Source: Candidatus Micrarchaeota archaeon | GTDB lineage: Archaea; Micrarchaeota; Micrarchaeia; Norongarragalinales; UBA8480 | Assembly: GCA_043805855.1 (NCBI GenBank) | Contig: JAZDHP010000008.1 | Span: forward strand, 1-43,784 | Direction of reading: 5' to 3' | Length of the DNA: 43,784 nt | The notes under the pieces: model-generated | What the model saw: only the letters and a program-made list of their open reading frames with translations | What the model was told of the DNA's origin: nothing | Database searches by the model: none | Made by a program: the position numbers and the translations under genes | Shown: piece after piece, positions 1 through 43,784 of the stretch | Layout: each line of letters starts with the position of its first letter | Position numbering within the stretch: position 1 is the stretch's first letter

Positions 1-109
1 GATTTGAACTCTCGAACTCCTAAGAGATAAGGTCCTAAGCCTTACGCATTAAATCCCTTTTTTCTTTTTTCAAAAGAAGAAAGGATTGACCAAGCTTTGC
101 TACCCCTGC
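1..109 (-). tRNA. tRNA-Leu(UAG), 3' end cut off by window edge; 36-nt intron at 21/22 (50-85)
   Basis: Minus strand: GCAGGGGTAGCAAAGCTTGGTCAA|intron|ATGCG TAAGG CTTAGGA CCTTA, long variable arm, GAGAGTTCAAATC. BHB: GGTC/GATT helix with AA|T and TA|A bulges. Confidence 0.9.
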
Positions 110-154
110 AATTATAGAATAAAAATAGGCGCGGTTAAGATTAAAGTTCTTTTG

Positions 155-571
155 CTACTTACTAGTTTTTGGTTTTGGCATGCCTACGACGACGCAGGTG
201 TGACCTTCAGCAGTTGTGAACACGTCTCGAATTTCTGTTCCGCGCAGTGTTTCGTGCGCTAAGTTTGAACCAGCTAGTTTTCGAGCAAGTGCTGAGCGAG
301 CGCGAGTTTCGCCTGCAGTTTTAGCTTGTATAGTATTTCTAATTGAACTACAGCCAGTTGCAACGTAACGGTTGCCTTCTTCTGTGACGCCGCGTTTAAG
401 CACTTCGCGTACGCTTGGGCGTGGTTGCTCTGCAGCTGGAAAGTGTAAATTTCTAGAGCCTGCGGCGCATCCGGATAGACAAATTACTGCAGTCGCAGCT
501 GCGGCTGCGAATTTCTTTGCAGGTCGTTTCATTTCAAAAGCCATATTAAACACTTTTTTTCTTTTGGCCAC
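155..571 (-). CDS. Putative lipoprotein (lipobox LSGC), possibly LPP20-like
   Basis: Basic N-terminus, Ala-rich hydrophobic stretch, LSG-C, then an 'A.G...A...A...ALARKL...LRG' pattern. Start uncertain. Confidence 0.55.
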   Translation of the reverse strand: MAKRKKVFNMAFEMKRPAKKFAAAAATAVICLSGCAAGSRNLHFPAAEQPRPSVREVLKRGVTEEGNRYVATGCSSIRNTIQAKTAGETRARSALARKLAGSNLAHETLRGTEIRDVFTTAEGHTCVVVGMPKPKTSK

Positions 572-576
572 GCCTG

Positions 577-603
577 GCCTTTTCTTTTTCTAAAAGAAAA
601 GGC
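577..603. repeat. Free-standing copy of the A/T-tract palindrome (family 1) found in the tRNA introns
   Basis: gccttttctttttctaaaagaaaaggc versus gcttttcttttctaaagaaaaggc in the Gly and Thr T-loop introns; 4 nt past the PAC2 stop. Confidence 0.75.
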
Positions 604-607
604 ATGG

Positions 608-1330
608 CTAATCGTACATTGGGTTGTCTTGCATTTTTGAATAGTCAGAATGCATTTGTTTCATTTTGTCCATGGCGTCTTTTAACTTTGTCTCAACTTT
701 TTCAGCTTCTACTACGAGTGGCTTTGTGTCAACTTTTATTCCAATTAATGGAGCAACTCGATCGATTAACTTAGCTGCTGCGCGCGGGTCTAACGGAACG
801 CTAGTTTGTGCCATGAAGTTAACTGCTGGCATTTTTGCAGCTGCACATTCTGCAATTAGCACACCGCTTACGCCTTGCGTTGCGCCTTCTTTTACTAGTT
901 CAAATTTTTGCTTTTTCATATCTTCAACTAGTTTTCTCGTGCTGGCGATTGCGTACATTTTTTCATCTGGCGTAGGCGTTGCGATTCCGGCGAATGAGTA
1001 AATTGCACGGGCGTTGTACTTTTCTGCAAATGCAATTATCTGTTCTGAAAGTGGGACAACGAGTTGCGCAGGGATTACCATTTCGGAAAAAATTACAACA
1101 AGATCATGCTCTTCGCTTGCATATATCCGCACAGGAGATACTGGCACGTAGTCGTGAATCGCTGCGATTGGCGGAAATTGCGGGCTAGAAAAGTAGCCAA
1201 TTAATTTCATTTGCAGTTTTTCCGCTAGGAAGGAAGAGGCAATTGTACCGATCATTCCGATGCCGGGAAAGCCTTCAATTATAACTGGATGCTTAAGCTT
1301 GGGTTTTTCAACAATGCGTAATTGTAACAT
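608..1330 (-). CDS. Proteasome assembly chaperone (PAC2) family protein
   Basis: IEGFPGIGMIGTIA, FPP, P.RIY, G.SG.L, DPRAA motifs. Confidence 0.9.
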   Translation of the reverse strand: MLQLRIVEKPKLKHPVIIEGFPGIGMIGTIASSFLAEKLQMKLIGYFSSPQFPPIAAIHDYVPVSPVRIYASEEHDLVVIFSEMVIPAQLVVPLSEQIIAFAEKYNARAIYSFAGIATPTPDEKMYAIASTRKLVEDMKKQKFELVKEGATQGVSGVLIAECAAAKMPAVNFMAQTSVPLDPRAAAKLIDRVAPLIGIKVDTKPLVVEAEKVETKLKDAMDKMKQMHSDYSKMQDNPMYD

Positions 1331-1361
1331 GAAAATTACTACGCTGTCGGGTTTTAAATTT

Positions 1362-2069
1362 CTATTGTAAGAAAAGCAGAGAAAGGTTAAACCCTAAAAG
1401 GGACAATGGCGCGGTTACTGCAAAAAATGGCAGAAAGGGAGTTGCAAATTGCCGTGCGATGAACTTTGCGGATAAAAAGGAAAACACTAACAGATATGAA
1501 TTGATTGCAAAGTTAATTGCAGCTATAGAAACCGCCGGTTGGGAGTTTGGAATTAAAGTAGACGCTTGCATCGACACGCCGGAGATAAGCGCAATTATAA
1601 AAGGCACGAGAAACGCGCTTGCTGCGAGGAGGGAATATTTTTGCATTGACGCGTCTGCCTTAGTTTGCTCGCGGCTGGCGTTTACTTCGCTTAGTTCAAC
1701 TGCGAATTGTTTTACAATTGCCAGCGTCGAGTTACCATTGGAGTAAGTTTTTGCAATTAAATCGCCAGCTTTTCGCACAACAAGCGGATAGCTAGAAAAT
1801 GCCATGCAAAATGCAGTTTCTACGGGTGCGCCACGTTTGATTAACTCGGCAGTTTTGCGAAACGGAATAGCCGCTACAACTTTAGCCCCCGCGGCGGTTT
1901 CGATTATTTTGTCAAACGAAACACTTTGCGGAAGGTTAGATACAACGAGTAAAACATCTGGCATTGTCTTTTCTATATCACGGTTGAGTTTATCACGTCT
2001 AAATTCTTTCAAGGCATTCAGCAACGCGGGGATGGAAATTAAAAAAAGTACGATGAAAATAAAAAACAT
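1362..2069 (-). CDS. Type II secretion system F-domain membrane platform protein (TadC/FlaJ-like)
   Basis: 'IEKTMPDVL' T2SSF-type pattern, cytoplasmic helical domain, C-terminal TM helices. Confidence 0.7.
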   Translation of the reverse strand: MFFIFIVLFLISIPALLNALKEFRRDKLNRDIEKTMPDVLLVVSNLPQSVSFDKIIETAAGAKVVAAIPFRKTAELIKRGAPVETAFCMAFSSYPLVVRKAGDLIAKTYSNGNSTLAIVKQFAVELSEVNASREQTKADASMQKYSLLAASAFLVPFIIALISGVSMQASTLIPNSQPAVSIAAINFAINSYLLVFSFLSAKFIARQFATPFLPFFAVTAPLSLLGFNLSLLFLQ

Positions 2070-2084
2070 TTTTTGGAATTCACC

Positions 2085-2891
2085 TTAAACCGCAGAGTTT
2101 AGTTGCATATAGTAAAGCAATGCTAAGTCGAACAACGGAAAAATAAACACGAAAACAACAATAACTTGGAGAGATGAAAAGGCGAACCCAAGCACGTTTC
2201 CCAAGAGTACAACGGCGGCGAACATCGCAGGCACAACCGCCGAAATAGCAATGAAAAACATTCCGGTTAAGTTTGCCTTTGCAGCTCCGCGTTTTGCACT
2301 GTTGCGCTGTTCTTCAAGTAAATCTACGTGGAACTTTTTCAATTCACTTGCTTTGCCAGTTGCTAGTTTTTGCAAGAATTTTATAAACTCAACGGACGGC
2401 GCAGTAGTGGCAAATGCATTAGGCAATAATTCAAAGGGTATTCCACTGACGAGTAAACGCTGGCAGCGTTGGTAAAATGGTAAAAACAGTGGAAACTCGT
2501 TCATTACCATCAGTGCTTTTTCGCGATTGACGCCTGCTGCGAGTTCAATGTAAACCGCGTGGACAAGCAACGGAAGTTGTGAGTTAATTTGTTTCTTCAA
2601 CAGGTGAATTTGCAATTGTGGGTAAAAATAAAAAAACAAAAAACACCCTGGCGCAAGAAGCGCGACGTAACTGAGGGAAAAAAGCAACGCCGCGAGTAGA
2701 AAGAAAACAAAGGGAAGAAAAATAAAGAGAGAAAAAAGCACGGCGAAGGTAACATATTGGCTTGCGCTGCATTTGTAATTAATTTGCCTCAATTTTCCTT
2801 CTAGAGTTTTGTCACGAATTGGAATAAACGCCGGCGTTGCACTTACAAAACAGTCTAACATCAACCATAAAACTATTTTCTCGTTTAACAA
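2085..2891 (-). CDS. Type II secretion system F-domain membrane platform protein (TadB/TadC-like)
   Basis: 'INSQLPLLVH...ELAAG...KAL' pattern with flanking TM helices; tandem with the previous gene. Confidence 0.7.
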   Translation of the reverse strand: MLNEKIVLWLMLDCFVSATPAFIPIRDKTLEGKLRQINYKCSASQYVTFAVLFSLFIFLPFVFFLLAALLFSLSYVALLAPGCFLFFYFYPQLQIHLLKKQINSQLPLLVHAVYIELAAGVNREKALMVMNEFPLFLPFYQRCQRLLVSGIPFELLPNAFATTAPSVEFIKFLQKLATGKASELKKFHVDLLEEQRNSAKRGAAKANLTGMFFIAISAVVPAMFAAVVLLGNVLGFAFSSLQVIVVFVFIFPLFDLALLYYMQLNSAV

Positions 2892-2934
2892 CTACACGTT
2901 GTAAAAAGTGGATGAAAAGAAAAAAAGAATAAAG

Positions 2935-3192
2935 TGCAACCGCCGGGATCTTCGAGCATTTCGGAAGTTTCTTTTCCCGAAGGCTTTTCTTTTCTAAAGA
3001 AAAGGCTTATCGAACCCGGACCGCAAGCTTTTTTCGGAAAACCGTTTTTTCGTTCAGTTTTCGATCGAGCCTTTTCGCATTTGCTTCTGGGCAAATGACA
3101 TCGCAAATGCGAAGTCAAATGCCGGCCAGGCATTTGCGATTACAAAAAGGCTCGCTTGGAAAGCTCGAATCATACCACTAGACCACGGCTGC
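2935..3192 (-). tRNA. tRNA-Gly(UCC) with two introns: 37/38 (3030-3156, 127 nt) and 59/60 (2949-3008, 60 nt)
   Basis: Acceptor GCAGCCG/CGGTTGC-A; anticodon arm CGAGC TTTCCA|A GCTTG; T arm CCGGG TTCGAT|T CCCGG. BHB helices TTTC/GAAA and TTCG/CGAA. Confidence 0.92.
3076..3141. repeat. Double-hairpin element (family 2), divergent copy nested in the tRNA-Gly anticodon intron
   Basis: gCATTTGC-ttctgg-GCAAATGac ... agtCAAATGCC-ggcca-GGCATTTGcgatt; same frame as copies at 3275, 9623 and 43492. Confidence 0.6.
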
Positions 3193-3244
3193 GCGTCTGT
3201 TAATTTATTTGACAGTATTAAAGATAAAAACTTAAGCTATCACG

Positions 3245-3347
3245 TTTTTCTTTGGGGTTGCAAGACCTTTCTTTGAGCACAAAGCAAAGCTTTGTAACTC
3301 AGACAAAAACTGGCGTTTTTGCTGATTCGTAAAAAGAAAGGGATTAC
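3245..3347. repeat. Free-standing family-1 palindrome carrying a family-2 insert (3275-3327)
   Basis: tttttctttggggttgcaagacctttcttt[insert]...aaaaagaaaggg aligns with the tRNA-Pro intron tttttctttgggactgaaagacttttcttttt...aaaaagaaaagg; insert nearly identical to 9623-9676. Confidence 0.75.
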
Positions 3348-3349
3348 TA

Positions 3350-3524
3350 TGGGGCCACCGAGATTCGAATTCCCTAAAGCGCTTATTCGCCTTTCAATAC
3401 CTAAAGATAAAAATATTTAATTTTTCTTTGGGACTGAAAGACTTTTCTTTTTATAAAAAGAAAAGGCTTTCCTCGGGTCACGGCCACCCCAAGGCCGTAG
3501 GATGCCAGGCTACCCCATGGCCCC
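3350..3524 (-). tRNA. tRNA-Pro(GGG) with 102-nt intron at 53/54 (3370-3471)
   Basis: Acceptor GGGGCCA/TGGCCCC-A; anticodon arm CGGCC TTGGGGT GGCCG; T arm CCGAG|TTCGAAT CTCGG; near-BHB with one mismatch; usual archaeal position downstream of rpoN. Confidence 0.92.
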
Positions 3525-3618
3525 ATTTGCGTATTATTTAAGAGAAAGAGAAGTTTAAAATTCCAAGCGATAGGCTTAAAAAAAAAGCAGGCGTTAGCTT
3601 TGTAAGGTGAACTGTTAA

Positions 3619-3987
3619 ATGGAGAATCTTAGACGAAATTTATCCACAGTAGAAGATGTTAAAAAAGTTGAATTTAGACCTTTACGTTTAGCATTTTCAA
3701 CTACTGGCGAACAGATTAGTCCAGGTTCTAGTGGCGCACAGTTATTATTTGAATTTAAAAGGCTCAGAGAAGCAACTGTAAGAAAAACAGCAGCGAGCCT
3801 TGGACTTAAAACCGAAAGCACTGGCAGACAGGTACTGGTCTTCGATAGGAGACGTATATTCACACTTCAAGTAACTCCCGGATTAGCCAGACCTACAAGA
3901 ATGATAGTCGTTGGGGGAGACAAATACGGAAGACTTCCTGGCGAAGCACAGGAAACTATTCTAAGCTTTTTACGCGGATTCAAATAA
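3619..3987 (+). CDS. Hypothetical protein
   Basis: ATG preceded by GGTGA SD-like motif; fills an intergenic gap; weak resemblance to 14808-15233. Confidence 0.65.
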   Translation: MENLRRNLSTVEDVKKVEFRPLRLAFSTTGEQISPGSSGAQLLFEFKRLREATVRKTAASLGLKTESTGRQVLVFDRRRIFTLQVTPGLARPTRMIVVGGDKYGRLPGEAQETILSFLRGFK

Positions 3988-4011
3988 ACTAAAAACAAAA
4001 AAAATAAGAAA

Positions 4012-4045
4012 TTAGAATCTTTGGAAGTGTTTGATTTCGTCGATT
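4012..4045. repeat. 34-bp direct repeat, copy 1 (duplicate of rpoN 3' end)
   Basis: ttagaatctttggaagtgtttgatttcgtcgatt identical to 5416-5449. Confidence 0.95.
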
Positions 4046-4067
4046 TAGCCCAAAACAGGGTTTTAGT

Positions 4068-4121
4068 TGTGCATAGGGCACTATGCATAAATTTATAAAT
4101 GTGCATAGCGCAATAAGCATA
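4068..4121 (+). promoter_or_regulatory. TATA box flanked by two palindromic operator-like repeats
   Basis: tgtgcatagggcactatgcata (4068-4089), TTTATAAA (4092-4099), tgtgcatagcgcaataagcata (4100-4121). Confidence 0.6.
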
Positions 4122-5419
4122 TGGAAGAACGGCATAGGGCGCTTTTGTTTAGACAGAACCCACAATGGACTGGAGGGAAAATAGATGTGCCGGCGTTCAA
4201 ACGCGATAGCTTCGCTACTCTTAACAAATTCTTAAATTACAAACAAATAATTGCAATTATTGGCCTTCGGCGAGTGGGAAAAACCGTTCTACTTAAGCAA
4301 CTAATGAAGCAACTGAAATTGCCTGAAAACACTTGTTACGTGTCTTTTGACGATAGGGACTTTCAAAAATACGAGACGGCTTGGGAGATAATTAATTACT
4401 TTTTGCAAAAAACAGACGAAACGCAACAGCGGTTTTTGTTTCTTGATGAAATTCAGAAAGTACCTAATTGGCCGGACTTGTTGAAAACAATTTATGACAC
4501 TGAAAAAAACCTTAAAATGTTTGTATCCGGTTCCTCTAGCTTGGAGTTGAAGCAATATAAAGAAACACTTGCTGGAAGAATTCTAACTTTTCACATTCCG
4601 GTTTTTACGTTCAAGGAATTTATAAAATATCACAATTTAGAGTGGAAGATAAAAAAAGAAGATTTGATAAATGAATATGACAAAAAACTAGCGGGTAAAA
4701 AACAAGTTTACCAGGAATTGTTTCAAACCTATTTATTGAAAGGGGCATTTCCTGAGCTATTAGAAATATCTGACGAGGTATTTGTAAAGAAGTATATTTC
4801 GGAGGTTATTGATAAAATAATTGAGGATATTTCTAAGCATATTGAAAACGGCAAACAAGGAGAAATAAGCGATTTAATAGCGCTGTTATGCAAAAGCACC
4901 GGCCGGAATTTTGAACTTAACAACATAGCAGAAGTGCTGAAAATAAACCGCAACACGGCATCTCGCTATGTAAATTTGCTTGAAAAAACTTTTCTTATTA
5001 AAACAAGTTATAACTATACTAAAAGTGTAGCGAAAAAATTCAGAACAAGTAAAAAAAGTTATTCAGCGCATAGTTGCATACCCATTTCAGTATTAAACTA
5101 TCCGTTTAACGCAGTTAGTATTGATGGAAGTGACCTTGGTCATTTGGTTGAAACTGCTATAGCTAGTAATTTAAGTGAATTTTCCTTCTGGAAGCACCAA
5201 AATGATGAAGTGGACTTTGTTATTAACAATTTACCTGTAGAAATAAAGTATCAAACTAACATAAACAAAGGAGACACCGCAGGATTAATAAAATTCACTA
5301 ACAAATTCAAGAAAAAAACTGCATTGCTAGTTACTAAAGATAAAGTTGAAGAACTAAAAATAGGTGAAATAAATATCCTTGCAATTCCAGCGTGGCTTTT
5401 CCTACTTGCCTATACTTAG
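4121..5419 (+). CDS. AAA+ ATPase, AAA_14/DUF4143 family
   Basis: QNP.W N-terminus, Walker A GLRRVGKT, Walker B LFLDEIQ, SGSS, LAGR, G.FP, central HTH-like segment, C-terminal EVDF...PVEIK. Confidence 0.92.
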   Translation: MEERHRALLFRQNPQWTGGKIDVPAFKRDSFATLNKFLNYKQIIAIIGLRRVGKTVLLKQLMKQLKLPENTCYVSFDDRDFQKYETAWEIINYFLQKTDETQQRFLFLDEIQKVPNWPDLLKTIYDTEKNLKMFVSGSSSLELKQYKETLAGRILTFHIPVFTFKEFIKYHNLEWKIKKEDLINEYDKKLAGKKQVYQELFQTYLLKGAFPELLEISDEVFVKKYISEVIDKIIEDISKHIENGKQGEISDLIALLCKSTGRNFELNNIAEVLKINRNTASRYVNLLEKTFLIKTSYNYTKSVAKKFRTSKKSYSAHSCIPISVLNYPFNAVSIDGSDLGHLVETAIASNLSEFSFWKHQNDEVDFVINNLPVEIKYQTNINKGDTAGLIKFTNKFKKKTALLVTKDKVEELKIGEINILAIPAWLFLLAYT

Positions 5420-5449
5420 AATCTTTGGAAGTGTTTGATTTCGTCGATT
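5416..5449. repeat. 34-bp direct repeat, copy 2 (functional rpoN 3' end)
   Basis: Identical to 4012-4045. Confidence 0.95.
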
Positions 5450-5616
5450 AGTGGTACGTAACTTAAAAACATTCTCCTGCAGCAGTACCTCGGGTAGCCG
5501 AGCTCATCGAGTACTTTTGCTGGGTCTTGCTTTTCCATTTGTGTTTTCATGACGAAAGCGTCGATGTCTTCGGCTACTGGTTTTCCGCACGAGAAGCAAC
5601 GAACTGGTATTAACAT
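5416..5616 (-). CDS. rpoN: DNA-directed RNA polymerase subunit N (Rpo10)
   Basis: MLIPVRCFSCGK ... RYCCRRM. Confidence 0.98.
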   Translation of the reverse strand: MLIPVRCFSCGKPVAEDIDAFVMKTQMEKQDPAKVLDELGYPRYCCRRMFLSYVPLIDEIKHFQRF

Positions 5617-5654
5617 TTTTTATTATCCCTCTATTTTCGACATTTTTCAATATC

Positions 5655-6056
5655 CTATCTGTATGATTTTGTGAAACGTGCTCTTGCTTTTGGCCCCTTG
5701 AATTTCTTGGGTTCGACTCTCCTTGGGTCTTCTACGAGGAGTGAGCGGTCAAATGCTAGCATTTGCTGCTTTACAGCGTCAGGCGAACCGTGGATTTGTA
5801 ATAGCCCTTTTGCTACTGCGATGCGGCTTGCTTGTGCTTGTCCGCTGGCTCCGCCGCCGTTTACATTAACATAGATGTCGTAGGCTTCAGGGTCGTCAAA
5901 GAAACGCAGTGGCTCTTGGTAGACATCGCGTAGGAATCTAGAAGTCATTGAACTTACAGCTGTGCCGTTTACAGTGTAAGTGCCTTTGCCTGGGTTGATG
6001 GTAGCGCGTGCAATTGCTTCTTTGCGTTTTCCACGAGTTACGATTGTTTTGTTCAT
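5655..6056 (-). CDS. rps9: 30S ribosomal protein S9 (uS9)
   Basis: GKRKEAIARA, GGG..GQA.A, EPKK..GP.ARA...KSYR; ATG overlaps the L13 stop. Confidence 0.97.
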   Translation of the reverse strand: MNKTIVTRGKRKEAIARATINPGKGTYTVNGTAVSSMTSRFLRDVYQEPLRFFDDPEAYDIYVNVNGGGASGQAQASRIAVAKGLLQIHGSPDAVKQQMLAFDRSLLVEDPRRVEPKKFKGPKARARFTKSYR

Positions 6057-6469
6057 TGTGCTGACCACCCTAATGATTGCGATAATTGCCCGAGGGTAAT
6101 AAAACTTCCCTGTAGAGCTTTTGAATCTTTAACTGGCCTTGTGCCTTTCTTTGGCCCTTCGCCAATGTAAGATTTTATATTACGAAGCGCTTGTTTTCCG
6201 CGTTTTCCAGCTGGGAGCATACCCGAAATAACTTTTCTAAACAAGTAGTCTGGGCGTCGTGGCCATTTCATTGCTTTTTCTGGATTCGCGTGGTTTGTCA
6301 TTTCACGGCGTTTAGTATAAACTCTTACTATTTGCAACGCGTTGCCTGAAATCACAGCTTTTTCAATGTTGTAAATGTTTATCGTGTAACCTCGTAGTGC
6401 GTTTTTGGCACAGTAAGCCGCTAGTCTACCTGAAACGAGGCCGCTTGCATCAATTGTAATTTCTTTCAT
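6053..6469 (-). CDS. rpl13: 50S ribosomal protein L13 (uL13)
   Basis: IDA...GRLA, EKAVISG, PRRPD....ISGMLP. Confidence 0.96.
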   Translation of the reverse strand: MKEITIDASGLVSGRLAAYCAKNALRGYTINIYNIEKAVISGNALQIVRVYTKRREMTNHANPEKAMKWPRRPDYLFRKVISGMLPAGKRGKQALRNIKSYIGEGPKKGTRPVKDSKALQGSFITLGQLSQSLGWSAQ

Positions 6470-6482
6470 TCTTTTGTTCACT

Positions 6483-6833
6483 TTATGTAATTATTAAAAC
6501 GTTTTTGCCGCTTGGGTTAATTTCAACAAGTTGGTTTATTGAAATTACTTTTCCGCCAGCTTGTGTTATTTTTTCGCGCGCTTTTCCAGAAATGGAAAAA
6601 GCAGCGACTGTTGCTTTTGTTCCAGCGCCGTTTGAGAGAACTTTGCCCGGAACTAACAACGTGCCAGTTAGTTTTGTCATTTTTGAAACGTTTACCTCTA
6701 CGCGTTTTCTTGTTGGCCTCAAGAGTAACTCTGCTGCGCGTTTCCATATTGGCGCTTTGTTTTTCTTGCTACTTATTTCAAGAAACGCTATTAATTCAAG
6801 CGTTTTTCTGTTTGTCGGTCCACGTATAACCAT
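6483..6833 (-). CDS. rpl18e: 50S ribosomal protein L18e (eL18)
   Basis: APIWK, VNVSK, VPGKVL, AREKI..AGG. Confidence 0.96.
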   Translation of the reverse strand: MVIRGPTNRKTLELIAFLEISSKKNKAPIWKRAAELLLRPTRKRVEVNVSKMTKLTGTLLVPGKVLSNGAGTKATVAAFSISGKAREKITQAGGKVISINQLVEINPSGKNVLIIT

Positions 6834-6914
6834 TTTTTTCAACTCTAAATTTTATTTTAATTTTCTATTTTTTATTTATTCTTTATTTATTTTTCAACTT
6901 GTTTGAATCTTTAA

Positions 6915-7137
6915 TGCAGAGGGAGAGATTATCATGCTTTTTTTCTTTTTCCAAGGTTTTTCTTTTTTCAAAAAAGAAAAAGCTTTTGAACTCTCGAACT
7001 CCTAAGAGACAGGAACCTCAATCCTGCGCATTTAGTCATAAATACAAATTACAGTTGTTCTGTTATTGGTTTATCGCCAACTTGAGGACAACTTGTTCAT
7101 CTTTGTTTTTCTATTGACCTGGCTTTGCTACCTCTGC
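6915..7137 (-). tRNA. tRNA-Leu(GAG) with introns at 21/22 (7032-7113, 82 nt) and 59/60 (6929-6984, 56 nt)
   Basis: Acceptor GCAGAGG/CCTCTGC-A; anticodon arm CAGGA TTGAGGT TCCTG; BHB GGTC/GACT at the D-loop, relaxed motif at the T-loop; usual position between rpoD and L18e. Confidence 0.92.
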
Positions 7138-7165
7138 ATTTCACAGCGGTTAAAAGAATGCTATC

Positions 7166-7220
7166 TTTCAGTAACTTTTCTTTTGGCGACTGAAAGCACC
7201 TTTTCGCAAAAGGGGCTTTC
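7166..7220. repeat. Free-standing family-1 palindrome directly after the rpoD stop
   Basis: ctttcagt...ttttcttttggcgactgaaagcaccttttcgcaaaaggggctttc matches the architecture of the Pro, Ser and Leu(CAG) introns. Confidence 0.7.
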
Positions 7221-7222
7221 TT

Positions 7223-7924
7223 TTATAACTCTTTTTTCAACTCGTCGGCTTTTTCCCGTAGAATTGAAACTGCTTTTTGTAATATTACGGCTGGCTCTTC
7301 GCCGTTGTAACTTTCAACGTAAAAAATGTACTCTCCTTCTTTTGGAAGCACGTTAACGTTTTCTGAAATTTGGCCAATGTCAAGTTTTTCCGGGTTAGTT
7401 ACTTTGCCGTTTTCGTCAACTGCACCTGTTGGAATTGTTTTCAACGCTTCTACCTTTGAACCTTTTATCTTTAAGTCAGGGTAGTGCGCATAGCTTGCAA
7501 AGCTGTTTTGAAACTTCGCGTGTTGCTTTGCAGTGCCAATTACCGCAGTTGCTTCGAAGCGTAAGTTTTGGTTTTCTGAAAGTGCAATTATTGGAATGTG
7601 AAGCAAAGCGGGTTTTATTTTGTCGTCTGTTGATTTTAAGTCTTTCGAATAAACTATCGTCGGTCCAGTTGCCTGTAGGCTAAAAGTTACCTTCACGTCG
7701 GGAGATGCTTTGTCATCGTTTGTTAATGGTATTAACGCAAGGCGAAGTGCAAGGTATTCGTTGAACATTGCTGAGTTGTTTTCAAAAAAGGTAACTTCGT
7801 CAATTGCAAAGTTTGGAATTGAACTGTTTATTATTCTTCGAAGTGCGTTGAGCATAGGGACAGAACAGTCCTTAACGTGGTAGTAAACGCCGCTTTTGGT
7901 TTTTCTAATTTGTTCGAACTTCAT
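7223..7924 (-). CDS. rpoD: DNA-directed RNA polymerase subunit D (Rpo3)
   Basis: NALRR, AIDEV.F.EN.S, RLALIPL, G..K.HAKFQ, FYVES. Confidence 0.96.
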   Translation of the reverse strand: MKFEQIRKTKSGVYYHVKDCSVPMLNALRRIINSSIPNFAIDEVTFFENNSAMFNEYLALRLALIPLTNDDKASPDVKVTFSLQATGPTIVYSKDLKSTDDKIKPALLHIPIIALSENQNLRFEATAVIGTAKQHAKFQNSFASYAHYPDLKIKGSKVEALKTIPTGAVDENGKVTNPEKLDIGQISENVNVLPKEGEYIFYVESYNGEEPAVILQKAVSILREKADELKKEL

Positions 7925-7930
7925 GGTTGT

Positions 7931-8359
7931 CTACACCCTACGGCCTCTTTTTCCGCCTGGCCTCTTTGTAGTGTCAGTTGGAATTGGAGTAACATCTTCA
8001 ATTTTACCAATGCGTAAACCTGAACGCGCTAATGCTCTTATAGCTGCTTGTGCGCCTACACCTGGAGTTTTAGAACCGTGGCCGCCCGGTGCGCGTACAC
8101 GTACGATTACACCCACTACGCCTCTTTCTTTTGCTTTTTCGCTTGCTTTGAAAGCAGCTTGCATTGCCGCGTATGGCCCGCCTTCTTCCCGGTCGTTTTT
8201 AACAATCATTCCACCGCTTGCGGTTGTGATTGTTTCAGCTCCGCTGATGTCCGTAATTGTAATTATAGTGTTGTTTTTCGAAGAGTAAACGTGCGCAATG
8301 CCCCATTTACCTTCTTTTGGTGCAACTACATTTCTTGGTGTAAATCTACTTTCAGCCAA
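7931..8359 (-). CDS. rps11: 30S ribosomal protein S11 (uS11)
   Basis: [34 protein letters not shown]. Confidence 0.98.
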
Positions 8360-8858
8360 CGGTGTTCACCTGTTGATTTTTCAATTCAATAACATGATTA
8401 TACCAGTTAATTTCATTTTCTTCACGGAATTTAACTAGATAAGACGGCGCAGTTACCCTCACTCCATTTATTGCAATGTGACCATGGGTAACAAATTGCC
8501 TGCTTTGTAAAATTGTACTTGCCATTCTCTTGCGCGTAACTATAGTTTGTAACCTTCTCTCAAGAATACTGCGAGTGTCAAGTGCAAGAACATCATCAAG
8601 AGTTGCATTAGCAACTAAGAATGACTTAATGCGGTTTAGTAAAAGTTCAGTGCGTTGCTCGATGTTTTTTCCTTTTCCAGATTGTAAACGGCGAGCTTCA
8701 CGGCGGATTTTACGTAGAATTGTTTTCATTCTCCATAACTCGCGCATGTTTTTCAAGCCGTATTCGTCGACTAGCTTACGTTCTTCTTTAATGCGGCTAG
8801 CGTCCCATTGTCTTTTAGGCGCTTCGAATTGCTTCCTAAGTTTCACTGGACTTCCCAT
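8352..8858 (-). CDS. rps4: 30S ribosomal protein S4 (uS4)
   Basis: MGSP start, [25 protein letters not shown]. Confidence 0.97.
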
Positions 8859-8859
8859 A

Positions 8860-9501
8860 TTACTTCTTTGCCTCGTCCTTTGTTCCAGCAGATGCCGGTG
8901 CAATTGATTTGCGTACGACTCCAACAGTTAAACCGCTTCTTCCAGTTGTACGGTTGTGTTGACCGCGTACTTTTTGTCCAATTGAATGTCTCCAGCCAAT
9001 CCACGAGCGAGTGTCTTTCTCGCGTTGGATATCTTGCTTTGTTTGGAAAATTAAATCAGTACCAAGTAAATGTTTGTCTTCGCCAGTGTCAATATCTTTT
9101 CTCCGGTTAAGCATGAAAGCAGGAATTCCAGCGGTTTTTGGATTCTTTATAATGTCTTCAATGCTGTTCAACTGTTCTTCAGTTAAATCTCCCACAAGTG
9201 CTTTTGGGGATATTGAAAGTTTAAGTAGAATTGCGTTTGAAAGAGCGTTGCCAAGCGTGTGGCCAATTCCCTTTACTCTGCGTAGAGCTTCTGATAAATA
9301 GTAGTGGCCGTCCATGTCTTTTCCAACTAGACGAATTACTCCGCGGAAGTCTCCCGAAGCAGATGGCCTTTTCTTTAAAACAGATTGATTTTGTGAAGGC
9401 GCAGCTAAGACTTTTTTCTTGTCCTTATTGTGATCCTTTGAAGGTTTAACGTCTTTGCCGTCTTTTGCTTTGTCGTTCTTTTCCAAAACTTTTTTCACCA
9501 A
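8860..9501 (-). CDS. rps13: 30S ribosomal protein S13 (uS13) with Lys-rich N-terminal extension
   Basis: LNRRKD..TG...HL, G.RH..G.KVRGQ..RTTGR. Confidence 0.96.
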   Translation of the reverse strand: MVKKVLEKNDKAKDGKDVKPSKDHNKDKKKVLAAPSQNQSVLKKRPSASGDFRGVIRLVGKDMDGHYYLSEALRRVKGIGHTLGNALSNAILLKLSISPKALVGDLTEEQLNSIEDIIKNPKTAGIPAFMLNRRKDIDTGEDKHLLGTDLIFQTKQDIQREKDTRSWIGWRHSIGQKVRGQHNRTTGRSGLTVGVVRKSIAPASAGTKDEAKK

Positions 9502-9547
9502 CGTGCGGACCGCGAACTAAAAGTTCGCAACCTCGCTTAATTACGAG

Positions 9548-9848
9548 CGCCGGGACTGAGAAATTCGGAAAACCCTTCAGTTCCTATGCGCTATAAAATA
9601 ACAATTTAACCCTTTTCTTTTTGAGCACAAACCACTGGTTTGTGACTCAGACAAAAACCTTTGGTTTTTGCTGATTGGGTTGAAAGACTTTTTTCTTTTC
9701 GCAAAAGAAAAAAGGGTTTCGTTCGAACTCAGGAGCCCTTACGGGCACAAGCTTTCTGCGAGCGTGAGGTCTACAGTTTTACTGTCACCATAACAAGCAC
9801 TCGTCTGGATAATTCCAGGCCTGCGCATTACCACTCTGCCATCCCGGC
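9548..9848 (-). tRNA. tRNA-Ser(GGA) with introns at 37/38 (9754-9812, 59 nt) and 59/60 (9562-9721, 160 nt)
   Basis: Acceptor GCCGGGA/TCCCGGC-G; anticodon arm CAGGC CTGGAA|A GCTTG; long variable arm; T arm CTGAG TTCGAA|T CTCAG with BHB helix TTCG/CGAA; usual position upstream of S13. Confidence 0.92.
9623..9676. repeat. Double-hairpin element (family 2) inside the tRNA-Ser T-loop intron
   Basis: gagcacaaaccactggtttgtgactcagacaaaaacctttggtttttgctgatt; differs from 3275-3327 almost only at the hairpin apices. Confidence 0.85.
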
Positions 9849-9944
9849 ATGAGAGCGAAAGAAACACAATGTATTTCCAACTTCGCCAATCTTTGCTTCC
9901 TAGAGCGTATTTAATAGTAAGAAACTGGTTTAAAAAGGCTACTA

Positions 9945-10859
9945 CTAGAACCCTTGAATTACTCTCTCAATGTCAAACGCGTACCCTTTTTCAGAGAAGC
10001 GAATTTCTTTAGTGGGCATCAACGCAGTTGCAATTGCGACGAGTTCCCCCTTGCCAGTAAATATCCCAACGGGATCGCCTTTTTCGATTTTCTCGTCGAG
10101 AGCAACGATGCCGGGAATGGCTAGGTCAGCGCCAGTTGAAATCGCGTGGAGGCAATCGTCACTCGCTATTACGTGTTTTAGCCCGACGAATTCTTCAATT
10201 GGAGTGATAAATTTTTTAATGTCGTCACGCTCTTTTTCCTTCCATAGCCAGTAATAATCAGATAATTCTTGCAAGGTTATTGCCTGTTGTTCGACAAACG
10301 CGCTTGCTTTTGTTCTACGTAGTTCAGCCATTTCGCTTTTTACCCCGAGAATTTCGCCGATGTCAAAAACTAAATTGCGAACGTAAAACCCAGCTTCGCT
10401 TGTTACGGTAAAAAGCACGTCGCTATCTTTTACCTCGAGAATTTTTAAGCCGTAAACTTCGCGTACGCGTAGCTTTTTCGCAACTGCACTCAATAACGGG
10501 GGAGTTTGGTAAATTTTACCACGGAAGCGCGAGAAGGCTTTTTCTAAATCTTTCAACGCGATTGGTTTTTCCAAGTGCATGACGCAAACGTAGGTTTTGT
10601 TCGTATCTCCCAAGAAGTGAGCGGCTTTGCAGCTCTGGTTTAGCATTACTGGCAAAACGCCTGAAACTTCCGGGTCAAGTGTTCCAGTGTGGCCAGTTTT
10701 GTTAACGTTGAGAATCTTTTTTACAAACGCACTTACTTCGTGGCTTGAGGGCCCGCATGGTTTGTCAATACAAATTACGCCGTGCTCGAGTGCCTGTTCA
10801 ACACTACGCTCAGCTGGAGCAATGCCTTTGTTAGCAATTTCACTATAGCGAGTAAACAT
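9945..10859 (-). CDS. cbf5: H/ACA RNA-guided pseudouridine synthase Cbf5 (TruB family)
   Basis: DKP.GPSSHEV, GHTGTLDP, Q.PP..SAV, ELRRT, C-terminal PUA domain. Confidence 0.96.
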   Translation of the reverse strand: MFTRYSEIANKGIAPAERSVEQALEHGVICIDKPCGPSSHEVSAFVKKILNVNKTGHTGTLDPEVSGVLPVMLNQSCKAAHFLGDTNKTYVCVMHLEKPIALKDLEKAFSRFRGKIYQTPPLLSAVAKKLRVREVYGLKILEVKDSDVLFTVTSEAGFYVRNLVFDIGEILGVKSEMAELRRTKASAFVEQQAITLQELSDYYWLWKEKERDDIKKFITPIEEFVGLKHVIASDDCLHAISTGADLAIPGIVALDEKIEKGDPVGIFTGKGELVAIATALMPTKEIRFSEKGYAFDIERVIQGF

Positions 10860-10907
10860 ATTTGTAAAAATAGAGAAAAAGGAAAAGAAAAAAGAGTAGG
10901 TTAGGAG

Positions 10908-11069
10908 TTAGATTGGTTCTAGGTGCATTGCGTTGCACTTTTTGGCCTTGCCTTTACTGTCCGTTACTTCGACGAAGTTTTTGTCAATTAGTTTCGTAAT
11001 TGTGACAGTTTCTCCTGTTTTGCGTCCTTTTGTTTTAATACATTTTCTTCCTACTTGGATTGAAGACAT
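10908..11069 (-). CDS. rpl14e: 50S ribosomal protein L14e (short, 53 aa; not in ORF track)
   Basis: Manual translation MSSIQVGRKCIKTKGRKTGETVTITKLIDKNFVEV...CNAMHLEPI; conserved position between cmk and cbf5. Confidence 0.9.
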   Translation of the reverse strand: MSSIQVGRKCIKTKGRKTGETVTITKLIDKNFVEVTDSKGKAKKCNAMHLEPI

Positions 11070-11701
11070 TGAATCACCTTTAGTACATTCTCATTCGTTA
11101 TCGTAGATAAGTGTTGAGCGTTAAGTTTTCGACCAATTGTAGTTTTTATCTCTTGTGGAAACGGGTTTCTGCGCAATTCGTTGGGTTTAGCGTGTTTAAC
11201 TGCGCTTACTATTGCTGCGGCAACTTGCTCCGCGTCGAGCGAACCCGCGTTTACAACTAGGTCAAAGTGTTCGTGTTTGTTGAGGTCAATACTATAGCGT
11301 TTAATGTAACGTGCGCGGTTATCCGCATCGCGCTTCTTTGTTTCAACCATTGCCTGTGCGAGTGTTTTGTTTTCCCGTTGAGCAATGCGCTGTGCTCTCA
11401 CTTCAAGCGGCGCGTCAAGCCAAACTTTAAAACCTTTTTCCAGGAGCCAACCAGCTAATCGCGTTCCGAGAATACAATTGTTTTCACGTTCCAGTAAGTT
11501 TAATTGTTTTTGTTCAAGCGCATAGTCAATTTCTGGAAACTTTTTCGCCAACACATGAACTTCGGCGAGAGTTAATCCCGCGTCTAGTGCGGCGTTGCGA
11601 AAAGTATAATTAACAACTTTCATTCCGCCAAGCGCTTTACTAACTAAATTACACGCGGTTGAGTTACCACAACCTGACAATCCAGAAATAGCGATTTTCA
11701 T
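11051..11701 (-). CDS. cmk: Cytidylate kinase, archaeal type
   Basis: IAISGLSGCGNST P-loop variant, RLAGW, WLDAP..VRA.RI..RE, RY...Y.ID. Confidence 0.9.
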   Translation of the reverse strand: MKIAISGLSGCGNSTACNLVSKALGGMKVVNYTFRNAALDAGLTLAEVHVLAKKFPEIDYALEQKQLNLLERENNCILGTRLAGWLLEKGFKVWLDAPLEVRAQRIAQRENKTLAQAMVETKKRDADNRARYIKRYSIDLNKHEHFDLVVNAGSLDAEQVAAAIVSAVKHAKPNELRRNPFPQEIKTTIGRKLNAQHLSTITNENVLKVIQCLQSK

Positions 11702-11726
11702 TTTTTAACACAACAAACTAAGACAA

Positions 11727-12206
11727 TTAGACAGGCAGTTCAATTTCGTGCTTTGACATCACAGCTATGCCCATTGCGTGTTTTTTAAGCGCCTGCAGCA
11801 AAGTTGCTCTAATATGTTCGTCGGCTCGTCTAAAGTGCTGGTCAGCAGCATACCTACCTTGCAGATCTTTTGATGCGCTGTGAGCATAAAGAATCAATTC
11901 CAAATTATGAAATGGACCTGGGAATAAAGTAACCTGCACTAAACCCGCTCGATTATGCTGATCAACTACCCCAGCAACATCCTTAGTTATCTTTGCGATT
12001 ACTCTTCGTTGTTTTGCATCACTTAAATGTTCAAACGTAACCCCATAATAAGAACGTCTTAAACTCGTCGGTTTTGACTTTGAGTAAGGGCTAACTAATC
12101 TTGGTGCTAATGGAATAAGATCAACCGGCAATGTATCGCGCCCAATTGTGACTTTTCTTTCTCCTTCAGATTCGTTTACTATCCTTCCTAACTTACGTCC
12201 AAACAT
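11727..12206 (-). CDS. Hypothetical protein inserted between L34e and cmk
   Basis: 159-aa ORF with GGTGA SD and TATA-like TTTTTAAA upstream; no recognised motif. Confidence 0.65.
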   Translation of the reverse strand: MFGRKLGRIVNESEGERKVTIGRDTLPVDLIPLAPRLVSPYSKSKPTSLRRSYYGVTFEHLSDAKQRRVIAKITKDVAGVVDQHNRAGLVQVTLFPGPFHNLELILYAHSASKDLQGRYAADQHFRRADEHIRATLLQALKKHAMGIAVMSKHEIELPV

Positions 12207-12271
12207 AAAATTTCACCAATAACAAAAGTACAACTAGGAGTTTTAAAAAAGCCATGGTTTGTTGCGAAGAG

Positions 12272-12595
12272 TTACTTACTAAAGTATTTCAAGTGCGATA
12301 GTGGCACGTCTTCTCTTGAAATTGCTCCTGTTTCAATGCGGGTTTTTTCCTTGACAATTTGTTCAACACAGCCGCCGCATAGCACGCCGGCGAATTTGCG
12401 CTCTGGACGTTTTTGTGTTTTCGACGCGCGTTTTAACTTTTTCGAGCGAACCATAACGGAATGTAAGATGGTTCTGCAGATTGCGCAGACGTTTTTTGAA
12501 CCTTTCTTGCGAGAGTAAGTTGTGGAAACTCTTCCCAACGGCGTCCGGCGAGTTCGTTGCTTTGCGCTTGTACTTCTGTGTCTTGGAAACGGCAT
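12272..12595 (-). CDS. rpl34e: 50S ribosomal protein L34e
   Basis: RTP.GR, C..C, KT.KRPER...G.LC..C. Confidence 0.95.
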   Translation of the reverse strand: MPFPRHRSTSAKQRTRRTPLGRVSTTYSRKKGSKNVCAICRTILHSVMVRSKKLKRASKTQKRPERKFAGVLCGGCVEQIVKEKTRIETGAISREDVPLSHLKYFSK

Positions 12596-12674
12596 ATAAA
12601 ATATTCACCAAATAGTTTAGCTAGTTAATAAAATTTAGAACAGAATATCTTTGGAAGAAAAGGGTTTAACTACG

Positions 12675-13202
12675 TTACGTTTTTACTTCAGGAGCAGATT
12701 TTGTCTCGTTCTTTTGCTCGCTTTTGTTTTCGTTTTTCTTTTCTATTAAATTTGAGTAAACTAGTTCAAACACGAGGTTGAAAATAATCGTGAAGAAAAT
12801 GAAATACCCCCGGCCGCCGTAAGCCGCAGGTTCGAACACTTTCAATGCAAATATGCTGTTCGGGTGAATGTCAATTGGCAAAATTGAAGAGAAACCATGA
12901 AAATATGCCTCTATGCCAGCTATAAAAATGAAAAACAATGGAAGTATAACAATCATTGACTTGATTGGAAGTAATAGCATTTCTTGCATGTTTTTCATTA
13001 CTTGCGGTTCAATTACTTTTAACCGCTGGATTTCTTTTTCGTCTTTTTCCTTGTTGGCTTTTTCAAAGTTTTTCTGGAAGTCGTTAACTTCTTTTTGTAA
13101 TTGTTTTACCCGTTTCCGATTTCCAATTTTATGGTTGGCAACTAGGGAAATTATCGAAAACACAAGTGCAACGACGATGAGTAAAATTGTATTGTCAAAC
13201 AT
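12675..13202 (-). CDS. DUF106 / EMC3-TMCO1 (Oxa1 superfamily) membrane insertase-like protein
   Basis: TM, coiled coil, TM, TM topology; conserved position after secY. Confidence 0.85.
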   Translation of the reverse strand: MFDNTILLIVVALVFSIISLVANHKIGNRKRVKQLQKEVNDFQKNFEKANKEKDEKEIQRLKVIEPQVMKNMQEMLLLPIKSMIVILPLFFIFIAGIEAYFHGFSSILPIDIHPNSIFALKVFEPAAYGGRGYFIFFTIIFNLVFELVYSNLIEKKNENKSEQKNETKSAPEVKT

Positions 13203-13247
13203 TTTTTATTTTACCTTGATTATCTTTACTTTTGTTTTTTCTCTTTT

Positions 13248-14675
13248 CTAGTGTTGCACTATTCTCTTTAGTGATGGATAGAGGTCAAACACTTGCTGGC
13301 GTGCGAGTTCCTCGTAGAATTGATAGACGATTCCAACTGCTAGCAATATACCCGTCCCAGTTCCAAGTGCACCTGTGATATCAGCAAACCAAGCGAGTAC
13401 ACCTACGAACGCGCTGCCAAGTATAGTAATTATTGGAATGTAACGGTCAAGAACTTTTTCCGTAACTCTTGGATCTTGGCGGAAGCCTGGAATTTGCAAG
13501 TGCGCGCGGTTTAGTTGCGCCGCTACGTCTTTTGCGCCCATTCCTGTGCTTTCAATCCAGAACCATCCAAACACAATACAAAGAATGATAAGCAGTATAC
13601 CGTACGCAAAGACGTGAAATATTTCCGATGGGCTTGAAATGAAACTAAGATAAGCGGGGTAACCGCCGGTTATTAACAACGGTGAAGGCATTGCAGTTGA
13701 AAGGTAAGCTAAACCATCAACTGGTTGGTTTTGCTGGTAGTTACCTAGCAGCGGCAGTCCAGCGTTGAACATTACCATTCCAAATAATTGTATGTTTAGT
13801 AAAACAGCAGCTGCGAGGATTACTGGAATGTTTGAAACGTAGAGGAATTTTATCGGGTAACGCGCTTCGAGCCCGCGGGCAAAGCCGTAGGAAATTGGCA
13901 GTTCAATTCGCATTCCTGAAACGTACACAACCACAACAAATACAATTAATGTGAAAATTATCGGGACTAGAGTCCATACGGAAGTTTGCACGTCGCCGCT
14001 TGACAGATAGTGGAGAAATTGAGGGATTAAACCAGCTGGAATTCCACCAGCTGCGACGAAGCTAAAAGCACCTACGAAGATTGCCTGTGCAACTCCAGCT
14101 GCGATGAATAAAGAAATACCACTACCGATGCCATACTTTTGCACGACTTCGTCGAGGTAAAGAAGTAAAATTGAACCAATCATTAATTGAAACGCAACTA
14201 TTATTTGGGTAAATAACACAGAGCCAAATAGAGGAATGGCAGCTGAGCCTGCAATTGAACCTGCTGCTGGAATGTAACCGCTTATAACATAGATAATTGC
14301 CTCGAGAGCTGCTAATGCAATTGCAAGTAACTTTTGGAAACCTTGAAATATTTTCTTGTCTTCAGGAGTTTGTAAATTTAGTTTAAGCAGTCCAGAGCCA
14401 ATTGCTAGTTGTAGAAATATCGAAGCAAGTACAATGGGACCAATTCCCGCAGTGATAAGCGTTCCAGTTTTGCTTCCAAGTAAAATTTCAAGGCGTTCAA
14501 AGCGAACTACCCCGGCTTGGTCAATGCCAACTGGGAAAATCTGTCCAAGTAAGTAGAAAATTAAAAGCGCTGCGCCTGTCCACATTAGCTTTTCCTTTAG
14601 TGACGGCGAGGTAAGTGGCCGCGCTACGTCAGGCAAAGCGCTAATAATTGGTTTAAATGCATGTAGGAAAGACAT
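13248..14675 (-). CDS. secY: Preprotein translocase subunit SecY
   Basis: GIGPIV.ASI, GIGSGISLFIAAG, YPIKFLYVSNIPVIL, IPGFR, G.GTGILL.V. Confidence 0.99.
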   Translation of the reverse strand: MSFLHAFKPIISALPDVARPLTSPSLKEKLMWTGAALLIFYLLGQIFPVGIDQAGVVRFERLEILLGSKTGTLITAGIGPIVLASIFLQLAIGSGLLKLNLQTPEDKKIFQGFQKLLAIALAALEAIIYVISGYIPAAGSIAGSAAIPLFGSVLFTQIIVAFQLMIGSILLLYLDEVVQKYGIGSGISLFIAAGVAQAIFVGAFSFVAAGGIPAGLIPQFLHYLSSGDVQTSVWTLVPIIFTLIVFVVVVYVSGMRIELPISYGFARGLEARYPIKFLYVSNIPVILAAAVLLNIQLFGMVMFNAGLPLLGNYQQNQPVDGLAYLSTAMPSPLLITGGYPAYLSFISSPSEIFHVFAYGILLIILCIVFGWFWIESTGMGAKDVAAQLNRAHLQIPGFRQDPRVTEKVLDRYIPIITILGSAFVGVLAWFADITGALGTGTGILLAVGIVYQFYEELARQQVFDLYPSLKRIVQH

Positions 14676-14807
14676 TGAGAAAAAAGCCCTCTTGAATACT
14701 AAATACTGTTCAAGAAAAATTAAGACTGAAGTTGTTTAAATAACCAGTTCCTATTGATTGAAAAGCTGGGAACTTTAAAAAACTCTCTCTGATAAAAGTA
14801 ATACAAC

Positions 14808-15233
14808 ATGTGGAACCTAAAAAACGAAATTAGAAAATTATCAGATACAAGGGCTGTTGTTGAAGAAACCGCTTTAACAAGGCTAGGAGATAAACGTCAT
14901 ACTAAACGAATTGTAAGGTTCCAAGTTAAGGGCCCGGTAAAACAAGATTTATTGCGAAGTGCAGCTGTTAAACATGGTTTTGTACTTACACCAAAACCGC
15001 CAGGAGCAGGCACAATAATAGCTTTGGTTGAAAAAAGAGAAAAAGGCAAAACAACACCGCTGGTTAGAGTAGTTTTTCAGCACCATGAAAACACGGCGCC
15101 AGGAGAAAAAGCAACACATTTGACTTACTTTTCAATTGAACATGCAACTGGAAACGTAACAAGTGCACAAGAGGAAAGAGTTTTAGCGTTTTTGAAAAGA
15201 GTTTTGCCAGCGAATAAAATAAAAGCAGATTAA
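14808..15233 (+). CDS. Hypothetical protein
   Basis: 141-aa ORF with TTTAAAAA about 27 nt upstream; weak resemblance to 3619-3987. Confidence 0.65.
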   Translation: MWNLKNEIRKLSDTRAVVEETALTRLGDKRHTKRIVRFQVKGPVKQDLLRSAAVKHGFVLTPKPPGAGTIIALVEKREKGKTTPLVRVVFQHHENTAPGEKATHLTYFSIEHATGNVTSAQEERVLAFLKRVLPANKIKAD

Positions 15234-15251
15234 AACAAGTGGAAAAAATAA

Positions 15252-15875
15252 ATGGACCCTTTACTTCAACTCATTACTCCCTTTTTACTGCAGTTCGGCT
15301 ACTTGGCGTTGTTCTTTATTGTATTCGCTGAATCTGGTTTGTTCTTTGGATTTTTCTTCCCTGGAGACTCGCTGTTGTTCACCGCAGGGTTACTAGCAAG
15401 CAAAGGTTTTTTTGACCTTTACATTGTTTTGATCGGAACTGCTATTTGTGCAATTGCAGGCGACCAAGTTGGTTACTGGACTGGTAAAAAGTACGGTCGT
15501 AAATTGTTTAACAAGCCAGGAAATTTCTTTTTTGACCCGAAGCACATAAACCGCGCTGAGGAGTTTTACAAAAAGCACGGCAAAAAAACAATTATCCTCG
15601 CGCGTTTCGTACCAGCGATACGCACGTTTGCACCAATCGTCGCAGGTATAGGCGCGATGAACTACGCTACTTTTATAACTTACAACATTATCGGCGGAAT
15701 TGCGTGGTCGGCGTTGTTCGTAGTAGCAGGCTATTTGTTGGGAAACGTCTTGCCAAACGCTGGCGACTATTTAACCGGCGTCATAATTGTGATAATAGTT
15801 GTTTCGTTTATTCCAATTGGCTATGAGTTTTACAAAGAGTGGAAGGCAAACGAAACAAATAAGAACAAAAGCTAG
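15252..15875 (+). CDS. dedA: DedA/VTT-domain membrane protein
   Basis: FAESGL..GFFFPGDSLLF.AG, GDQVGY..G, ARF.P..RTF.P. Confidence 0.95.
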   Translation: MDPLLQLITPFLLQFGYLALFFIVFAESGLFFGFFFPGDSLLFTAGLLASKGFFDLYIVLIGTAICAIAGDQVGYWTGKKYGRKLFNKPGNFFFDPKHINRAEEFYKKHGKKTIILARFVPAIRTFAPIVAGIGAMNYATFITYNIIGGIAWSALFVVAGYLLGNVLPNAGDYLTGVIIVIIVVSFIPIGYEFYKEWKANETNKNKS

Positions 15876-15956
15876 AGCTAGATTATAAAAAACAAATAAG
15901 AAAAATTAAATAAAAAATAAGAAAAAATAAATAAAAACTAATTTAGCTCTTGCAAT

Positions 15957-16433
15957 TTACTTCTTGGCTTCTTTCTTAACTGGTGGTGTTTTTTCCGCGT
16001 ATGCTTTTACTTTTTCTGGCATTGCCTCTGCTTTTCCGCCGTTCTTTTCTATACTTTGCTTCGCGCCTTTGCTGAAAGACAATGCAATCAAATGCACTTT
16101 TTCAATTAATGGAGTTGAACCAATTATTTTCGCGTTTGGGAATGAAAAGTGAACTAAGCCGTCTTTCTTTTCGATTTTTTCATTTGCAATTATTTGGTTT
16201 AACTTGCGAAGTGTAATTATGATCGGGCCGCCTCTAACCGGGTGAAAGCCAGTGTGGTTAGCGCGTAGAATATCAAGTTCGTACTTTGCAGTTCGAAGCC
16301 ACTTGTGCTTATGGAAACCAGCTCGACCGCGGCCTCCCTTACTTCCCTTGCCACGCCGGTTTTTTGTATTTCCCCCGCCGAAAGTGCGGTTACCTGCATA
16401 TTTCCTTGTTTTACTTCTTAATCTACGCGTCAT
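15957..16433 (-). CDS. rpl15: 50S ribosomal protein L15 (uL15)
   Basis: RT.G.G..KNRRG.GS.GGRG.AG..KH; FS.GA...IE..GG. Confidence 0.96.
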   Translation of the reverse strand: MTRRLRSKTRKYAGNRTFGGGNTKNRRGKGSKGGRGRAGFHKHKWLRTAKYELDILRANHTGFHPVRGGPIIITLRKLNQIIANEKIEKKDGLVHFSFPNAKIIGSTPLIEKVHLIALSFSKGAKQSIEKNGGKAEAMPEKVKAYAEKTPPVKKEAKK

Positions 16434-16453
16434 AAAAATCACTAATTTACATT

Positions 16454-16852
16454 TTACAGCATTCTTGTTAAAAGTTTCTTCAACGATTCAGCGTCGCGTT
16501 TACCCAGCGCGCCTTTTGGAACTGGCAATTTAGTTGGCTTTTTGAAACCACCAACTGGCGGGTGCAAGCGGAAAACTGGTATTGGTTGTTCGCCTTTCAT
16601 GAAAGCTTCAACTGCTTTTGCAACGTCTTTTGTTCCGCCTCGTTTTTCAACTAACTTTGTAAGTAACTCTCTGTCAATTGGACCCCAAGTTATGTAATCC
16701 TTGCACTTGCGAATCCACGAAGTTACATCGCGCGAAAAAACAGAACAGTGTAACTTACGAGTCAAGTGTAAATGCCTAGAAAGAGTTTCCTCTACTTCAG
16801 TGCGGGTTTCCATTGAACCGCGAATTCTAATAATTGCAATTAATTCTGACAA
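16454..16852 (-). CDS. rpl30: 50S ribosomal protein L30 (uL30, archaeal long form)
   Basis: IRIRG, KDYITWG, FRLHPP.GG, G.LG.R. Confidence 0.95.
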   Translation of the reverse strand: MSELIAIIRIRGSMETRTEVEETLSRHLHLTRKLHCSVFSRDVTSWIRKCKDYITWGPIDRELLTKLVEKRGGTKDVAKAVEAFMKGEQPIPVFRLHPPVGGFKKPTKLPVPKGALGKRDAESLKKLLTRML

Positions 16853-16855
16853 ATT

Positions 16856-17509
16856 CTATTCACCTTGTTTATCTGCTGTTGCTGTGCCTTTTTTCAACTT
16901 GTTAAGCGCCTTAAACGCATCAATAACTGCAAGTGCAGTGTTAAGCGCGTTTCTCGTACGTCCCGAAGCAAAAGACCACACGTCGCGTAGTCCAGCAAGT
17001 GTAAGTACTTTTCTTGCTGTTCTTCCGGCTACGACTCCAACTCCCTTTGGAGCGGGTTTAAGCGTAATTCTAGTGCTGCTTGCTTTTCCCTTTACTTCTC
17101 TTGGAATTGAATGATTGCCGCTGCATGAACATTCCCATGAACCGCACCCAAAGCTAACTCTAATTATGTTTTTCTTCGCGTCTTTAATGGCCTCTGCAAT
17201 TGCGTCGCGAGTTTCAGGCGCTTTGCCTGTGCCAACTCCGATGAAACCAGCGCGGTTACCAACAAGCACAACTGCACGCATTGCCATTTTCCTGCCATAA
17301 GCAGTCATACGTTGTGTGCTTTTAATGTCAATAACTTCATCTTTCAAATCTGGAAGTAAAACGTCAATAATCTGCGACTCTAGGATTTTCTTACCGCTTG
17401 CAAAAACTTGGTCAATTGAAGTGATTTCTCCACTGGCAACTTTGCGCCCGAGCTCTGTTTTAGGCGTCCATTGAACTTCAACTGAATTTCTAGATTCTCG
17501 TCTTTCCAT
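16856..17509 (-). CDS. rps5: 30S ribosomal protein S5 (uS5)
   Basis: W.PKT.LGR, GCGSWEC, PAP.G.G.VAG. Confidence 0.98.
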   Translation of the reverse strand: MERRESRNSVEVQWTPKTELGRKVASGEITSIDQVFASGKKILESQIIDVLLPDLKDEVIDIKSTQRMTAYGRKMAMRAVVLVGNRAGFIGVGTGKAPETRDAIAEAIKDAKKNIIRVSFGCGSWECSCSGNHSIPREVKGKASSTRITLKPAPKGVGVVAGRTARKVLTLAGLRDVWSFASGRTRNALNTALAVIDAFKALNKLKKGTATADKQGE

Positions 17510-17511
17510 TT

Positions 17512-18009
17512 TTACACCTTTGCCTCTTTAATCTTCGCTATTACCGGGGTAATGTCAATGTTAATGTGCTTGCCGTTCAAGCGGTCTTTGCTTGGCAATT
17601 TGTCCTCTTCAACGTTTATCTTTAAACCACCATCAATTGCACCTTTTACAACTGCAAATAAAACGCTGCCCTTAGAAGCAGTGTACATTCCAAAATCTGC
17701 AATTGCAGTTGAAACTTTCTTTGCAAGTGCTTTTCTCGCAACTAAAAAGCCAATTAAGTAAGCTGAAGGCACGTTTCTCTTGCCTGTAAAGCCAAATGTT
17801 TTCAAATCTTTTGTTGAAACTTGAGTGACTGTCTTGTCCCCTTTAACGTCAAATTCAACTAACTGTACTAACATTCCCGCATTGGACTTGCGCACAACCA
17901 AACGCGGCGCACCACCTTTAAGTAAGCGCAAACGCTTGACGTAGTTAGTCCTTCCCTCGCGGCGCCTGCGGAAGTGAACGTCGAACAATGGACCAGTTGC
18001 TTTTGTCAT
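17512..18009 (-). CDS. rpl18: 50S ribosomal protein L18 (uL18)
   Basis: FRRRREGRTNY..RL.LL, RLVVRKSN, N.PSAYL.G. Confidence 0.97.
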   Translation of the reverse strand: MTKATGPLFDVHFRRRREGRTNYVKRLRLLKGGAPRLVVRKSNAGMLVQLVEFDVKGDKTVTQVSTKDLKTFGFTGKRNVPSAYLIGFLVARKALAKKVSTAIADFGMYTASKGSVLFAVVKGAIDGGLKINVEEDKLPSKDRLNGKHINIDITPVIAKIKEAKV

Positions 18010-18051
18010 TTGAACACCATTTTAAAAATTATTAATTTAACACTCGGCTCT

Positions 18052-18477
18052 CTATTTCATCAATTGATTGTCTTTAAGGTAAGTTGACAGAGCTTGTTTG
18101 CTCTTGAACGCGTTTCCTTTTACCATTTTGTAAACCTTGCGGAATTTACCATCTTTTAATTTTGATTTAAGTGAAGCGAGTAACTTGCGTTGACCGCGGA
18201 TTTTCAAAATCCACTTTGTCTTTGATGGCATAGAAGTTCCTTTCTTGCTTCCCCTGCCGCGGCGCCTGCCTAAAGATTTACGCTTTTGTTTCAAACGAGC
18301 TGCAGCGCGGGACGGTGCCTTTTCTGCAACGAACACAACTACTTTTTCCTTTACTAGTTGCCTCACGTCGTCAGCAGTAAGCGCTTCTAGTGCGCGTTTT
18401 GGATCCATTATTTTAATGCGAGATTCGCCGATGCCGTAAATTCTTGAAGCGACTCTGCGCACAGTTGAAATTGCCAT
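18052..18477 (-). CDS. rpl19e: 50S ribosomal protein L19e
   Basis: GRRRG.GSKKG, K..W...IR..R, Y...KG..F. Confidence 0.96.
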   Translation of the reverse strand: MAISTVRRVASRIYGIGESRIKIMDPKRALEALTADDVRQLVKEKVVVFVAEKAPSRAAARLKQKRKSLGRRRGRGSKKGTSMPSKTKWILKIRGQRKLLASLKSKLKDGKFRKVYKMVKGNAFKSKQALSTYLKDNQLMK

Positions 18478-18485
18478 TTTGTAGT

Positions 18486-18836
18486 TTAATTCACCGTTTT
18501 GATTTTCTTTTCACTTGCAATTTTTCTAAATTGCGTTAATTTTTTCTTTCCAATTGTTGAAGAAAAGCGCACGCAAGTTGACTTTGCGTCAACTGCATTT
18601 AACTGCGTTGCATTTGAAACTAAAACTTCTTTTTGTCCATTTGCGCGGAGATATCGTTCTTTTCGCGGAGTACGGTAACCAATGTCTGGAATTGCACCAT
18701 ACGCTTTTAGTTTTTGACGTTGTTTACTGTCAATTCCATGCGGTTTACGCCAATTGGCTTTTACTCTACCAAACGTGTGTACGTTCATTCTTTGAAATTT
18801 TGGAATTTTCTTGGCCTTTGCAATTATAGTAGTCAT
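18486..18836 (-). CDS. rpl32e: 50S ribosomal protein L32e
   Basis: PKF.R, WRKP.GIDSK.R, P.IGY.TP...R. Confidence 0.96.
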   Translation of the reverse strand: MTTIIAKAKKIPKFQRMNVHTFGRVKANWRKPHGIDSKQRQKLKAYGAIPDIGYRTPRKERYLRANGQKEVLVSNATQLNAVDAKSTCVRFSSTIGKKKLTQFRKIASEKKIKTVN

Positions 18837-18841
18837 ATAAT

Positions 18842-19396
18842 TTATTTCAACTCATTCGGGTAAATGCCGTCTTGGAAAACGCGACGGTCTTTCTTTCTTA
18901 TTTTTGTAGCTCTCATTAAATTGTTAGCAGTTTGTCCAACTGAATATTTATCGCTGCCTGTAATTGTTATTTCTTGACCTTTTACTTCTACTTTAGTGTC
19001 GCCTATTATTTTAGCAGAGCGAGCGAGTTTTTCACCAAGGAAGTTTTTTATAAAAATATCTTTTCCCTTTACTTCAATTGTAACTGGAAAGTGTGCAAAT
19101 ACAACTTGTAATTTCTTAGAAAAGCCAGTTGACATACCAATAAAAGCGTTCTTTATATGCGCGATTGTTGAACGCATTGCAGCTACTTTTGACCTTGATG
19201 GTTTGCCAATAACTGCAAATTCCACTATGTTATTATCAACTTTTACTTTTACAACATTCGGAGCAAAAACTATTGGATAAACTTTACCGTTGCCTTTTAC
19301 AACTAACCCGTCGTTTACTTCAACGGTAGCTCCAGTTGGCAAAGCTAGCGTATCTTTGACTTCAGTAACTTTTTTCTTTTTAGTTTTTTTCTCCAT
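18842..19396 (-). CDS. rpl6: 50S ribosomal protein L6 (uL6)
   Basis: AHFP, NFLGEK, DRRVFQDGIY. Confidence 0.97.
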   Translation of the reverse strand: MEKKTKKKKVTEVKDTLALPTGATVEVNDGLVVKGNGKVYPIVFAPNVVKVKVDNNIVEFAVIGKPSRSKVAAMRSTIAHIKNAFIGMSTGFSKKLQVVFAHFPVTIEVKGKDIFIKNFLGEKLARSAKIIGDTKVEVKGQEITITGSDKYSVGQTANNLMRATKIRKKDRRVFQDGIYPNELK

Positions 19397-19406
19397 TTAA
19401 TATCAC

Positions 19407-19781
19407 TTAGTAAACAAATGCAAGTAACGAACCGCCAATTGACTTGGCTTTTGCTTGCGTGTGTGTCATTAAACCTTGAGAGGTTGACACGAGAATAATT
19501 CCAATTGCTTTGGAAGGTAGAAAGCGCGTTTCGTATTTTTCCCAGTTGGCACTTTTAATGTGGAAGCGCGGTTTAATTGAACCGCAGTTGTTTATACTTC
19601 CATTAAGAACAATTTCTAAATCGTAGCCGTTTTCTTTCACTTCTTTAACATAACCGTTTTCGCGCAAAGTGTTAAACACAGCGCGAATTAACTTTGTATT
19701 TTTAGCACCGCAAGTGGTTTTTCCCTTTAGTTCAGCTACTTTAACCGCATTGAGAGCATTTGATAATAAATCTATAGCCAT
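19407..19781 (-). CDS. rps8: 30S ribosomal protein S8 (uS8)
   Basis: LNG.IN.CG.IKPRF, STSQGLMTH, GG.LLAFVY. Confidence 0.97.
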   Translation of the reverse strand: MAIDLLSNALNAVKVAELKGKTTCGAKNTKLIRAVFNTLRENGYVKEVKENGYDLEIVLNGSINNCGSIKPRFHIKSANWEKYETRFLPSKAIGIILVSTSQGLMTHTQAKAKSIGGSLLAFVY

Positions 19782-19798
19782 ATTTTTAACATCACTTT

Positions 19799-19954
19799 TT
19801 ATGAATATTTCTTAAACCCAATTTCTACTGCACGTTCACGGAAGCAACGCCTGCATAGGTACAAACCATATGCGCGGATTAACCCGCGAGCGCTGGCACA
19901 GAAACGGCATTTTCTCTTGCTGCGTTTTTTGAACTTTGTTTCTAGTTTTTGCAT
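19799..19954 (-). CDS. rps14: 30S ribosomal protein S14 (uS14, Zn-binding; not in ORF track)
   Basis: Manual translation ...[37 protein letters not shown]. Confidence 0.96.
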
Positions 19955-19961
19955 AACGAAT

Positions 19962-20477
19962 TTACTGTGCCTCCTCTTCTTCTTCCTTTATCAATACCCC
20001 GAAAGTTTTCAAGAATGTAATTGCTTCTGTTTTAGAAACACGTTGTGATTTTGCAATGCGTGAAAAAGCAACGCGGCGTTTTTGTACGCGCGCTCCTGGT
20101 TTTGTAAGTGTAACACAAACGTCGAACCCCATCATTCCAATTTTCGGGTCGTACTTTAACCCCGGTAAATCAATGTATTCTTTTACCCCAAAAGACAGGT
20201 TACCATTTTGGTCAAAACTTTTGTTTGAAAGCGAGAAGTCAATTGCGTCTAAGCAACGTTTTAGTACTTCAAGTGCCGGTTGTTTGCGCAGCGTTATTTT
20301 GGTGCCAATGTCATCGCCCTTTCTTATTTTAAAAGTGGGATTTCGGTTGTGTGCCTTTGTTACAACTGGCTTAGCTTTAGTGATTTGGCTAAGTAGGGAT
20401 TTTGCGTTTTCCAGTTTTTCTCCTGGCGCACCTACTCCGATGTTAAGTGTAACTTTTTCAATTTTAACTTTATTCAT
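19962..20477 (-). CDS. rpl5: 50S ribosomal protein L5 (uL5)
   Basis: [35 protein letters not shown]. Confidence 0.97.
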
Positions 20478-20481
20478 GTGA

Positions 20482-21180
20482 TTATTGAACCTTGAAATCT
20501 TTATCAACGACAAATACGTAATCTTTGAGGGTTACTACTTCTTTTCCATCTTCGCCAATTATTCTAGCCTTTGACGGAGTAATTCCAGGAAATACTTGAA
20601 TGTCAACTAAAGAGCCAATTGCACCAGCGTGTCTCCCTCGGAAAACATAGCACCTGCTTCCCTTTTCAAGTTTATAGTGCTCTAGGACTTTTACCTGCGG
20701 AATTGATAGTTTAAGCGTATCTCCAGTTGAATATTGCTTTGCGTCTGAAACTAGTAAACTTCGTCCATCGTGTAATGAAAGTTGCCATTTGCCCTTGGCA
20801 ATTAAACGTTTGCCAGTAATTTTGCACAATTTATAATTAGCTTTTGTTTTAACTGGAAGTAATTTACCTTTAACATTTACAACAATATATGAATTTTCTT
20901 TTAGCGAAACTATATCCATTAACCCTACTGGAAAACCTATATCCCTAATTGCTTTACCATCAATTAAAACTTGACCTGCATTTAGAGGTTTCCTAGCTTC
21001 TCGAGTTGAACCGCAAATTTTCAAAAAGTCACGCAAAAGCATAATCAAGGGAATTGAATCTTGCTTTCCGTGCGGGCCAGGCCTTACAGTTTTTGCCCAT
21101 ATAATTCCCTTGCGCTTTATACCAAGCACTTTTGGTGCCGCGAGTCTCTTTGTGTGCCGTTTTTTACCATGTGAAGCCAT
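20482..21180 (-). CDS. rps4e: 30S ribosomal protein S4e
   Basis: H.KRL.AP, PGPH, FPVGLMD, L.LHDGR. Confidence 0.97.
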   Translation of the reverse strand: MASHGKKRHTKRLAAPKVLGIKRKGIIWAKTVRPGPHGKQDSIPLIMLLRDFLKICGSTREARKPLNAGQVLIDGKAIRDIGFPVGLMDIVSLKENSYIVVNVKGKLLPVKTKANYKLCKITGKRLIAKGKWQLSLHDGRSLLVSDAKQYSTGDTLKLSIPQVKVLEHYKLEKGSRCYVFRGRHAGAIGSLVDIQVFPGITPSKARIIGEDGKEVVTLKDYVFVVDKDFKVQ

Positions 21181-21190
21181 ATTTTTAAAA

Positions 21191-21514
21191 TCACTTTCTT
21201 TCAGTTAATTGAGTTATAACTACATTACAAGCTGGAATTTCAACTGGAATTTCCTTTCCGCCGATTTTCTTTACAACCGCACCTTCTACGCTTATTGTTT
21301 CACGGTGAACTACAGTCACTTTACCAGTCATGCCGTAAAATTTACCTTTAAGTATTTTAACCAAATCGCCTTTTTTCACGCGTAAAGTGCGTTTTTTCAT
21401 TTTAAGCCTTAATTCCTTTGACAAGTGTGCGTTTACAAAGTTGCTCGACAAATGTAGCGGCGCGTTGTAACGGAATTTACGTTGTTTTCTCGGTTGACGT
21501 GATCTTACTTTCAT
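21191..21514 (-). CDS. rpl24: 50S ribosomal protein L24 (uL24)
   Basis: SRQPRKQRK..YNAPLH, LSKELR, KOW motif. Confidence 0.97.
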   Translation of the reverse strand: MKVRSRQPRKQRKFRYNAPLHLSSNFVNAHLSKELRLKMKKRTLRVKKGDLVKILKGKFYGMTGKVTVVHRETISVEGAVVKKIGGKEIPVEIPACNVVITQLTERK

Positions 21515-21599
21515 AACTAAAACATCTTTTTTGAATTTAATTTGTTTTGAATTTAATTTGTTTAACTTGGAATTGTTTTAATTCGCTTTTTTGCTTAAT

Positions 21600-21995
21600 T
21601 TATACAACTGCAGATGCAATTGCAATTACTTTAGGAAAACGATCTGCAAGTTCACGGCTAAGCGCCCCTTTTATTTCAGTTGCACGTGGCAAATTCTGGT
21701 CGTCAATTAAAACACACGCGTTGTCGTCGAACTTCACGCGGATTTTTCCACGACGGAATTCCTTGCGTTGGCGAGTTATAACTGCTAGTTCAAGTTTGCC
21801 AACCATTTCAGCTTTTCCTTTTTTAATTGAAACGCGAACAATATCTCCAATCCCAACTGAAGGCAAACGACGTAAGCGAGCTTTTGCGCGTTTAACCCCA
21901 ATTATCTGGACTATTTTTGCACCGCTGTTATCATCGCAGTTCAACCTTGAACCAATTGTAAGCGCTTTTGTTATTTTAGCCGACATTGCTTGCAT
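21600..21995 (-). CDS. rpl14: 50S ribosomal protein L14 (uL14)
   Basis: DNSGAK, RQRKEFRR, F.DNA.V. Confidence 0.97.
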   Translation of the reverse strand: MQAMSAKITKALTIGSRLNCDDNSGAKIVQIIGVKRAKARLRRLPSVGIGDIVRVSIKKGKAEMVGKLELAVITRQRKEFRRGKIRVKFDDNACVLIDDQNLPRATEIKGALSRELADRFPKVIAIASAVV

Positions 21996-22281
21996 TTTTC
22001 AACACCTTAGTAACTACGTGCGCTTTTGTTTTGCTTAACTTACGGCACTCGGTAATTTCAACTAAATCACCTTCGTTTACAGCTATACAACTTGGAACAT
22101 GGCAATGTATTTTACTGCGTTTCTTTTCTAGACGCTCGTATTTCCTAACTTGACGAGTGTAGTCAATTGCAACTACCGCACTTTTCTTCGCGCGGGTGCT
22201 TATTACTTTTCCAGTGAAAATGGAACCACGTAAGCTAAGTGAGCCGTGCGTTGGGCATTTTTTATCATTACATTGAGTCAT
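21976..22281 (-). CDS. rps17: 30S ribosomal protein S17 (uS17)
   Basis: C.D.KCP.HG.L..RG, KYER, ECR.LSKTK. Confidence 0.97.
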   Translation of the reverse strand: MTQCNDKKCPTHGSLSLRGSIFTGKVISTRAKKSAVVAIDYTRQVRKYERLEKKRSKIHCHVPSCIAVNEGDLVEITECRKLSKTKAHVVTKVLKNASNVG

Positions 22282-22332
22282 CTAAATAATCACTTCTAAT
22301 ATTGTTTTTGCAACTTTTTGAATAGACCTTTT

Positions 22333-22644
22333 TTATGCGAATTTTTTGGTTCGGTCCTCTGGCTTTCCAACTAATAGGGTTCCGTTTACCTCGACGTCGT
22401 TTATCGCAAACGCATTATTAGCTTTTGGAACTACTTTGCGTTGGCCGTTTTTTTCAACGACAAATGTATTCGCGGTTTCGTCTATTATTTTACCGTGTAC
22501 TTTGCGCAGGTCTTTGCAGGAACTTGAAACAACTTTTAACTCCTTACCGATGAATTCCATGGCAAGAAAACGAGAGACTTTCTCGCTGTGTTTCGCCTGC
22601 TTTTGACTGCGTTGTAAAGCCAAGGTTTGTGAACGTGATGGCAT
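22333..22644 (-). CDS. rnp1: Ribonuclease P protein Rpp29 (component 1)
   Basis: EFIG, G.IIDET.NT, VPK, G..L...PEDR.K. Confidence 0.92.
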   Translation of the reverse strand: MPSRSQTLALQRSQKQAKHSEKVSRFLAMEFIGKELKVVSSSCKDLRKVHGKIIDETANTFVVEKNGQRKVVPKANNAFAINDVEVNGTLLVGKPEDRTKKFA

Positions 22645-22645
22645 T

Positions 22646-22960
22646 TTACGCGCCAGTTTTAGCTGTTATCATTTCCTCAAGATATCCGAGAGAAACTAAA
22701 ATTTCTTTTGTTTTTGCAATATGATCGCCTTGAAGGACTATTACCCCATCTTTAGCGCTTCCACCACAAGCTAATTTATGCTTGAGGCTTTTTGCAGTTT
22801 CTTTCAACGCTTCGCCGCCAAGACCAACTACGATCGTAACTAGCTTGTTAAATCTTTTTTTCGTCGTATATATTTTAATTTTTTGCGTTGTTTCTTTCTG
22901 AATTGATTGACATGCACAAATATCTAGAGGCAAGCCACATTTTGGACAAATTTCAGACAT
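22646..22960 (-). CDS. Translation initiation factor SUI1/aIF1 (YciH)
   Basis: CP.CGLP.D.C.C, K.VT.V.GL, LK.KLACGG, LQGDH. Confidence 0.96.
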   Translation of the reverse strand: MSEICPKCGLPLDICACQSIQKETTQKIKIYTTKKRFNKLVTIVVGLGGEALKETAKSLKHKLACGGSAKDGVIVLQGDHIAKTKEILVSLGYLEEMITAKTGA

Positions 22961-22999
22961 AATTGTAAACGCTAACCTTTTTTTGTAATTTATTTGGCC

Positions 23000-23203
23000 T
23001 TACTTTGTTTTTAAAACCTTGCTTGCCGCAATATGCAAGTAGTTCAATATTCTCGTCCTTAGTTTTCTCAACTCTTTTTTCTTTGCAGTGTTTTTATCAC
23101 GGATCAATAACGATCTTTTTAATTCAATTTCAACTTCCTGGAGCTTAGCTTTTAACTCACTTGACTGCATTGCTTTTAGTTGTTTTTTCTTGACGATTGC
23201 CAT
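23000..23203 (-). CDS. rpl29: 50S ribosomal protein L29 (uL29)
   Basis: Small helical basic protein at the conserved position after S3. Confidence 0.85.
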   Translation of the reverse strand: MAIVKKKQLKAMQSSELKAKLQEVEIELKRSLLIRDKNTAKKKELRKLRTRILNYLHIAASKVLKTK

Positions 23204-23292
23204 ATTTTTAACATCACTTTAATTTTTGCGTTTTTATTTTATTTTTGACTTTTATTTTAATTTTGATTAGCTTGCGTTATTTTTAACTAGCT

Positions 23293-24114
23293 TTAAACTG
23301 ATTGTAGTGCTTCGCCAGTTTTTTCCGGCGCGGGAGTTGCTTCAATTTTTTCTTCAAAGTCCGTCTCTTTTTCAACATGTGCAGCTTTTTCAACTTTTGG
23401 CTTTTTTGCCCTTGGCGCAGTAGTAGCTTTTTTGTGCGGTGCACGTTTTTTCTTTTCAGCAGCTTTTTCCTCGATTTTTGCATCTGTTTTTGAAGTTTCA
23501 ACAACAACCGGAATTGCTAATTTACTTAGATCAACGCGATCTGAAAATACAGTATCTGGAGACGCGATTTTTACAGTTATTCCAACGATTCCTGCTTTTA
23601 AGTTTGCTACAAAGTGTCCAACGTGCATTTTCTTTGACTCTTCGCCTGACTTCTTTAGATAACCAGCTCGGATTGTTGTTGACTTGGCTTTGCCACCTTT
23701 TCCAACTAATTTACCAGCTGCTCTAATTTCAGCGCCAATTGCACCTGCGGACATAATTTCTCGCAAAGCAAAACGCATTGCAGATTTAGCGTTGCCTTTA
23801 ATTTCAAGTTGTTTGCCGATTTTTTCAGCAACTAATTTAGCGTCAAGTGAAGGTTGCATTACTTCAATTACTTCAATTTGCGGGTTTTCAATGCCATATT
23901 GCTTTTGCAACGCGTCTGAAATGTCCTTTATAGTTTGACCTTTTTTGCCAACCACTAAACCTGGCCTGCGTACTGAAATTGCTATTCTAGTTGCAATTGG
24001 AGTTTTTTGTATTTCAATTGTGGATACTCCCGCGTTTGCTAATTCACGTTGGAGGAATTCCTTTATACTAAAGTCTGCAATTGCTTTTTGAATGAATTTC
24101 CTTTCACTGGCCAT
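23293..24114 (-). CDS. rps3: 30S ribosomal protein S3 (uS3) with charged C-terminal tail
   Basis: KH domain RPG.V.GKKG, GA.G.EI...GKL, GYLKKSG. Confidence 0.97.
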   Translation of the reverse strand: MASERKFIQKAIADFSIKEFLQRELANAGVSTIEIQKTPIATRIAISVRRPGLVVGKKGQTIKDISDALQKQYGIENPQIEVIEVMQPSLDAKLVAEKIGKQLEIKGNAKSAMRFALREIMSAGAIGAEIRAAGKLVGKGGKAKSTTIRAGYLKKSGEESKKMHVGHFVANLKAGIVGITVKIASPDTVFSDRVDLSKLAIPVVVETSKTDAKIEEKAAEKKKRAPHKKATTAPRAKKPKVEKAAHVEKETDFEEKIEATPAPEKTGEALQSV

Positions 24115-24131
24115 TTTACAAATACTTACCC

Positions 24132-24821
24132 CTATTTAATTTCAATTTTTTCAGTTGTTTTGCTTTCAGTTGGTTTTTCAACTGTTTGTTCAACTGCCTT
24201 TTCAACTTTCTTTTCAACTGTCTTTTCGCTTACTGTAGCTTTTTCGCTTTTTGCGATTGCGGTTTTTGTTTCGACTTTTTTATCAGTTGTCTTTACATTT
24301 TTTGCTTCGCTTTTCTTTTTGCCTTTTGCACTTTGTGCTAGCGTTAACTCCGCCCAGCAAGTTACATATTTACTCGCGTATGATTGTTTACCGTACCCAA
24401 TTATGACACCGCCGGCCCAATACCTTCGATAGCGCATTAACTTGTTTTGCTTGTGGCTAGAAGCTGCTTTTATGTAAAGTGATTCTTTGTCAAACCCTTT
24501 GAACTCAGCGTTGGCAATTGCATTTTTTAACATATCCATTACAATTTTCGCTTCTTTCTTTGGATAGCGCCCCTTTTTGCCACCGAGTTCACTTCGGTGT
24601 CCAATGCCTTTTGCAAATCTCTTGTAGGGAATTGCTTTTTTCATTGAAATTGCTTCTTCAAGTATATGAATTGCGGTTTTAACTGGCTTGCGCATTATAG
24701 CAGCTAGCACTTGGCTCATATCTTTATATGATGCGTTGACGTCGTGCACTTGCGAACGTGCAACTGCCTTTTCATCTGCAGCTTTATGTGAATATTTGTA
24801 TAAACCCATTTTTTTCAACAT
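24132..24821 (-). CDS. rpl22: 50S ribosomal protein L22 (uL22) with K/E/T-rich C-terminal tail
   Basis: P.KRF...GH, GRYPKK.A, NA.ANAE.KG. Confidence 0.95.
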   Translation of the reverse strand: MLKKMGLYKYSHKAADEKAVARSQVHDVNASYKDMSQVLAAIMRKPVKTAIHILEEAISMKKAIPYKRFAKGIGHRSELGGKKGRYPKKEAKIVMDMLKNAIANAEFKGFDKESLYIKAASSHKQNKLMRYRRYWAGGVIIGYGKQSYASKYVTCWAELTLAQSAKGKKKSEAKNVKTTDKKVETKTAIAKSEKATVSEKTVEKKVEKAVEQTVEKPTESKTTEKIEIK

Positions 24822-24833
24822 CCTTTTTTCTTT

Positions 24834-25223
24834 CTACCTGAGTTCAACTGACTTACTTCCGCGAGTTGCGCCAATTCCAGGGCCAGAGTGTTTGACTAAC
24901 TTGGTTGTAATCGCGTATTCGCCTAGCCTATGGCCAAGCATTGGTAACTGCGGTACAACTTTAACCCAATCTTTTCCATTGTACACCATAAATTCAAATT
25001 CGAGCATTTCTGGTAAGATAATCATTTCACGCAAGTGCGTTTTCACAATTTTTTTGCCTTTTGCCTTTTTCAATTTTAAACTGTCAATGAAGTTTCTAAA
25101 CTTTACACTCATTCTCAGCATTGTCCTGCGCTGGTGTGACGGTATAATTTTGATAAAGTCAGCAAATGACATTGCCTTTACTTCGTCCATAGTTTTTCCG
25201 TGAAAAGTGATTTTCTTTACCAT
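24834..25223 (-). CDS. rps19: 30S ribosomal protein S19 (uS19)
   Basis: KTHLREMIILPEM, M.GH.LGE, GIGATR.S. Confidence 0.98.
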   Translation of the reverse strand: MVKKITFHGKTMDEVKAMSFADFIKIIPSHQRRTMLRMSVKFRNFIDSLKLKKAKGKKIVKTHLREMIILPEMLEFEFMVYNGKDWVKVVPQLPMLGHRLGEYAITTKLVKHSGPGIGATRGSKSVELR

Positions 25224-25951
25224 TAGGTTGTTCCTCCTCGTCTCCTTCCTGTTCTCCTTGCTGCGATGTGCCCGACTTTACGTCCAGGCGGTGTAGAGCG
25301 TGAAACTGCGGTTGGTTTTCCAAAAGACTTTCCACCAAACGGGTGGTTGTAAGCAGACATTGCGCTTCTGCGCACTTTTGGCCATTCTCTACCAACTGCA
25401 AGCATTGCTCGACCTTTGTTGCCAGCTTTCTTAAATGGTTTTTCTTTCTTTCCCCCGCCGCTTGCAACTCCAATTGTAGCAAGACAAGTACCCAACAGGG
25501 TTTTTACCTGGCGCGAAGCTAAACGGATTTCAACTGTGTTTTTATCCTCGTCTTTAGTTGCAATGTAAGCAACTGCACCGCAAGTGCGGGCGAGTTTTCC
25601 ACCGTCGCCTGGCCTTAGTTCAACATTGTAAACAGGCGTTCCTTCTGCGAGTTGTGAAATGGGAACTACGTTGCCAAGTGCAACTTTTGAAGCGTGTATT
25701 GAAATTTCTTGACCTAAGTGCAACCCTTCAGGCGCGAGGTTTAGGAACTTTTCGCCGTTTTCTAGAAGCACCTCTATTAATAACGGACCGTGCCCCGGAT
25801 CGTCAATTAATTGAACAACTTGGCCGCGCATTGGCGTGGTTAATTTAGTAACAACATAAGGATATTTGATTCTTGCAACATAACGATGGGAAGGGCTGCT
25901 GTATGCTGGCGATCCCTTTCCTTTTCTCTGTGCAATGATTGGTTTACCCAT
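25223..25951 (-). CDS. rpl2: 50S ribosomal protein L2 (uL2)
   Basis: MGK....Q.KGKG, PGDGG.LAR, WP.VR..AM....HP.GG, PPGRKVG.IAARRTG. Confidence 0.98.
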   Translation of the reverse strand: MGKPIIAQRKGKGSPAYSSPSHRYVARIKYPYVVTKLTTPMRGQVVQLIDDPGHGPLLIEVLLENGEKFLNLAPEGLHLGQEISIHASKVALGNVVPISQLAEGTPVYNVELRPGDGGKLARTCGAVAYIATKDEDKNTVEIRLASRQVKTLLGTCLATIGVASGGGKKEKPFKKAGNKGRAMLAVGREWPKVRRSAMSAYNHPFGGKSFGKPTAVSRSTPPGRKVGHIAARRTGRRRGGTT

Positions 25952-26011
25952 TTTTTGTACACTTCCTCAAAAATCAAATTTTATTTATTTTATTCAAATT
26001 ACTCAATTTAC

Positions 26012-26257
26012 CTAAACTAATTTAAGCTTTGCAGCAAGGTCAGCTGCTTTGCCTTTTTCTTTAAATGTAATAACTGCTTTTTTCATGCCGTTTGGCGAAG
26101 TCAACGTGTTGACGCTTTTTACTTTAAAGCCGTATTCCTTTTCAATTTCTTCTTTTATACTTTTCTTCGTATCAGTTGGTTCAATTTGAAAAGTAATTGC
26201 ATTGCGCAATTCAATCCCGCCTATTGCTTTTTCAGTTGTTATTGGTTTGAGAATCAT
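26012..26257 (-). CDS. rpl23: 50S ribosomal protein L23 (uL23)
   Basis: P..TEKA, VNTL..P.G.KKA. Confidence 0.96.
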   Translation of the reverse strand: MILKPITTEKAIGGIELRNAITFQIEPTDTKKSIKEEIEKEYGFKVKSVNTLTSPNGMKKAVITFKEKGKAADLAAKLKLV

Positions 26258-26277
26258 ATTTTAGTAATCACACTTTT

Positions 26278-27075
26278 TTAGTAATACAGCGCTTGTTCGC
26301 TTAATTTTTTCACCGCGCCTTGAGTCCATAAAACTAGTCTGCCTGCAACTCCACCCGGAGCAAGCAAATTTGCATTTAGCTTGTCAACGCTTACAACATT
26401 AACGCCAGATAAATTACGAGCTGCTTTTGAAACATTGCACGCTGTTGAAGTAACTATCAAGACGCTTCTTGGAACGCGTTTACCGCGGCCGCGAAGTCTC
26501 TTTACTCCACTAGTGCGTTTAGTTGCCTTTGCTACACGTTGTAAATCTTTTGAAAAGCCAAGTGCAATTAATGTTTTTAGCACTTCTTTTGCTTTTGAAA
26601 GTTTTTCAAAATCGTCAGTTACAATTACTGGAAAAGCGCATTGCACGTCATGCTTTGCAGTTACTAGCGTTGCGCTAATTGAAGCTGCGATTGCGCTGCG
26701 AATTGCCTTGTTTCTTTCTTTTAGGTTAATTTTTTCAATTATATTCTTTTGTGGTTTTGGAGGGTGTGCGCGTCTTCCCTTTACAGCGTGCGGTACTCTC
26801 AATACCCTGCCTGATTTTCCACCTGGAATCTTTTCCCTTGGTAAACGTGAGCGACCGGTGTTGATAGTTTGTCTCCATGCGTGTCTTCGGCCATAGTATT
26901 CTGCAGTTGTCTTTAAACCAGCTCGCGGGTCACATCCTTTTGGCTGGAAAAGTAAAGAAGCATGTGCGTGGAACGCCCTCCTGATTAAGTCTACGCGAAC
27001 ATCTTCGCTAAATTGCTTTGGTAATTCAATTTGAACTGTTTGCTTGCCTTGTAAATCTAGAATATTTGCTTTCAT
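26278..27075 (-). CDS. rpl4: 50S ribosomal protein L4 (uL4)
   Basis: R.DLIRRA, GRRAHPPK, LAPGG..GRL..WT. Confidence 0.98.
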   Translation of the reverse strand: MKANILDLQGKQTVQIELPKQFSEDVRVDLIRRAFHAHASLLFQPKGCDPRAGLKTTAEYYGRRHAWRQTINTGRSRLPREKIPGGKSGRVLRVPHAVKGRRAHPPKPQKNIIEKINLKERNKAIRSAIAASISATLVTAKHDVQCAFPVIVTDDFEKLSKAKEVLKTLIALGFSKDLQRVAKATKRTSGVKRLRGRGKRVPRSVLIVTSTACNVSKAARNLSGVNVVSVDKLNANLLAPGGVAGRLVLWTQGAVKKLSEQALYY

Positions 27076-27087
27076 GTTTTTGTATCA

Positions 27088-28008
27088 TCACACTTGTATT
27101 GAAATTATATTTGGTATTTTTGCAGGTTTTTTGTCAACTGCGCGGCGTAGGCGGATCAAACGTTTTACTGGCCCAGGGATACTGCCTTGCAATAAAATAT
27201 AAGTACCTTTTACTTCGCCGTAGTGTTTAAACGCGGGCAACTTGTTAGTTGAAATTTTCAAAATGCGTTTGTTAAAATCAGTTCTCCTTTGAAAGCCCAT
27301 TTGACCGGGCCTTGGTACAGAGAAAAACACTCTTGCTTGGGTTTCTGCGCCAAGAGTTCCACCTTTACGACGGTGTGCAGTTGCCTTGTGAGGGTTAAGC
27401 GCAACGCCGAACCGCTTGACAAGCCCTTGCCAACCTTTTCCAGTTGTCACAGCAATTACGTCGGTAAATTCTCCTTCTTTGAAAACATCGCTAAATGCAA
27501 CTTCTTTGCCGAGCAAACTCTTTGCGAGCTCTAGCTGTTCTTCTTTTGTACCAGCTAATGGAATTTCCATAACTTCAGGCGTTTTCTTTAATGAAATCTT
27601 TTGCGGTTGCGTAAGCGCGATTAAACGTAGTTGTTCAAATTCTTTTATTACTTCAAAGCCTTTTGTTTTCTTTGCAGGCGTTAAAGAACGTCGCGCTTCT
27701 TTTGGAGCATTAGTTGCAGTTACTTGCATTATTTGTTTTAACCCTAGCGGGGTTTTTGCTAAAACATTAACTGCGTAGATAAACATTGGCGGTACTTCGA
27801 CAATTGTAACTGGCTTTACAACTTCCTGGCCTTTTAACGGCGATTCAGAATCTTCAATCATTACTAAGTCCATCATACCTGCTTTGTAACCGGCGAAGCT
27901 CGAGAGCCCTTTTACATTAATCCAGTTCCTCAAGCGAGGTACAAGGCGTTTTGCACGTGCCCTGTGCCAAAAAGATAAACTTCCGCGTCTAGTCGACTTC
28001 TTACCCAT
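27088..28008 (-). CDS. rpl3: 50S ribosomal protein L3 (uL3)
   Basis: RRGSL.F, GYKAGM, GKG.QG.VKRFG, GQMGF..RT..NKR, GSIPGP.KR. Confidence 0.98.
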   Translation of the reverse strand: MGKKSTRRGSLSFWHRARAKRLVPRLRNWINVKGLSSFAGYKAGMMDLVMIEDSESPLKGQEVVKPVTIVEVPPMFIYAVNVLAKTPLGLKQIMQVTATNAPKEARRSLTPAKKTKGFEVIKEFEQLRLIALTQPQKISLKKTPEVMEIPLAGTKEEQLELAKSLLGKEVAFSDVFKEGEFTDVIAVTTGKGWQGLVKRFGVALNPHKATAHRRKGGTLGAETQARVFFSVPRPGQMGFQRRTDFNKRILKISTNKLPAFKHYGEVKGTYILLQGSIPGPVKRLIRLRRAVDKKPAKIPNIISIQV

Positions 28009-28056
28009 AAAATAAAATCACGTTTCAAAATATTAAAAATAATTTAAGCTAATTCT

Positions 28057-28209
28057 TTAAACTGCTTTGACTGTGCGAGCTACTGGCGGCGTCTTTTTAA
28101 ATAGAGATTTGCCCCCACAATAAGTACACCGGACACTACCGGCGCTTAGAGCCGAACGAAAGTCTTTGTCATTAAACTCTCTACCACAAGATGCACAAAC
28201 ATAAGACAT
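28057..28209 (-). CDS. rpoP: DNA-directed RNA polymerase subunit P (Rpo12; not in ORF track)
   Basis: Manual translation MSYVCASCGREF...VRCTYCGGKSLFKKTPPVARTVKAV: Zn ribbon plus the typical L.K..P...R.VKA tail. Confidence 0.9.
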   Translation of the reverse strand: MSYVCASCGREFNDKDFRSALSAGSVRCTYCGGKSLFKKTPPVARTVKAV

Positions 28210-28223
28210 AATATATAGATCCC

Positions 28224-28541
28224 TTATCGAAACGCTAAGCTGTAACCAGTGAACATCTGGAGCAACAAGCCACCTACCAAAATGGCGATGACGAATAGCG
28301 TTATACTTCCGAGCACTTCTACCCTCAAGGTATGGCGTGCTACTAAAAGACCGAGTAAAATAATTGCGAAAATTGTTATTAAATCTATGCCCTCAGTGAA
28401 AATTAGCCACGGAAGCAAAATTGTGAGCAAAAACCCAAGTGCAAGCGCTGGTCCAATGCCAATTCTAACTCTAATAACTTGTCCCGCTAGTAGGATTCCA
28501 ATTGTGAAAATTAGAAACGGAATCAAGAAGCTATCCAACAA
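28224..28541 (-). CDS. Small multi-pass membrane protein, unknown function
   Basis: About four hydrophobic helices; co-oriented with rpoP. Confidence 0.65.
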   Translation of the reverse strand: MLDSFLIPFLIFTIGILLAGQVIRVRIGIGPALALGFLLTILLPWLIFTEGIDLITIFAIILLGLLVARHTLRVEVLGSITLFVIAILVGGLLLQMFTGYSLAFR

Positions 28542-28625
28542 TAAGTTAAAAACCGTACAAACACACCCATTCCAAGTTACTACTCATAAGTTAAACAATA
28601 GGAAATAGAGTGGTTAAAAAGGTTG

Positions 28626-28937
28626 CTATTTTAACGCGTTAAGTTTTTTCACAAGCTGTTCAAACAACTCTTGTTTCTTTTGCTTTGATAAAACAAATAA
28701 CTTTTTCTTCACGGCGTTTTCGGAAATAGTCATTATATAATTAGTTTTTATGACGCTGTCAACAATTGCGCCGTCTTTTTTAGTAAGTGAAATCCCTTTC
28801 ATTTGTTGGTTGCTAGTTATTCCGGCAACTATAATGTTTCCAAACTCTTCAAACAAAACAACTGCGGGCCTAGCTTTAACTTCAAAAGAATCAGTGAACT
28901 GCACTGAACACAACAACACGTCACCAGAGCTATACAT
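28626..28937 (-). CDS. PemK/MazF-family toxin (endoribonuclease)
   Basis: GDV.L....FTD....K.RPAVVL, IIVA.ITS, S.IK. Confidence 0.85.
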   Translation of the reverse strand: MYSSGDVLLCSVQFTDSFEVKARPAVVLFEEFGNIIVAGITSNQQMKGISLTKKDGAIVDSVIKTNYIMTISENAVKKKLFVLSKQKKQELFEQLVKKLNALK

Positions 28938-29157
28938 TTTCCCACACCTCGTCCGCAGGATTATCCCAAAGTTCTTTCATTTTCTCTTGTTGTATTTTGT
29001 GCAAGAAATCATCGTATTGATTGCGTTCTTTTGCGCGTTTAAACAACGTAATCATTTTCAACAAAAGCGAATTATACGTTTGCTCAGGATACTCTCTAAG
29101 TTGTTTCAACTCATCCAAAACATCTTTATTTATTTGAATCGTAGTAATGTTCACCAT
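28930..29157 (-). CDS. Putative antitoxin (ribbon-helix-helix-like)
   Basis: TTIQI...V.D.LK......TY..LL, acidic C-terminus ELWDNPADEVWE; overlaps the toxin start. Confidence 0.75.
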   Translation of the reverse strand: MVNITTIQINKDVLDELKQLREYPEQTYNSLLLKMITLFKRAKERNQYDDFLHKIQQEKMKELWDNPADEVWENV

Positions 29158-29239
29158 ATATAGTCTATAGAATACTATAGTAACTTATATTTATTTCTTG
29201 CTACGACTAACAAAAAAGAAGAATAAAATAAAGACAGCA

Positions 29240-29257
29240 CAAAAAGTGGACGAAAAG
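29240..29257. repeat. 18-bp direct repeat, copy 1
   Basis: caaaaagtggacgaaaag identical to 30004-30021. Confidence 0.85.
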
Positions 29258-29321
29258 GCATGAGCCAAGTCAAGACACTAGGCTACGAAAAGAATATAAA
29301 TAAGAATTTCTTATAATCTTA

Positions 29322-29573
29322 TTGATGAAAGGTATGGAAAATTTTATTGGTAAAGTAACCTCTCGCGGCCAAATTACGCTCCCTCAGCAGTTACGCGAGG
29401 AAAAAGGTATCACGGAAAACGACTACGTAGTAATGCGCAAAGTTGGCAAGTATATTGTTATTGGAAAAGTTGAGGCGCGGCTTGATGAAATAACCGCTGC
29501 GTTTGAAGAAGAGGCAAAAGCAAATAAAATAACAAAGAAGAAGTTGTTAGCTGAACTCAGCCAAAGCAAGTAG
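29322..29573 (+). CDS. AbrB/MazE/SpoVT-family DNA-binding protein (antitoxin-like); start probably 29334
   Basis: KVTSRGQITLP..LRE..GI...D.V. Confidence 0.88.
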   Translation: MMKGMENFIGKVTSRGQITLPQQLREEKGITENDYVVMRKVGKYIVIGKVEARLDEITAAFEEEAKANKITKKKLLAELSQSK

Positions 29574-29957
29574 CTGCCGGCTAGTAACTATTTCAATTTC
29601 ACAGTACCTTTTCAAGGTCGTTAAATCTTTGTCTCCGCTCACGAGATATTTGCAATTCGAAAATAAAGCTGCTGCTAAAACGTGTTGATCTTTTTTATCA
29701 CGAACTACTTGTAAAGAAATTAGTTCCAAGTAACTAGACCTCGGAATAACTTGAATTCTAGAAGAAACTATAAACTCATTGAACAACGCAGAACTCCTTG
29801 GAAACTTACGCACTAGTACTGCAGTCACTTCATTAATTACGTCTTCTGAAGTTATCAACTCTGTTTTTTCCTTCGAGGCTAATTTCAGCACTTCGTGTTC
29901 GAGACCACGAAAAACTATTCCTGAAATCAAAGTATTAGCGTCGACAAAAACTCTCAT
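29547..29957 (-). CDS. PIN-domain toxin (VapC / PIN_3-like)
   Basis: MRVFVDANTLISG, E, RD..D.HVLAAA, LVSGDKDL. Confidence 0.9.
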   Translation of the reverse strand: MRVFVDANTLISGIVFRGLEHEVLKLASKEKTELITSEDVINEVTAVLVRKFPRSSALFNEFIVSSRIQVIPRSSYLELISLQVVRDKKDQHVLAAALFSNCKYLVSGDKDLTTLKRYCEIEIVTSRQLLALAEFS

Positions 29958-30003
29958 TTAACTCGAGGCTATTGCTCGCGGTTAACTTAAATCAATCACC
30001 GCG

Positions 30004-30021
30004 CAAAAAGTGGACGAAAAG
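30004..30021. repeat. 18-bp direct repeat, copy 2
   Basis: Identical to 29240-29257. Confidence 0.85.
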
Positions 30022-30030
30022 CTAAACTAA

Positions 30031-30441
30031 TCAAACCTTGCCGTTAGCTTCAATTTTTATATCGCTTACGAGTTTTTGCAGCGAAGTATTGAGTTCGTTT
30101 ATTTTTTTGTCAACTGTTTGCAGTTGTATTTTGAGCTCGTCGATGCTTTTCTTTTGAATTGTAGGCGTTTTTCCAGCGTCGATTGCAATTTCCGCTTCGC
30201 TATATAGCTCGCGAGCTTGTTTTTGTAAAAGTGGCAACTGTAGCGAAAGTAAGTGCACGTCGAGAGTCATTGCGAATATTTTCTTGTTAATTGTTTCAGA
30301 GTAGTAATGTGCTTCGCTGATGTGATGACAAAACTCTCGCACTGAGTCAAAAAGCTCCAATGTGTTGTCAAGCGCTTTGAAGCTAAAACTAAACTCCTTT
30401 GCAAAAAAAGTGTTTGTCTTTTCTTCTATTTTTTCATCCAT
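30031..30441 (-). CDS. Hypothetical coiled-coil protein
   Basis: ORF from MDEKIEE; the longer N-terminus in the ORF track runs through tRNA-Thr. Confidence 0.7.
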   Translation of the reverse strand: MDEKIEEKTNTFFAKEFSFSFKALDNTLELFDSVREFCHHISEAHYYSETINKKIFAMTLDVHLLSLQLPLLQKQARELYSEAEIAIDAGKTPTIQKKSIDELKIQLQTVDKKINELNTSLQKLVSDIKIEANGKV

Positions 30442-30472
30442 ATTTATCAATACCGCATCATAAAAAAAGAAA

Positions 30473-30611
30473 AGCCCCCGACGAGAATAGTTCAAACTTT
30501 TTCTTTTTCCAAGGTTTCTTTTCCCAAGGCTTTTCTTTTCTAAAGAAAAGGCTTTTGAACTCGCGACCTTTTGCTTACCATGCAAACGCTCTACCACTGA
30601 GCTACAGAGGC
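30473..30611 (-). tRNA. tRNA-Thr(GGU) with about 67-nt intron at 59/60 (30487-30553)
   Basis: Acceptor GCCTCTG/CGGGGGC; D arm GCTC/GAGC; anticodon arm TTTGC ATGGTAA GCAAA; T arm GCGAG TTCAAA|T CTCGT; helix TTCA/TGAA with enlarged 3' bulge. Confidence 0.9.
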
Positions 30612-30674
30612 TTTATTGTGGAGAAAAAAGCGCAATAGAAACTTATTAGTGTTTGCTTGTTCAGAATTTTAACT

Positions 30675-31268
30675 ATGTTAGATAAACGTACTTTTGAAAA
30701 GTTGAAACGCGGGCCGCAAGTTGTCGTGTTGAAAGACGCTGCGATGATTGTTGGACTTGCTGGGATTGGGTCAGGCGATAAAATTGTCGAAGCTGGGAGT
30801 GGGAGTGGTTTCCTTGCTATTTTCCTCGCGAACGTCGTTGGAAAAGACGGAAAAGTTTATTCTTACGAGTGGCGGGAAGATTTTCACAAATTGGCAGCTA
30901 AGAATGTTGCGAAGGTTGGTTTTGACAAAATTGTTGAGTTAAAGCAGAAGAGCATTTTTGACGGGATTGACGAGATGAATGTCGATGCGGTTATTCTTGA
31001 CTTGGCAGACAGCGAAAAAGCAGTTAGTCATGCTTTTAACTCTTTGAAGGGAAACGGAGTGCTTGTTGGTTTTCACCCGAATGTAGAACAGATTAAGAAG
31101 TTCACTGACGCGTGTAAAATCGCGGGTTTCAGTGAAGCTGAAGTTATAGAGGTTATTGTGCGAGATTGGAAGGTTAGAGATATTGGCTGTCGGCCGTTTA
31201 ACCAAGGTTTGGTACATACTGCTTTTCTCTCTTTTCAGCATAAACCAAGCGAACCTCAATCCTTATAA
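30675..31268 (+). CDS. trmI: tRNA (adenine-57/58-N1)-methyltransferase TrmI
   Basis: R.PQ....KD, VEAGSGSG, SYE.REDF...A..N, D.V.LDL, RP.....HTAFL. Confidence 0.92.
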   Translation: MLDKRTFEKLKRGPQVVVLKDAAMIVGLAGIGSGDKIVEAGSGSGFLAIFLANVVGKDGKVYSYEWREDFHKLAAKNVAKVGFDKIVELKQKSIFDGIDEMNVDAVILDLADSEKAVSHAFNSLKGNGVLVGFHPNVEQIKKFTDACKIAGFSEAEVIEVIVRDWKVRDIGCRPFNQGLVHTAFLSFQHKPSEPQSL

Positions 31269-31294
31269 TTTCCAATTTGCTAGTTATTTTTACA

Positions 31295-32782
31295 ATGGAA
31301 AAGAAACTCCTATTAGTTTTACTGCTCGGCGCAATAGTTGTAACTTCAGCAGCTTGGGTTTACAAGGAAAACGAAATGCAAGACAATCAGGTGCTCGTTT
31401 ACTTAACTGGAATGGACATTAGCGGCGAAGTGCAGTTAGTTGAAGAAGCGTTTCCAGAAATTGACGCGAGTCAAACAAAAACAATTAAAGTTGACGGCGG
31501 AACTGCAGATTGCACTTTAACACAATTTAAAGCTGATTCACTCGCAATTGGAAGAACTTCAAACGGCAGGTTACAAAACGCAGCGTTAGTGCCTGGCGAT
31601 AGCCCCTATATTGAATTAAAAAAAACTAATACGCGCGGGTGGGGCACAACTGAAACGATAAATTCTCTTGAACTCGCCGGATGTGCTGTACAAAAAGCAA
31701 TTGGGAAAAAATTAAAAATTACAGATATATCTGCACAAAATGGCGGGTCGCTTATGCCAACTCACAAAACACACCAAAACGGCTTGAGTGTTGACTTGTC
31801 TTTAATTTGTATAAAACCAGGCAAAGTTTACCAACTTGGTGGCTGTGGGCCTAACCCGGGCGATTTTGACGTTGAAACGAGTTGGCTAATTATAAGAACT
31901 CTAGCAATTAACACTCCAGTTAAAAGAATTTTGCTTAGCTCTGTTTTAATTAATAAATTGCAAATTTATGCAAACACTCATGAGAGTGACGCGAGTTTAC
32001 GGCAAAAAATATTCGCTTCTTTATTATACGCGGACCCTGACCACGCAGACCACACGCATATTGACTTCCACTGCTCGCCAAAAGATACACAATGCCAGGA
32101 AAGTAAAAGCGGTTATAAAACAACTGTAACTGAAGTTAGCGCTGATGAACTTGACACTGGAGAAACAGATGAAAACGGCGCGGGAACCGTAAGCGGCGCG
32201 GCAAAGAGCGATGCGGAATTGTTACAACTTGCAAATAGTAGAGCCGACAAATGCCTTTACTTTGACCCTGAATTAAATCCAATTGTACGCGCTTGTTCAC
32301 AGCGCTATGGGATAAATGAAAACTTGATAAAAGCAGTTGCAATGCATGAAAGTGGCGGGGTAGCGTGCGAGCACAATGGCGGGAAGCCAAATGCCATTAA
32401 CCCAGACAGTGGTGCAGTTGGCTTAATGCAATTAATGGTAATCGCTGTACAGGAAGTTAACAATAACCGCAACGCGCCGGGAAGTGAACCGAAAGTTACT
32501 CAACCAGTATGGAACCCTTCGCAAAACATTTGCGCTGGAACGCAGTTACTTGCGATTTACTGGTCAAAGAGAAACATCTTTAGCCACAAAATTCAAACTA
32601 CTTCTGATTTGCTTCAAGCTTACAACGGTGGGCCAAGCAACTGGGGCGCAGCTAATCCAAGCACAGAAAATAGAGACTTTCCAGAATGGATTAGACGAAG
32701 ATATCAAGATATAACGGGAATTGCTATGTTGCCGTTAACCCCTGAAATTCCTTCTGCTCCAGCTGCGCCAGTTGTTTCCTAG
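31295..32782 (+). CDS. Secreted/anchored protein: MepA-like murein endopeptidase domain fused to an SLT lytic transglycosylase domain
   Basis: N-terminal hydrophobic helix; S..IG..SNGRL.NA, D.S...GG....H.THQNGL.VD, H.DH.H (peptidase M74-like); LIKAV..HESGG, GAVGLMQLM, NI.AG, AYNGG (SLT). Confidence 0.88.
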   Translation: MEKKLLLVLLLGAIVVTSAAWVYKENEMQDNQVLVYLTGMDISGEVQLVEEAFPEIDASQTKTIKVDGGTADCTLTQFKADSLAIGRTSNGRLQNAALVPGDSPYIELKKTNTRGWGTTETINSLELAGCAVQKAIGKKLKITDISAQNGGSLMPTHKTHQNGLSVDLSLICIKPGKVYQLGGCGPNPGDFDVETSWLIIRTLAINTPVKRILLSSVLINKLQIYANTHESDASLRQKIFASLLYADPDHADHTHIDFHCSPKDTQCQESKSGYKTTVTEVSADELDTGETDENGAGTVSGAAKSDAELLQLANSRADKCLYFDPELNPIVRACSQRYGINENLIKAVAMHESGGVACEHNGGKPNAINPDSGAVGLMQLMVIAVQEVNNNRNAPGSEPKVTQPVWNPSQNICAGTQLLAIYWSKRNIFSHKIQTTSDLLQAYNGGPSNWGAANPSTENRDFPEWIRRRYQDITGIAMLPLTPEIPSAPAAPVVS

Positions 32783-32810
32783 AAAATTAAAATAAGTAAA
32801 AAATAGTTTT

Positions 32811-33431
32811 CTAATATTTTAGCGAGTCTAGATCTTCTTTTAGCCCTTGCCACCAGACGCTAGAATCAGTTGTCTTTAGCAATTCGCATAACTCTCTCGC
32901 GGTTTTTGTCTTTAACACAGCAGAAACGCGTTCAATCCAATCAAACGCTCCCGTGTGGCCATTGTCGTAATAGCACCGCGCAGTTATTGCAGCTTCAAGG
33001 TAATCAGCGTCTTTCAAAATAGCAGTTTCATCTGCAAGTAAATTGTAAACCACATCGCCCGCGGGTTTTCCAAGCAAGTCACATTGATCGCGCTCTGCTT
33101 TTTTCTTCACTTCTTTTGGAATCTTAAAATATTTACTTGCAATTTTGTGCTGGTCGAGTAAACGCGTTTCGTGCAAGTCATGGAACAACGCGTGCAGCGC
33201 GATTCTATCTGGATTTTCAACTTTTTCGCGAGAAGCAATAACATAAGCAAGTATTGCTGTTGCGAATGAGTGTTCTGCAATGCTCTCTGGGTCTTTTATC
33301 CCAACTACCCACCAGCCGCTGCGTTTGACGAACTTCGCGTGATTGACTTCAAACAAGTACTTTAAAATATTGAAGGTAGACTTATCGCCGTTTACCGCGC
33401 CAGCTGCTGCGACAGTTGTTGCCATTTTCAC
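32811..33431 (-). CDS. HD-domain hydrolase (YfbR/HDDC2-like 5'-deoxynucleotidase)
   Basis: K...RSGW...GI..PES.AEHS, ALFHDLHE, KDAD.LE. Confidence 0.9.
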   Translation of the reverse strand: MKMATTVAAAGAVNGDKSTFNILKYLFEVNHAKFVKRSGWWVVGIKDPESIAEHSFATAILAYVIASREKVENPDRIALHALFHDLHETRLLDQHKIASKYFKIPKEVKKKAERDQCDLLGKPAGDVVYNLLADETAILKDADYLEAAITARCYYDNGHTGAFDWIERVSAVLKTKTARELCELLKTTDSSVWWQGLKEDLDSLKY

Positions 33432-33826
33432 TTGAATCCTCTTGTACTTACAATTTTTTCCTGTAAGTGGTGGCGGCCGTAGAAGATTAACAAAATTCCA
33501 ACCACTAACGCGGCGATCATTAACGGGCTAACGACGTTATTTTCAAAGTGGTACACTATATACTCTCCGAAAACACCGAGCACAATTAACCACAGTAAAC
33601 GTAGTTCAATTAAGTACTCTGAAAAAATCCCGTGGCTTTTAATCGCGCCAACTGGATAATTAAGCAGGAAGCTGGCAATTGCGATAACTAAAAGCGCAGG
33701 GTAGGCGAATGTAGTCCAACCTGGAACAAAGTACTCTGTAAGGAAAGCGAATAGAATAACAAACAACACGTGGACTGCGAAGAAAACGTTCTCCACTTCT
33801 TTAAACCATTCAATTAAACCTGCCAT
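33428..33826 (-). CDS. Hypothetical four-TM membrane protein
   Basis: Hydrophobic segments; stop overlaps the HD gene start. Confidence 0.7.
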   Translation of the reverse strand: MAGLIEWFKEVENVFFAVHVLFVILFAFLTEYFVPGWTTFAYPALLVIAIASFLLNYPVGAIKSHGIFSEYLIELRLLWLIVLGVFGEYIVYHFENNVVSPLMIAALVVGILLIFYGRHHLQEKIVSTRGFK

Positions 33827-33927
33827 GAAAATAAACCTCTTTCAAATATTGTAATTTACGGTTTTAAAAACACTTGGGAAACGCAACATAAAGATAGAAA
33901 AGCACCAAAAGAGAAAAAGAATAGCAC

Positions 33928-34869
33928 ATGAACACAATTGCAACAAATTCAATTGAAAAAGCAGCTGCCGCGATTAGGAAAGGAGAAGTTGTTGGCTTTC
34001 CAACTGAAACCGTTTACGGCCTCGGGGCAGACGCGTTCAACGCAAAGGCAGTTGACAAAATTTTCGCGGCGAAGCGCAGGCCGGCGGACAACCCACTAAT
34101 TGTTCACATTTATGACAAAAAGCAAATTCCACTGATCGCCGCGCACATTGAACCAAAAGCACAGAAGCTAATTAATACATTTTTCCCCGGTTCGCTTACG
34201 CTTGTTGTAAAGAAAAATAAACATATTCCCGCAATTGTCACCGCTGGACTAAATACAGTGTGCATTCGCATGCCTTCATTGCCGTTGTGCCGCAGATTCC
34301 TCAAAGCATGCGGCGTTCCAGTTGCTGCACCTTCTGCTAACATTTCCGGAAAACCAAGCCCAACAACATGGCAGCACGTTTTGCACGATCTTGATGACCG
34401 AATTCTAGTAATTTTAAAAGGCCCGCGCTGCCGCCATGGGCTAGAGTCAACGGTTATTGACTGCACGAAGAAAACTCCCGTACTTTTGCGTCCCGGCGCA
34501 GTTAGTGTTGAAGAGATTGAAAAAGTAATTGGTAAGATAAAAATTCCAAACCAGTTAATGAAAAATAAAAAGACAAAAGTGCTTAGCCCTGGAATGAAGT
34601 ACCGTCATTATTCTCCAAATGGAAAAGTACACTTAGTAAAAAGAGGCACACAAATTCCTATTAATTCCGCTTTCATTGGTTTCACCAAGCCAAAAGCTAG
34701 AGCAAACTTTGCAGTGATTGTGAAAAACACAAAAGAATACGCGGCTAAATTGTACTGGTTTTTCCGCGAGTGCGATGAAAAGAAAATAAAAAATATTTAC
34801 TGCGAGTTGCCTGAAAGTAAAGGAATTGGCCGTGCGCTGTTGAACAGGTTGAAAAAAGCCGCTAACTAA
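33928..34869 (+). CDS. sua5: L-threonylcarbamoyladenylate synthase, Sua5/TsaC2 type
   Basis: FPTETVYGLGA, K.RP.DNPLIVH, AAPSAN.SG.PSPT, G.ESTV, SPGMKYRHYSP. Confidence 0.97.
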   Translation: MNTIATNSIEKAAAAIRKGEVVGFPTETVYGLGADAFNAKAVDKIFAAKRRPADNPLIVHIYDKKQIPLIAAHIEPKAQKLINTFFPGSLTLVVKKNKHIPAIVTAGLNTVCIRMPSLPLCRRFLKACGVPVAAPSANISGKPSPTTWQHVLHDLDDRILVILKGPRCRHGLESTVIDCTKKTPVLLRPGAVSVEEIEKVIGKIKIPNQLMKNKKTKVLSPGMKYRHYSPNGKVHLVKRGTQIPINSAFIGFTKPKARANFAVIVKNTKEYAAKLYWFFRECDEKKIKNIYCELPESKGIGRALLNRLKKAAN

Positions 34870-36346
34870 TTTTAGAAAGTACTGTTTGTTCAAAGTTTTG
34901 CTCGTTAATTAAATGCATTTTGCAGTCAAAGTGGTCAAAGTGGTCGTTTCTCAATGTTCCGTCAACTGCAACCCCGTGCGTTAATTTATCTTTAACCGCG
35001 TTTAACTTTTCAAACACGTTTACAACATAGAAAATGTGTTCAGTTGCGTACACGTTGCGCGGAACAGCCAGGCGCACAAAATCGTTTTTCGCTGGCGTGA
35101 GGATTTTTCCCTCGGTTGTTTTCTCAGCGTACATTAAATTTCCAATTGCAACGCTTCTTATTCCGCCAATAGCGTAGAGCAATAACGCAAGTGTGTCTGA
35201 ACGGTACTCGCCTTCAGGAATATTGCTTAGGTATTTCTTTGCGTCGATGTAAACTGCGCTTCCACCAGCTGGATTTACAAGTGGAACTCCTATTTTTTTC
35301 AAAAGTGAGTGAAGTAGCTGAATTTGACCAACTCGATTTTGCAAATATGGAAATTCGGTTGTTTCGTTTAACCCCTGCGCAATTGCTTCTAAATCACGGC
35401 CAGCCATGCCGCCGTAGGTGAACAAACCTTCGTTGCGAATTACCGACGGCCGACAAGCGAGGTAAATGTTTTCATGTGCCTGAGAGAATAAAATTGCGCC
35501 GCCGATGTTGACTCTTGCATCTTTTTTTGCGCTGAACGTTGCACCGTCGACAAATGAAAACATCTCACGTACAATTTCTTTGATTGTTTTATTTTCATAT
35601 CCTTTTTCGCGGGTTTTTATGAAAAATGCGTTTTCTGCAAAGCGACACGCGTCTAAAAAGAACAAAATTTTATTCGCTTTGCAAAATACTGAAACTTCGC
35701 GGATGTTCGCCATACTTACGGGTTGTCCGCCGCCAGTGTTATTCGTAACTGTCAACAGCACTAGTTTTACTTTGCCGGGATTTTCCTTTGTGAGTTTTTC
35801 TAATCTGGCAACGCTTAAGTTTCCCTTGAACGCTGCGTCGACTTCGTTTCCCTTGTCAAAATCTTCACAGTAGACATTCTCACAGCGAGAAAATTGTGAC
35901 GCCCAGCCAAGCGTAGTGTCAAAAAACGCGTTTGACGCAATGATTGAATCTTTTGTTAACACGTCAAGCGACGCGAGTCCTTCAAACAACGTTCGCTCTG
36001 CAGCTCGGCCCTGGTGGGCAGGTAGAATGTATTGCATTCCGGTTAACGTTTGAAACATCTGTTCGAATTTCTTGTAACTCGACGCACCTGCGTAGGATTC
36101 GTCGCCGAGAAGCAACGCACTCCACTGCTCTTGGCTCATTGCACCTGTTCCCGAATCTGTAAGAAAATCAATTGCAACATCTTGCGACGCTAGGCCAAAC
36201 GTATTGTACTTTGCTTTTTTGAGCAAATCAAGTCTATTTTTTGGAGAAAGTAAACACGCTTTGATTGGCTCGGTCATTTTAATTTTAAAGCAAGGAACCT
36301 GTTCAAAAGAAGTTAAGTCAACGTTCAACGTAAAACACCTACACAC
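34862..36346 (-). CDS. tnaA: Tryptophanase / tyrosine phenol-lyase family beta-eliminating lyase (tryptophanase-like); start uncertain
   Basis: IDFLTDSGT.AMS, GDESYAG, HQGR.AE, FFDTT, TNNTGGGQPVS, D..RF.ENA, SAKKD (PLP lysine), TYGG.AGRD, RLA.PR.VY. Confidence 0.88.
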   Translation of the reverse strand: MCRCFTLNVDLTSFEQVPCFKIKMTEPIKACLLSPKNRLDLLKKAKYNTFGLASQDVAIDFLTDSGTGAMSQEQWSALLLGDESYAGASSYKKFEQMFQTLTGMQYILPAHQGRAAERTLFEGLASLDVLTKDSIIASNAFFDTTLGWASQFSRCENVYCEDFDKGNEVDAAFKGNLSVARLEKLTKENPGKVKLVLLTVTNNTGGGQPVSMANIREVSVFCKANKILFFLDACRFAENAFFIKTREKGYENKTIKEIVREMFSFVDGATFSAKKDARVNIGGAILFSQAHENIYLACRPSVIRNEGLFTYGGMAGRDLEAIAQGLNETTEFPYLQNRVGQIQLLHSLLKKIGVPLVNPAGGSAVYIDAKKYLSNIPEGEYRSDTLALLLYAIGGIRSVAIGNLMYAEKTTEGKILTPAKNDFVRLAVPRNVYATEHIFYVVNVFEKLNAVKDKLTHGVAVDGTLRNDHFDHFDCKMHLINEQNFEQTVLSKIS

Positions 36347-36457
36347 ATTATGGGGGCAACTAGTTTAAAAAAAGATAAACTTGTCAGAAAAACAATTGAT
36401 TGAGCAATAGCGATTAAATACTTTAACGCTTAACTGTAAATTAAGGTGTTGCGCGAA

Positions 36458-37978
36458 ATGAAAAAGATCATTCTGATTATTGTAGTTTTATTGATTGTTT
36501 TTGCCGCGCCGGTTGTGCTGCACTTGTGCCCGCCAGCTGGACCGTGGCCCAATCCACCATGGTGTACTAAAGGAAACATAGGCGCAATTCCGCCAATCAA
36601 TCTTCCTTCTAACTCACAATTAGGCAATGTTTCAAACAATTTGATTAACGAAATTGCAATAGCAACAAACCAACCAATTACTGGCGTTGTTAAAATCATG
36701 GCTCCACTTGGAGCTAGCCGCGTCGTTGCGAAAGCCGGAAATAATAGTTTTGAATTGGCTAAATTTGACGAACTTGAATTTAAGGGAAGTTTAACACTAC
36801 AAAACGGCGCGACATTGTCGCTTTCCGCATTTGACGCTGCAAATAATAGTTTAGGTTCTGGGAGTGCCGTATTTGGAAAAGAAGTTTACAGTTACATTTC
36901 TCCACAGGGAAGCGGTCGCGAGTTGATAAAAGGATATACAATTACCGCTTGTCACTACTGCAGCGTTTCGTTTACCCGCGGAAATTACCTGCCCAAGGTA
37001 GACTCAGCGTACGATTTAATGAAAAGTGAGGGCACAAATTGGATTAACATAAACCCAGTTTGGTTTTTAACCGACTTTAAAGCAAGTGACTTGCGCCCAA
37101 TTTACCGCGAGGAATACGGACAAGATGGATGGAGTGGCTGGATGCATGCGACTATTTCAGACGATGAACTGCGAGAGTTAATTCGCAAAGCACACGCCAA
37201 GGGACTTAAAGTTTTTCTAATGCCGCACTTGTCAACTTTAAACTGGAGTGAAAACGTACCCGGAAAAGGAAGCCTTGCACCTACGGACGTAACTGGATTT
37301 TTTGAAAACTACACTAAATTCCAATTACACTATGCTAAAATTGCACAGGAAGAAGGCGTTGAGCTGTACAGCGTTGGCAATGAACTAGATTCAGTTACCG
37401 ACGACGGCAATCAAATTAACAGCGGGTACAATAAAACCGAAAAGTGGCGAAATATAATCAGCGCAGTGCGCGGTGTGTACAACGGCAAAGTTACTTACTC
37501 TTGTTCTTGTACTCAAGCAGATAACCAGTGTACGCCTGAGCAAATCAAATTCTGGGATGCGCTTGACTACATTGGATTCGAATGGTACGTTCCACTGACG
37601 AGTAGTACAACCACTACAGTGAGTGAATTGACCAACTACGCATCTAGCATTTTATCAAACAAAGTAATACCCTTGTCAAACAAGTACGGAAAGCAAGTTA
37701 TCTTCACAGAGTACGGCTGGGAAGCGAAGCCTTACAGCTGGGCGAAAACCTACGGCGGCGGCGGGCAAGGCAATTTTAATAAGGAACACGCAGCAGTCGC
37801 CTACGAAGCGATGTTCGAAGCTTTGAAAAACACGCCACAAGTAGCTGGAATGTTCATCAACACATGGCCGCTAGGCGACGAAAAAGACATGACCTGGATA
37901 AAAGACTACAACGGCCTCGACACCCGCTACTCAATCCTCGAAGCAGAAATTGCCAAATGGTACAGTTGGTACAAGTAA
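36458..37978 (+). CDS. Membrane-anchored glycoside hydrolase, GH113-like TIM barrel
   Basis: N-terminal TM; GLKV.L.PH, YA.IA, G.EL and F.E.G candidate catalytic motifs, FWD.LD.IG...Y.PL. Confidence 0.75.
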   Translation: MKKIILIIVVLLIVFAAPVVLHLCPPAGPWPNPPWCTKGNIGAIPPINLPSNSQLGNVSNNLINEIAIATNQPITGVVKIMAPLGASRVVAKAGNNSFELAKFDELEFKGSLTLQNGATLSLSAFDAANNSLGSGSAVFGKEVYSYISPQGSGRELIKGYTITACHYCSVSFTRGNYLPKVDSAYDLMKSEGTNWININPVWFLTDFKASDLRPIYREEYGQDGWSGWMHATISDDELRELIRKAHAKGLKVFLMPHLSTLNWSENVPGKGSLAPTDVTGFFENYTKFQLHYAKIAQEEGVELYSVGNELDSVTDDGNQINSGYNKTEKWRNIISAVRGVYNGKVTYSCSCTQADNQCTPEQIKFWDALDYIGFEWYVPLTSSTTTTVSELTNYASSILSNKVIPLSNKYGKQVIFTEYGWEAKPYSWAKTYGGGGQGNFNKEHAAVAYEAMFEALKNTPQVAGMFINTWPLGDEKDMTWIKDYNGLDTRYSILEAEIAKWYSWYK

Positions 37979-37997
37979 AACAAACAAAGGTATTTCA

Positions 37998-38618
37998 ATG
38001 GATGGACTTGCAATTGAATTGGCAACACGCGCTGGCGAACTCTATACTCAACTAGTTTCACTTTTAGGTTTAACCTCGGCTAACGTGCTTGTCCTTGCAA
38101 TTGCAATAGCAATTTACGCAAGTATAGTTGGAACGTTTTACCTACATTTATCCAAAAAAGTTCTTTATGAAGTAAAAACCAACAAACCAAAAGGATTTTT
38201 ACGCGCTTACTTTGACGCATTAATTTTTATCTTAGAATACACGATTTTGTTCCCGCTAATTTCCTTCCTTTGGTTCGTCATTTTATCAATTTTACTATAC
38301 CTACTATCGCAAAAGATGTCGCTCGATACTATTTTCATGCTTTCAATTTCAATAGTTGCTGCAATTCGCATATGCGCATATTACAGCGAACACGTTGCAG
38401 TAGATTTAGCAAAACTACTTCCACTCACTCTGCTCGCGGTTTTACTAGCCGATGCAAGTACACTAACGCAAGTTACAATACAAACAAAAATATTAGAACT
38501 ATTAACAAGTTTGCCACGCTTCGTACCTTACTTGGGAATTGCAATTGCCGTTGAGTGGATTCTACGCTTGGCACTCGGAGTAAAACACTTTTTATTTCCA
38601 GCTAGTCGTAAAGTATAA
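37998..38618 (+). CDS. Hypothetical multi-pass membrane protein
   Basis: About five TM helices; R..AYY.E..A.DLAKLLP...L motif. Confidence 0.75.
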   Translation: MDGLAIELATRAGELYTQLVSLLGLTSANVLVLAIAIAIYASIVGTFYLHLSKKVLYEVKTNKPKGFLRAYFDALIFILEYTILFPLISFLWFVILSILLYLLSQKMSLDTIFMLSISIVAAIRICAYYSEHVAVDLAKLLPLTLLAVLLADASTLTQVTIQTKILELLTSLPRFVPYLGIAIAVEWILRLALGVKHFLFPASRKV

Positions 38619-39584
38619 CCTCGTTGCATTATATGGTTTAGAAATTTCTCCTTCAGCGTAAAGTAAATCTACAAGTTGTTGAACTTGTTCTATTTCTCTT
38701 TCAGATATTTTCATTTTTAATAGAGGCAAAGTTGAAGCAACCGCGATTTTTTCATCGAGGTTAGTGTAACGGCCGTAAATGCGCTTTGCTTCTGTTTCGT
38801 TCCTTGCAATAAATTGTTCTGCAGATTCAAATGCTGCAATTATTTTCTTAACCTTTGCTTGGTTTTTTGATGAAAATTTATTTGAAATTGCCATTATTGC
38901 GCCAACCGGCGCGTATTTCATAACTGCTCCGCGCGTGTGGTTTTGCACAACTCGTCCAATTCCAGTTACAACTGCAGACGCATGGAACGGTTCAGTGCTT
39001 ACAATTGCATCTACACTACGCGAGTCAAGCGCAGCTAGTTGTAAATTATAATTCACTGGAACAAAAGTTACATTTGTCCAGTTGTTTACCTTTGCTATTT
39101 TTCCAGACCACATTTTCCAGTTAGAGCCAGGTGGAATTCCAATCGTGGCTTTAGATAAATCACTTAAAGTAGTAAACGAAGAATTTATCGCGACAACCGT
39201 ATAAGAATAAGGCTGTTCTGGAGTTTCCATAATTAGTCCAATTGCTTTGAACTGTTCTGGCGAGCGAATTTCGCTTGCAATCATTGTTGGAAAACCCGTG
39301 ATGGTTTCAATATCAATATCTCCCGAGAGTAACGCAGCGTGAATTTCATTAGTAGCTGAAAAGTTGTAAACTTCAATTTCAATTCCCTGTTCTGCGAAAT
39401 ATCCTTGATCAAGCGCAACGAAAAAAATAGCAGAAGGAGTTATTCCAGGCACAGTACCAAAACGTACTTTTTCACTCTCAATTGATTTAGGTAAAAACAT
39501 TACCGCGACAATTAAAACTATTACTGCTACCACTAAAGCAAATACAAACAAACTCCGTTTCTCGACCATTTTGTTAAACCACAA
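38592..39584 (-). CDS. ABC transporter substrate-binding protein, NMT1/THI5-SsuA-like
   Basis: N-terminal anchor, FVA...GYF..QGI..E, ALLSGDID, AL....VDA....EP. Confidence 0.85.
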   Translation of the reverse strand: MWFNKMVEKRSLFVFALVVAVIVLIVAVMFLPKSIESEKVRFGTVPGITPSAIFFVALDQGYFAEQGIEIEVYNFSATNEIHAALLSGDIDIETITGFPTMIASEIRSPEQFKAIGLIMETPEQPYSYTVVAINSSFTTLSDLSKATIGIPPGSNWKMWSGKIAKVNNWTNVTFVPVNYNLQLAALDSRSVDAIVSTEPFHASAVVTGIGRVVQNHTRGAVMKYAPVGAIMAISNKFSSKNQAKVKKIIAAFESAEQFIARNETEAKRIYGRYTNLDEKIAVASTLPLLKMKISEREIEQVQQLVDLLYAEGEISKPYNATRLYFTTSWK

Positions 39585-39649
39585 TAACCAAACGGCAGGC
39601 GTTACGCTTTAATAGTTTGTTGTCAATAAAAAACAACAGGTGCATTTAA

Positions 39650-40369
39650 GTGAATCTTGGAGAGAAATTGGAACACCTTGGGCTTAACGCAAACGAAGCT
39701 AGCGTATACTTAGCGATGCTGGAAACTGGCACTTCGCCAGCTGGAAAAATTGCAGTTAAAGCTGGGATTAACCGCACGTTAGTTTACAATGTGTTGAACT
39801 CACTTATCAAAAACGGACTTGCAAGTTATGAAATTAAGAATAACATTCGTTACTTTACCGCTGCTCGGCCTGAGAGAATTTTGTGGTGGATTAACCAGCG
39901 TAAGGAACTTGCAGATAGTCTTGTCGGTGAGTTAAATGCAATTGCTCCAAAAACAATTGATGAAACTTCAGAAATTTTCACCGGTATAGAGGGAGTAAGC
40001 ACTGCAATTGATTTACTGTTTGAAACTGGCGAAGAGTGGTACACGATTGGTTCAACTGGACTTCTCCACGAGATTTCTCCGTTGCTTTTTAACAGCTATA
40101 CTAAAAAGAGAGTGAAGAAGAAACTGTGGCGTTGGATTATAACAACTCGAGATAAGCGGAAGATAATGGAAAAGCAAGAGTATTCACACATCCGTTATCT
40201 TCCAAAGGAATATGTTGGACCGGTTTCAATCACAATTTGTGGTGACATTGTAATGATCTTAACGCCTTACCAGCAACAGCCAACCACTTTTCTCATTAAG
40301 AGTCGAGATGCTTCGCGCGGGTTCATGAACTACTTTAAACTACTGTGGAAAATAGCGAAAAGCGAATAA
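39650..40369 (+). CDS. TrmB-family transcriptional regulator
   Basis: LGL..NEA.VY..ML..G......IA...GINR..VY.VL.SL...GL wHTH; G.EG effector-binding domain. Confidence 0.88.
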   Translation: MNLGEKLEHLGLNANEASVYLAMLETGTSPAGKIAVKAGINRTLVYNVLNSLIKNGLASYEIKNNIRYFTAARPERILWWINQRKELADSLVGELNAIAPKTIDETSEIFTGIEGVSTAIDLLFETGEEWYTIGSTGLLHEISPLLFNSYTKKRVKKKLWRWIITTRDKRKIMEKQEYSHIRYLPKEYVGPVSITICGDIVMILTPYQQQPTTFLIKSRDASRGFMNYFKLLWKIAKSE

Positions 40370-40384
40370 CAAACACACAATTAA

Positions 40385-41218
40385 CTATGCTAACAAATTC
40401 TGTGGCTTCCCATTTCTCCACTTTACTAGATTTTGTACAAACATTTTGTCGCCGATTAGAAAAGATTCTGGATTCTTCCAAGCCATGTGCGGCGTCGTTA
40501 AAGTGTTTTTCAAAATTGTTTTAGAACCTGGGTCAAGATCAATAGCTGCTCCTGCCAGCTTGCCGCTTTCAAGAGCATTTTTCAGCGCCTCGCCGTTAAC
40601 TAGCCCTTCGCGGCTCGGATTTATCAAAAAGGCACCTTGTTTTATCATTTCAAATTCTTTCTTTCCAATGAAACCCCGCGTGCCATCATTTAATTCTAAG
40701 TGAAGCGAAACAACATCACTTTCTTTCAACAATTTTACCAGTGGCACTTGTACCCTTGATTTCTGTTGTCGATCCCAGGCAATTACTTTCATCCCAAGTT
40801 TGTTCGCCTTTTCAGCAACCGCTTGGCCAATTCTCCCCAGCCCAATAACGCCAAGAGTTTTGCCTTTTGGCTGGCAGAGTTTTTGCAACATTGTAATCGT
40901 CCACTCGGCAACCGCAGAAGTACAATAGCCCGGGCAATAACTTATCTCAACGCCGTGCACCTTAGCCGCACTGACGTCAACCCAATCGCAACCAGTTGCA
41001 TAAACTGAAACGAATTTTAGTTTAGGAAGTGAATTGAAAAAATTAGCAGTTAATTGAATGACTCTTTTTGGAGTTGCAAGCACAGCTTCGGCGTCGCGGC
41101 ACTTTTCAATTAAATCCGCTTCACTTTTAACAACCTCATTGTAAAACGTAGCTGGGCCAATTAGTTTCAATTGCCGCTCAGTAAAATCTTCCTTTGCAAG
41201 GAAAACAACTACTTTCAT
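40385..41218 (-). CDS. D-isomer-specific 2-hydroxyacid dehydrogenase
   Basis: AVAE, GKTLGVIGLGRIG, SD.VSLH, LIN.SR, GAA.D, TPH.AW. Confidence 0.92.
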   Translation of the reverse strand: MKVVVFLAKEDFTERQLKLIGPATFYNEVVKSEADLIEKCRDAEAVLATPKRVIQLTANFFNSLPKLKFVSVYATGCDWVDVSAAKVHGVEISYCPGYCTSAVAEWTITMLQKLCQPKGKTLGVIGLGRIGQAVAEKANKLGMKVIAWDRQQKSRVQVPLVKLLKESDVVSLHLELNDGTRGFIGKKEFEMIKQGAFLINPSREGLVNGEALKNALESGKLAGAAIDLDPGSKTILKNTLTTPHMAWKNPESFLIGDKMFVQNLVKWRNGKPQNLLA

Positions 41219-41230
41219 ATTGCAAATTGC

Positions 41231-41677
41231 CTATTTTTTCTTCTTTTTGGAGTTAGCACTTTTGTTTAGAAATGAAGGCAGTACAAAACTAGCTATGCCT
41301 AGTACAAAAATCACCGGCGTAATGAAAATATTATTATCGCCAGTTAACAAATATAAATTTGATACACTTATTTCCTGGAACCACGCAATTGCCAATGGAA
41401 AGAAAGCATACAGCAAACCTGCAAGCACTAAACCGGTACGATTTACACCTGCAACAACGGCCTTCTTGCCAAAAATATAACCGACAACTACAAAAATTGG
41501 AACAAAGGGAACTATCAATACCGACAGCATTATCCCTAGTTTTTCAAAGAAGGGCAACAAATTATACGGATCCGTCATATCAGTTCCACGCGGAATCAAA
41601 AGCATCAGAAGAACGTACAACGCCATCAAAAGTGTAGGAACGCAAGCGTAATGAAACCAAGAATTTTTATCACACAT
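41231..41677 (-). CDS. Hypothetical four-TM membrane protein
   Basis: Hydrophobic segments and basic C-terminus. Confidence 0.65.
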   Translation of the reverse strand: MCDKNSWFHYACVPTLLMALYVLLMLLIPRGTDMTDPYNLLPFFEKLGIMLSVLIVPFVPIFVVVGYIFGKKAVVAGVNRTGLVLAGLLYAFFPLAIAWFQEISVSNLYLLTGDNNIFITPVIFVLGIASFVLPSFLNKSANSKKKKK

Positions 41678-41755
41678 AGATAAAGAAACAGCTAAAGAGT
41701 ATAAAAAGTATTAGGTGTGGCCAAAGAAAACTTAAACTAATATAAAAAAGAAAAA

Positions 41756-42077
41756 TGCAGGAGGAGAGATTTTCACTTAGAGGGAAATTTCTTTTTTCCC
41801 AAGGCTTTTTTCTTTCTAAAAGAAAAAAGGCTTTTGAACTCGAGAAACCAATTTCTTTTCTTCCACTCAAAGGCTTCTTTTCTTTCGCAAAGAAAAGAAG
41901 GGTTTGCTCTCGAACCCCTAAGGGACCAGACCCTGAATCTGGCGCATTTAATCGAAAGCCCTTTTTCTGTAGAAAAATGGCTTTCAGCCCGAAAAAGACA
42001 CTTACGTTCTTTTGGGATTGAAAGACCTTTTCTTTCCAAGAAAAGGGCTTTCCTTGACCAGGCTTTGCTACCCCTGC
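41756..42077 (-). tRNA. tRNA-Leu(CAG) with three introns: 21/22 (41948-42053, 106 nt), 53/54 (41839-41906, 68 nt), 59/60 (41770-41832, 63 nt)
   Basis: Acceptor GCAGGGG/CTCCTGC-A; anticodon arm CCAGA TTCAGGG TCTGG; BHB helices GGTC/GATT, CGAG/CTCG and TTCA/TGAA. Confidence 0.92.
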
Positions 42078-42162
42078 ATGATTAATTTATACTAACAAAG
42101 GTAATTGAAGCTTTTCTTTTGCAGTTATTGTAATTAAATACTTTCCCAGCTTATTTTCTTTC

Positions 42163-43227
42163 ATGAAGTTGCGTCCGCCGAAGATATTGAAACTTAACCC
42201 ACGTAAAACGAGGAAACACGAGCGAGAGGTTATGCGCGATGTAGCTGTTGCGCGGCGCTATGTTGAAAGAGCCGGCGGTGAAGAAGCGGTTCAAAGGCAA
42301 ATGGAAGAAACTGCAAGGCAGTTTGGCGGAAGTTATGGTTTGCCGAGGTTTGCTGCGAAAACTCCAGTTGATAGAAAAGAGTATTTTGAAACTGAAGTAA
42401 AGATGCGCGGTATGGTTCCAGTTGGAAAAGCTTATCAAACTAGAGACGGCGTTTTTCTAATGCCTGGCGGTTTGGCAAAGGCAATTGTTCCAATTCCAAA
42501 ACCGTTTCGCAAAGCGTTTAGAATCGCACCGCACTCTACTTCAACTTTTGCACGCGCTGGGATAAACCTCGGCGATAGTCAAAGCACTTTTCAGCGGCAG
42601 TTATCGCGGCGGGTTTTGCCTGCTACGATGGAAGTTTTCATTCACAACATGGCGTCGATTCCAGTTAGGATGCGAAACGGCGACCCGTGTCGTTTGTTGA
42701 ACATTGATGAAATACGCAGCAAGCGCGGAGATCCAAAATTAATCAAAACTTCACCACGTACAACCGCAACAGAAACTTCGCTTGTTAATTTACACGTTGG
42801 CGATGAGGTTGTTGAAGTTAACCACGATGCGCTACCTTTAGTAAAAATTGGAGACCAACACATTCGCTATATTGACCCAAGAGCGCGTAACTTTGCTTCG
42901 CAGTTTACAACGCGGGCGTTTAACAAACTGCTAATAAAAGCCGGTCAATTTTTCGTCATTTCAACTAGAGAACACATGGCGATTCCCATAAATCACGTCG
43001 GTTGGGTTCAGTCAAGTAGAGATAATCTAATGCACAGCACGGCAAAACTAGCGCACGGCGGTTGGGAGGGAAAAATGGCGCTGGAATTCCTCGCATTGCG
43101 AGATCATACTTTGAAACCCGGCGATAAAGTAGCTTGGCTAACTGTCCACCCTACTGCAAACAGCAAGGGAGTTTATACTGGTCGCTATCAGAGACAAGAA
43201 AGCGCTGCGCCAAAGAGCGAAAAATAG
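42163..43227 (+). CDS. Divergent dCTP deaminase/dUTPase-fold protein, probably two tandem domains
   Basis: STFARAGI in the first half; F..ISTRE...IP....G.V, H.G.EG...LE, L.PG..VA.L, Y.GRYQ.Q in the second half. Confidence 0.65.
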   Translation: MKLRPPKILKLNPRKTRKHEREVMRDVAVARRYVERAGGEEAVQRQMEETARQFGGSYGLPRFAAKTPVDRKEYFETEVKMRGMVPVGKAYQTRDGVFLMPGGLAKAIVPIPKPFRKAFRIAPHSTSTFARAGINLGDSQSTFQRQLSRRVLPATMEVFIHNMASIPVRMRNGDPCRLLNIDEIRSKRGDPKLIKTSPRTTATETSLVNLHVGDEVVEVNHDALPLVKIGDQHIRYIDPRARNFASQFTTRAFNKLLIKAGQFFVISTREHMAIPINHVGWVQSSRDNLMHSTAKLAHGGWEGKMALEFLALRDHTLKPGDKVAWLTVHPTANSKGVYTGRYQRQESAAPKSEK

Positions 43228-43279
43228 CTGACGCTATTAATAATAAAATAAAAAAAGCAAAAAAAGAAACTATAGCTTC

Positions 43280-43438
43280 TTATTTGCCTTTTGCTTCTTT
43301 CTTCCTTGCGCGCTTCGGGCGTAGGTTTGGGTACATGCACTTGCGGCATCGTACTGCGCTTTTTGGATTGCGCGTTTTGCACTTCTTGCAAATCAAGACG
43401 CCTAAGATATATCGTTCTGCAATTGGAAATTTAGCCAT
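43280..43438 (-). CDS. rpl40e: 50S ribosomal protein L40e (not in ORF track)
   Basis: Manual translation MAKFPIAERYILGVLICKKCKTRNPKSAVRCRKCMYPNLRPKRARKKEAKGK. Confidence 0.95.
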   Translation of the reverse strand: MAKFPIAERYILGVLICKKCKTRNPKSAVRCRKCMYPNLRPKRARKKEAKGK

Positions 43439-43463
43439 TGAATTATAACCACGGATTAACTTA

Positions 43464-43566
43464 CACTTCGCCTCACGAAGTGAAAGGCCTTCAGCACAAG
43501 CCCTTAGCTTGTGACTGAGTCATCGAGCAAAGCTCGATGCCTATAACGAAGCACATCGCTTCGTTA
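43464..43566. repeat. Array of four short hairpins; the middle two (43492-43540) form a family-2 element
   Basis: cacttcg/cgaagtg, cacaagc/gcttgtg, catcgagc/gctcgatg, taacgaagc/gcttcgtta. Confidence 0.75.
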
Positions 43567-43591
43567 AGTAATTTATGGCCGTAGAAGCAAT

Positions 43592-43783
43592 TTAAACCGT
43601 ACGGTTCAAGAACTGTTTGCGTTTTTCTTCTTGAAACTTTTCAATCGCGTAACGCAACATCGTACGCGGCATCTGCGAGTAATGCAGTTCGAGGAATTCT
43701 TCTAACGCAGCTTGGTTTCTTTTACCGACTTCGCGCAGCATCCAACCACACGCTTTGTGAATTAAATCATGCTTGTCGTTGAG
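43592..43783 (-). CDS. DNA alkylation repair protein (AlkD-like), C-terminal part only
   Basis: Manual translation ...[20 protein letters not shown]...FL......[13 protein letters not shown]. Confidence 0.88.
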
Positions 43784-43784
43784 C

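Follow-up and report, generated by a model that had tools for sequence, protein, structure and literature searches.

A hairpin-plus-tail repeat within tRNA introns and behind gene ends of a Micrarchaeota genome, a candidate source of new archaeal introns

Where do new introns in archaeal tRNA genes come from? The question is raised by a contig of a DPANN archaeon, Candidatus Micrarchaeota (the window, meaning the whole stretch of DNA analysed, is 43,784 nucleotides long), in which similar short palindromes begin tRNA introns and also stand free behind genes. All modules cited in the initial annotation were found at the places claimed, on the minus (-) strand. The 1.03-Mb genome as a whole carries about 70 copies of one non-coding module of ~50 nt, built in order from a pyrimidine arm, a 3-4-nt loop, a purine arm, a 4-16-nt linker and a purine tail.

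One module family in tRNA genes, 23S rRNA and behind genes

A profile derived from seven window copies gave 29, 50 and 67 non-overlapping matches in the genome at E<=1e-4, 1e-2 and 5e-2, respectively, compared with 0, 0 and 0-2 in six shuffled genomes (three whole-contig and three 60-nt-block dinucleotide shuffles). Among 72 oriented hairpin-plus-tail copies there are ~12 subfamilies, defined by the linker. Non-repetitive linkers such as GGCCAGGCGTGGCC and CCGTTTACGGTTC are found again at unrelated loci, and a 20-mer spanning such a linker occurs at 10 loci in a species-representative genome collection, all of them in Micrarchaeota assemblies. Since subfamily-specific linkers are common to free and intronic copies, with up to 96% identity, a single repeat family is supported. 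The initial annotation had allowed for similarity no better than that of shuffled A/T-tract hairpins, that is, for low-complexity T-tract/A-tract hairpins that arose by repeated convergence and without common ancestry. The arms are indeed of low complexity, and at 70% identity shuffled introns often pair too (32-36 of 68). Convergence is nevertheless extremely improbable and already contradicted by the present evidence, namely the 50 matches against none in the shuffles at E<=0.01, the recurring linkers and the 20-mer confined to Micrarchaeota within that collection.

In a table read by eye, 71 copies are distributed over tRNA genes (54, of which 49 in sense), 23S rRNA (3) and free sites (14), the last directly behind tRNA, sRNA-like (C/D-sRNA-like) or protein genes. 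Copies in rRNA, which had been named as worth looking for, form one insertion of three copies, including a copy pair, that is absent in five relatives. With intron boundaries outside the window drawn approximately, by spliced alignment against another genus, 38 of 68 tRNA introns contain the module in sense, in 36 of them no more than 8 nt from the intron 5' end; for T-loop introns a sense module near that end was found in 18 of 22. The earlier statement that the family forms most tRNA introns and also sits free after gene ends is thus borne out genome-wide, with these 38 introns and 14 free copies. A partner in another tRNA type at least 80% identical exists for 37 of the 68 introns (54%; 0-2 in shuffles), and one at least 90% identical for 11 (0 in shuffles). 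Free and intronic copies reach 96% identity, with at least 88% in six of the 14 free copies; judged by their common subfamilies, they are the same thing. Nearly all tRNA genes are interrupted, and Rfam detects only 6 of about 40. ARAGORN found no tRNA in the unspliced window and accepts the spliced Pro(GGG), Leu(CAG), Leu(GAG), Thr(GGT) and Gly(TCC); spliced Ser shows an odd anticodon loop in this test, its drawn boundaries being probably about 1 nt off.

All window copies described here lie on the minus strand. A free copy of subfamily A (CCATGCC, hairpin, GGCCAGGCGTGGCC, A-rich tail) at 553..607 adjoins the TAG stop of the PAC2 gene (608-1330) and is matched by both profile and covariance model (CM). 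Another, at 3240..3350, starts 7 nt after the 3' end of tRNA-Pro and carries a nested double hairpin of 52 nt (3274-3325) within its hairpin loop. The subfamily B copy at 7170..7222 lies 2-3 nt after the TAA of Rpo3/RpoD, a gene identified, like PAC2, by Pfam, and ~35 nt upstream of tRNA-Leu(GAG). A leader homologous to this region stands upstream of another tRNA-Leu (C45), and because the leader is common to two tRNA-Leu genes, the rpoD-side copy may reflect gene-plus-flank duplication instead of insertion.

Within tRNA genes of the window, the module was counted by eye in 9 of 12 introns of seven genes. The GAAAGCC type starts the 53/54 intron of tRNA-Pro(GGG) (3370..3471, B-type module 3419-3471 at the 5' end), the T-loop intron of tRNA-Ser(GGA) (9562..9720, B-type module at the 5' end, its tail split by a nested double hairpin at 9622-9674) and the D-loop intron of tRNA-Leu(CAG) (41950..42055, 106 nt, two B-type modules in inverted orientation to each other). 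Four T-loop introns begin with the AAGCC...GCCTTGGGAAAAGAAA type, those of tRNA-Gly(TCC) (2949..3008, C-type module 2966-3008 at the 5' end and a 3' segment complementary to the T-loop), tRNA-Thr(GGT) (30488..30554, C-type module at the 5' end and an 8-bp T-loop complement at the 3' end), tRNA-Leu(GAG) (6929..6984, C-type module plus about 10 nt) and tRNA-Leu(CAG) (41770..41832, C-type module sharing 96% identity with the free copy that follows a tRNA at C53:5825). The module in the 53/54 intron of tRNA-Leu(CAG) (41839..41906) likewise has 96% identity to a free copy, the one following a tRNA at C19:14350, and the D-loop intron of tRNA-Leu(TAG) (51..86), a gene that runs off the contig end, has the hairpin alone.

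Mirror tail, splice-site helix and turnover

The tail mirrors the purine arm and co-varies with it. In 70 copies, the mirror match of the tail was better than the direct match in 49, equal in 17 and worse in 4, and a copy's own tail matches at 0.913 compared with 0.841 +/- 0.007 for swapped tails; 20 copies from eight other genomes gave 14, 6 and 0. This architecture is conserved across families of the phylum. Such mirror covariation, the sole basis for inferring triplex formation, suggests that the tail is the signature of an A/T-rich Y-R-R intrastrand triplex motif, new here.

The ends of the module had been thought to complete a bulge-helix-bulge (BHB), which does not hold in most introns. 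At T-loop introns the helix comes from a short locus-specific 3' segment and not from the module: a helix of at least 4 bp between this segment and the exon end is present in 14 of 20, compared with 13% of control windows. One 412-aa frame has two tRNA_int_endo matches, and the splicing endonuclease is accordingly predicted to be multi-unit and epsilon2-like.

Copies have been gained and lost at orthologous sites across three sister species (G001, G002 and G003), so that presence is not fixed everywhere; fixed presence at all orthologous loci, with no further copies, is what the initial annotation had named as speaking against its idea. The free copy beside PAC2 is absent at the orthologous site in all three and is 95% identical (59/62 positions) to a tRNA-Ser T-loop intron of G003. 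No module follows tRNA-Pro in G002 or G003, and the rpoD site holds another subfamily in G001 and none in G002 or G003. G002 wholly lacks the D-loop intron of tRNA-Leu(CAG), has an intron at 53/54 of this gene, and at its T-loop has an intron of 35 nt without the hairpin; the D-loop intron of tRNA-Leu(TAG) is absent in G002 and G003, which have a module intron at 53/54 in its place. An intron that already existed has taken up a module in G001, precisely at the 5' splice junction. Inverted module pairs make up what are probably the two clearest young gains, and their ends could pair with each other. Across species, non-orthologous module copies are 86-95% identical, compared with 66-81% for flanking coding DNA. 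The 53/54 module intron of tRNA-Pro(GGG) and the T-loop intron of tRNA-Gly(TCC) are also found in G002 and G003, as is the tRNA-Ser(GGA) module, whose nested double hairpin occurs in the present genome only; the T-loop intron of tRNA-Leu(GAG) is common to this genome, G002 and G003 and absent in G001. Because five of the seven compared module introns are common to G002, much of the pattern is inherited and not recent.

Origin and spread of the module

Copies persist in two settings only, directly behind the 3' end of a functional RNA or ORF and as the 5' bulk of a tRNA or rRNA insertion. With a probability of roughly 0.6, we read the module as a lineage-wide copy-and-paste repeat of triplex type that seeds tRNA introns and is spread by host recombination or repair without a dedicated transposase. 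A copy landing in a tRNA gene would survive if a short 3' segment could base-pair with the end of the exon, as YGAA(A) would with UUCR at T-loop sites; the relaxed BHB formed in this way could be excised by the multi-unit epsilon2-like endonuclease, and the module would thereby seed a new intron. Spread would take place at the DNA level, through recombination or repair possibly set off by the triplex or hairpin structure, and also through gene conversion between conserved T-arm flanks of different tRNAs; the direction from free copy to intron is suggested. Behind genes the module may also act as a 3'-end or terminator-like element. The T5-T6 runs of its pyrimidine arm resemble this genome's own tRNA terminators, and the model presupposes read-through of T-runs inside introns. 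The remark that no mobilising enzyme was visible extends beyond the window, since a Y1/HUH transposase (Y1_Tnp) was found in 0 of the 4 genomes of the genus and a reverse transcriptase (RVT_1) in 0 of 21 genomes. Of the proposed REP/MITE-like character, a single repeat family with turnover stands, whereas a cognate transposase and clear target-site duplications were not found; apart from the hairpin, solo copies lack terminal inverted repeats.

Scans of this genome and its relatives with profile and CM gave further copies genome-wide and phylum-wide. The module is patchy across Micrarchaeota and tracks tRNA disruption, its count correlating with Rfam-detectable tRNAs at rho -0.76 (n=21) and -0.39 (n=150), values that are overstated as related genomes are not independent. 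Modules occur in 19 of 23 genomes with 15 or fewer detectable tRNAs, and only 4 of 105 module-less genomes have that few. Some genomes have badly disrupted tRNAs and no modules (G158, G138, G084 and G133), so intron proliferation does not depend on the module. Intact tRNAs are also found in some module-rich genomes, and most sampled copies there lie behind tRNA ends and stop codons.

It is unlikely, although several observations fit, that selection maintains the module as a functional 3'-end element (a terminator, insulator or RNA processing or stability signal) that spread passively with duplicated or recombined tRNA flanks and left intronic copies as trapped trailers. Every free copy stands behind the end of a gene (tRNA, C/D-sRNA-like gene or ORF), the pyrimidine arm is terminator-like, the conservation of architecture and mirror tail across families suggests selection on structure, and the module-rich genomes with intact tRNAs would also be accommodated. 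Furthermore, tRNA-Ile and tRNA-Pro(TGG) are followed by antisense copies around which tRNA 3' ends and flanks have been duplicated, and two tRNA-Leu genes have the module-containing leader in common. However, the same subfamily occurs at D-loop, anticodon-loop, 53/54 and T-loop positions and in 23S rRNA, a distribution that flank duplication cannot produce; 38 introns opening with a terminator would cut the tRNAs short, a free copy follows only about 14-18 genes and is therefore not the general terminator, and the G001 module entered an existing intron.

That same G001 copy, placed at the 5' splice junction, would suit a family that began as tRNA introns, with intron DNA, or intron RNA that was probably circular after excision, re-inserted elsewhere and free copies as escaped introns. 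Intronic copies make up three quarters of the family, the endonuclease of archaea releases introns that are then ligated, and circular RNAs in archaea have reportedly been the subject of a published study (PMC3326292). This history is quite improbable given the missing reverse transcriptase in 21 genomes, the abundance of the module, mostly behind genes, in genomes with 28-31 detectable tRNAs, and free copies without the 3' guide segments found in introns. Very improbable indeed is a reading of the long B-type insertions (Pro, Ser) as terminator-plus-promoter cassettes, whose two tandem transcripts would be joined in trans like split tRNAs. TATA-like A/T boxes do lie 30-40 nt before the downstream exon in both insertions, the Pro box has a 12-mer in common with the region upstream of tRNA-Gly, and the module begins with a T-run like those of tRNA terminators; but most module introns, at 55-68 nt, leave no room for a promoter, their downstream exons measure 6-20 nt, and G002 and G003 have other 3' parts in their Pro intron, without the box. 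As a repeat that would seed introns, the module offers a concrete candidate source of new archaeal tRNA introns.

Comparison with known systems

The module resembles REP/BIME and IS200/IS605-derived elements (mobilised by RAYT or TnpA) in being a short palindromic hairpin in many orientation-biased copies, and a position mostly just behind genes is counted as a further likeness. Unlike these, it lacks the defining Y1/HUH enzyme in the genus's four genomes; those genomes that do have Y1_Tnp genes (G005, G014 and G019) gave no module matches, and the mirror tail and presence in introns are not REP features. Introners are transposon-derived spliceosomal introns of eukaryotes. There too, a short non-coding repeat multiplies, is tolerated in genes since host splicing removes it, and leaves many similar introns. 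Introners depend on the spliceosome and sit in mRNAs, whereas the module would rely on a protein endonuclease and BHB in RNA genes, does not bring both splice signals, and has no transposase link or target duplication seen here.

The initial annotation knew of no named element like this, which needs qualifying: the layout matches bacterial intrastrand triplex motifs, and intron families common to several tRNAs are known from Thermoproteales. In the available passages of Holder et al. 2015 (PMC4666352), TM_ECO / BoxC motifs likewise have three blocks in a row (pyrimidine stem, loop, purine stem, short loop, second purine stem) and many copies per genome, patchy among close relatives, and a link to genome rearrangement is listed as a further likeness. 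They are G/C-rich and bacterial, whereas the module is A/T-rich and archaeal, with a longer, variable second loop (4-16 nt) and a tie to gene 3' ends and introns; the bacterial motif was tested by CD and NMR, the archaeal one is proposed from mirror covariation.

ARMAN-2 (Micrarchaeum) belongs to the same phylum and, according to passages of Fujishima et al. 2011 (PMC3239211), has introns at 53/54 and 59/60, relaxed BHBs and an epsilon2 enzyme that cuts them, long and multi-unit like the 412-aa frame here. These passages contain no repeated module, and the introns given there as examples measure only 13 and 25 nt; in the present genome nearly all tRNA genes are interrupted, as the Rfam count reflects.

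Another close precedent is that of Thermoproteales, where intron families spread among tRNA genes in 'large-scale tRNA intron transposition' (Fujishima et al. 2010, as related in parts of PMC4090602 and PMC3239211). Both systems have near-identical BHB-type introns in different tRNA types and positions, recent on the scale of close relatives, in a host with a broad-specificity endonuclease. A partner in another tRNA type at 80% identity or more is found for 54% of introns here, compared with 28.3% in an excerpt on Thermoproteales (bioRxiv 10.64898/2026.10.13.758758), the two measures being similar and not identical. In contrast to Thermoproteales as these sources describe them, the repeated unit here is only the 5' part of the intron, copies also lie outside introns, behind genes and in 23S rRNA, and a defined hairpin-plus-mirror-tail in a DPANN host belongs to a phylum-wide family.

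Introns that fragment the tRNA genes

The genome under study (1.03 Mb in 67 contigs, 41% G+C; the window is its contig C8) yields six Rfam tRNA matches at E ≤ 0.001, of which five exceed the Rfam gathering score, and in the unspliced window ARAGORN finds no tRNA and Rfam finds one. When the intergenic stretches of the window are read by eye, seven tRNA genes with 12 insertions can be recognised on the - strand, namely tRNA-Leu(TAG) (110 to the contig end), tRNA-Gly(TCC) (3192-2935), tRNA-Pro(GGG) (3524-3350), tRNA-Leu(GAG) (7137-6915), tRNA-Ser(GGA) (about 9848-9548), tRNA-Thr(GGT) (30611-30473) and tRNA-Leu(CAG) (42077-41756). Removal of the insertions restores the cloverleaf, as ARAGORN accepts the spliced exons as Pro(GGG), Leu(CAG), Leu(GAG), Thr(GGT) and Gly(TCC); spliced Ser was accepted only after a boundary shift, its drawn boundaries being about 1 nt off. 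Since ARAGORN tolerates small errors, intron boundaries in the window are good to about 1-2 nt. Among sequencing runs matched to window positions 1-10000 there was no RNA run, and three runs of groundwater DNA contained a small share of this stretch or none. Nine of the 12 insertions begin with a module of about 50 nt (pyrimidine arm, 3-4-nt loop, purine arm, 4-16-nt linker and purine tail), in agreement with the initial annotation, which had placed a palindromic element at intron starts.

To map tRNA genes independently of splice motifs, 36 compact tRNAs of a relative in another genus (G007) served as queries in a spliced dynamic-programming alignment against the entire genome; away from the window its boundaries are approximate, and exons of very small size may escape it. 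About 40 tRNA loci were found in this way, and 35 of them contain insertions, 68 in all (median 60 nt). The module also accounts for the fact that only six of about 40 genes are seen by standard tRNA finders. The module lies in sense orientation in 38 of the 68 introns, starting within 8 nt of the intron 5' end in 36 of these, and its share varies by region: 18/22 introns in the T-loop, 5/6 in the T-stem or variable region, 7/13 in the D-arm and 8/27 in the anticodon arm.

The same annotation had suggested that the ends of the module complete the bulge-helix-bulge (BHB) splice site, but at T-loop introns this helix appears to come from the 3' segment of the intron instead. A perfect helix of at least 4 bp between the last dozen intron bases and the upstream exon end is present in 14 of 20 T-loop introns, compared with 13% of control windows taken inside the same introns, and one of at least 5 bp in 7 of 20 compared with 1%; the count covers the helix at T-loop introns. 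Typically, YGAA of the intron 3' end stands opposite TTCR of the T-loop, and the minimum free energy fold of Gly intron 2 contains the T-stem and the adjoining helix. The module is the 5' bulk of the intron, and the splice-site helix appears to form from the last dozen bases of the intron. Duplication of a TTCGAA palindrome as a target site was also considered as the source of this helix and was ruled out, because tRNA-Thr and others carry the true complement of a non-palindromic T-loop and no direct repeat.

A putative splicing endonuclease is encoded at C10:~27700-28950 (contig:position) as a single 412-aa frame with two matches to the catalytic domain PF01974. In length and multi-unit layout it is similar to the ARMAN-2 epsilon2 enzyme, which has 387 aa and three units and cuts relaxed motifs at 59/60 (PMC3239211). 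By this resemblance the enzyme could be able to cut non-canonical positions. A module copy is situated at about the 3' end of this frame (C10:28970-29021).

A repeat family with a mirror-image tail

A profile of seven window copies gave 29, 50 and 67 non-overlapping matches in the genome at E ≤ 1e-4, 1e-2 and 5e-2, respectively, while three whole-contig and three 60-nt-block dinucleotide shuffles gave 0, 0 and 0-2; the matches thus exceed chance, and a similarity no better than that of shuffled A/T-tract hairpins, which the initial annotation had named as refuting its proposal, is not what is seen. A hairpin finder detected 72 oriented copies, the requirements being a T-rich arm with its A-rich complement and, within 34 nt, a tail resembling AAAGAAA. 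These fall into about a dozen subfamilies set by non-repetitive linkers, for example GGCCAGGCGTGGCC, GGTCTTTCAnnCCC, CCGTTTACGGTTC and GCCTTGGG, and linkers held in common in this way mean that the copies are not convergent A/T hairpins. Placed by eye, the CCGTTTACGGTTC subfamily occurs in six tRNAs, its sites being the D-loop, the position behind the D-arm, the anticodon loop and 53/54, and subfamily A occurs in both the T-loop and the anticodon loop. Furthermore, at ≥80% identity 37 of the 68 introns match an intron of a different tRNA type, and at ≥90% identity 11 do so, compared with 0-2 and 0 in shuffles. A 20-mer spanning the subfamily A linker occurs at 10 loci, all within four Micrarchaeota assemblies, some in introns of the T-loop or the anticodon loop and others behind stop codons. 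It had no match in viral contigs, although one exact pattern is a weak test of a viral or plasmid source.

Labelled by eye, 71 distinct copies comprise 54 in tRNA genes (49 sense, 5 antisense), three in 23S rRNA and 14 free copies, that is, copies behind genes and outside tRNA and rRNA genes. The three free copies previously reported in the window are all present, abutting the stop of the PAC2 gene (553-607), after the Rpo3/RpoD gene (7170-7222), both genes being assigned by Pfam, and after tRNA-Pro (3240-3350). Across the genome, six free copies lie no more than a few bases from a stop codon, four are just after tRNA 3' ends, three are antisense beside tRNA ends, and a further one directly follows a C/D-box-sRNA-like match. 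This match (SNORD31 model, 33.6 bits, threshold 40) ends where the free module starts (C63:10309-10370).

Free and intronic copies of the genome are up to 96% identical, as exemplified by the copies behind tRNAs at C53:5825 and C19:14350, which match Leu(CAG) introns 3 and 2, respectively, and for 6 of the 14 free copies an intronic copy matches at ≥88% identity. Coding DNA is 66-81% identical between this genome and its three congeners (G001, G002 and G003), while module copies at non-orthologous places are 86-95% identical. For instance, the PAC2-side free copy matches the T-loop intron of tRNA-Ser(GCT) in G003 at 59 of 62 positions, and the genome's own tRNA-Ser(GCT) carries a different subfamily at that T-loop position. 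Judged by sequence, free and intronic copies are the same repeat family. In addition, a homologous upstream leader of about 95 nt with a B-type module belongs to two tRNA-Leu genes (C45:25515-25580 and window 7140-7222), the C45 leader being preceded by a truncated copy of the tRNA-Leu 5' end.

The free copies have T-runs of T4-T6 behind genes, compatible with oligo-T terminators, and T5-T7 runs of the form TTTTTCTTTTT follow most tRNA genes in the 3' flanks of about 25 genes genome-wide. As TTTTTCTTTTT is also the word of the pyrimidine arm, there is a hint that the module grew from a local terminator. An arm that appears terminator-like fits a 3'-end role of the free copies and raises the question of read-through inside introns; compared by eye, T-run length does not clearly differ between intronic and free copies. 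The idea that the A-rich tail is part of the BRE/TATA of the next gene was also considered, and spacing to downstream starts, inconsistent by eye, speaks against it.

The purine tail does not repeat the purine arm but reads as its mirror image. Of 70 copies, 49 have a tail that matches the arm better in mirror than directly, 17 a tail that matches equally well both ways and 4 one that matches better directly, and in 20 copies from eight other genomes the mirror was better in 14, equal in 6 and the direct match better in none. This holds for at least seven distinct arm patterns, each with a tail that mirrors it, and arm and tail covary, with a mirror match of 0.913 for own tails compared with 0.841 ± 0.007 (maximum 0.864) for tails swapped in 300 permutations. 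An alternative Watson-Crick hairpin between tail and pyrimidine arm is disfavoured, because the tail would then have to repeat the purine arm directly and the mirror match is the better one by 49 copies to 4. A mirror purine repeat beside a complementary pyrimidine arm has the layout of an intrastrand purine-motif triplex (Y-R-R). Secondary-structure folding returns the hairpin only, with a single-stranded tail, and so triplex formation is suggested by the covariation. On the opposite strand the layout would be U-U-A, which is the topology of known RNA triple helices. This apparent triplex-type architecture, which had escaped the initial annotation, is a new lead.

Distribution, gain and loss

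A covariance model built from 48 copies, a search that had been recommended at the outset, revealed further copies both in the genome and in its relatives: 102 matches in the genome, between 35 and 61 in the three congeners, 0-16 in other members of the family and, in three other families of the order, 50 (G013), 33 (G016) and 19 (G018). Module count correlates negatively with the number of Rfam-detectable tRNAs, with rho -0.76 in 21 genomes that are related and not independent, and rho -0.39, among the matches listed, in an even phylum sample of 150 genomes (one left out), also related. Modules are present in 19 of 23 genomes with 15 or fewer detectable tRNAs, and only 4 of 105 module-less genomes have so few. 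Exceptions run both ways: four genomes combine 13-25 modules with 28-31 detectable tRNAs, most of their sampled copies being directly behind tRNA ends or stop codons and 2 of 14 in anticodon-loop introns, and four others have few detectable tRNAs and no modules. Therefore, the module exists without intron proliferation, and proliferation is possible without the module. The phylum-wide link of the module to tRNA fragmentation is a new lead.

Comparison of orthologous sites with the congeners and of rRNA genes, both proposed in the initial annotation, uncovered gains and losses as well as copies in 23S rRNA. The PAC2-side free copy is absent from G001-G003, that behind tRNA-Pro is missing in G002 and G003, and the site after rpoD holds a subfamily B copy in the genome under study, an A-like copy in G001 and none in G002 or G003. 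The D-loop intron of Leu(GAG) occurs in all four genomes, with a module only in G001 and exactly at the intron 5' end, and the T-loop intron of the same tRNA is missing from G001. Similarly, G002 lacks Leu(CAG) intron 1, which consists of two inverted modules over 106 nt and is counted as specific to the genome under study; Leu(CAG) intron 3 lacks the hairpin in G002; and in Leu(TAG) the D-loop intron occurs only in the genome under study, while a 53/54 intron occurs only in G002 and G003. Modules shared with G002 are those of Pro, Gly, Ser, Leu(CAG) intron 2 and the Leu(GAG) T-loop.

In the 23S rRNA gene (locus L119), an insertion of about 100 nt (C5:60363-60461, L119 positions 1864-1962) consists of two inverted modules and is absent from the 23S genes of G002, G004, G007, G012 and G020. 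The same gene contains a below-threshold group I intron match at L119 599-778 (35.5 bits, threshold 50, E 2.8e-6) that overlaps a 186-aa ORF. Between the PAC2-side module and tRNA-Leu(TAG) there is also a 130-aa ORF (window 155-545, - strand) with a lipoprotein-like N-terminus and no Pfam match; as the tRNA follows PAC2 after about 110 nt in G002 and G003, this ORF is a species-specific insertion.

Other small elements occur as well, some of them nested. A double hairpin about 52 nt long, TCAGC-hairpin-TCTGAGT-hairpin-GCTCA, keeps its linkers constant, and changes in its stems compensate each other. Ten copies of this double hairpin fit a strict pattern, at 3274-3325 and 9622-9674 on the - strand of the window and at C9:21703, C10:4434, C12:7605, C29:47583, C45:6751, C45:23377, C56:2276 and C67:21682; four are in or next to triplex-type modules, and the copy in the Ser intron is absent from G002 and G003. 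Intron 1 of tRNA-Gly has a palindromic stretch of about 65 nt (window 3075-3140, - strand) with arms TCGCAAATGC and GCATTTGCGA; it is not found in the same intron of G002 or G003 and is a third kind of nested insertion.

Mode of spread and comparison with known systems

One repeat family common to introns and gene flanks, gained and lost between sister species, is supported by these observations, and to this extent the core of the original proposal has been borne out, its mobile-element mechanism being hypothetical. The cognate Y1/HUH transposase expected of a REP/MITE-like element is not seen, with no PF01797 match in G000 (the genome under study) or G001-G003; in other genomes Y1 genes are present without relation to module counts, and no reverse transcriptase was found in 21 genomes. 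Solo copies have no terminal repeats, and filled and empty sites show no clear target duplication, although divergence blurs the junctions. Both clear young gains specific to this genome (Leu(CAG) intron 1 and the 23S insertion) consist of two modules in inverted orientation whose ends can pair, so the pair may be the arriving unit. Where whole T-loop introns are nearly identical in different tRNAs, gene conversion across the conserved flanks of the T-arm could have moved them. Transfer to an unlike position or into rRNA would require something else, perhaps structure-provoked repair.

On a bolder, tentative reading, to which we give a probability of roughly 0.3, the module could play in archaea the part that introners play in eukaryotes, with no need of a transposase, as a self-structured triplex DNA that drives its own copying into gene ends and tRNA and rRNA genes, where it becomes BHB introns. 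The hairpin and mirror tail would form an intrastrand triplex, a structure that would lead to breaks, stalling or a switch of template where RNA genes are strongly transcribed, and these events would copy the module to gene ends and into tRNA or rRNA genes. A few complementary bases on its 3' side might then suffice for a new bulge-helix-bulge intron. Behind tRNA-Ile and tRNA-Pro(TGG) (C9:30776-30890 and C32:6117-6230), an antisense subfamily A module stands between two copies of a stretch made of the last 14-15 nt of the tRNA and 20-26 nt of its 3' flank; such duplications may be an arrival footprint or an alternative last exon.

If this transposase-free introner reading is true, it would identify both the physical material of new archaeal tRNA introns and the path by which they are gained. 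The module bears on how archaeal tRNA genes gain introns, and with both free and intronic states visible, young gains in tRNA and 23S genes and empty sites in sister species, this question becomes testable. Pairs of filled and empty sites, a defined 50-nt sequence and the triplex as a structural prediction could all be useful handles. Moreover, the module could mark hidden tRNA genes in DPANN assemblies. In the full text covered, which lies largely outside subscription journals, no description of such a module was found.

In Thermoproteales, 'transposition' of tRNA introns has reportedly been inferred without a vehicle. Shared intron families, the hallmark of that group, are also met here, across different tRNA types and positions and with turnover between close relatives. 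The layout of the module is that of the intrastrand triplex class described in bacteria by Holder et al., whose G/C-rich example TM_ECO forms a triplex in vitro (PMC4666352); for the archaeal module, triplex formation is suggested by covariation. For Asgard archaea, a 2026 census reports tests of copying, mobile elements and reverse transcription and leaves the arrival route open (bioRxiv 10.64898/2026.10.13.758758). For shared introns the same source gives 28.3% in Thermoproteales and 1.5% in Asgard archaea, and by a similar, not identical, measure (a partner at ≥80% identity in a different tRNA type) the share in the present genome is 37 of 68.

Follow-up and report, generated by a model that had tools for sequence, protein, structure and literature searches.

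The locus raises the question of why two unrelated tRNA genes, tRNA-Gly(UCC) and tRNA-Thr(GGU), lying 27 kb apart in the window (the whole 43,784-nt stretch of Micrarchaeota DNA that was analysed), carry an almost identical segment inside their T loops. The earlier note had read this segment as part of an intron shared by the two genes, located at 59/60 in both, and had proposed recent transfer or gene conversion between tRNA genes with the BHB adapted to the host. The near-identity itself was reproduced: the 42-mer 2967-3008, searched by blastn against the whole genome under study (G000; 1.03 Mb, 1,031,631 bp, 92% complete), matched 30514-30554 with 41/42 identities and one gap (E 1.1e-13), and a repeat search of the window returned the same pair as repeat family D9. 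The features concerned are the following.

2935..3192, minus strand: tRNA-Gly(UCC) gene, three exons and two introns, discriminator A at 2935, acceptor strands pair; by eye
2949..3008, minus strand: Gly T-loop intron, 60 nt, 59/60 (direct reading; covariance model R1 match 2943-3019, 78.4 bits; fold; covariation)
2967..3008, minus strand: core module, Gly copy, a hairpin (AAG-C-CUUUUCUUU / AAAGAAAAG-C-CUU) and then GGGAAAAGAAA
3030..3156, minus strand: Gly anticodon-loop intron, about 127 nt, 37/38 (edge ambiguous by one A)
30473..30611, minus strand: tRNA-Thr(GGU) gene with one intron (Rfam tRNA match 30550-30611; ARAGORN after intron removal; intron-less orthologs)
30488..30554, minus strand: Thr T-loop intron, 67 nt, most likely 58/59 (30487-30553 if 59/60); R1 match 30481-30564, 41.3 bits
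30514..30554, minus strand: core module, Thr copy, 41 nt

The Gly and Thr segments are not a special pair. In the same genome-wide blastn the stretch C53:5753-5794 also matched at 41/42 and further copies were found, so that the segment is not confined to Gly and Thr; it is common to these two unrelated genes because one small hairpin-containing T-loop intron is present, in different versions, in at least 24 tRNA genes. Covariance model R1 detected 24 T-loop introns of one design in the genome, namely 20 full-length matches of at least 65 bits and four weaker ones (C22:4539, C31:45, which is the same as C20:14419, the Thr intron, and C53:16147). Counted as copies, R1 gave 43 at E<0.001 and nhmmer 35 at E<=0.001, i.e., about 40 core copies overall, some of them outside tRNA genes. 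We assign a probability of roughly 75% to the reading that both segments are core copies of one BHB intron family, present in at least 24 T loops and spreading between tRNA genes at the DNA level. Further tRNA genes of the window carry the intron or a variant of its module, the Ser intron holding a hairpin-module variant together with a nested insert.

6929..6984, minus strand: T-loop intron of tRNA-Leu(GAG) (gene 6915-7137, also with a D-loop intron; R1 6923-6995, 67.7 bits)
41770..41832, minus strand: T-loop intron of tRNA-Leu(CAG) (gene 41756-42077, several further introns; R1 41764-41843, 65.6 bits; anticodon by eye)
9562..9721, minus strand: 160-nt T-loop (59/60) intron of tRNA-Ser(GGA) (gene 9548-9848; strict BHB scan; repeat family D10)
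3350..3524, minus strand: tRNA-Pro(GGG), intron at about 53/54 with a variant module (R1 match 3402-3475, E 1.9e-4)

With default settings, ARAGORN called none and Rfam one of the at least seven tRNA genes in the window; tRNA finders run in default mode overlook nearly all of these genes, and annotations of such genomes are therefore badly incomplete. After removal of the T-loop insert alone, ARAGORN called Thr(ggt), His(gtg), Ala(ggc) and Ala(cgc), the Thr exons forming a normal cloverleaf, and it called Gly(tcc) once the anticodon-loop intron was allowed as well. The gene at C53:5742 is Ala(CGC) by ARAGORN and by its G3:U70 pair. Brute-force single deletions followed by ARAGORN -i were unambiguous only for genes without a further intron; for genes with several introns the anticodons called were often in conflict, so that a number of identities were taken from orthologs and from inspection by eye. 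A strict genome-wide BHB scan combined with ARAGORN on single and double deletions recovered few genes and gave many false calls; a loose T-loop regular expression yielded 325 mostly spurious matches, and an acceptor-stem filter was used in its place. Moreover, the same intron was found at two contig ends (C31:45-112 and C20:14419-14486), i.e., the family breaks assemblies.

The introns start directly after T-loop nucleotide 58 or 59 and share one plan: a hairpin of 13-15 bp with pyrimidine arm CUUUUCUUU(U) and purine arm (A)AAAGAAAAG, usually a C-C mismatch and then an outer stem of 3-4 bp, GGAAAAGAAA as a further purine tract repeating the purine arm, a variable stretch, and a 3' YGAA that pairs with T-loop nucleotides 54-57, with a 3-nt bulge before the T stem. 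In the Gly intron, direct reading and the strict scan both gave a strict BHB motif, composed of the T stem, the 4-bp helix UUCG:CGAA, the bulges AU|A and GA|U, and the intron helix AGC:GCU. The folds of the Gly and Ala(CGC) introns showed the T stem, the helix formed with the T loop and a 3' bulge of 3 nt, and the strict scan matched 19 family members to hBHBh' (two 3-nt bulges, a 4-bp helix and flanking helices), the Thr intron matching the relaxed form only. Across 19 aligned introns, 98.3% of cells were paired as compared to 86.5% in shuffles, and compensatory changes were seen in the T stem and in the pair of nucleotide 57, where the tRNA base and its intron partner form A-U in nine members, G-C in seven, G-U in two and another combination in one. 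The host-matched intron 3' ends reported by the earlier note, CGAA opposite the T-loop TTCG in Gly and TGAA opposite TTCA in Thr, are present in the sequence, and the adaptation of the BHB to its host extends to the family, as the helix between intron 3' end and T loop covaries with the host among the 19 aligned members.

From this anatomy we infer that the T-loop inserts are protein-spliced BHB tRNA introns, with excision predicted to occur in the RNA. The pre-tRNA would form a BHB or relaxed BHB, both strands would be cut by the epsilon2-type endonuclease of the genome at a distance of two bases 3' of the 4-bp helix, and the exons would be joined by a ligase. A single ORF of 388 aa on C10 aligned with the ARMAN-2 EndA structure (PDB 4fz2) over residues 9-388 (E 9.1e-131), i.e., as a full-length epsilon2 homolog, and PF01974 matches twice within it; according to the available part of the ARMAN-2 study, EndA cleaves a relaxed 59/60 motif in vitro (PMC3239211). 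The Rfam 15 covariance models returned one tRNA match only in the window and no group I/II intron or C/D-box sRNA.

With respect to position, 59/60 stood for the Gly intron, whereas the Thr intron is probably located at 58/59, because five intron-less orthologs all have the T loop TTCAATT, which the helix GUUC:GAAC reproduces; this is the only 4-bp helix that places both Thr cuts two bases 3' of itself. The Thr motif is irregular: the BHB is relaxed, its 3' bulge measures 5 nt, an 8-bp helix competes with it, and the fold z-score is only -0.53; the intron also contains an extra tandem CCUUGG-AAAAGAAA unit. The Thr(GGU) gene was found once only in the genome, and its orthologs had no T-loop intron in all five genomes examined (G002 and G003 of the same genus, G026, G015 and G030). 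The intron-less orthologs align across the junction, and the genes flanking Thr(GGU) in G000 are shared with G002 and G003. The Thr(GGU) intron appears to be a recent, lineage-specific gain, with gain versus loss polarised by parsimony only and the outgroups covering Thr alone. Over its whole length it is at most 71% like any other copy in the genome; its 3' half resembles the tRNA(CAU) intron at C31:45-112, and its junction type (TTCAAAAGC..., 58/59) matches that intron, unlike the junction of Gly.

Orthologs without the intron are not limited to Thr. In G002, the orthologs of 8 of the 24 intron-bearing genes have uninterrupted T loops, namely Thr(GGU), His, Tyr, Ile(GAU), Val(UAC), Val(GAC), Gly(CCC) and the Glu(CUC)-like gene. 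The Gly(UCC) gene has orthologs in G001-G003, with an anticodon-loop intron of 56 nt in G002 and G003 that is absent in G001. The closest relative of the whole Gly(UCC) T-loop intron is the Ala(CGC) intron of the same genome (92%): the two are 91.8% identical in G000 and 95% in G003, as compared to 53-79% (Gly) and 69-74% (Ala) between orthologous introns across genomes, where G001 is 71% and G003 62% complete and where all similarities are inflated and trees weak since introns of about 60 nt share a constrained core. In eight of nine ortholog groups the nearest relative of the G000 intron was not its ortholog, and 19 of the 24 T-loop introns have a paralog at least 80% identical in a different tRNA gene, the best pairs reaching 95% (C58/C6) and 92% (Gly UCC/Ala CGC). 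Furthermore, the G000 Gly(CCC) gene is a mosaic: its acceptor stem is identical to that of G002 Gly(CCC) at 14/14 positions, and its body is identical to G000 Gly(UCC) at 53/57 positions vs 46/56 to its own ortholog. This pattern of presence, absence and similarity is directly observed. It may be explained by DNA-level spread and homogenisation of the family between tRNA genes, for which the likeliest route would be template switching or gene conversion over short tracts, with the nearly universal T-arm sequence as the seed; the Gly(UCC) copy would then be older, being present in the whole genus, and re-homogenised with the Ala(CGC) copy, and the Thr(GGU) copy would be the recent gain.

The core is not restricted to tRNA genes. 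One copy in the window lies in a spacer.

556..607, minus strand: copy of the module located not within a tRNA gene but in the spacer separating ORF 608-1330(-) from ORF 155-571(-) (R1 540-608, E 0.012)

A CCATGCC...GGCCAGGCGTGGCC variant is common to this spacer copy and the T-loop intron at C22:4539-4618. Further non-tRNA copies are located within the rRNA operon and, at C40:20719-20774, upstream of an EF-2-like gene, and others follow directly after the 3' ends of two tRNA-Ala genes. In other DPANN phyla the core is matched at 39/40 in Iainarchaeum (Thr core, gapless) and at 42/43 in Nanoarchaeia, and more than 117 stretches from species-representative genomes contain an exact 27-base pattern of it, 57 archaeal and 23 bacterial by record title among the 80 matches listed. 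The absence of this pattern from 2.9 million viral contigs (0 matches) excludes chance. A T loop adjoins 19 of the 121 cross-taxon matches. The outer stem covaries, being paired in 89/104, 98/104 and 89/104 sequences vs about 0.43 in shuffles. Rfam, run on 20 cross-taxon module loci, gave tRNAs and sub-threshold low-complexity matches only and contained no family for a module shared with bacteria, and a literature search by motif wording found no description of it among the best-ranked titles. Cross-taxon copies lie after a sense ORF end in 35/113 cases and before a convergent ORF end in 37/113; this placement suggests gene 3' ends without being decisive for a terminator, and within a tRNA gene a terminator would do harm. 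The purine tail is a perfect mirror of the purine arm, and the C31 intron folds with the tail replacing the arm in pairing. Since the tail would seem to need a longer linker for folding back than the 0-4 nt present beyond the outer stem of 4-5 bp, a triplex is kept as a speculative option only. Tentatively, the core might represent a cross-domain structured module not described so far, in which an invariant CUUUUCUUU/AAAGAAAAG stem is combined with an outer stem that covaries and a purine tail that is a repeat. It would reside in the transcribed spacers of several bacterial phyla, ANME-1 and DPANN archaea, and new Micrarchaeota tRNA introns would be born when it is inserted or converted into T loops; as a two-state or triplex-prone structure it could favour recombination or serve as the target of a conserved binding factor.

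These distant copies bear on what the likeness of Gly and Thr means. The core is matched equally well in other DPANN phyla; its conservation therefore does not date a transfer, and the likeness is no sign of donation by Gly. If the intron had recently passed directly from one to the other of the Gly(UCC) and Thr(GGU) genes, this would account for 41/42 identical core positions and for an apparently recent Thr gain, but it is improbable, given that Gly is nearest to Ala(CGC), that the Thr intron reaches at most 71% with any whole intron of the genome and shares its 3' half and junction type with the tRNA(CAU) intron, and that the Thr core has its gapless match in the Iainarchaeum record. The sequence comparisons do not support Gly as the donor for Thr, and the transfer proposed in the earlier note is retained for the family, which moves or converts between tRNA genes, rather than as a direct Gly-Thr event. 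The same near-identity in other phyla, the recurrence of the 27-base pattern and the covarying outer stem would also be expected if the introns were old and vertically inherited and had stayed alike through purifying selection on module function, with no recent copying. This we consider unlikely, since it leaves the presence/absence differences within the genus and the mosaic Gly(CCC) gene unexplained and since similarity within a genome reaches into the variable 3' part, as seen from the Gly/Ala(CGC) introns (92-95% vs 69-79% for orthologs).

The copies outside tRNA genes, the variant found both in a spacer and in a T-loop intron, and the small share of cross-taxon matches adjoining a T loop point to the possibility that a REP- or MITE-like miniature mobile element, autonomous or mobilised in trans, constitutes the module; it would insert in any transcribed spacer, and its T-loop copies would survive only by being spliceable, the introns being by-products. 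We hold this for conceivable but doubtful: at the junctions no terminal inverted repeats or target-site duplications were seen, no cognate transposase was found in the 92%-complete genome (RVT_1 0, Y1_Tnp 0, a TnpB-like domain at 18.6 bits, below the cut-off), the viral contigs held no exact match, and junction parts shared among T-loop copies argue for the copying of whole introns against separate element insertions. Nevertheless, as the module occurs outside tRNA genes and in bacteria, some copies may have been inserted as a separate element instead of arising by conversion between tRNA genes. Excised BHB introns are stable RNAs, and the insertion sites are exactly the spliceable positions, which would suit reverse splicing of an excised intron into another pre-tRNA, reverse transcription and recombination into the gene; yet no reverse transcriptase was found in the 92%-complete genome, and the mosaic exon tracts point to conversion at the DNA level, so that such an RNA-mediated spread is very improbable. 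Finally, the copies at contig ends and the irregular Thr BHB could raise the suspicion of an assembly artefact or of a dead Thr(GGU) gene disrupted by the repeat. This is scarcely credible: the flanks of both loci are unique and each locus is internal to the 43.8-kb contig, introns of this design are carried by orthologous genes in three further genomes of the genus, 30483-30569 is covered, with 7 differences, by a contig from a related population, and the Thr(GGU) gene, found once only, has exons that form a normal cloverleaf. A look-up of sequencing runs for the locus listed no RNA run; two groundwater DNA runs matched in small shares only, and the contigs aligned from them belong to relatives at about 90% identity, do not bridge the tRNA cleanly and bear on neither expression nor alleles.

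Spread of one intron family by DNA-level copying is thus the reading we prefer, and the genus offers a clear system for it, with one template in the same position and gains datable between genomes of the same genus. It also offers gene pairs homogenised per genome and a mosaic tRNA gene resembling a conversion tract; together, these features render the hypothesis directly testable.

REP/BIME- and MITE-type elements are interspersed hairpin repeats of prokaryotes. By description only, the module is like them in being short, structured and present in multiple copies within transcribed spacers, and in the covariation of its stem, and unlike them in that no cognate transposase and no terminal inverted repeats were found, that inner stem and tail are conserved across domains, and that it resides in introns. 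With regard to tRNA introns, the finding is a variation on known tRNA-intron transposition, with one template in two dozen T loops. In ARMAN-2 (Candidatus Micrarchaeum acidiphilum), which belongs to the same phylum-level group, non-canonical BHB tRNA introns occur together with the epsilon2 endonuclease (Fujishima et al., 2011; PMC3239211), and the available part of that report describes T-arm introns at 59/60 and 53/54 and multi-intron genes, as found here, and a three-unit endonuclease cutting relaxed motifs, to which the ORF of 388 aa is homologous. By contrast, the introns described there are short and individual (13 nt in pre-tRNA-Cys), with no shared intron sequence reported in that part, whereas here at least 24 are built on one template of about 60 nt. 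In the Asgard census, as far as its available text goes, tRNA genes are likewise heavily interrupted and missed by standard finders, with gains at spliceable sites; there, however, almost no copying between tRNA genes was recorded (1.5% of 1,062), whereas copying is the main signal here, and the route of intron arrival "remains open" (bioRxiv 10.64898/2026.10.13.758758). For Thermoproteales, the available accounts of a 2010 study describe very similar introns across isoacceptors within a genome, relationships of introns that conflict with those of the tRNAs, and an inferred DNA-level route (PMC4090602; bioRxiv 10.64898/2026.10.13.758758). Both the similarity across isoacceptors and the conflict between intron and host-gene history recur here, although in another phylum, with another endonuclease type and with one position, the T loop, dominating. 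Copied introns, by a different measure, make up 28.3% of 272 in those accounts of Thermoproteales as compared to 19 of 24 with a paralog of at least 80% identity in the present genome, where, unlike what is described for Thermoproteales, the core is also found outside tRNA genes, in other phyla and in bacteria.

The near-identity that the earlier note saw between segments of tRNA-Gly(UCC) and tRNA-Thr(GGU) was confirmed (41/42 and a single indel; whole-genome blastn E 1.1e-13; repeat family D9); the segments are the first 42 nt (Gly) and the first 41 nt (Thr) of the respective T-loop introns. Default ARAGORN reported no tRNA gene across the window and Rfam only half of one (30550-30611, 35 bits), while at least seven are present, each of them interrupted and encoded on the minus strand:

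About 1-90, minus strand: tRNA-Leu(UAG), interrupted, cut by the window start
3192..2935, minus strand: tRNA-Gly(UCC), with an anticodon-loop intron and a T-loop intron
3156..3030, minus strand: Gly(UCC) anticodon-loop intron, about 127 nt
3008..2949, minus strand: Gly(UCC) T-loop intron, 60 nt
3350-3524, minus strand: tRNA-Pro(GGG), interrupted
6915-7137, minus strand: tRNA-Leu(GAG), interrupted
9548-9848, minus strand: tRNA-Ser(GGA), interrupted, with a 160-nt T-loop intron
30611..30473, minus strand: tRNA-Thr(GGU), with a single 67-nt T-loop intron
41756-42077, minus strand: tRNA-Leu(CAG), interrupted

The Gly(UCC) anticodon-loop intron, about 127 nt long here, has 56 nt in the same-genus genomes G002 and G003 and is absent from G001 of that genus; the additional ~70 nt are nested GCAAATGC/GCATTTGC palindromes in the hairpin loop of the intron. 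Moreover, trailer and intron sequences appear to exchange, since a 39-nt stretch (D10, 87% alike) is common to the 3' trailer of tRNA-Pro(GGG) (3272-3310) and the Ser(GGA) T-loop intron (9620-9658).

Although both copies are real, the shared segment is not confined to a Gly-Thr pair: many further copies occur in the genome holding the window, G000 (1,031,631 bp, 67 contigs, 41% G+C, 92% complete). In whole-genome blastn, the Gly 42-mer also matches C53:5753-5794 at 41/42 and contigs C26 and C45 at 38/41, and an nhmmer profile of the core detected 35 copies at E<=0.001. The covariance model R1 was built from 19 T-loop introns (alignment A2), the Thr, C31, C22 and C53b introns being excluded because their 3' parts align poorly; it gave 102 matches in G000 at E<=1, 43 of them at E<0.001. 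Twenty full-length introns at >=65 bits and four weaker ones (C22:4539, C31:45 = C20:14419, Thr with 41 bits, and C53:16147) make 24 distinct T-loop introns. Host identities, several anticodons being read by eye, were trusted for part of these 24: Gly(UCC), Gly(CCC), Ala(GGC), Ala(CGC), His(GUG), Thr(GGU), Tyr(GUA), Lys(UUU), Leu(GAG), Leu(CAG), Leu(UAA), Ile(GAU), Val(UAC), Val(GAC) and a Glu(CUC)-like gene. The remaining R1 matches either occupy other sites in tRNA genes (D loop, 53/54, anticodon loop) or fall outside tRNA: immediately 3' of two tRNA-Ala genes, within the rRNA operon, or in spacers between protein-coding genes (e.g., window 556-607; C40:20719-20774). One tRNA(CAU) T-loop intron is present at two contig ends, C31:45-112 and C20:14419-14486, where the assembly is broken because of the repeat family. 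Several G000 tRNA genes (C19:13339, C21:13037, C22:4539, C45:18155, C6:15413) carry members of a second, different intron family, of the AAAAGGCC...GGCCTTTT type, in their D loops, so that intron families in this genome seem position-specific.

One plan is common to all 23 T-loop introns of the full alignment A1, from which A2 was drawn: the T stem and TTCRA are followed by 1-4 bases and by a hairpin with a pyrimidine arm, a purine arm and a short outer stem; next come another purine tract, GGAAAAGAAA(A), and a variable stretch that in some introns contains a small hairpin with compensating stems; YGAA, two bases, T60 and the T stem complete the plan. The Gly intron forms a textbook hBHBh' bulge-helix-bulge (BHB) motif (T stem, UUCG:CGAA, bulges AU|A and GA|U, AGC:GCU) and passed a strict BHB scan together with 18 further members. 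Pairing on A2 reached 98.3% of cells as compared to 86.5% in shuffles (0/500 shuffles reach 98.3%), and fell to <=74% when partners were slid. The proposed adaptation of the helix to the host T loop is borne out by the pair between tRNA nucleotide 57 and the intron, which is A-U in 9, G-C in 7, G-U in 2 and other in 1 of the A2 introns. Folds of the Gly (z -2.5) and Ala(CGC) (z -4.0) introns are more stable than those of shuffles, both with a 3-nt 3' bulge; the fold of the Thr intron is unremarkable (z -0.5), its preferred helix being the 8-bp AGUUCAAA:UUUGAACU.

The 59/60 position first given to both introns holds for Gly, whereas for Thr we infer 58/59 from the ortholog T loops and the BHB rule. 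The T loop reads TTCAATT in 5/5 intron-less Thr(GGU) orthologs, and G000 Thr(GGU) regains this loop only if its exons join as TTCAA|TT. Given this join, the helix GUUC:GAAC puts both cuts two bases 3' of the helix, as the rule requires, with a 3' bulge of 5 nt; at 59/60, one cut would have to fall inside this bulge, four bases in. The tRNA(CAU) intron C31:45-112 is arranged in the same way.

Comparison with sister genomes supports a gain of the Thr(GGU) intron, as polarised by parsimony against incomplete comparison genomes: the T loop is uninterrupted in 5/5 orthologs, from G002 and G003 (same genus) and from G026, G015 and G030 (other families). A flanking gene is common to the window and the Thr loci of G002 and G003 (68% identity over 195 aa; 39-66% identity). 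In these two genomes (loci L006 and L005), the last 16-18 nt of Thr(GGU), from T loop to 3' end, are repeated ~55 nt downstream, preceded by a small hairpin, an arrangement that resembles an integration scar or possibly an initial stage of a T-loop intron. A wider burst is indicated: eight of the 24 intron-bearing G000 genes have orthologs with uninterrupted T loops in G002 (91% complete), i.e., Thr(GGU), His, Tyr, Ile(GAU), Val(UAC), Val(GAC), Gly(CCC) and Glu(CUC)-like, and G002 has 11 tRNA matches above the Rfam cut-off as compared to 5 in G000. At E<=1e-9, R1 matched 20 times in G000, 12 in G002, 5 in G003 and 3 in G001, not at all in the eight genomes from the family's other genera, and one to four times in each of five genomes of other families; with stricter filters, 9/68 genomes of the order were positive at this threshold.

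The Gly(UCC) T-loop intron is present in 4/4 genomes of the genus. Within genomes, its identity to the Ala(CGC) intron is 91.8% in G000, 95% in G003 and 68.7% in G002, as compared to ortholog identities of 53-79% for Gly (G000 against the others) and 69-74% for Ala, values to be read with the shortness and constrained core of these introns in mind. The two genes share the T arm CCGGG-TTCGAT..T-CCCGG. The sequences do not track orthology, which points clearly to concerted evolution of the Gly(UCC) and Ala(CGC) introns. The nearest relative was the ortholog in 1/9 ortholog groups (C60:2889, 92%); in 8/9 it was either a paralog or, in another genome, an intron that is not the ortholog. Furthermore, the acceptor stem of G000 Gly(CCC) equals that of G002 Gly(CCC) (14/14), whereas its body is identical to G000 Gly(UCC) at 53/57 and to its own ortholog at 46/56, the two G002 bodies being alike at 40/57; the Gly(CCC) T-loop intron is present in G000 and absent in G002. 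This mosaic looks like a conversion tract that brought the intron along.

A direct Gly-Thr event, as read in the earlier note, is not supported, and Gly was not shown to be the donor. The whole Thr intron is <=71% identical to any other G000 intron; it is similar to the C31 intron at the 5' junction (TTCAAAAGC) and in the 3' part, and additionally carries a CCTTGG-AAAAGAAA unit in tandem. Over its 41-nt core, the Thr intron agrees with a record titled Candidatus Iainarchaeum at 39/40 without gaps, and the Gly core with a Nanoarchaeia record at 42/43; the core is therefore conserved or exchanged far beyond G000, and a Gly-Thr event cannot be dated from its identity.

An exact module pattern that fixes 27 bases across the two hairpin arms and the tail matched more than 117 stretches in species-representative genomes. 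Among the 80 matches listed, 57 were archaeal by record title (Methanophagales/ANME-1 13, Aenigmatarchaeota 10, Micrarchaeota 9, Nanoarchaeia 5, others) and 23 bacterial (Saccharibacteria/Patescibacteria 6, Clostridia-type 6, Geopsychrobacteraceae 3, Omnitrophota 2, Margulisiibacteriota 2, Bdellovibrionales 2, others). A T-loop motif adjoins only 19/121 matches. Outside the fixed stem, three base pairs form in 89, 98 and 89 of 104 distinct copies (~0.43 in shuffles) with all four Watson-Crick types, and C-C stands next to the fixed stem in 54/104. In ANME-1 records (Methanophagales loci L066, L079, L086, L113, L128 and others), T(A/C)AACC usually marks the very start of the module; it is often a TAA stop codon of an upstream ORF and at the same time belongs to the covarying outer stem. 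The pattern had no match in a viral contig collection, no Rfam family covering the module was found, and neither reverse transcriptase nor IS200-type transposase was detectable in G000, where one TnpB-like match was sub-threshold.

The splicing endonuclease of G000 is encoded by a single ORF of 388 aa that matches PF01974 twice and aligns end to end with the three-unit epsilon2 enzyme of ARMAN-2 (PDB 4fz2, E 9.1e-131), in keeping with a Micrarchaeota genome. A module copy (C10:28954-29027) lies on the opposite strand a few bases from the stop codon of this gene. ARMAN-2 is a known case of T-arm BHB introns together with an epsilon2 enzyme (PMC3239211). In Thermoproteales, near-identical introns shared by different tRNA genes have been read as DNA-level intron transposition (PMC4090602), and introns in families at >=80% across tRNA types account for 28.3% of 272 in Thermoproteales and 1.5% in Asgard (bioRxiv 10.64898/2026.10.13.758758). 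The literature searched described neither clear concerted evolution between genomes of one genus nor a core module that is also found outside introns and outside archaea. The G000 family is of the same kind as that of Thermoproteales, though in another phylum, and is more extreme and more position-specific.

Follow-up and report, generated by a model that had tools for sequence, protein, structure and literature searches.

The anticodon-loop intron of a tRNA-Gly(UCC) gene in this Micrarchaeota genome is unusually long, probably because a two-hairpin module was inserted at the tip of a hairpin that the intron already had. In the account that we favor, and consider probable as a whole, the genus would share an intron scaffold of ~57 nt in total, comprising a one-pair h' helix (G-C), a level-2 side hairpin, and a level-1 basal hairpin. 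A discrete 70-nt module (positions 3072–3141) would have entered the 2–3-nt tip of the level-2 hairpin in the lineage of the host genome (G000), lengthening the intron to 127 nt. The module would move or be copied at the DNA level and, in the intron cases seen, would occupy the tips of polypyrimidine/polypurine ("family-1") hairpins. It would be a passenger without a role in the tRNA, distant from the splice motif. The epsilon2-type endonuclease of the genome would cut out all 127 nt in one step at the outer bulge-helix-bulge (BHB) motif, and the exons would then be ligated.

That tRNA introns in archaea multiply and move is known. How they gain sequence is less clear, and the available text of a recent Asgard survey treats the arrival of introns as still an open question (bioRxiv 10.64898/2026.10.13.758758). 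The comparison of close relatives with and without the module suggests that introns can lengthen while the splice motif stays undisturbed, and that introns in this lineage are tolerant landing sites for small palindromic DNA. In the open-access literature covered, we found no report of small elements inserted into archaeal tRNA introns.

A twice-interrupted tRNA-Gly(UCC) gene

Within the window (the whole stretch of DNA analyzed, 43,784 nt), the minus strand from 3192 to 2935 carries a tRNA-Gly(UCC) gene with one intron in the anticodon loop and another in the T-loop; the gene features given below by position are all on this strand. Exon 1 (3157..3192) spans tRNA positions 1–37 and includes the anticodon UCC, exon 2 (3009..3029) spans positions 38–59, and exon 3 (2935..2948) spans positions 60–73, with CCA not encoded. 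These exons were delimited by ARAGORN after in-silico splicing, together with the sequence (exons 1 and 3) or the BHB scan (exon 2). The anticodon-loop intron (3030..3156, 127 nt) is a BHB intron at 37/38. The T-loop intron (2949..3008, 60 nt), a BHB intron at 59/60 that contains a canonical family-1 hairpin, was the top hit of the BHB scan (h = 5, h' = 3). BLAST detected copies of it in other tRNA genes of the genome, again at 59/60, and four copies of this family were extracted.

ARAGORN called a tRNA-Gly(tcc) once 3030–3156 and the T-loop intron had been removed in silico, and the T-loop junction pair used (3009/2948) was one of 25 pairs that yielded glycine. With default settings, the program found zero tRNA genes in the window. 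When introns of up to 300 nt were allowed, it found zero on the contig that carries tRNA-Gly(UCC) and only 10 tRNA genes across the whole 1.03-Mb genome. A heuristic anticodon-arm search returned a single UCC candidate in the genome, the gene at 3192..2935. Since the sole tRNA-Gly(UCC) detected is missed by standard tRNA finders and the ARAGORN total is 10, tRNA inventories of such genomes appear to be systematically incomplete. The host is a Micrarchaeota (DPANN) genome with heavily interrupted tRNA genes. Word coverage of the stretch was at most 0.13 in all 20 sequencing runs listed and no contig spanned it in full, so we claim no habitat or strain.

Layered hairpins within the 127-nt intron

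The 127-nt intron folds far beyond chance expectation (−49.5 kcal/mol, z = −5.54, with 0 of 200 shuffles as good), and its hairpins are arranged in layers. The basal, level-1 hairpin (3036..3062) was defined by folding and consists of GAAAACUG (3062–3055), a loop (3054–3045), and CGGUUUUCC (3044–3036). The last C of CGGUUUUCC pairs with G3155, which forms the one-pair h' helix of the BHB. The distal pairs of this hairpin vary in sequence yet remain paired across the orthologous introns of G000, G002, G003, and the metagenome contig L048. An AUC linker (3063..3065), invariant in these four aligned introns, connects the level-1 helix to the level-2 hairpin. The latter has the 5' arm CGAGCCUUUU in the RNA sense (3145..3154), conserved in G002, G003, and L048, and the 3' arm AAAAGGCUCG (3066..3075), also placed by the intron alignment. 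Read on the plus strand, these arms are AAAAGGCTCG and CGAGCCTTTT, respectively. They pair perfectly over 10 bp as an inverted repeat, of which the inner 6 bp read CCUUUU/AAAAGG in RNA.

The tip of the level-2 hairpin, which is only 2–3 nt in relatives, here holds the level-3 module (3072..3141, 70 nt), whose two hairpins are based on five occurrences of an octamer (GCAAAUGC/GCAUUUGC). The module ends were set where similarity stops in other sequence contexts. The 3' end could lie anywhere from 3072 to 3076, because the module merges there with the A-run of the level-2 arm. Both module hairpins are kept in three homologous copies, and 3 of 19 pairs have changed on both sides, a weak covariation signal that 40 of 500 shuffles scored as highly. 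The paired arms and the double hairpin between them had been described in the sequence-only reading and are borne out. The same is true of the compact intron that it proposed: when 3063–3154 (92 nt) are removed, 35 nt are left, in which G3155 and 3062–3055 pair with 3044–3036 to form a helix of 9 bp, including one G-U.

The level-2 arms resemble a hairpin type that is abundant in the tRNA introns of this genome. A family-1 hairpin was taken to have a perfect stem of at least 9 bp, a loop of 2–4 nt, and arms of the types (C)CTTTTCTTT (5') and AAAGAAAAG(G) (3'). An exhaustive scan found 71 perfect CTTTTCTTT/AAAGAAAAG hairpins in G000 versus 0 in a shuffled genome; all 71 had 2–4-nt loops at their tips, and most carried a CTTT/AAAG extension. 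The arms of the intron, which had been called family-1-like, have the AGCCTTTT base in common with these hairpins and likewise place the pyrimidine arm before the purine arm; in relatives they also enclose a similar tip of 3 nt. They lack the extension, so the resemblance is partial. The tRNA-Ala T-loop introns of G003 and G002 contain an asymmetric family-1 module that points one way in G003 and the other way in G002, and the occurrence of both orientations between congeners indicates that family-1-type hairpins can move.

The same intron with and without the module

Orthologous introns in relatives occur with and without the module. Of the orthologous anticodon introns examined, five lack approximately 70 nt (those of G002, G003, L048, and one contig each from the sequencing runs X1 and X2), and all five retain both outer hairpins. 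Where the host intron measures 127 nt, that of G003 has 56 nt and those of G002 and L048 have 57 nt each. In the X1 and X2 contigs, position 3075 is joined to 3145 with just three other letters between them ("skips 69" joints). The module is present in two orthologous introns, that of the host and that of a second lineage, X2 record 13, in which the level-2 arm runs into the module. The left flank of record 13 and its changes at 3067 and 3069 are common to the module-less X2 contig, so both forms of the intron co-occur among close relatives in one sample. The anticodon intron as a whole is absent from the tRNA-Gly(UCC) of G001 (same genus), G004 and G007 (same family), and the more distant G014, G056, G057, and G060 (same order), as well as from one X6 contig.

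Together with sharp-ended copies of the module elsewhere, the module-less orthologs indicate that an element was inserted into an intron hairpin, level 3 into level 2. The idea of successive insertions holds for this innermost step, and no 35-nt empty site for level 2 was found. Two levels of nesting are therefore established, and the third is unproven. A short intron had been expected in relatives, and a shorter one does exist (56–57 nt), although the 35-nt form is in none of them. With respect to the innermost layer, relatives are not restricted to the full-length intron; for the middle layer, they offer no version without it.

Loss of the module rather than gain would produce a similar distribution if the long intron were ancestral and relatives had lost its interior by precise deletion between the arms; a variant takes arms and interior as one element, with the short hairpins as internal-deletion derivatives. 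Palindromic DNA is prone to deletion, and the comparison of the four introns is unrooted, with pairwise identities that do not resolve the tree. A root on the G000 branch would make one loss as parsimonious as one gain. However, unless the basal position falls to G000 and X2 record 13 together, the interior must have been lost in at least five sampled lineages. Further, the short tips are uniform across family-1 hairpins, the interior occurs without such arms in G001, and the arms differ between hosts while the interior is conserved. We consider an ancestral long intron very improbable, and insertion into the scaffold is the reading that we carry forward.

Module copies at other sites

The module has copies in unrelated flanks, which suggests that it could have moved at the DNA level. 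With sharp ends, it occurs in a tRNA-Ala intron of G003, at an intergenic site in G001, and in contigs of four runs. The G003 copy (contig C62; 82% identity over 76 nt) is at the tip of a CCTTTTCTTT/AAAGAAAAAGG hairpin in the T-loop intron of the 16S–23S spacer tRNA-Ala(UGC), and the G001 copy (contig C91) is in a 325-nt intergenic structured region. Contigs from X1, X2, X6, and X8 carry 3071/3072 to 3141 with 0–4 differences, and similarity ends there; in X6 and X8, the sequence beyond the module can be read as arms of family-1 hairpins in T-loop introns. The intron copies among these are consistent with a preference for hairpin tips. That a spliced intron could act as a safe haven for such an insert, as had been suggested, is reasonable, but introns are not the exclusive host, as the G001 copy is intergenic.

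The case for a mobile element is one of distribution alone, because the module is single copy (one each in G000, G001, and G003), is absent from G002 (91% complete), and shows neither terminal inverted repeats nor target duplication by sequence reading, and because no Y1 transposase accompanies it. Both module ends bear the same octamer in direct orientation. Mobilization of the IS200/IS605 type is not supported, as the Y1 transposase (PF01797) was found in 0 of 4 genus genomes, which are incomplete (62%–92%). A viral origin was also considered and set aside, with 0 viral contigs matching an exact degenerate module pattern. The interior had been assigned to a second repeat family ("family-2"), but BLAST of the interior against the 1.03-Mb genome returned only the self hit at E < 0.01; it therefore belongs to no repeat family of this genome, and that label does not apply.

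We searched 101 genomes with a covariance model (R1) built from the three module copies. It recovered only its three training sequences, their reverse-strand echoes, and one weak hit in G048 (E = 0.0013). The G048 sequence is a similar five-octamer array just past the stop codon of an ORF rather than a clear homolog of the module.

These data also bear on the possibility that the module acts as an RNA or as an array of protein-binding sites, for instance as an intron-borne small RNA freed by splicing or as a DNA operator of GCAAATGC octamers, and is kept as a single copy in varied non-coding hosts. We regard this as quite unlikely, though several patterns are in its favor. There is exactly one copy per carrier genome, with 0–4 differences over ~70 nt in unlike contexts while flanking intron sequence diverges, and this high conservation could reflect selection, not recent movement. 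The hairpins persist although both partners have changed in 3 of 19 pairs, the octamer array of G048 directly follows a stop codon, and a box C/D RNA in an archaeal tRNA-Trp intron provides a precedent (PMC4090602, in its available text). Orientation relative to the host tRNA is the same in all three readable intron copies (G000, G003, and X6), which fits an RNA-level role as well as chance, for which the expectation is 1 in 4. On the other side, no Rfam family matched the module at E up to 5, and neither the intron nor the neighboring double hairpins gave a match at the gathering threshold or at E up to 5–10. The C-box motif UGAUGA is absent from the module and from the rest of 3030–3156, and the sole D-box motif (CUGA) in this stretch is in the level-1 hairpin. 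No copy turned up in G002 or the 64 other genomes of the order, and the octamer is not enriched in the window (6 matches versus 4.3 expected). The covariation is matched by shuffles at the rate given above, and a DNA palindrome would look identical. A neutral passenger remains our preferred reading of the module.

Origin of the outer layers

How the two outer layers came together can be read in more than one way. Full three-level nesting would have the level-2 hairpin with its AUC linker enter a 35-nt intron one base pair into a 9-bp h' helix, with the module arriving later at the hairpin tip. Removing 3063–3154 restores a continuous 9-bp helix in G000, and by sequence reading the equivalent removal gives helices of 8, 9, and 7 bp in G003, G002, and L048, respectively. 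Two of the three junction sides have zero unpaired bases. Family-1-type hairpins are numerous (71 versus 0 in the shuffle) and occur in both orientations between congeners. Additionally, a putatively related 37/38 intron in the tRNA-Gly(CCC) of G048 has an uninterrupted 6-bp h' helix, and its 3' part resembles the tRNA-Gly(UCC) intron (BLAST hit, query 160–202).

Against full nesting, the 35-nt form was found in none of 60 relatives searched with the whole precursor, in none of the genome and metagenome contigs scanned with exact patterns, and in none of the contigs of four runs, in which the only joints were "skips 127" and "skips 69". Both hairpins are already present in every carrier, and seven relatives (G001, G004, G007, G014, G056, G057, and G060) have no anticodon intron in this gene, so it may have been acquired with both hairpins in place. 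The family-1 CTTT/AAAG core is also missing from the level-2 arms, and target duplication is not visible. We consider full nesting unlikely.

An alternative that we hold to be somewhat unlikely is that levels 1 and 2 are not nested, the anticodon intron being a diverged copy of the T-loop intron family that transposed to 37/38 and was only later joined by the 70-nt module. The T-loop family has a layout of 5' splice site, family-1 hairpin, second hairpin, and A-rich tail. In both introns of the tRNA-Gly(UCC) gene, a AGCCUUUU-based pyrimidine-then-purine hairpin begins one base (T-loop) or four bases (anticodon) past the 5' cut. Next come a second hairpin, which opens with GGAAAA/GGGAAAA, and a tail with CCGAAA at its end. 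Global alignments of three module-less introns with four T-loop introns beat mononucleotide shuffles in all 12 pairs, with z from 1.7 to 4.5, values inflated because the shuffle control destroys homopolymer runs; 3 of the 12 pairs were matched by no more than 1 of 300 shuffles. Near-identical T-loop introns in different tRNA genes also follow the transposition pattern reported for Thermoproteales (PMC4090602, available text). However, BLAST similarity between the two intron types was not found, and their common features are of low complexity. The favored account, in which the module enters a scaffold common to the genus, takes the two-hairpin intron as its starting point.

A more general proposal is that the module is a structure-targeted mobile element that specifically enters the apical loops of polypyrimidine/polypurine hairpins without a recognizable transposase, so that hairpin modules build up step by step in Micrarchaeota tRNA introns. 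We consider this doubtful. If it were true, it would imply element-in-element-in-intron stacks tolerated by a broad-specificity epsilon2 endonuclease, and would provide a concrete DNA-level route for the enlargement and sequence turnover of archaeal tRNA introns.

Splice motif and endonuclease

The splice motif of the anticodon intron is distant from the module. The BHB scan placed the motif exactly at 3156..3030, with 127 nt excised, in an hBHBh' register: the 5-bp anticodon stem serves as h, UUUC/GAAA forms the 4-bp central helix H, and the two 3-nt bulges, on opposite strands, are CA|A and AA|A. The 3' end of the intron (3030..3035) contains the 3' strand of the central helix, GAAA (3035–3032), and the last intron bases, AA (3031–3030), in the 3' bulge. 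G002, G003, and L048 have the same register, an identical splice-site sequence, and h' = 1 throughout. On the intron side, h' has just one G-C pair before the RNA branches at a three-way junction; this makes an atypical BHB substrate, and the pair may stack on the level-1 helix.

The compact intron had been said to complete the BHB. This is correct with regard to the sequence register, but the actual h' is one pair at a junction, and the four H pairs had RNAfold probabilities of at most 0.03 in all three length variants, a low value explained by a run of six A that offers a competing continuous stem. RNAfold reproduced neither the cloverleaf nor the BHB, whether the whole precursor or the anticodon arm was folded. 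We do not count this failure against splicing, because of the same competing stem.

We found no convincing splice motif inside the intron. At the level-2 and level-3 borders, the BHB scan gave nothing above h = 2 and h' = 1–2, which is background among the 29 motifs listed, and a BHB-like motif at 3141/3078 does not share the register of the level-2 stem. Sequential, internal splicing was rejected on this basis, and the layers are not separate introns. Removal of all 127 nt in one step at the outer BHB by an epsilon2-type endonuclease is most likely.

The genome has one PF01974 hit, in a 388-aa ORF on contig C10 that contains both PF01974 and PF02778 and aligns with PDB 4fz2 from end to end (E = 9.1e-131). 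The available text on that structure describes it as the epsilon2 EndA of ARMAN-2, which cleaves strict and relaxed BHB motifs (PMC3488258). By homology, the splicing endonuclease of this genome is predicted to be of the ARMAN-2 (epsilon2) type.

Comparison with known systems

Twintrons are introns within introns of the group II/III type that are spliced sequentially, each layer having its own splice signals. The tRNA-Gly intron is similar in its nested intervening sequences but differs in having no internal BHB in the scan.

A close parallel is the set of multi-intron tRNAs with non-canonical BHB motifs in Candidatus Micrarchaeum acidiphilum (ARMAN-2), which belongs to the same phylum and has the same enzyme type (4FZ2) (PMC3239211, PMC3488258). 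As in ARMAN-2, introns are found at 37/38 and in the T-loop, and many tRNA genes are interrupted. Unlike the ARMAN-2 introns as the available text of those reports describes them, the intron here is enlarged by a separable inserted module, and its h' helix is reduced to one pair beside a three-way junction.

In Thermoproteales, near-identical introns interrupt unrelated tRNA genes, whether or not the position is the same, and their gain is thought to be DNA-level (PMC4090602, available text). The T-loop intron family described here likewise has near-identical copies in different tRNA genes. What moves in Thermoproteales is the whole intron, whereas here it would be a 70-nt piece found in the hairpin tip of an existing intron and also outside tRNA genes. 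The box C/D small RNA in the archaeal tRNA-Trp intron, described in the same text, is comparable as a separable structured unit inside a 37/38 BHB intron, but our module has neither C nor D boxes and no Rfam match.

The module also invites comparison with the repetitive hairpin-forming elements of sponge mitochondria (PMC2800124, available text). Unlike those elements, it is on an archaeal chromosome as a single copy per genome, and it seems to target the tip of a further hairpin in an intron that is spliced by proteins. Like them, it is tens of bases long, non-coding, and hairpin-forming, occupies tolerant non-coding sites, and varies in presence or absence between close relatives.

The tRNA-Gly(UCC) gene and its anticodon intron

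A tRNA-Gly(UCC) gene with three exons occupies 2935-3192 on the minus strand. Default ARAGORN found no tRNA in the window, and the sole tRNA there by Rfam at gathering threshold was another one, at 30550-30611. With introns of up to 300 nt allowed, ARAGORN called 10 tRNA genes across the 1.03-Mb, 67-contig genome (G000) but none on the contig carrying this gene. After in-silico removal of 3030-3156 and of the T-loop insert, ARAGORN called tRNA-Gly(tcc), and it did so for 3009/2948, the junction pair expected from the splice motif. A strict register scan of the precursor for bulge-helix-bulge (BHB) motifs gave 29 motifs at a loose threshold. The top motif was the T-loop intron at position 59/60 (3008..2949, 60 nt excised; h, the 5-bp T-stem; H, UUCG/CGAA; h' = 3). 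The next was the anticodon intron (3156..3030, 127 nt excised; h, the 5-bp anticodon stem; H, UUUC/GAAA; bulges CA|A and AA|A), whose coordinates in the sequence-only reading were exact. A heuristic anticodon-arm search found no other UCC candidate in the genome, so this gene presumably has to work.

Along the RNA strand, the anticodon intron begins with A and then G (3155), followed by a 10-bp side hairpin, level 2 (CGAGCCUUUU, 3154-3145, with AAAAGGCUCG, 3075-3066), an AUC linker (3065-3063) and a basal hairpin, level 1 (GAAAACUG, 3062-3055, a 10-nt loop, and CGGUUUUCC, 3044-3036), and it ends with GAAA (3035-3032) and then AA. G3155 pairs with the final C of the level-1 3' strand, so that the 35 nt remaining after deletion of 3063-3154 include an uninterrupted 9-bp helix. 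The interior of the level-2 hairpin consists of one octamer present five times, in both orientations, and folds as two hairpins. The predicted folding energy of the entire intron is -49.5 kcal/mol (z = -5.54), and none of 200 shuffles was equally stable. Sequence reading, inverted-repeat analysis and folding bore out the previously described geometry throughout, but did not confirm the family assignments made with it. The interior had been called family 2; a BLAST search of the genome with three queries (127-nt intron, 92-nt insert and 66-nt interior) returned self matches only (E < 0.01), which places the interior outside every repeat family of G000. The arms, described as resembling the abundant polypyrimidine/polypurine hairpins of G000 (family 1), do so only loosely.

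A separable 70-nt module

With the whole precursor as query against 60 relatives, orthologues of the gene were recovered from G002 and G003, both members of the same genus, and an exact-pattern scan of metagenome contigs added another carrier (L048). All three retain the splice-site sequences, level-2 hairpin, AUC linker and level-1 hairpin, with level-2 tips of just 2-3 nt; their introns measure 56 nt (G003) and 57 nt (G002 and L048) compared with 127 nt in G000. We also compared the region with metagenome contigs from four runs, each belonging to a different study. One contig each in runs X1 and X2 joins 3075 to 3145 via three other letters, and a contig in run X6 joins 3026 to 3154, representing a tRNA-Gly gene without the anticodon intron. 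Record 13 of X2 matches the module-less record 14 in its left flank and in two changes (3067 and 3069) but, unlike it, runs from the level-2 arm on into the interior. Thus, G000 is not the sole carrier, and module-bearing and module-less forms coexist among close relatives in one sample.

Contigs in each of the four runs match the span 3071/3072-3141 with 0-4 differences before passing into dissimilar sequence; in X6 and X8, the loose ends look like family-1 hairpin arms of T-loop-type introns. These limits of similarity across contexts define a module of 70 nt (3072-3141), which is also the length gap between the G000 intron and those of its relatives. With a 76-nt query, the interior was present in 3 of 61 genomes (G000, G003 and the same-genus G001; E <= 1e-6), as a single copy in each, and the core pattern was found in 3 of 68 genomes of the order. 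Among 101 genomes, a covariance model trained on these three sequences gave no further convincing match, and its sole match outside the training set was a weak one in G048, from another family of the order. In G048 (L061, contig C24, ~7774-7849, minus strand), five GCAAATGC/GCATTTGC octamers directly follow an ORF stop codon.

The three copies occupy different contexts. In G003, a CCTTTTCTTT/AAAGAAAAAGG hairpin with the module in its tip opens the T-loop intron (~245 nt) of tRNA-Ala(UGC), whose gene lies downstream of the 16S rRNA gene; the acceptor 3' strand of this tRNA, with the G3-U70 pair, was located by reading the sequence. In G001, the copy is intergenic, within a 325-nt region between two ORFs (region fold z = -6.35). 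The two hairpins are retained in all three copies, with both-sided changes in 3 of 19 pairs, a weak signal given that 40 of 500 shuffles scored as high and that a DNA palindrome would be expected to show the same pattern.

We note that the G003 tRNA-Ala(UGC) gene (L036, contig C62, 20-430, minus strand) also has a 37/38 intron, and that its T-loop intron is modular: the family-1 hairpin with the 70-nt module comes first, followed by a double hairpin with a CUGAGU joint and by further modules; the orthologous T-loop introns of G002 and G000 differ in composition. The G001 region (L037, contig C91, 690-960) is nearly all hairpin modules, with long-range pairing of CTAGCAAGAAGCAG and CTGCTTCTTGCTA.

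Insertion, loss and the order of nesting

Several patterns argue that the module was inserted rather than lost. Five of the orthologous introns sampled lack it and two carry it. G000 contains 71 perfect hairpins whose 5' arm is polypyrimidine and whose 3' arm is polypurine (stems of 9-12 bp; none in a shuffled genome), and all 71 have tips of 2-4 nt. The G001 copy exists without such arms, and arms vary between hosts while the module is conserved. A single loss is possible if the carriers are basal, and pairwise identities neither resolve nor root the small gene tree. With insertion preferred, the sequences partly support the three nested levels of the sequence-only reading: the module within the level-2 hairpin stands, given the five orthologues without it and the other sites with it, whereas insertion of level 2 into a 35-nt intron is unproven.

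That 35-nt form was absent from all genomes, contigs and runs examined (60 relatives, pattern scans and four runs). The tRNA-Gly(UCC) genes of G001, of G004 and G007 (same family) and of G014, G056, G057 and G060 (same order) lack an anticodon intron and have at most a T-loop intron. With two-hairpin or intron-less forms only, the intron would already have had two hairpins upon appearing in the genus. Insertion of the level-2 hairpin into a 35-nt intron, which we consider less likely than not, has structural support only: by reading, removal of this hairpin and AUC leaves a continuous helix of 9 bp in G000, 8 in G003, 9 in G002 and 7 in L048, and h' is an uninterrupted 6-bp helix in the tRNA-Gly(CCC) intron of G048, which may be related. 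The layout could instead have been inherited whole from the T-loop intron family, which comprises a 5' cut, a AGCCUUUU-based hairpin, a GGAAAA-type hairpin and a CCGAAA tail. We hold this to be about as likely as the insertion. The three short anticodon introns aligned with four T-loop introns better than mononucleotide shuffles in all 12 pairs (z = 1.7-4.5), but this control is lenient for low-complexity sequence such as these introns, and BLAST found zero similarity between the two groups. The tRNA-Gly(CCC) gene of G000 (contig C26, ~890-1060) has D-loop and T-loop introns and no anticodon intron.

Splicing and movement

No credible BHB emerged from the precursor scan at the borders of the inner layers, which are therefore not separate introns. 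The whole 127 nt would most likely leave in one step at the outer BHB, whose bulges lie well away from the side arm that bears the module. Here h' is a single pair adjoining a three-way junction; RNAfold favours a competing continuous stem, enabled by a six-A run, and gives the H pairs a probability of at most 0.03 in all three length variants. G000 has one PF01974 protein, a 388-aa ORF matching PDB 4fz2 over its full length (E = 9.1e-131). According to PMC3488258, 4FZ2 is the epsilon2-type EndA of ARMAN-2, which cleaves strict and relaxed BHB motifs, and 56% of ARMAN-2 tRNA genes are interrupted.

The module has neither terminal inverted repeats nor a target duplication, no viral copies of it were found, and a Y1 transposase was present in none of the four genomes of the genus. 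One asymmetric family-1 module points one way in the tRNA-Ala T-loop intron of G003 and the other way in that of G002, suggesting that hairpin modules may move at the DNA level in the genus.

Elements of this arrangement have precedents. Both multi-intron tRNA genes and the epsilon2 enzyme have been described in Micrarchaeota (PMC3239211, PMC3488258). In Thermoproteales, introns transpose between tRNA genes (PMC4090602). The established example of nesting within a BHB intron is a box C/D RNA in the archaeal tRNA-Trp intron (PMC4090602). Small hairpin elements colonise tolerant non-coding sites in organelles such as sponge mitochondria (PMC2800124). In the mostly open-access literature searched, no account of a separate element within a hairpin of an archaeal tRNA intron came to light.

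Hairpin families and repeated introns

Family-1 hairpins are concentrated around tRNA genes: 35 of 70 have a T-arm-like motif no more than 150 nt away, compared with 208 of 2000 random positions. The 60-nt T-loop intron (2949-3008, minus strand) is one of a set of near-identical introns that share their position across at least four different tRNA genes of G000, those on contigs C19, C26 and C53 among them, and it has many further partial copies by BLAST. This pattern resembles the intron transposition of Thermoproteales.

The CUGAGU double hairpin is a multi-copy element of ~55 nt, with two 7-bp hairpins and a GAG/CUC closure. Copies occur in the window at 3273-3326, 9621-9675 and 43491-43522, one of them ~80 nt upstream of the tRNA-Gly gene, and on contigs C1, C2, C4, C12, C31, C45 and C67 of G000. 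Elsewhere, it is found in the G003 tRNA-Ala T-loop intron and flanks the 70-nt module on both sides in G001. Three repeated stretches of the window (1-110, 6940-7140 and 41788-42078), invisible to ARAGORN and Rfam, resemble parts of further intron-containing tRNA genes. They have a common 5' half (the reverse complement of TTGACCAAGCTTTGCTACCCCTGCA) and T-arm halves adjoining family-1 hairpins.

Follow-up and report, generated by a model that had tools for sequence, protein, structure and literature searches.

The window, a stretch of 43,784 nucleotides from a Micrarchaeota MAG, holds three copies of a double-hairpin element of 51–57 bp with the fixed frame TGAG-[hairpin 1]-ACTCAG(A/T)-[hairpin 2]-CTGA (Table 1). 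From the alignment of the copies (A1), it is clear that the central word (columns 27–33) is invariant or nearly so; its CTCA pairs with the left end and its TCAG with the right end, the two overlapping by 3 nt. In the copy at 9622, the central word begins with the A that forms the extra base of hairpin 1 and ends with the A that does so for hairpin 2. When the left hairpin is read on the bottom strand, its layout matches that of the right hairpin on the top strand, consisting of a 4-nt word, one extra base, a stem and a complementary 4-nt word. A one-base asymmetry at each hairpin foot and a likeness to inverted REP doublets had been put forward in a preliminary description of the window; the asymmetry is indeed present, and the build does resemble an inverted doublet of REP-like hairpins.

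The 9622 copy is antisense to its minus-strand host tRNA gene; in the host region, the flanking blocks are conserved in three congeners, in contrast to the variable insert (alignment A4). The 3274 copy has a T/A-rich hairpin repeat as its host, with a minus-strand tRNA gene on either side (context judged by eye), and the 43491 copy separates the two hairpins of a family Y repeat that follows a gene on its downstream side. As described earlier, the 3274 copy has TAAC in place of TGAC, which breaks the first pair of hairpin 1, and it differs from the 9622 copy by a compensatory G–C to C–G swap in the first stem.

Table 1. Double-hairpin copies in the window, parts of the best copy, host features and the non-member stretch.
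Feature	Position	Strand	Evidence
Double-hairpin element, best window copy, 53 nt	9622..9674	+	70.7 bits
Left terminal word TGAG, complementary to CTCA of central word	9622..9625	+	alignment A1, DNA fold
Hairpin 1: 8-bp Watson–Crick stem, CA start, TG end, 3-nt loop	9626..9644	+	alignment, covariation, fold
Central word ACTCAGA	9645..9651	+	alignment A1, fold
Hairpin 2: 8-bp stem, 3-nt loop	9652..9670	+	alignment, covariation, fold
Right terminal word CTGA	9671..9674	+	alignment A1
Host of 9622 copy: long T-loop insert of tRNA gene	9562..9721	-	alignment A4; tRNA reading by eye
Double-hairpin element, 52 nt, TAAC variant	3274..3325	+	61.3 bits
Double-hairpin element, 53 nt, left word TAGG	43491..43543	-	65.2 bits
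Host of 43491 copy: family Y two-hairpin repeat	43456..43568	-	motif scan
Unique structured stretch, listed earlier as the first copy; non-member	3076..3141		covariance model, blastn-short, fold
Host gene tRNA-Gly(TCC), three inserts (about 3153-3069, 3065-3025, 3009-2950)	2935..3192	-	ARAGORN

A covariance model was trained on 21 genome copies, including the three from the window, and was run on the window with filters off. The three copies score 61.3–70.7 bits (E ⩽1e-22), and all other places in the window reach 11 bits at most. In the whole genome, the census with this model gave 22 double-hairpin places at or above 53.8 bits and three four-hairpin variants; a copy outside the training set, C44:6490–6544, scores 56.7 bits, and matches in other genomes provide support that is independent of the training set. 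The copies are found in tRNA introns, in tRNA flanks and leaders, in other hairpin repeats and in protein-coding genes, in either orientation. The preliminary description had counted four copies in the window; those at 3274, 9622 and 43491 stand (61–71 bits), the one at 3076–3141 (11 bits, a different fold) does not, and four is an undercount against the 22 places and three variants of the genome.

The rejected stretch matches the model in its second hairpin only (model positions 28–49, E 0.043), and has 13 bases in its centre where the family has TC. In its minimum-energy fold, 3074–3084 pairs with 3103–3113 and the claimed first hairpin is not formed, and no second copy was found in the genome by blastn-short. 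It is located in the anticodon-stem insert (intron) of a tRNA-Gly(TCC) gene. With the three inserts of this gene removed in 6048 boundary variants, ARAGORN called tRNA-Gly(tcc) for 4248 of them; the uncut sequence gave no ARAGORN call.

The stem sequences vary greatly between copies of one genome, whereas the frame is constant. In the alignment of copies, 95.3% of 340 cells are paired, and 15 of the 17 pairs show changes on both sides. These values were not attained in any of 500 shuffles, the slid controls were paired to only 30–43.5%, and the DNA folds have z-scores from −3.2 to −7.0. As a point on the other side, six uncompensated single stem changes were found between close copy pairs, along with six compensated ones. 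The earlier proposal of a structure-maintained element is upheld, and the two checks set beforehand, for covariation and for further copies, were both positive.

In addition to the structural analysis, we have compared filled and empty sites. Orthologous sites differ by exactly 53–54 nt in three congeners (G001, G002 and G003), so that the empty-site check proposed at the outset revealed exact insertions with at most one redundant base. The 53-nt block at 9622 is missing from the orthologous tRNA insert in all three (A4), as is a 54-nt, 18-residue in-frame block from a Whirly-like gene (A2, A3). Similarly, a phosphorylase gene of a relative, G010, contains a 51-nt, 17-residue in-frame block that is missing in G008 (90% identical) and in G004. 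The peptides of these two inserts differ, since opposite strands and different stems are read. Such in-gene copies are predicted to be translated, judging from their frame and length, although 9 of the 22 copies in G000 have lengths divisible by three anyway. Paralogous filled and empty sites were observed in the C2 tandem units, between C45:23377 and window positions 557–601, and in family Y, whose uninterrupted copies at other places in the genome act as the empty counterparts of the 43491 site. Since many copies reside in repeats that themselves multiply, some of the spread is as a passenger, and the insertion counts are not all independent.

The junctions follow a simple rule. In 44 of 46 insertions, one base is common to the junction and the element end, with either the base before being identical to the last base of the element (A) or the base after being identical to its first base (T). 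When flank look-alikes were collapsed, the rule held for 35 of 37 (background 0.527, p about 3e-8), and the shifted junction controls gave 21, 16 and 11 of 37. Position −1 is the sole biased target position (A in 25 and T in 11 of 41), with a leaning to GGCC on the right. No conserved 4–5-nt target word of the IS608 kind was detected in the 41 flanks, and the filled and empty sites show no target duplication beyond at most one base.

Microhomology would account for the single base of identity seen at 44 of the 46 junctions, and the element could in principle spread without a dedicated enzyme, by replication template switching at quasi-palindromes and gene conversion among host repeats, which would keep the stems perfect. 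Loops on the same stem are seen as reverse complements of each other (TTC/GAA, TTT/AAA), composite copies have spread along with their host repeat, and G001 has three loci with common flanks, of which two hold identical elements and the third one that differs by four bases; the flanks being nearly identical, these four bases, which make up two fully compensated pairs, are the sole difference. All of this would suit such an explanation. However, the termini are identical to the base in more than 40 insertions into unrelated sequence, including two unique protein genes, which is not expected from template switching, and the same frame is kept with different stems across distant lineages, which points to a recognised sequence. 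Spread without a dedicated enzyme is considered very unlikely.

Strong covariation would also speak for a functional structured RNA, be it a protein-binding motif or a small intron of tRNA, rRNA or mRNA precursors. Many copies do lie in RNA that is transcribed but discarded (tRNA introns, leaders), and a broad-specificity splicing endonuclease has been described in Micrarchaeota, according to the available text of PMC3239211. Nevertheless, G–T pairs (G–U in RNA) account for only 8 of 593 stem pairs in 38 copies, the stems being almost purely Watson–Crick, and the element is found in both orientations relative to transcripts, antisense in the Whirly-like gene and the 9622 tRNA and sense in the G010 phosphorylase gene. 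The reading frame is preserved by the copies in conserved genes, while in L082 a transposase-like frame is broken by a 55-nt copy. When three host transcripts were folded as RNA, the hairpins gained a further 4 bp and a 1-nt bulge, and no bulge-helix-bulge was formed, the element ends lying outside 3-nt bulges flanking a 4-bp helix; no Rfam family matched above chance. The few G–T pairs, the two orientations and the preserved frame in genes argue for an element at the DNA level, and we consider a functional RNA, left as an option in the preliminary description, to be most improbable. The element is probably a DNA-level, non-autonomous insert and not a functional RNA, and the three true window copies are likely to represent a family of small non-autonomous DNA insertion elements.

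The distribution of the element is patchy, with presence in 7 of 61 relatives and in 3 of 151 genomes sampled from the phylum; its exact frame, with other stems, also occurs in archaeal MAGs labelled Altiarchaeota. The genus with most copies is represented by four genomes (MAG completeness 92, 71, 91 and 62%). None of the four has a match to PF01797 (Y1_Tnp), for which control genomes were positive, nor to TnpB, IS110, rve or resolvase, and DDE_Tnp_1 gave no match in the two genomes richest in copies. Since these MAGs are incomplete, a partner gene may be unassembled. No transposase families were present among 136 frames within 1.5 kb of the copies, no lone left or right half was detected outside the known copies in G000, and no gene flanked by the motif or by element halves was found. 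In the order, Y1_Tnp occurs in 17 of 61 genomes, namely in 3 of the 7 with the element and 14 of the 54 without it, meaning that its presence does not track the element. The RAYT/TnpA partner anticipated earlier has therefore not been borne out.

PATEs are terminal-only derivatives of IS200/IS605, a family that moves by way of a single-stranded circular intermediate and is biased to the lagging-strand template. A PATE-like or REP/REPIN-like element moved by a Y1 HUH transposase (RAYT or IS200/IS605 TnpA), as suggested in the preliminary description, would have one extra-helical base near the hairpin foot, two units forming an inverted doublet and a target duplication never longer than one base, as seen here. 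The 4-nt word 5′ of the foot, complementary to the terminal 4 nt, also resembles IS200/IS605 as outlined in the available text of PMC6006769, and Y1_Tnp is at hand in the order. Such an element is still unlikely, given the lack of Y1_Tnp and TnpB matches in the four genus genomes, the missing link between Y1_Tnp and the element among the relatives, and the failure to find either a gene flanked by element halves or a conserved target tetranucleotide; moreover, the text available from PMC6006769 reports Archaea with the IS200 subclass only and not the RAYT classes.

The same source describes IS200/IS605 ends as subterminal hairpins of about 20–25 nt, in which a guide tetranucleotide matches the right-end tetranucleotide, with single-strand movement and no target duplication (PMC6006769, in part). 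The double-hairpin element agrees with this layout on both strands, the top one reading TCAG-(A/T)-hairpin-CTGA and the bottom one TGAG-(T)-hairpin-CTCA. In contrast to IS200/IS605, both of its ends look like right ends, one per strand, there is no conserved target word at a left end, only position −1 being biased, the whole element is only 51–57 bp, and no full-length tnpA/tnpB partner was found in G000–G003 (62–92% complete). REP, BIME and REPIN sequences, as described in PMC3733652 and PMC6006769 (see also PMC3116915), are short palindromic units with a 4-nt foot word, present in many copies, often as inverted doublets, and located mostly between genes and sometimes inside them. A REPIN system has a single-copy RAYT (Y1 HUH) gene, which the repeats typically flank. 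The double-hairpin element is also a multi-copy inverted doublet of short palindromes with a 4-nt foot word. In a REPIN, however, two REPs pair into one long hairpin. The hairpins of the present element fold separately, with stems unrelated to each other; a GTAG/CGTC tag is missing from its frame words (TGAG, CTCAG and CTGA), no RAYT was found, the host is archaeal, and the stems differ greatly within one genome. The CGTC-tagged repeats are themselves said to 'apparently lack a dedicated transposase' (PMC3733652, in the portion available).

Rickettsia palindromic elements (RPEs) are inserted in frame in unrelated protein genes and read through, as the accessible part of PMC10969869 has it. The in-frame double-hairpin inserts, which add 18 residues to the Whirly-like protein and 17 to the G010 phosphorylase and are absent from orthologs, are similar in this respect. 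An RPE, however, is about 150 bp long with a conserved peptide, whereas the double-hairpin peptide varies with stems and orientation, and most double-hairpin copies are non-coding. Like MITEs, the element is small, non-autonomous and multi-copy, but it lacks the usual terminal inverted repeats (TIRs) and has a target duplication of one base at most, against 2 bp or more in a MITE. The archaeal MITE census of 8220 genomes relied on TIR-based tools (PMC11602168, in part), which would probably miss it.

In our literature search, no published description of such an element in archaea was found; among the titles listed, the term 'double-hairpin element' is used for eukaryotes, mostly for their mitochondrial genomes, and never for archaea. 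The Allomyces mitochondrial elements (Paquin et al. 2000, via PMC2800124, in part) consist of two adjacent hairpins of tens of bp. In the text available from PMC2800124, mitochondrial double-hairpin elements occupy intergenic regions, introns and variable regions, have no flanking duplication and differ in presence between close species. The likeness is one of kind, covering the two adjacent hairpins, the lack of flanking duplication and the presence or absence among close species; compared by description, those elements are found in eukaryote organelle genomes, with no sequence relation or common host. Repetitive hairpin-forming elements in sponges and fungi are counted here with the Allomyces elements as a near system.

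Returning to the DNA insertion element favoured above, we propose that it would move as folded single-stranded DNA, each end being built like an IS200/IS605 right end. The guide word just 5′ of the hairpin foot would be TCAG for the top strand, complementary to its final CTGA, and TGAG for the bottom strand, complementary to its final CTCA. Either strand may be cut after the terminal A and joined 3′ of a target A, often right beside another hairpin stem. The enzyme would act in trans and would not be a recognisable Y1 transposase in this genus; since no enzyme was found, the suggestion of a single-strand, HUH-like step is drawn entirely from the build of the element. Such a selfish element may persist where it is harmless, such as in intergenic DNA, in introns that are removed by splicing, or within tolerant protein loops, in which an in-frame copy would be translated.

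A rather doubtful extension is that the element could be the trace of a new DNA-moving route in DPANN archaea, driven by a structure-specific enzyme, possibly a host protein rather than a transposase. Either strand would fold into two foot-tagged hairpins, be cut after the terminal A and be pasted 3′ of an A near hairpins. A circle closed with one TGA copy would then form a perfect dumbbell, because the joined ends CTGAG are the exact complement of the central CTCAG. If this were true, the element would define a class of transposase-independent or new-enzyme mini-transposon able to inhabit tRNA introns as well as essential genes, the latter in frame.

Strong reduction is assumed to act on the tiny genomes of DPANN archaea, yet a selfish insert of 54 bp is present here in about 25 copies. 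The insertion is exact to the base without the usual duplication, and none of the searched transposase families was detected in the two genomes with the highest copy numbers. The copies split tRNA introns further, occupy tRNA leaders and add 17–18 residues to conserved proteins, and gene callers and tRNA finders will mis-read the loci that hold them. A DNA element is seen here to covary as strongly as a textbook RNA, which is a warning for covariation tests. In groundwater metagenomes, the element can be used to mark strains, since presence and absence differ between species of one genus. Beside the double-hairpin elements, the same genome also contains several further families of hairpin repeats.

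The double-hairpin element, 51-57 nt long with the frame TGAG-[hairpin 1]-ACTCAG(A/T)-[hairpin 2]-CTGA, is a real, mobile, DNA-level mini-element, and three of the four copies flagged in the preliminary description belong to it. When the whole source genome (G000; 67 contigs, 1.03 Mb) was scanned with simple patterns for the frame, about 20 copies beyond those flagged in the window were found. We have aligned 21 copies of this genome (A1) and built from them a covariance model (R1), which matches 22 places in G000 at 53.8 bits or more; 21 of these are the training copies, and the sole one outside the training set is C44:6490-6544. These 22 places and three four-hairpin loci include the further copies that the preliminary description had asked for. 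The three window copies sharing the frame score 61.3-70.7 bits, and with filters off no other R1 match above 11 bits was found in the whole window. The remaining proposed copy, at 3076-3141 within the first of the three inserts of the tRNA-Gly(TCC) gene, is no member: R1 aligns its second hairpin only (11 bits, E 0.043), a sequence search of G000 found no look-alike elsewhere, and its claimed folding was not reproduced in the predicted fold.

Coordinates of the window features and of the family X hairpin repeats in the source genome
Feature	Position	Strand	Basis
tRNA-Gly(TCC), three inserts (anticodon stem, variable region, T-loop)	2935-3192	-	ARAGORN
Double-hairpin element	3274-3325	+	R1 61.3 bits, filters off
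Double-hairpin element	9622-9674	+	R1 70.7 bits, filters off
Double-hairpin element	43491-43543	-	R1 65.2 bits, filters off
Family X locus, G000	C45:6751		
Family X locus, G000	C12:13582		
Family X locus, G000	C29:47583		
Family X locus, G000	C66:6256		
Family X locus, G000	C44:6490		

Insertion can be read from sites at which filled and empty states are compared. A gene with a match to Pfam Whirly (E 2.4e-10) contains, on its opposite strand, the copy at C10:4381-4434. Orthologs of this gene in the three congeners (G001, G002 and G003) are shorter here by exactly 18 residues (A2), and at the DNA level exactly 54 bases, from TGAG to CTGA, are missing, with flanks of equal length (A3). This Whirly-like gene is kept in 9 of the 12 genomes of the family. 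Among metagenome DNA contigs from three runs, short contigs in the runs X1 and X2 span the filled site, further contigs match the first hairpin only, and none skips the element there. No RNA run was found to contain this locus. The 9622 copy sits within a long insert that a tRNA gene on the minus strand has in its T-loop. The flanking exon blocks are conserved in the three congeners, where the T-run is followed by TTGGG without interruption (A4, in which MAFFT misplaced the gap and the empty site was read by eye). In G010, a relative from another genus, a phosphorylase-family gene is lengthened by 17 residues through a 51-nt copy in sense orientation; G008 (90% identical) and G004 lack this insert.

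Repeats have been entered as well. An empty form of the hairpin GGCCACGCC^TGGCC is seen at window 557-601 and a filled one at C45:23377; of the tandem units of about 52 nt at G000 C2:12000-12300 (GGTGAAGTGTTTGGTTGCAGGGGGTTA AAGGGCC-loop-GGCCCTTTGC), one contains the element and the following unit lacks it; and the family Y hairpin repeats of G000 include both filled and empty instances, entered by the element at two points that are separated by 6 nt. A 55-nt copy (L082 201-255) from an Altiarchaeota-labelled MAG breaks a transposase-like frame (…YGIEVSAEM / VSRITDK…), putatively of the IS256 type, and by eye the reading frame is restored when the copy is taken out. For the 43491 copy, synteny in G002 and G003 ends right after the upstream gene and leaves no orthologous empty site to read; for the 57-nt copy in a TrmB-like frame at C56:5628, the only relative found in G001 is 29% identical, too distant for its gap of matching size to be counted.

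A single-base rule holds at the junctions. In 44 of 46 insertions the element is preceded by A, which is also its own last base, or followed by T, its own first base; after look-alike flanks were collapsed the rule holds in 35 of 37 (genome background 0.527, p about 3e-8), and shifting the test by 1, 2 or 3 bases gives 21/37, 16/37 and 11/37. Target duplications, which had been proposed for inspection at the empty sites, do not exceed one base. A 'TA' target and a 3-nt TGA duplication were also considered; the empty sites show neither, and the in-frame lengths are incompatible with them. The right flank tends towards GGCC-type hairpin arms, with G at +2 in 22/41 and C at +4 in 28/41, many of the counted sites being non-independent members of repeat families.

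The element ends have dyad symmetry, the top strand reading TCAG-(A/T)-hairpin-CTGA and the bottom strand TGAG-(T)-hairpin-CTCA. At the right end of IS200/IS605, as described in PMC6006769, the final four nucleotides pair with a guide tetranucleotide located 5′ of the hairpin foot, and the same layout is found at both ends of our element, one per strand. In the movement that we propose, either strand would fold, be cut after the terminal A and be attached to the 3′ side of an A in a single-stranded DNA target; cutting and joining at A on either strand would account for flanks of the A type as well as those of the T type. If the ends were joined with one TGA, the junction would read CTGAG, which is complementary to the central CTCAG, so that a hypothetical circular form of the element would be a perfect dumbbell. 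A restriction-like cut at CTNAG was considered as well. Such a cut would explain the termini, but C^TCAG is not where the inner unit is placed in the four-hairpin variants, its position being CT^CAG or CTC^AG, and we have rejected this idea.

The stems covary as the preliminary description had supposed. In A1, standard pairs occupy 95.3% of 340 cells and in 15 of the 17 pairs both partners have changed; no column shuffle out of 500 matches these pairing and covariation values, and when the partners are slid by 1-3 columns pairing falls to 30-43.5%. Folded as single-strand DNA, the three window copies give z-scores of -3.2 to -7.0. The same description left room for an RNA element. Among 593 stem pairs of 38 copies, there are 8 G-T pairs, mostly adjoining the loop, and the rest are Watson-Crick; the pair types in A1 agree with such near-pure Watson-Crick stems. 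Relative to host transcripts, both sense and antisense copies occur. Both conserved-gene inserts are a multiple of three in length and open in frame; only 9 of the 22 G000 copies have lengths divisible by three. No matching Rfam family was found at the copies, the sole overlap being mir-4679 at 3243-3311, a chance hit at 24.5 bits, where the gathering score is 88. A bulge-helix-bulge intron was considered too, and no such motif is present at the element ends (by hand and in RNA folds of three host transcripts). The scarcity of G-T pairs, both orientations, the in-frame genic inserts, the Rfam result and the ends thus disfavour an RNA element, and we read the covariation as a DNA hairpin required on either strand, or as hairpin-templated repair.

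The same stem can bear loops that are mutual reverse complements (TTC/GAA, TTT/AAA), and in G001 two copies whose flanks are near-identical are distinguished solely by two fully compensated pairs. These two observations lean towards hairpin-templated repair; over all eight close copy pairs, however, single stem changes and compensated changes are equal in number (6 and 6). The commonest loops are three-base GAA or TTC closed by C-G (for example in G001 L023, L030, L035 and L044 and in G000 C29 and C10). The DNA mini-hairpin d(GCGAAGC) is unusually stable, and by this analogy the GAA/TTC loops would fit a putative role of the element as folded DNA.

In build, the element is closest to REP doublets and IS200/IS605 ends, and to this extent the REP-like reading of the preliminary description was right; its HUH partner was not found in the genomes of the genus. 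A profile search for Y1_Tnp (PF01797), the transposase family of RAYT and IS200/IS605 TnpA, gave no match in the four genus genomes, and no lone left or right half-elements able to flank a gene were found in G000, so that the expected RAYT/TnpA gene flanked by the motif is not seen. Y1_Tnp is present in 17 of 61 relatives, 3 of the 7 with the element and 14 of the 54 without, and is therefore unrelated to it. The TnpB marker PF07282 (positive in 20/61 relatives), rve, IS110 and Resolvase likewise gave no match in the four genus genomes; these are 62-92% complete, and repeats are often lost in assembly. DDE_Tnp_1 has one match each in G002 and G003 and none in G000 and G001, Phage_integrase matches two frames in G000 and one in G003, none near a copy, and PF04986, PF02407 and PF01446, which stand for other HUH or rolling-circle families, match neither G000-G003 nor the control genomes, so that their lack of matches carries no weight. 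Around the copies, 136 frames of at least 110 residues within 1.5 kb (29 loci) contain no transposase or recombinase family, and the copies have housekeeping genes as neighbours.

Comparison with known systems sets the element apart from each of them. Unlike REP-RAYT, it has no RAYT found and no GTAG tag; unlike IS200/IS605, it has no target word and no tnpA found; and it lacks the inverted terminal repeats with duplication of classical MITEs. The Rickettsia palindromic elements are closest in genic behaviour (PMC10969869), and our element lacks their conserved peptide. The mitochondrial double-hairpin elements are closest in overall kind, and for them an RNA route was once proposed on the ground that flanking duplications are absent (PMC2800124); judged by the titles listed, the literature under that name concerns eukaryotes, mostly mitochondrial genomes, and no archaea. 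Other literature searches yielded only CRISPR, MITE-census and bacterial REP work, and no description of such an archaeal element was found. According to PMC11602168, the MITE census used tools based on terminal inverted repeats, and its supplementary tables could list such loci.

Among 61 relatives, seven genomes have an R1 match at E ≤0.01: within the genus, G000, G001 (about 16 places), G002 (3-4) and G003 (3), and beyond it G010 of another genus, G026 of another family and, weakly, G045. A match was found in 3 of 151 genomes sampled from the phylum. An exact-frame pattern run over one genome per species (185,579 species) gave 24 loci, with 13 in two Micrarchaeota MAGs, 3 in one further archaeal MAG, 4 in Altiarchaeota-labelled MAGs and 4 in bacteria. 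The Micrarchaeota label on such look-alike records from another MAG agrees with the placement of G000 in the Micrarchaeota (DPANN). Twelve of the 24 were folded; the 8 from archaea all form double hairpins, built on another stem family, and none of the 4 bacterial ones folds as a double hairpin. Viral contigs contain no exact match to the frame pattern.

Paired weaker R1 matches abut at three G000 loci (C66:6256-6361, C59:9625-9729 and C31:253-360), which by eye are four-hairpin variants with the fixed frame TGAG-hp-ACTCTGG-hp-ACGC(G/A)A-hp-AT(C/T)GCAG(T/A)-hp-C(T/A)GA. Their outer halves are a perfect TGAG-hairpin-ACTC plus AG(T/A)-hairpin-CTGA, with a second two-hairpin unit exactly central, and no stand-alone copy of this inner unit was found in G000. 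The C31 locus stops 1 nt short of a tRNA gene's 5′ end and thus occupies the leader or promoter space of that gene. A lone single-hairpin unit of 28 nt, TCAG-hairpin-T-CTGA, is present at G010:C41:465-492 (locus L033), which suggests that the basic module is a single foot-tagged hairpin.

With its inserts removed in silico, the tRNA-Gly(TCC) gene was called by ARAGORN in 4248 of 6048 boundary variants; uncut, it gave no ARAGORN call, and standard finders miss it. The 3′ part of a second minus-strand tRNA (…TTCGAATCTCGGTGGCCCCA) was seen by eye at about 3335-3560 and 3200-3440 of the window, with an insert just past the 5′ strand of the T-stem. An A/T box, AAAGATAAAAA then TTTTTCTTTGGG, was found by eye twice, in this insert and upstream of tRNA-Gly; judged from this doubled box, the T/A-rich unit of the family-1 hairpin repeats may carry promoter-like sequence. 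The window's only Rfam-called tRNA (30550-30611, minus strand; 35 bits, 62 nt against a 71-position model) is followed by a T/A-rich family-1 hairpin.

Family Y is a two-hairpin repeat (CTTAACGAAGC-loop-GCTTCGTTAAGGCCTTACAC-loop-GTGTAAGTTAAC) found at window 43456-43568 and at at least 15 other G000 loci (for example C5:57975, C10:42116 and C32:74). Family X, GGTCTCAA^AGGCC-loop-GGCCTTT, often lies 3′ of genes; its C45 locus is flanked by the direct repeat ACGCTAG, and in G001:C65 a family X-like unit behind a tRNA is followed by a duplicate of the last 17 tRNA bases. The Whirly-like protein of G000 (C10:4057-4794, minus strand) is of the single-strand-binding type, with a long Q/T/P-rich N-terminal extension. 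Another copy adjoins a RadA/Rad51 gene (G000 C29:46083-47582, L022:4-1500, minus strand) whose intein includes a LAGLIDADG homing-endonuclease domain. An SRP RNA match (G000 C1:2668-2939, plus strand) lies about 105 nt from a further copy; its 69.7 bits fall below the Rfam gathering score of 96.5, and it is shorter than the model by about 45 nt.
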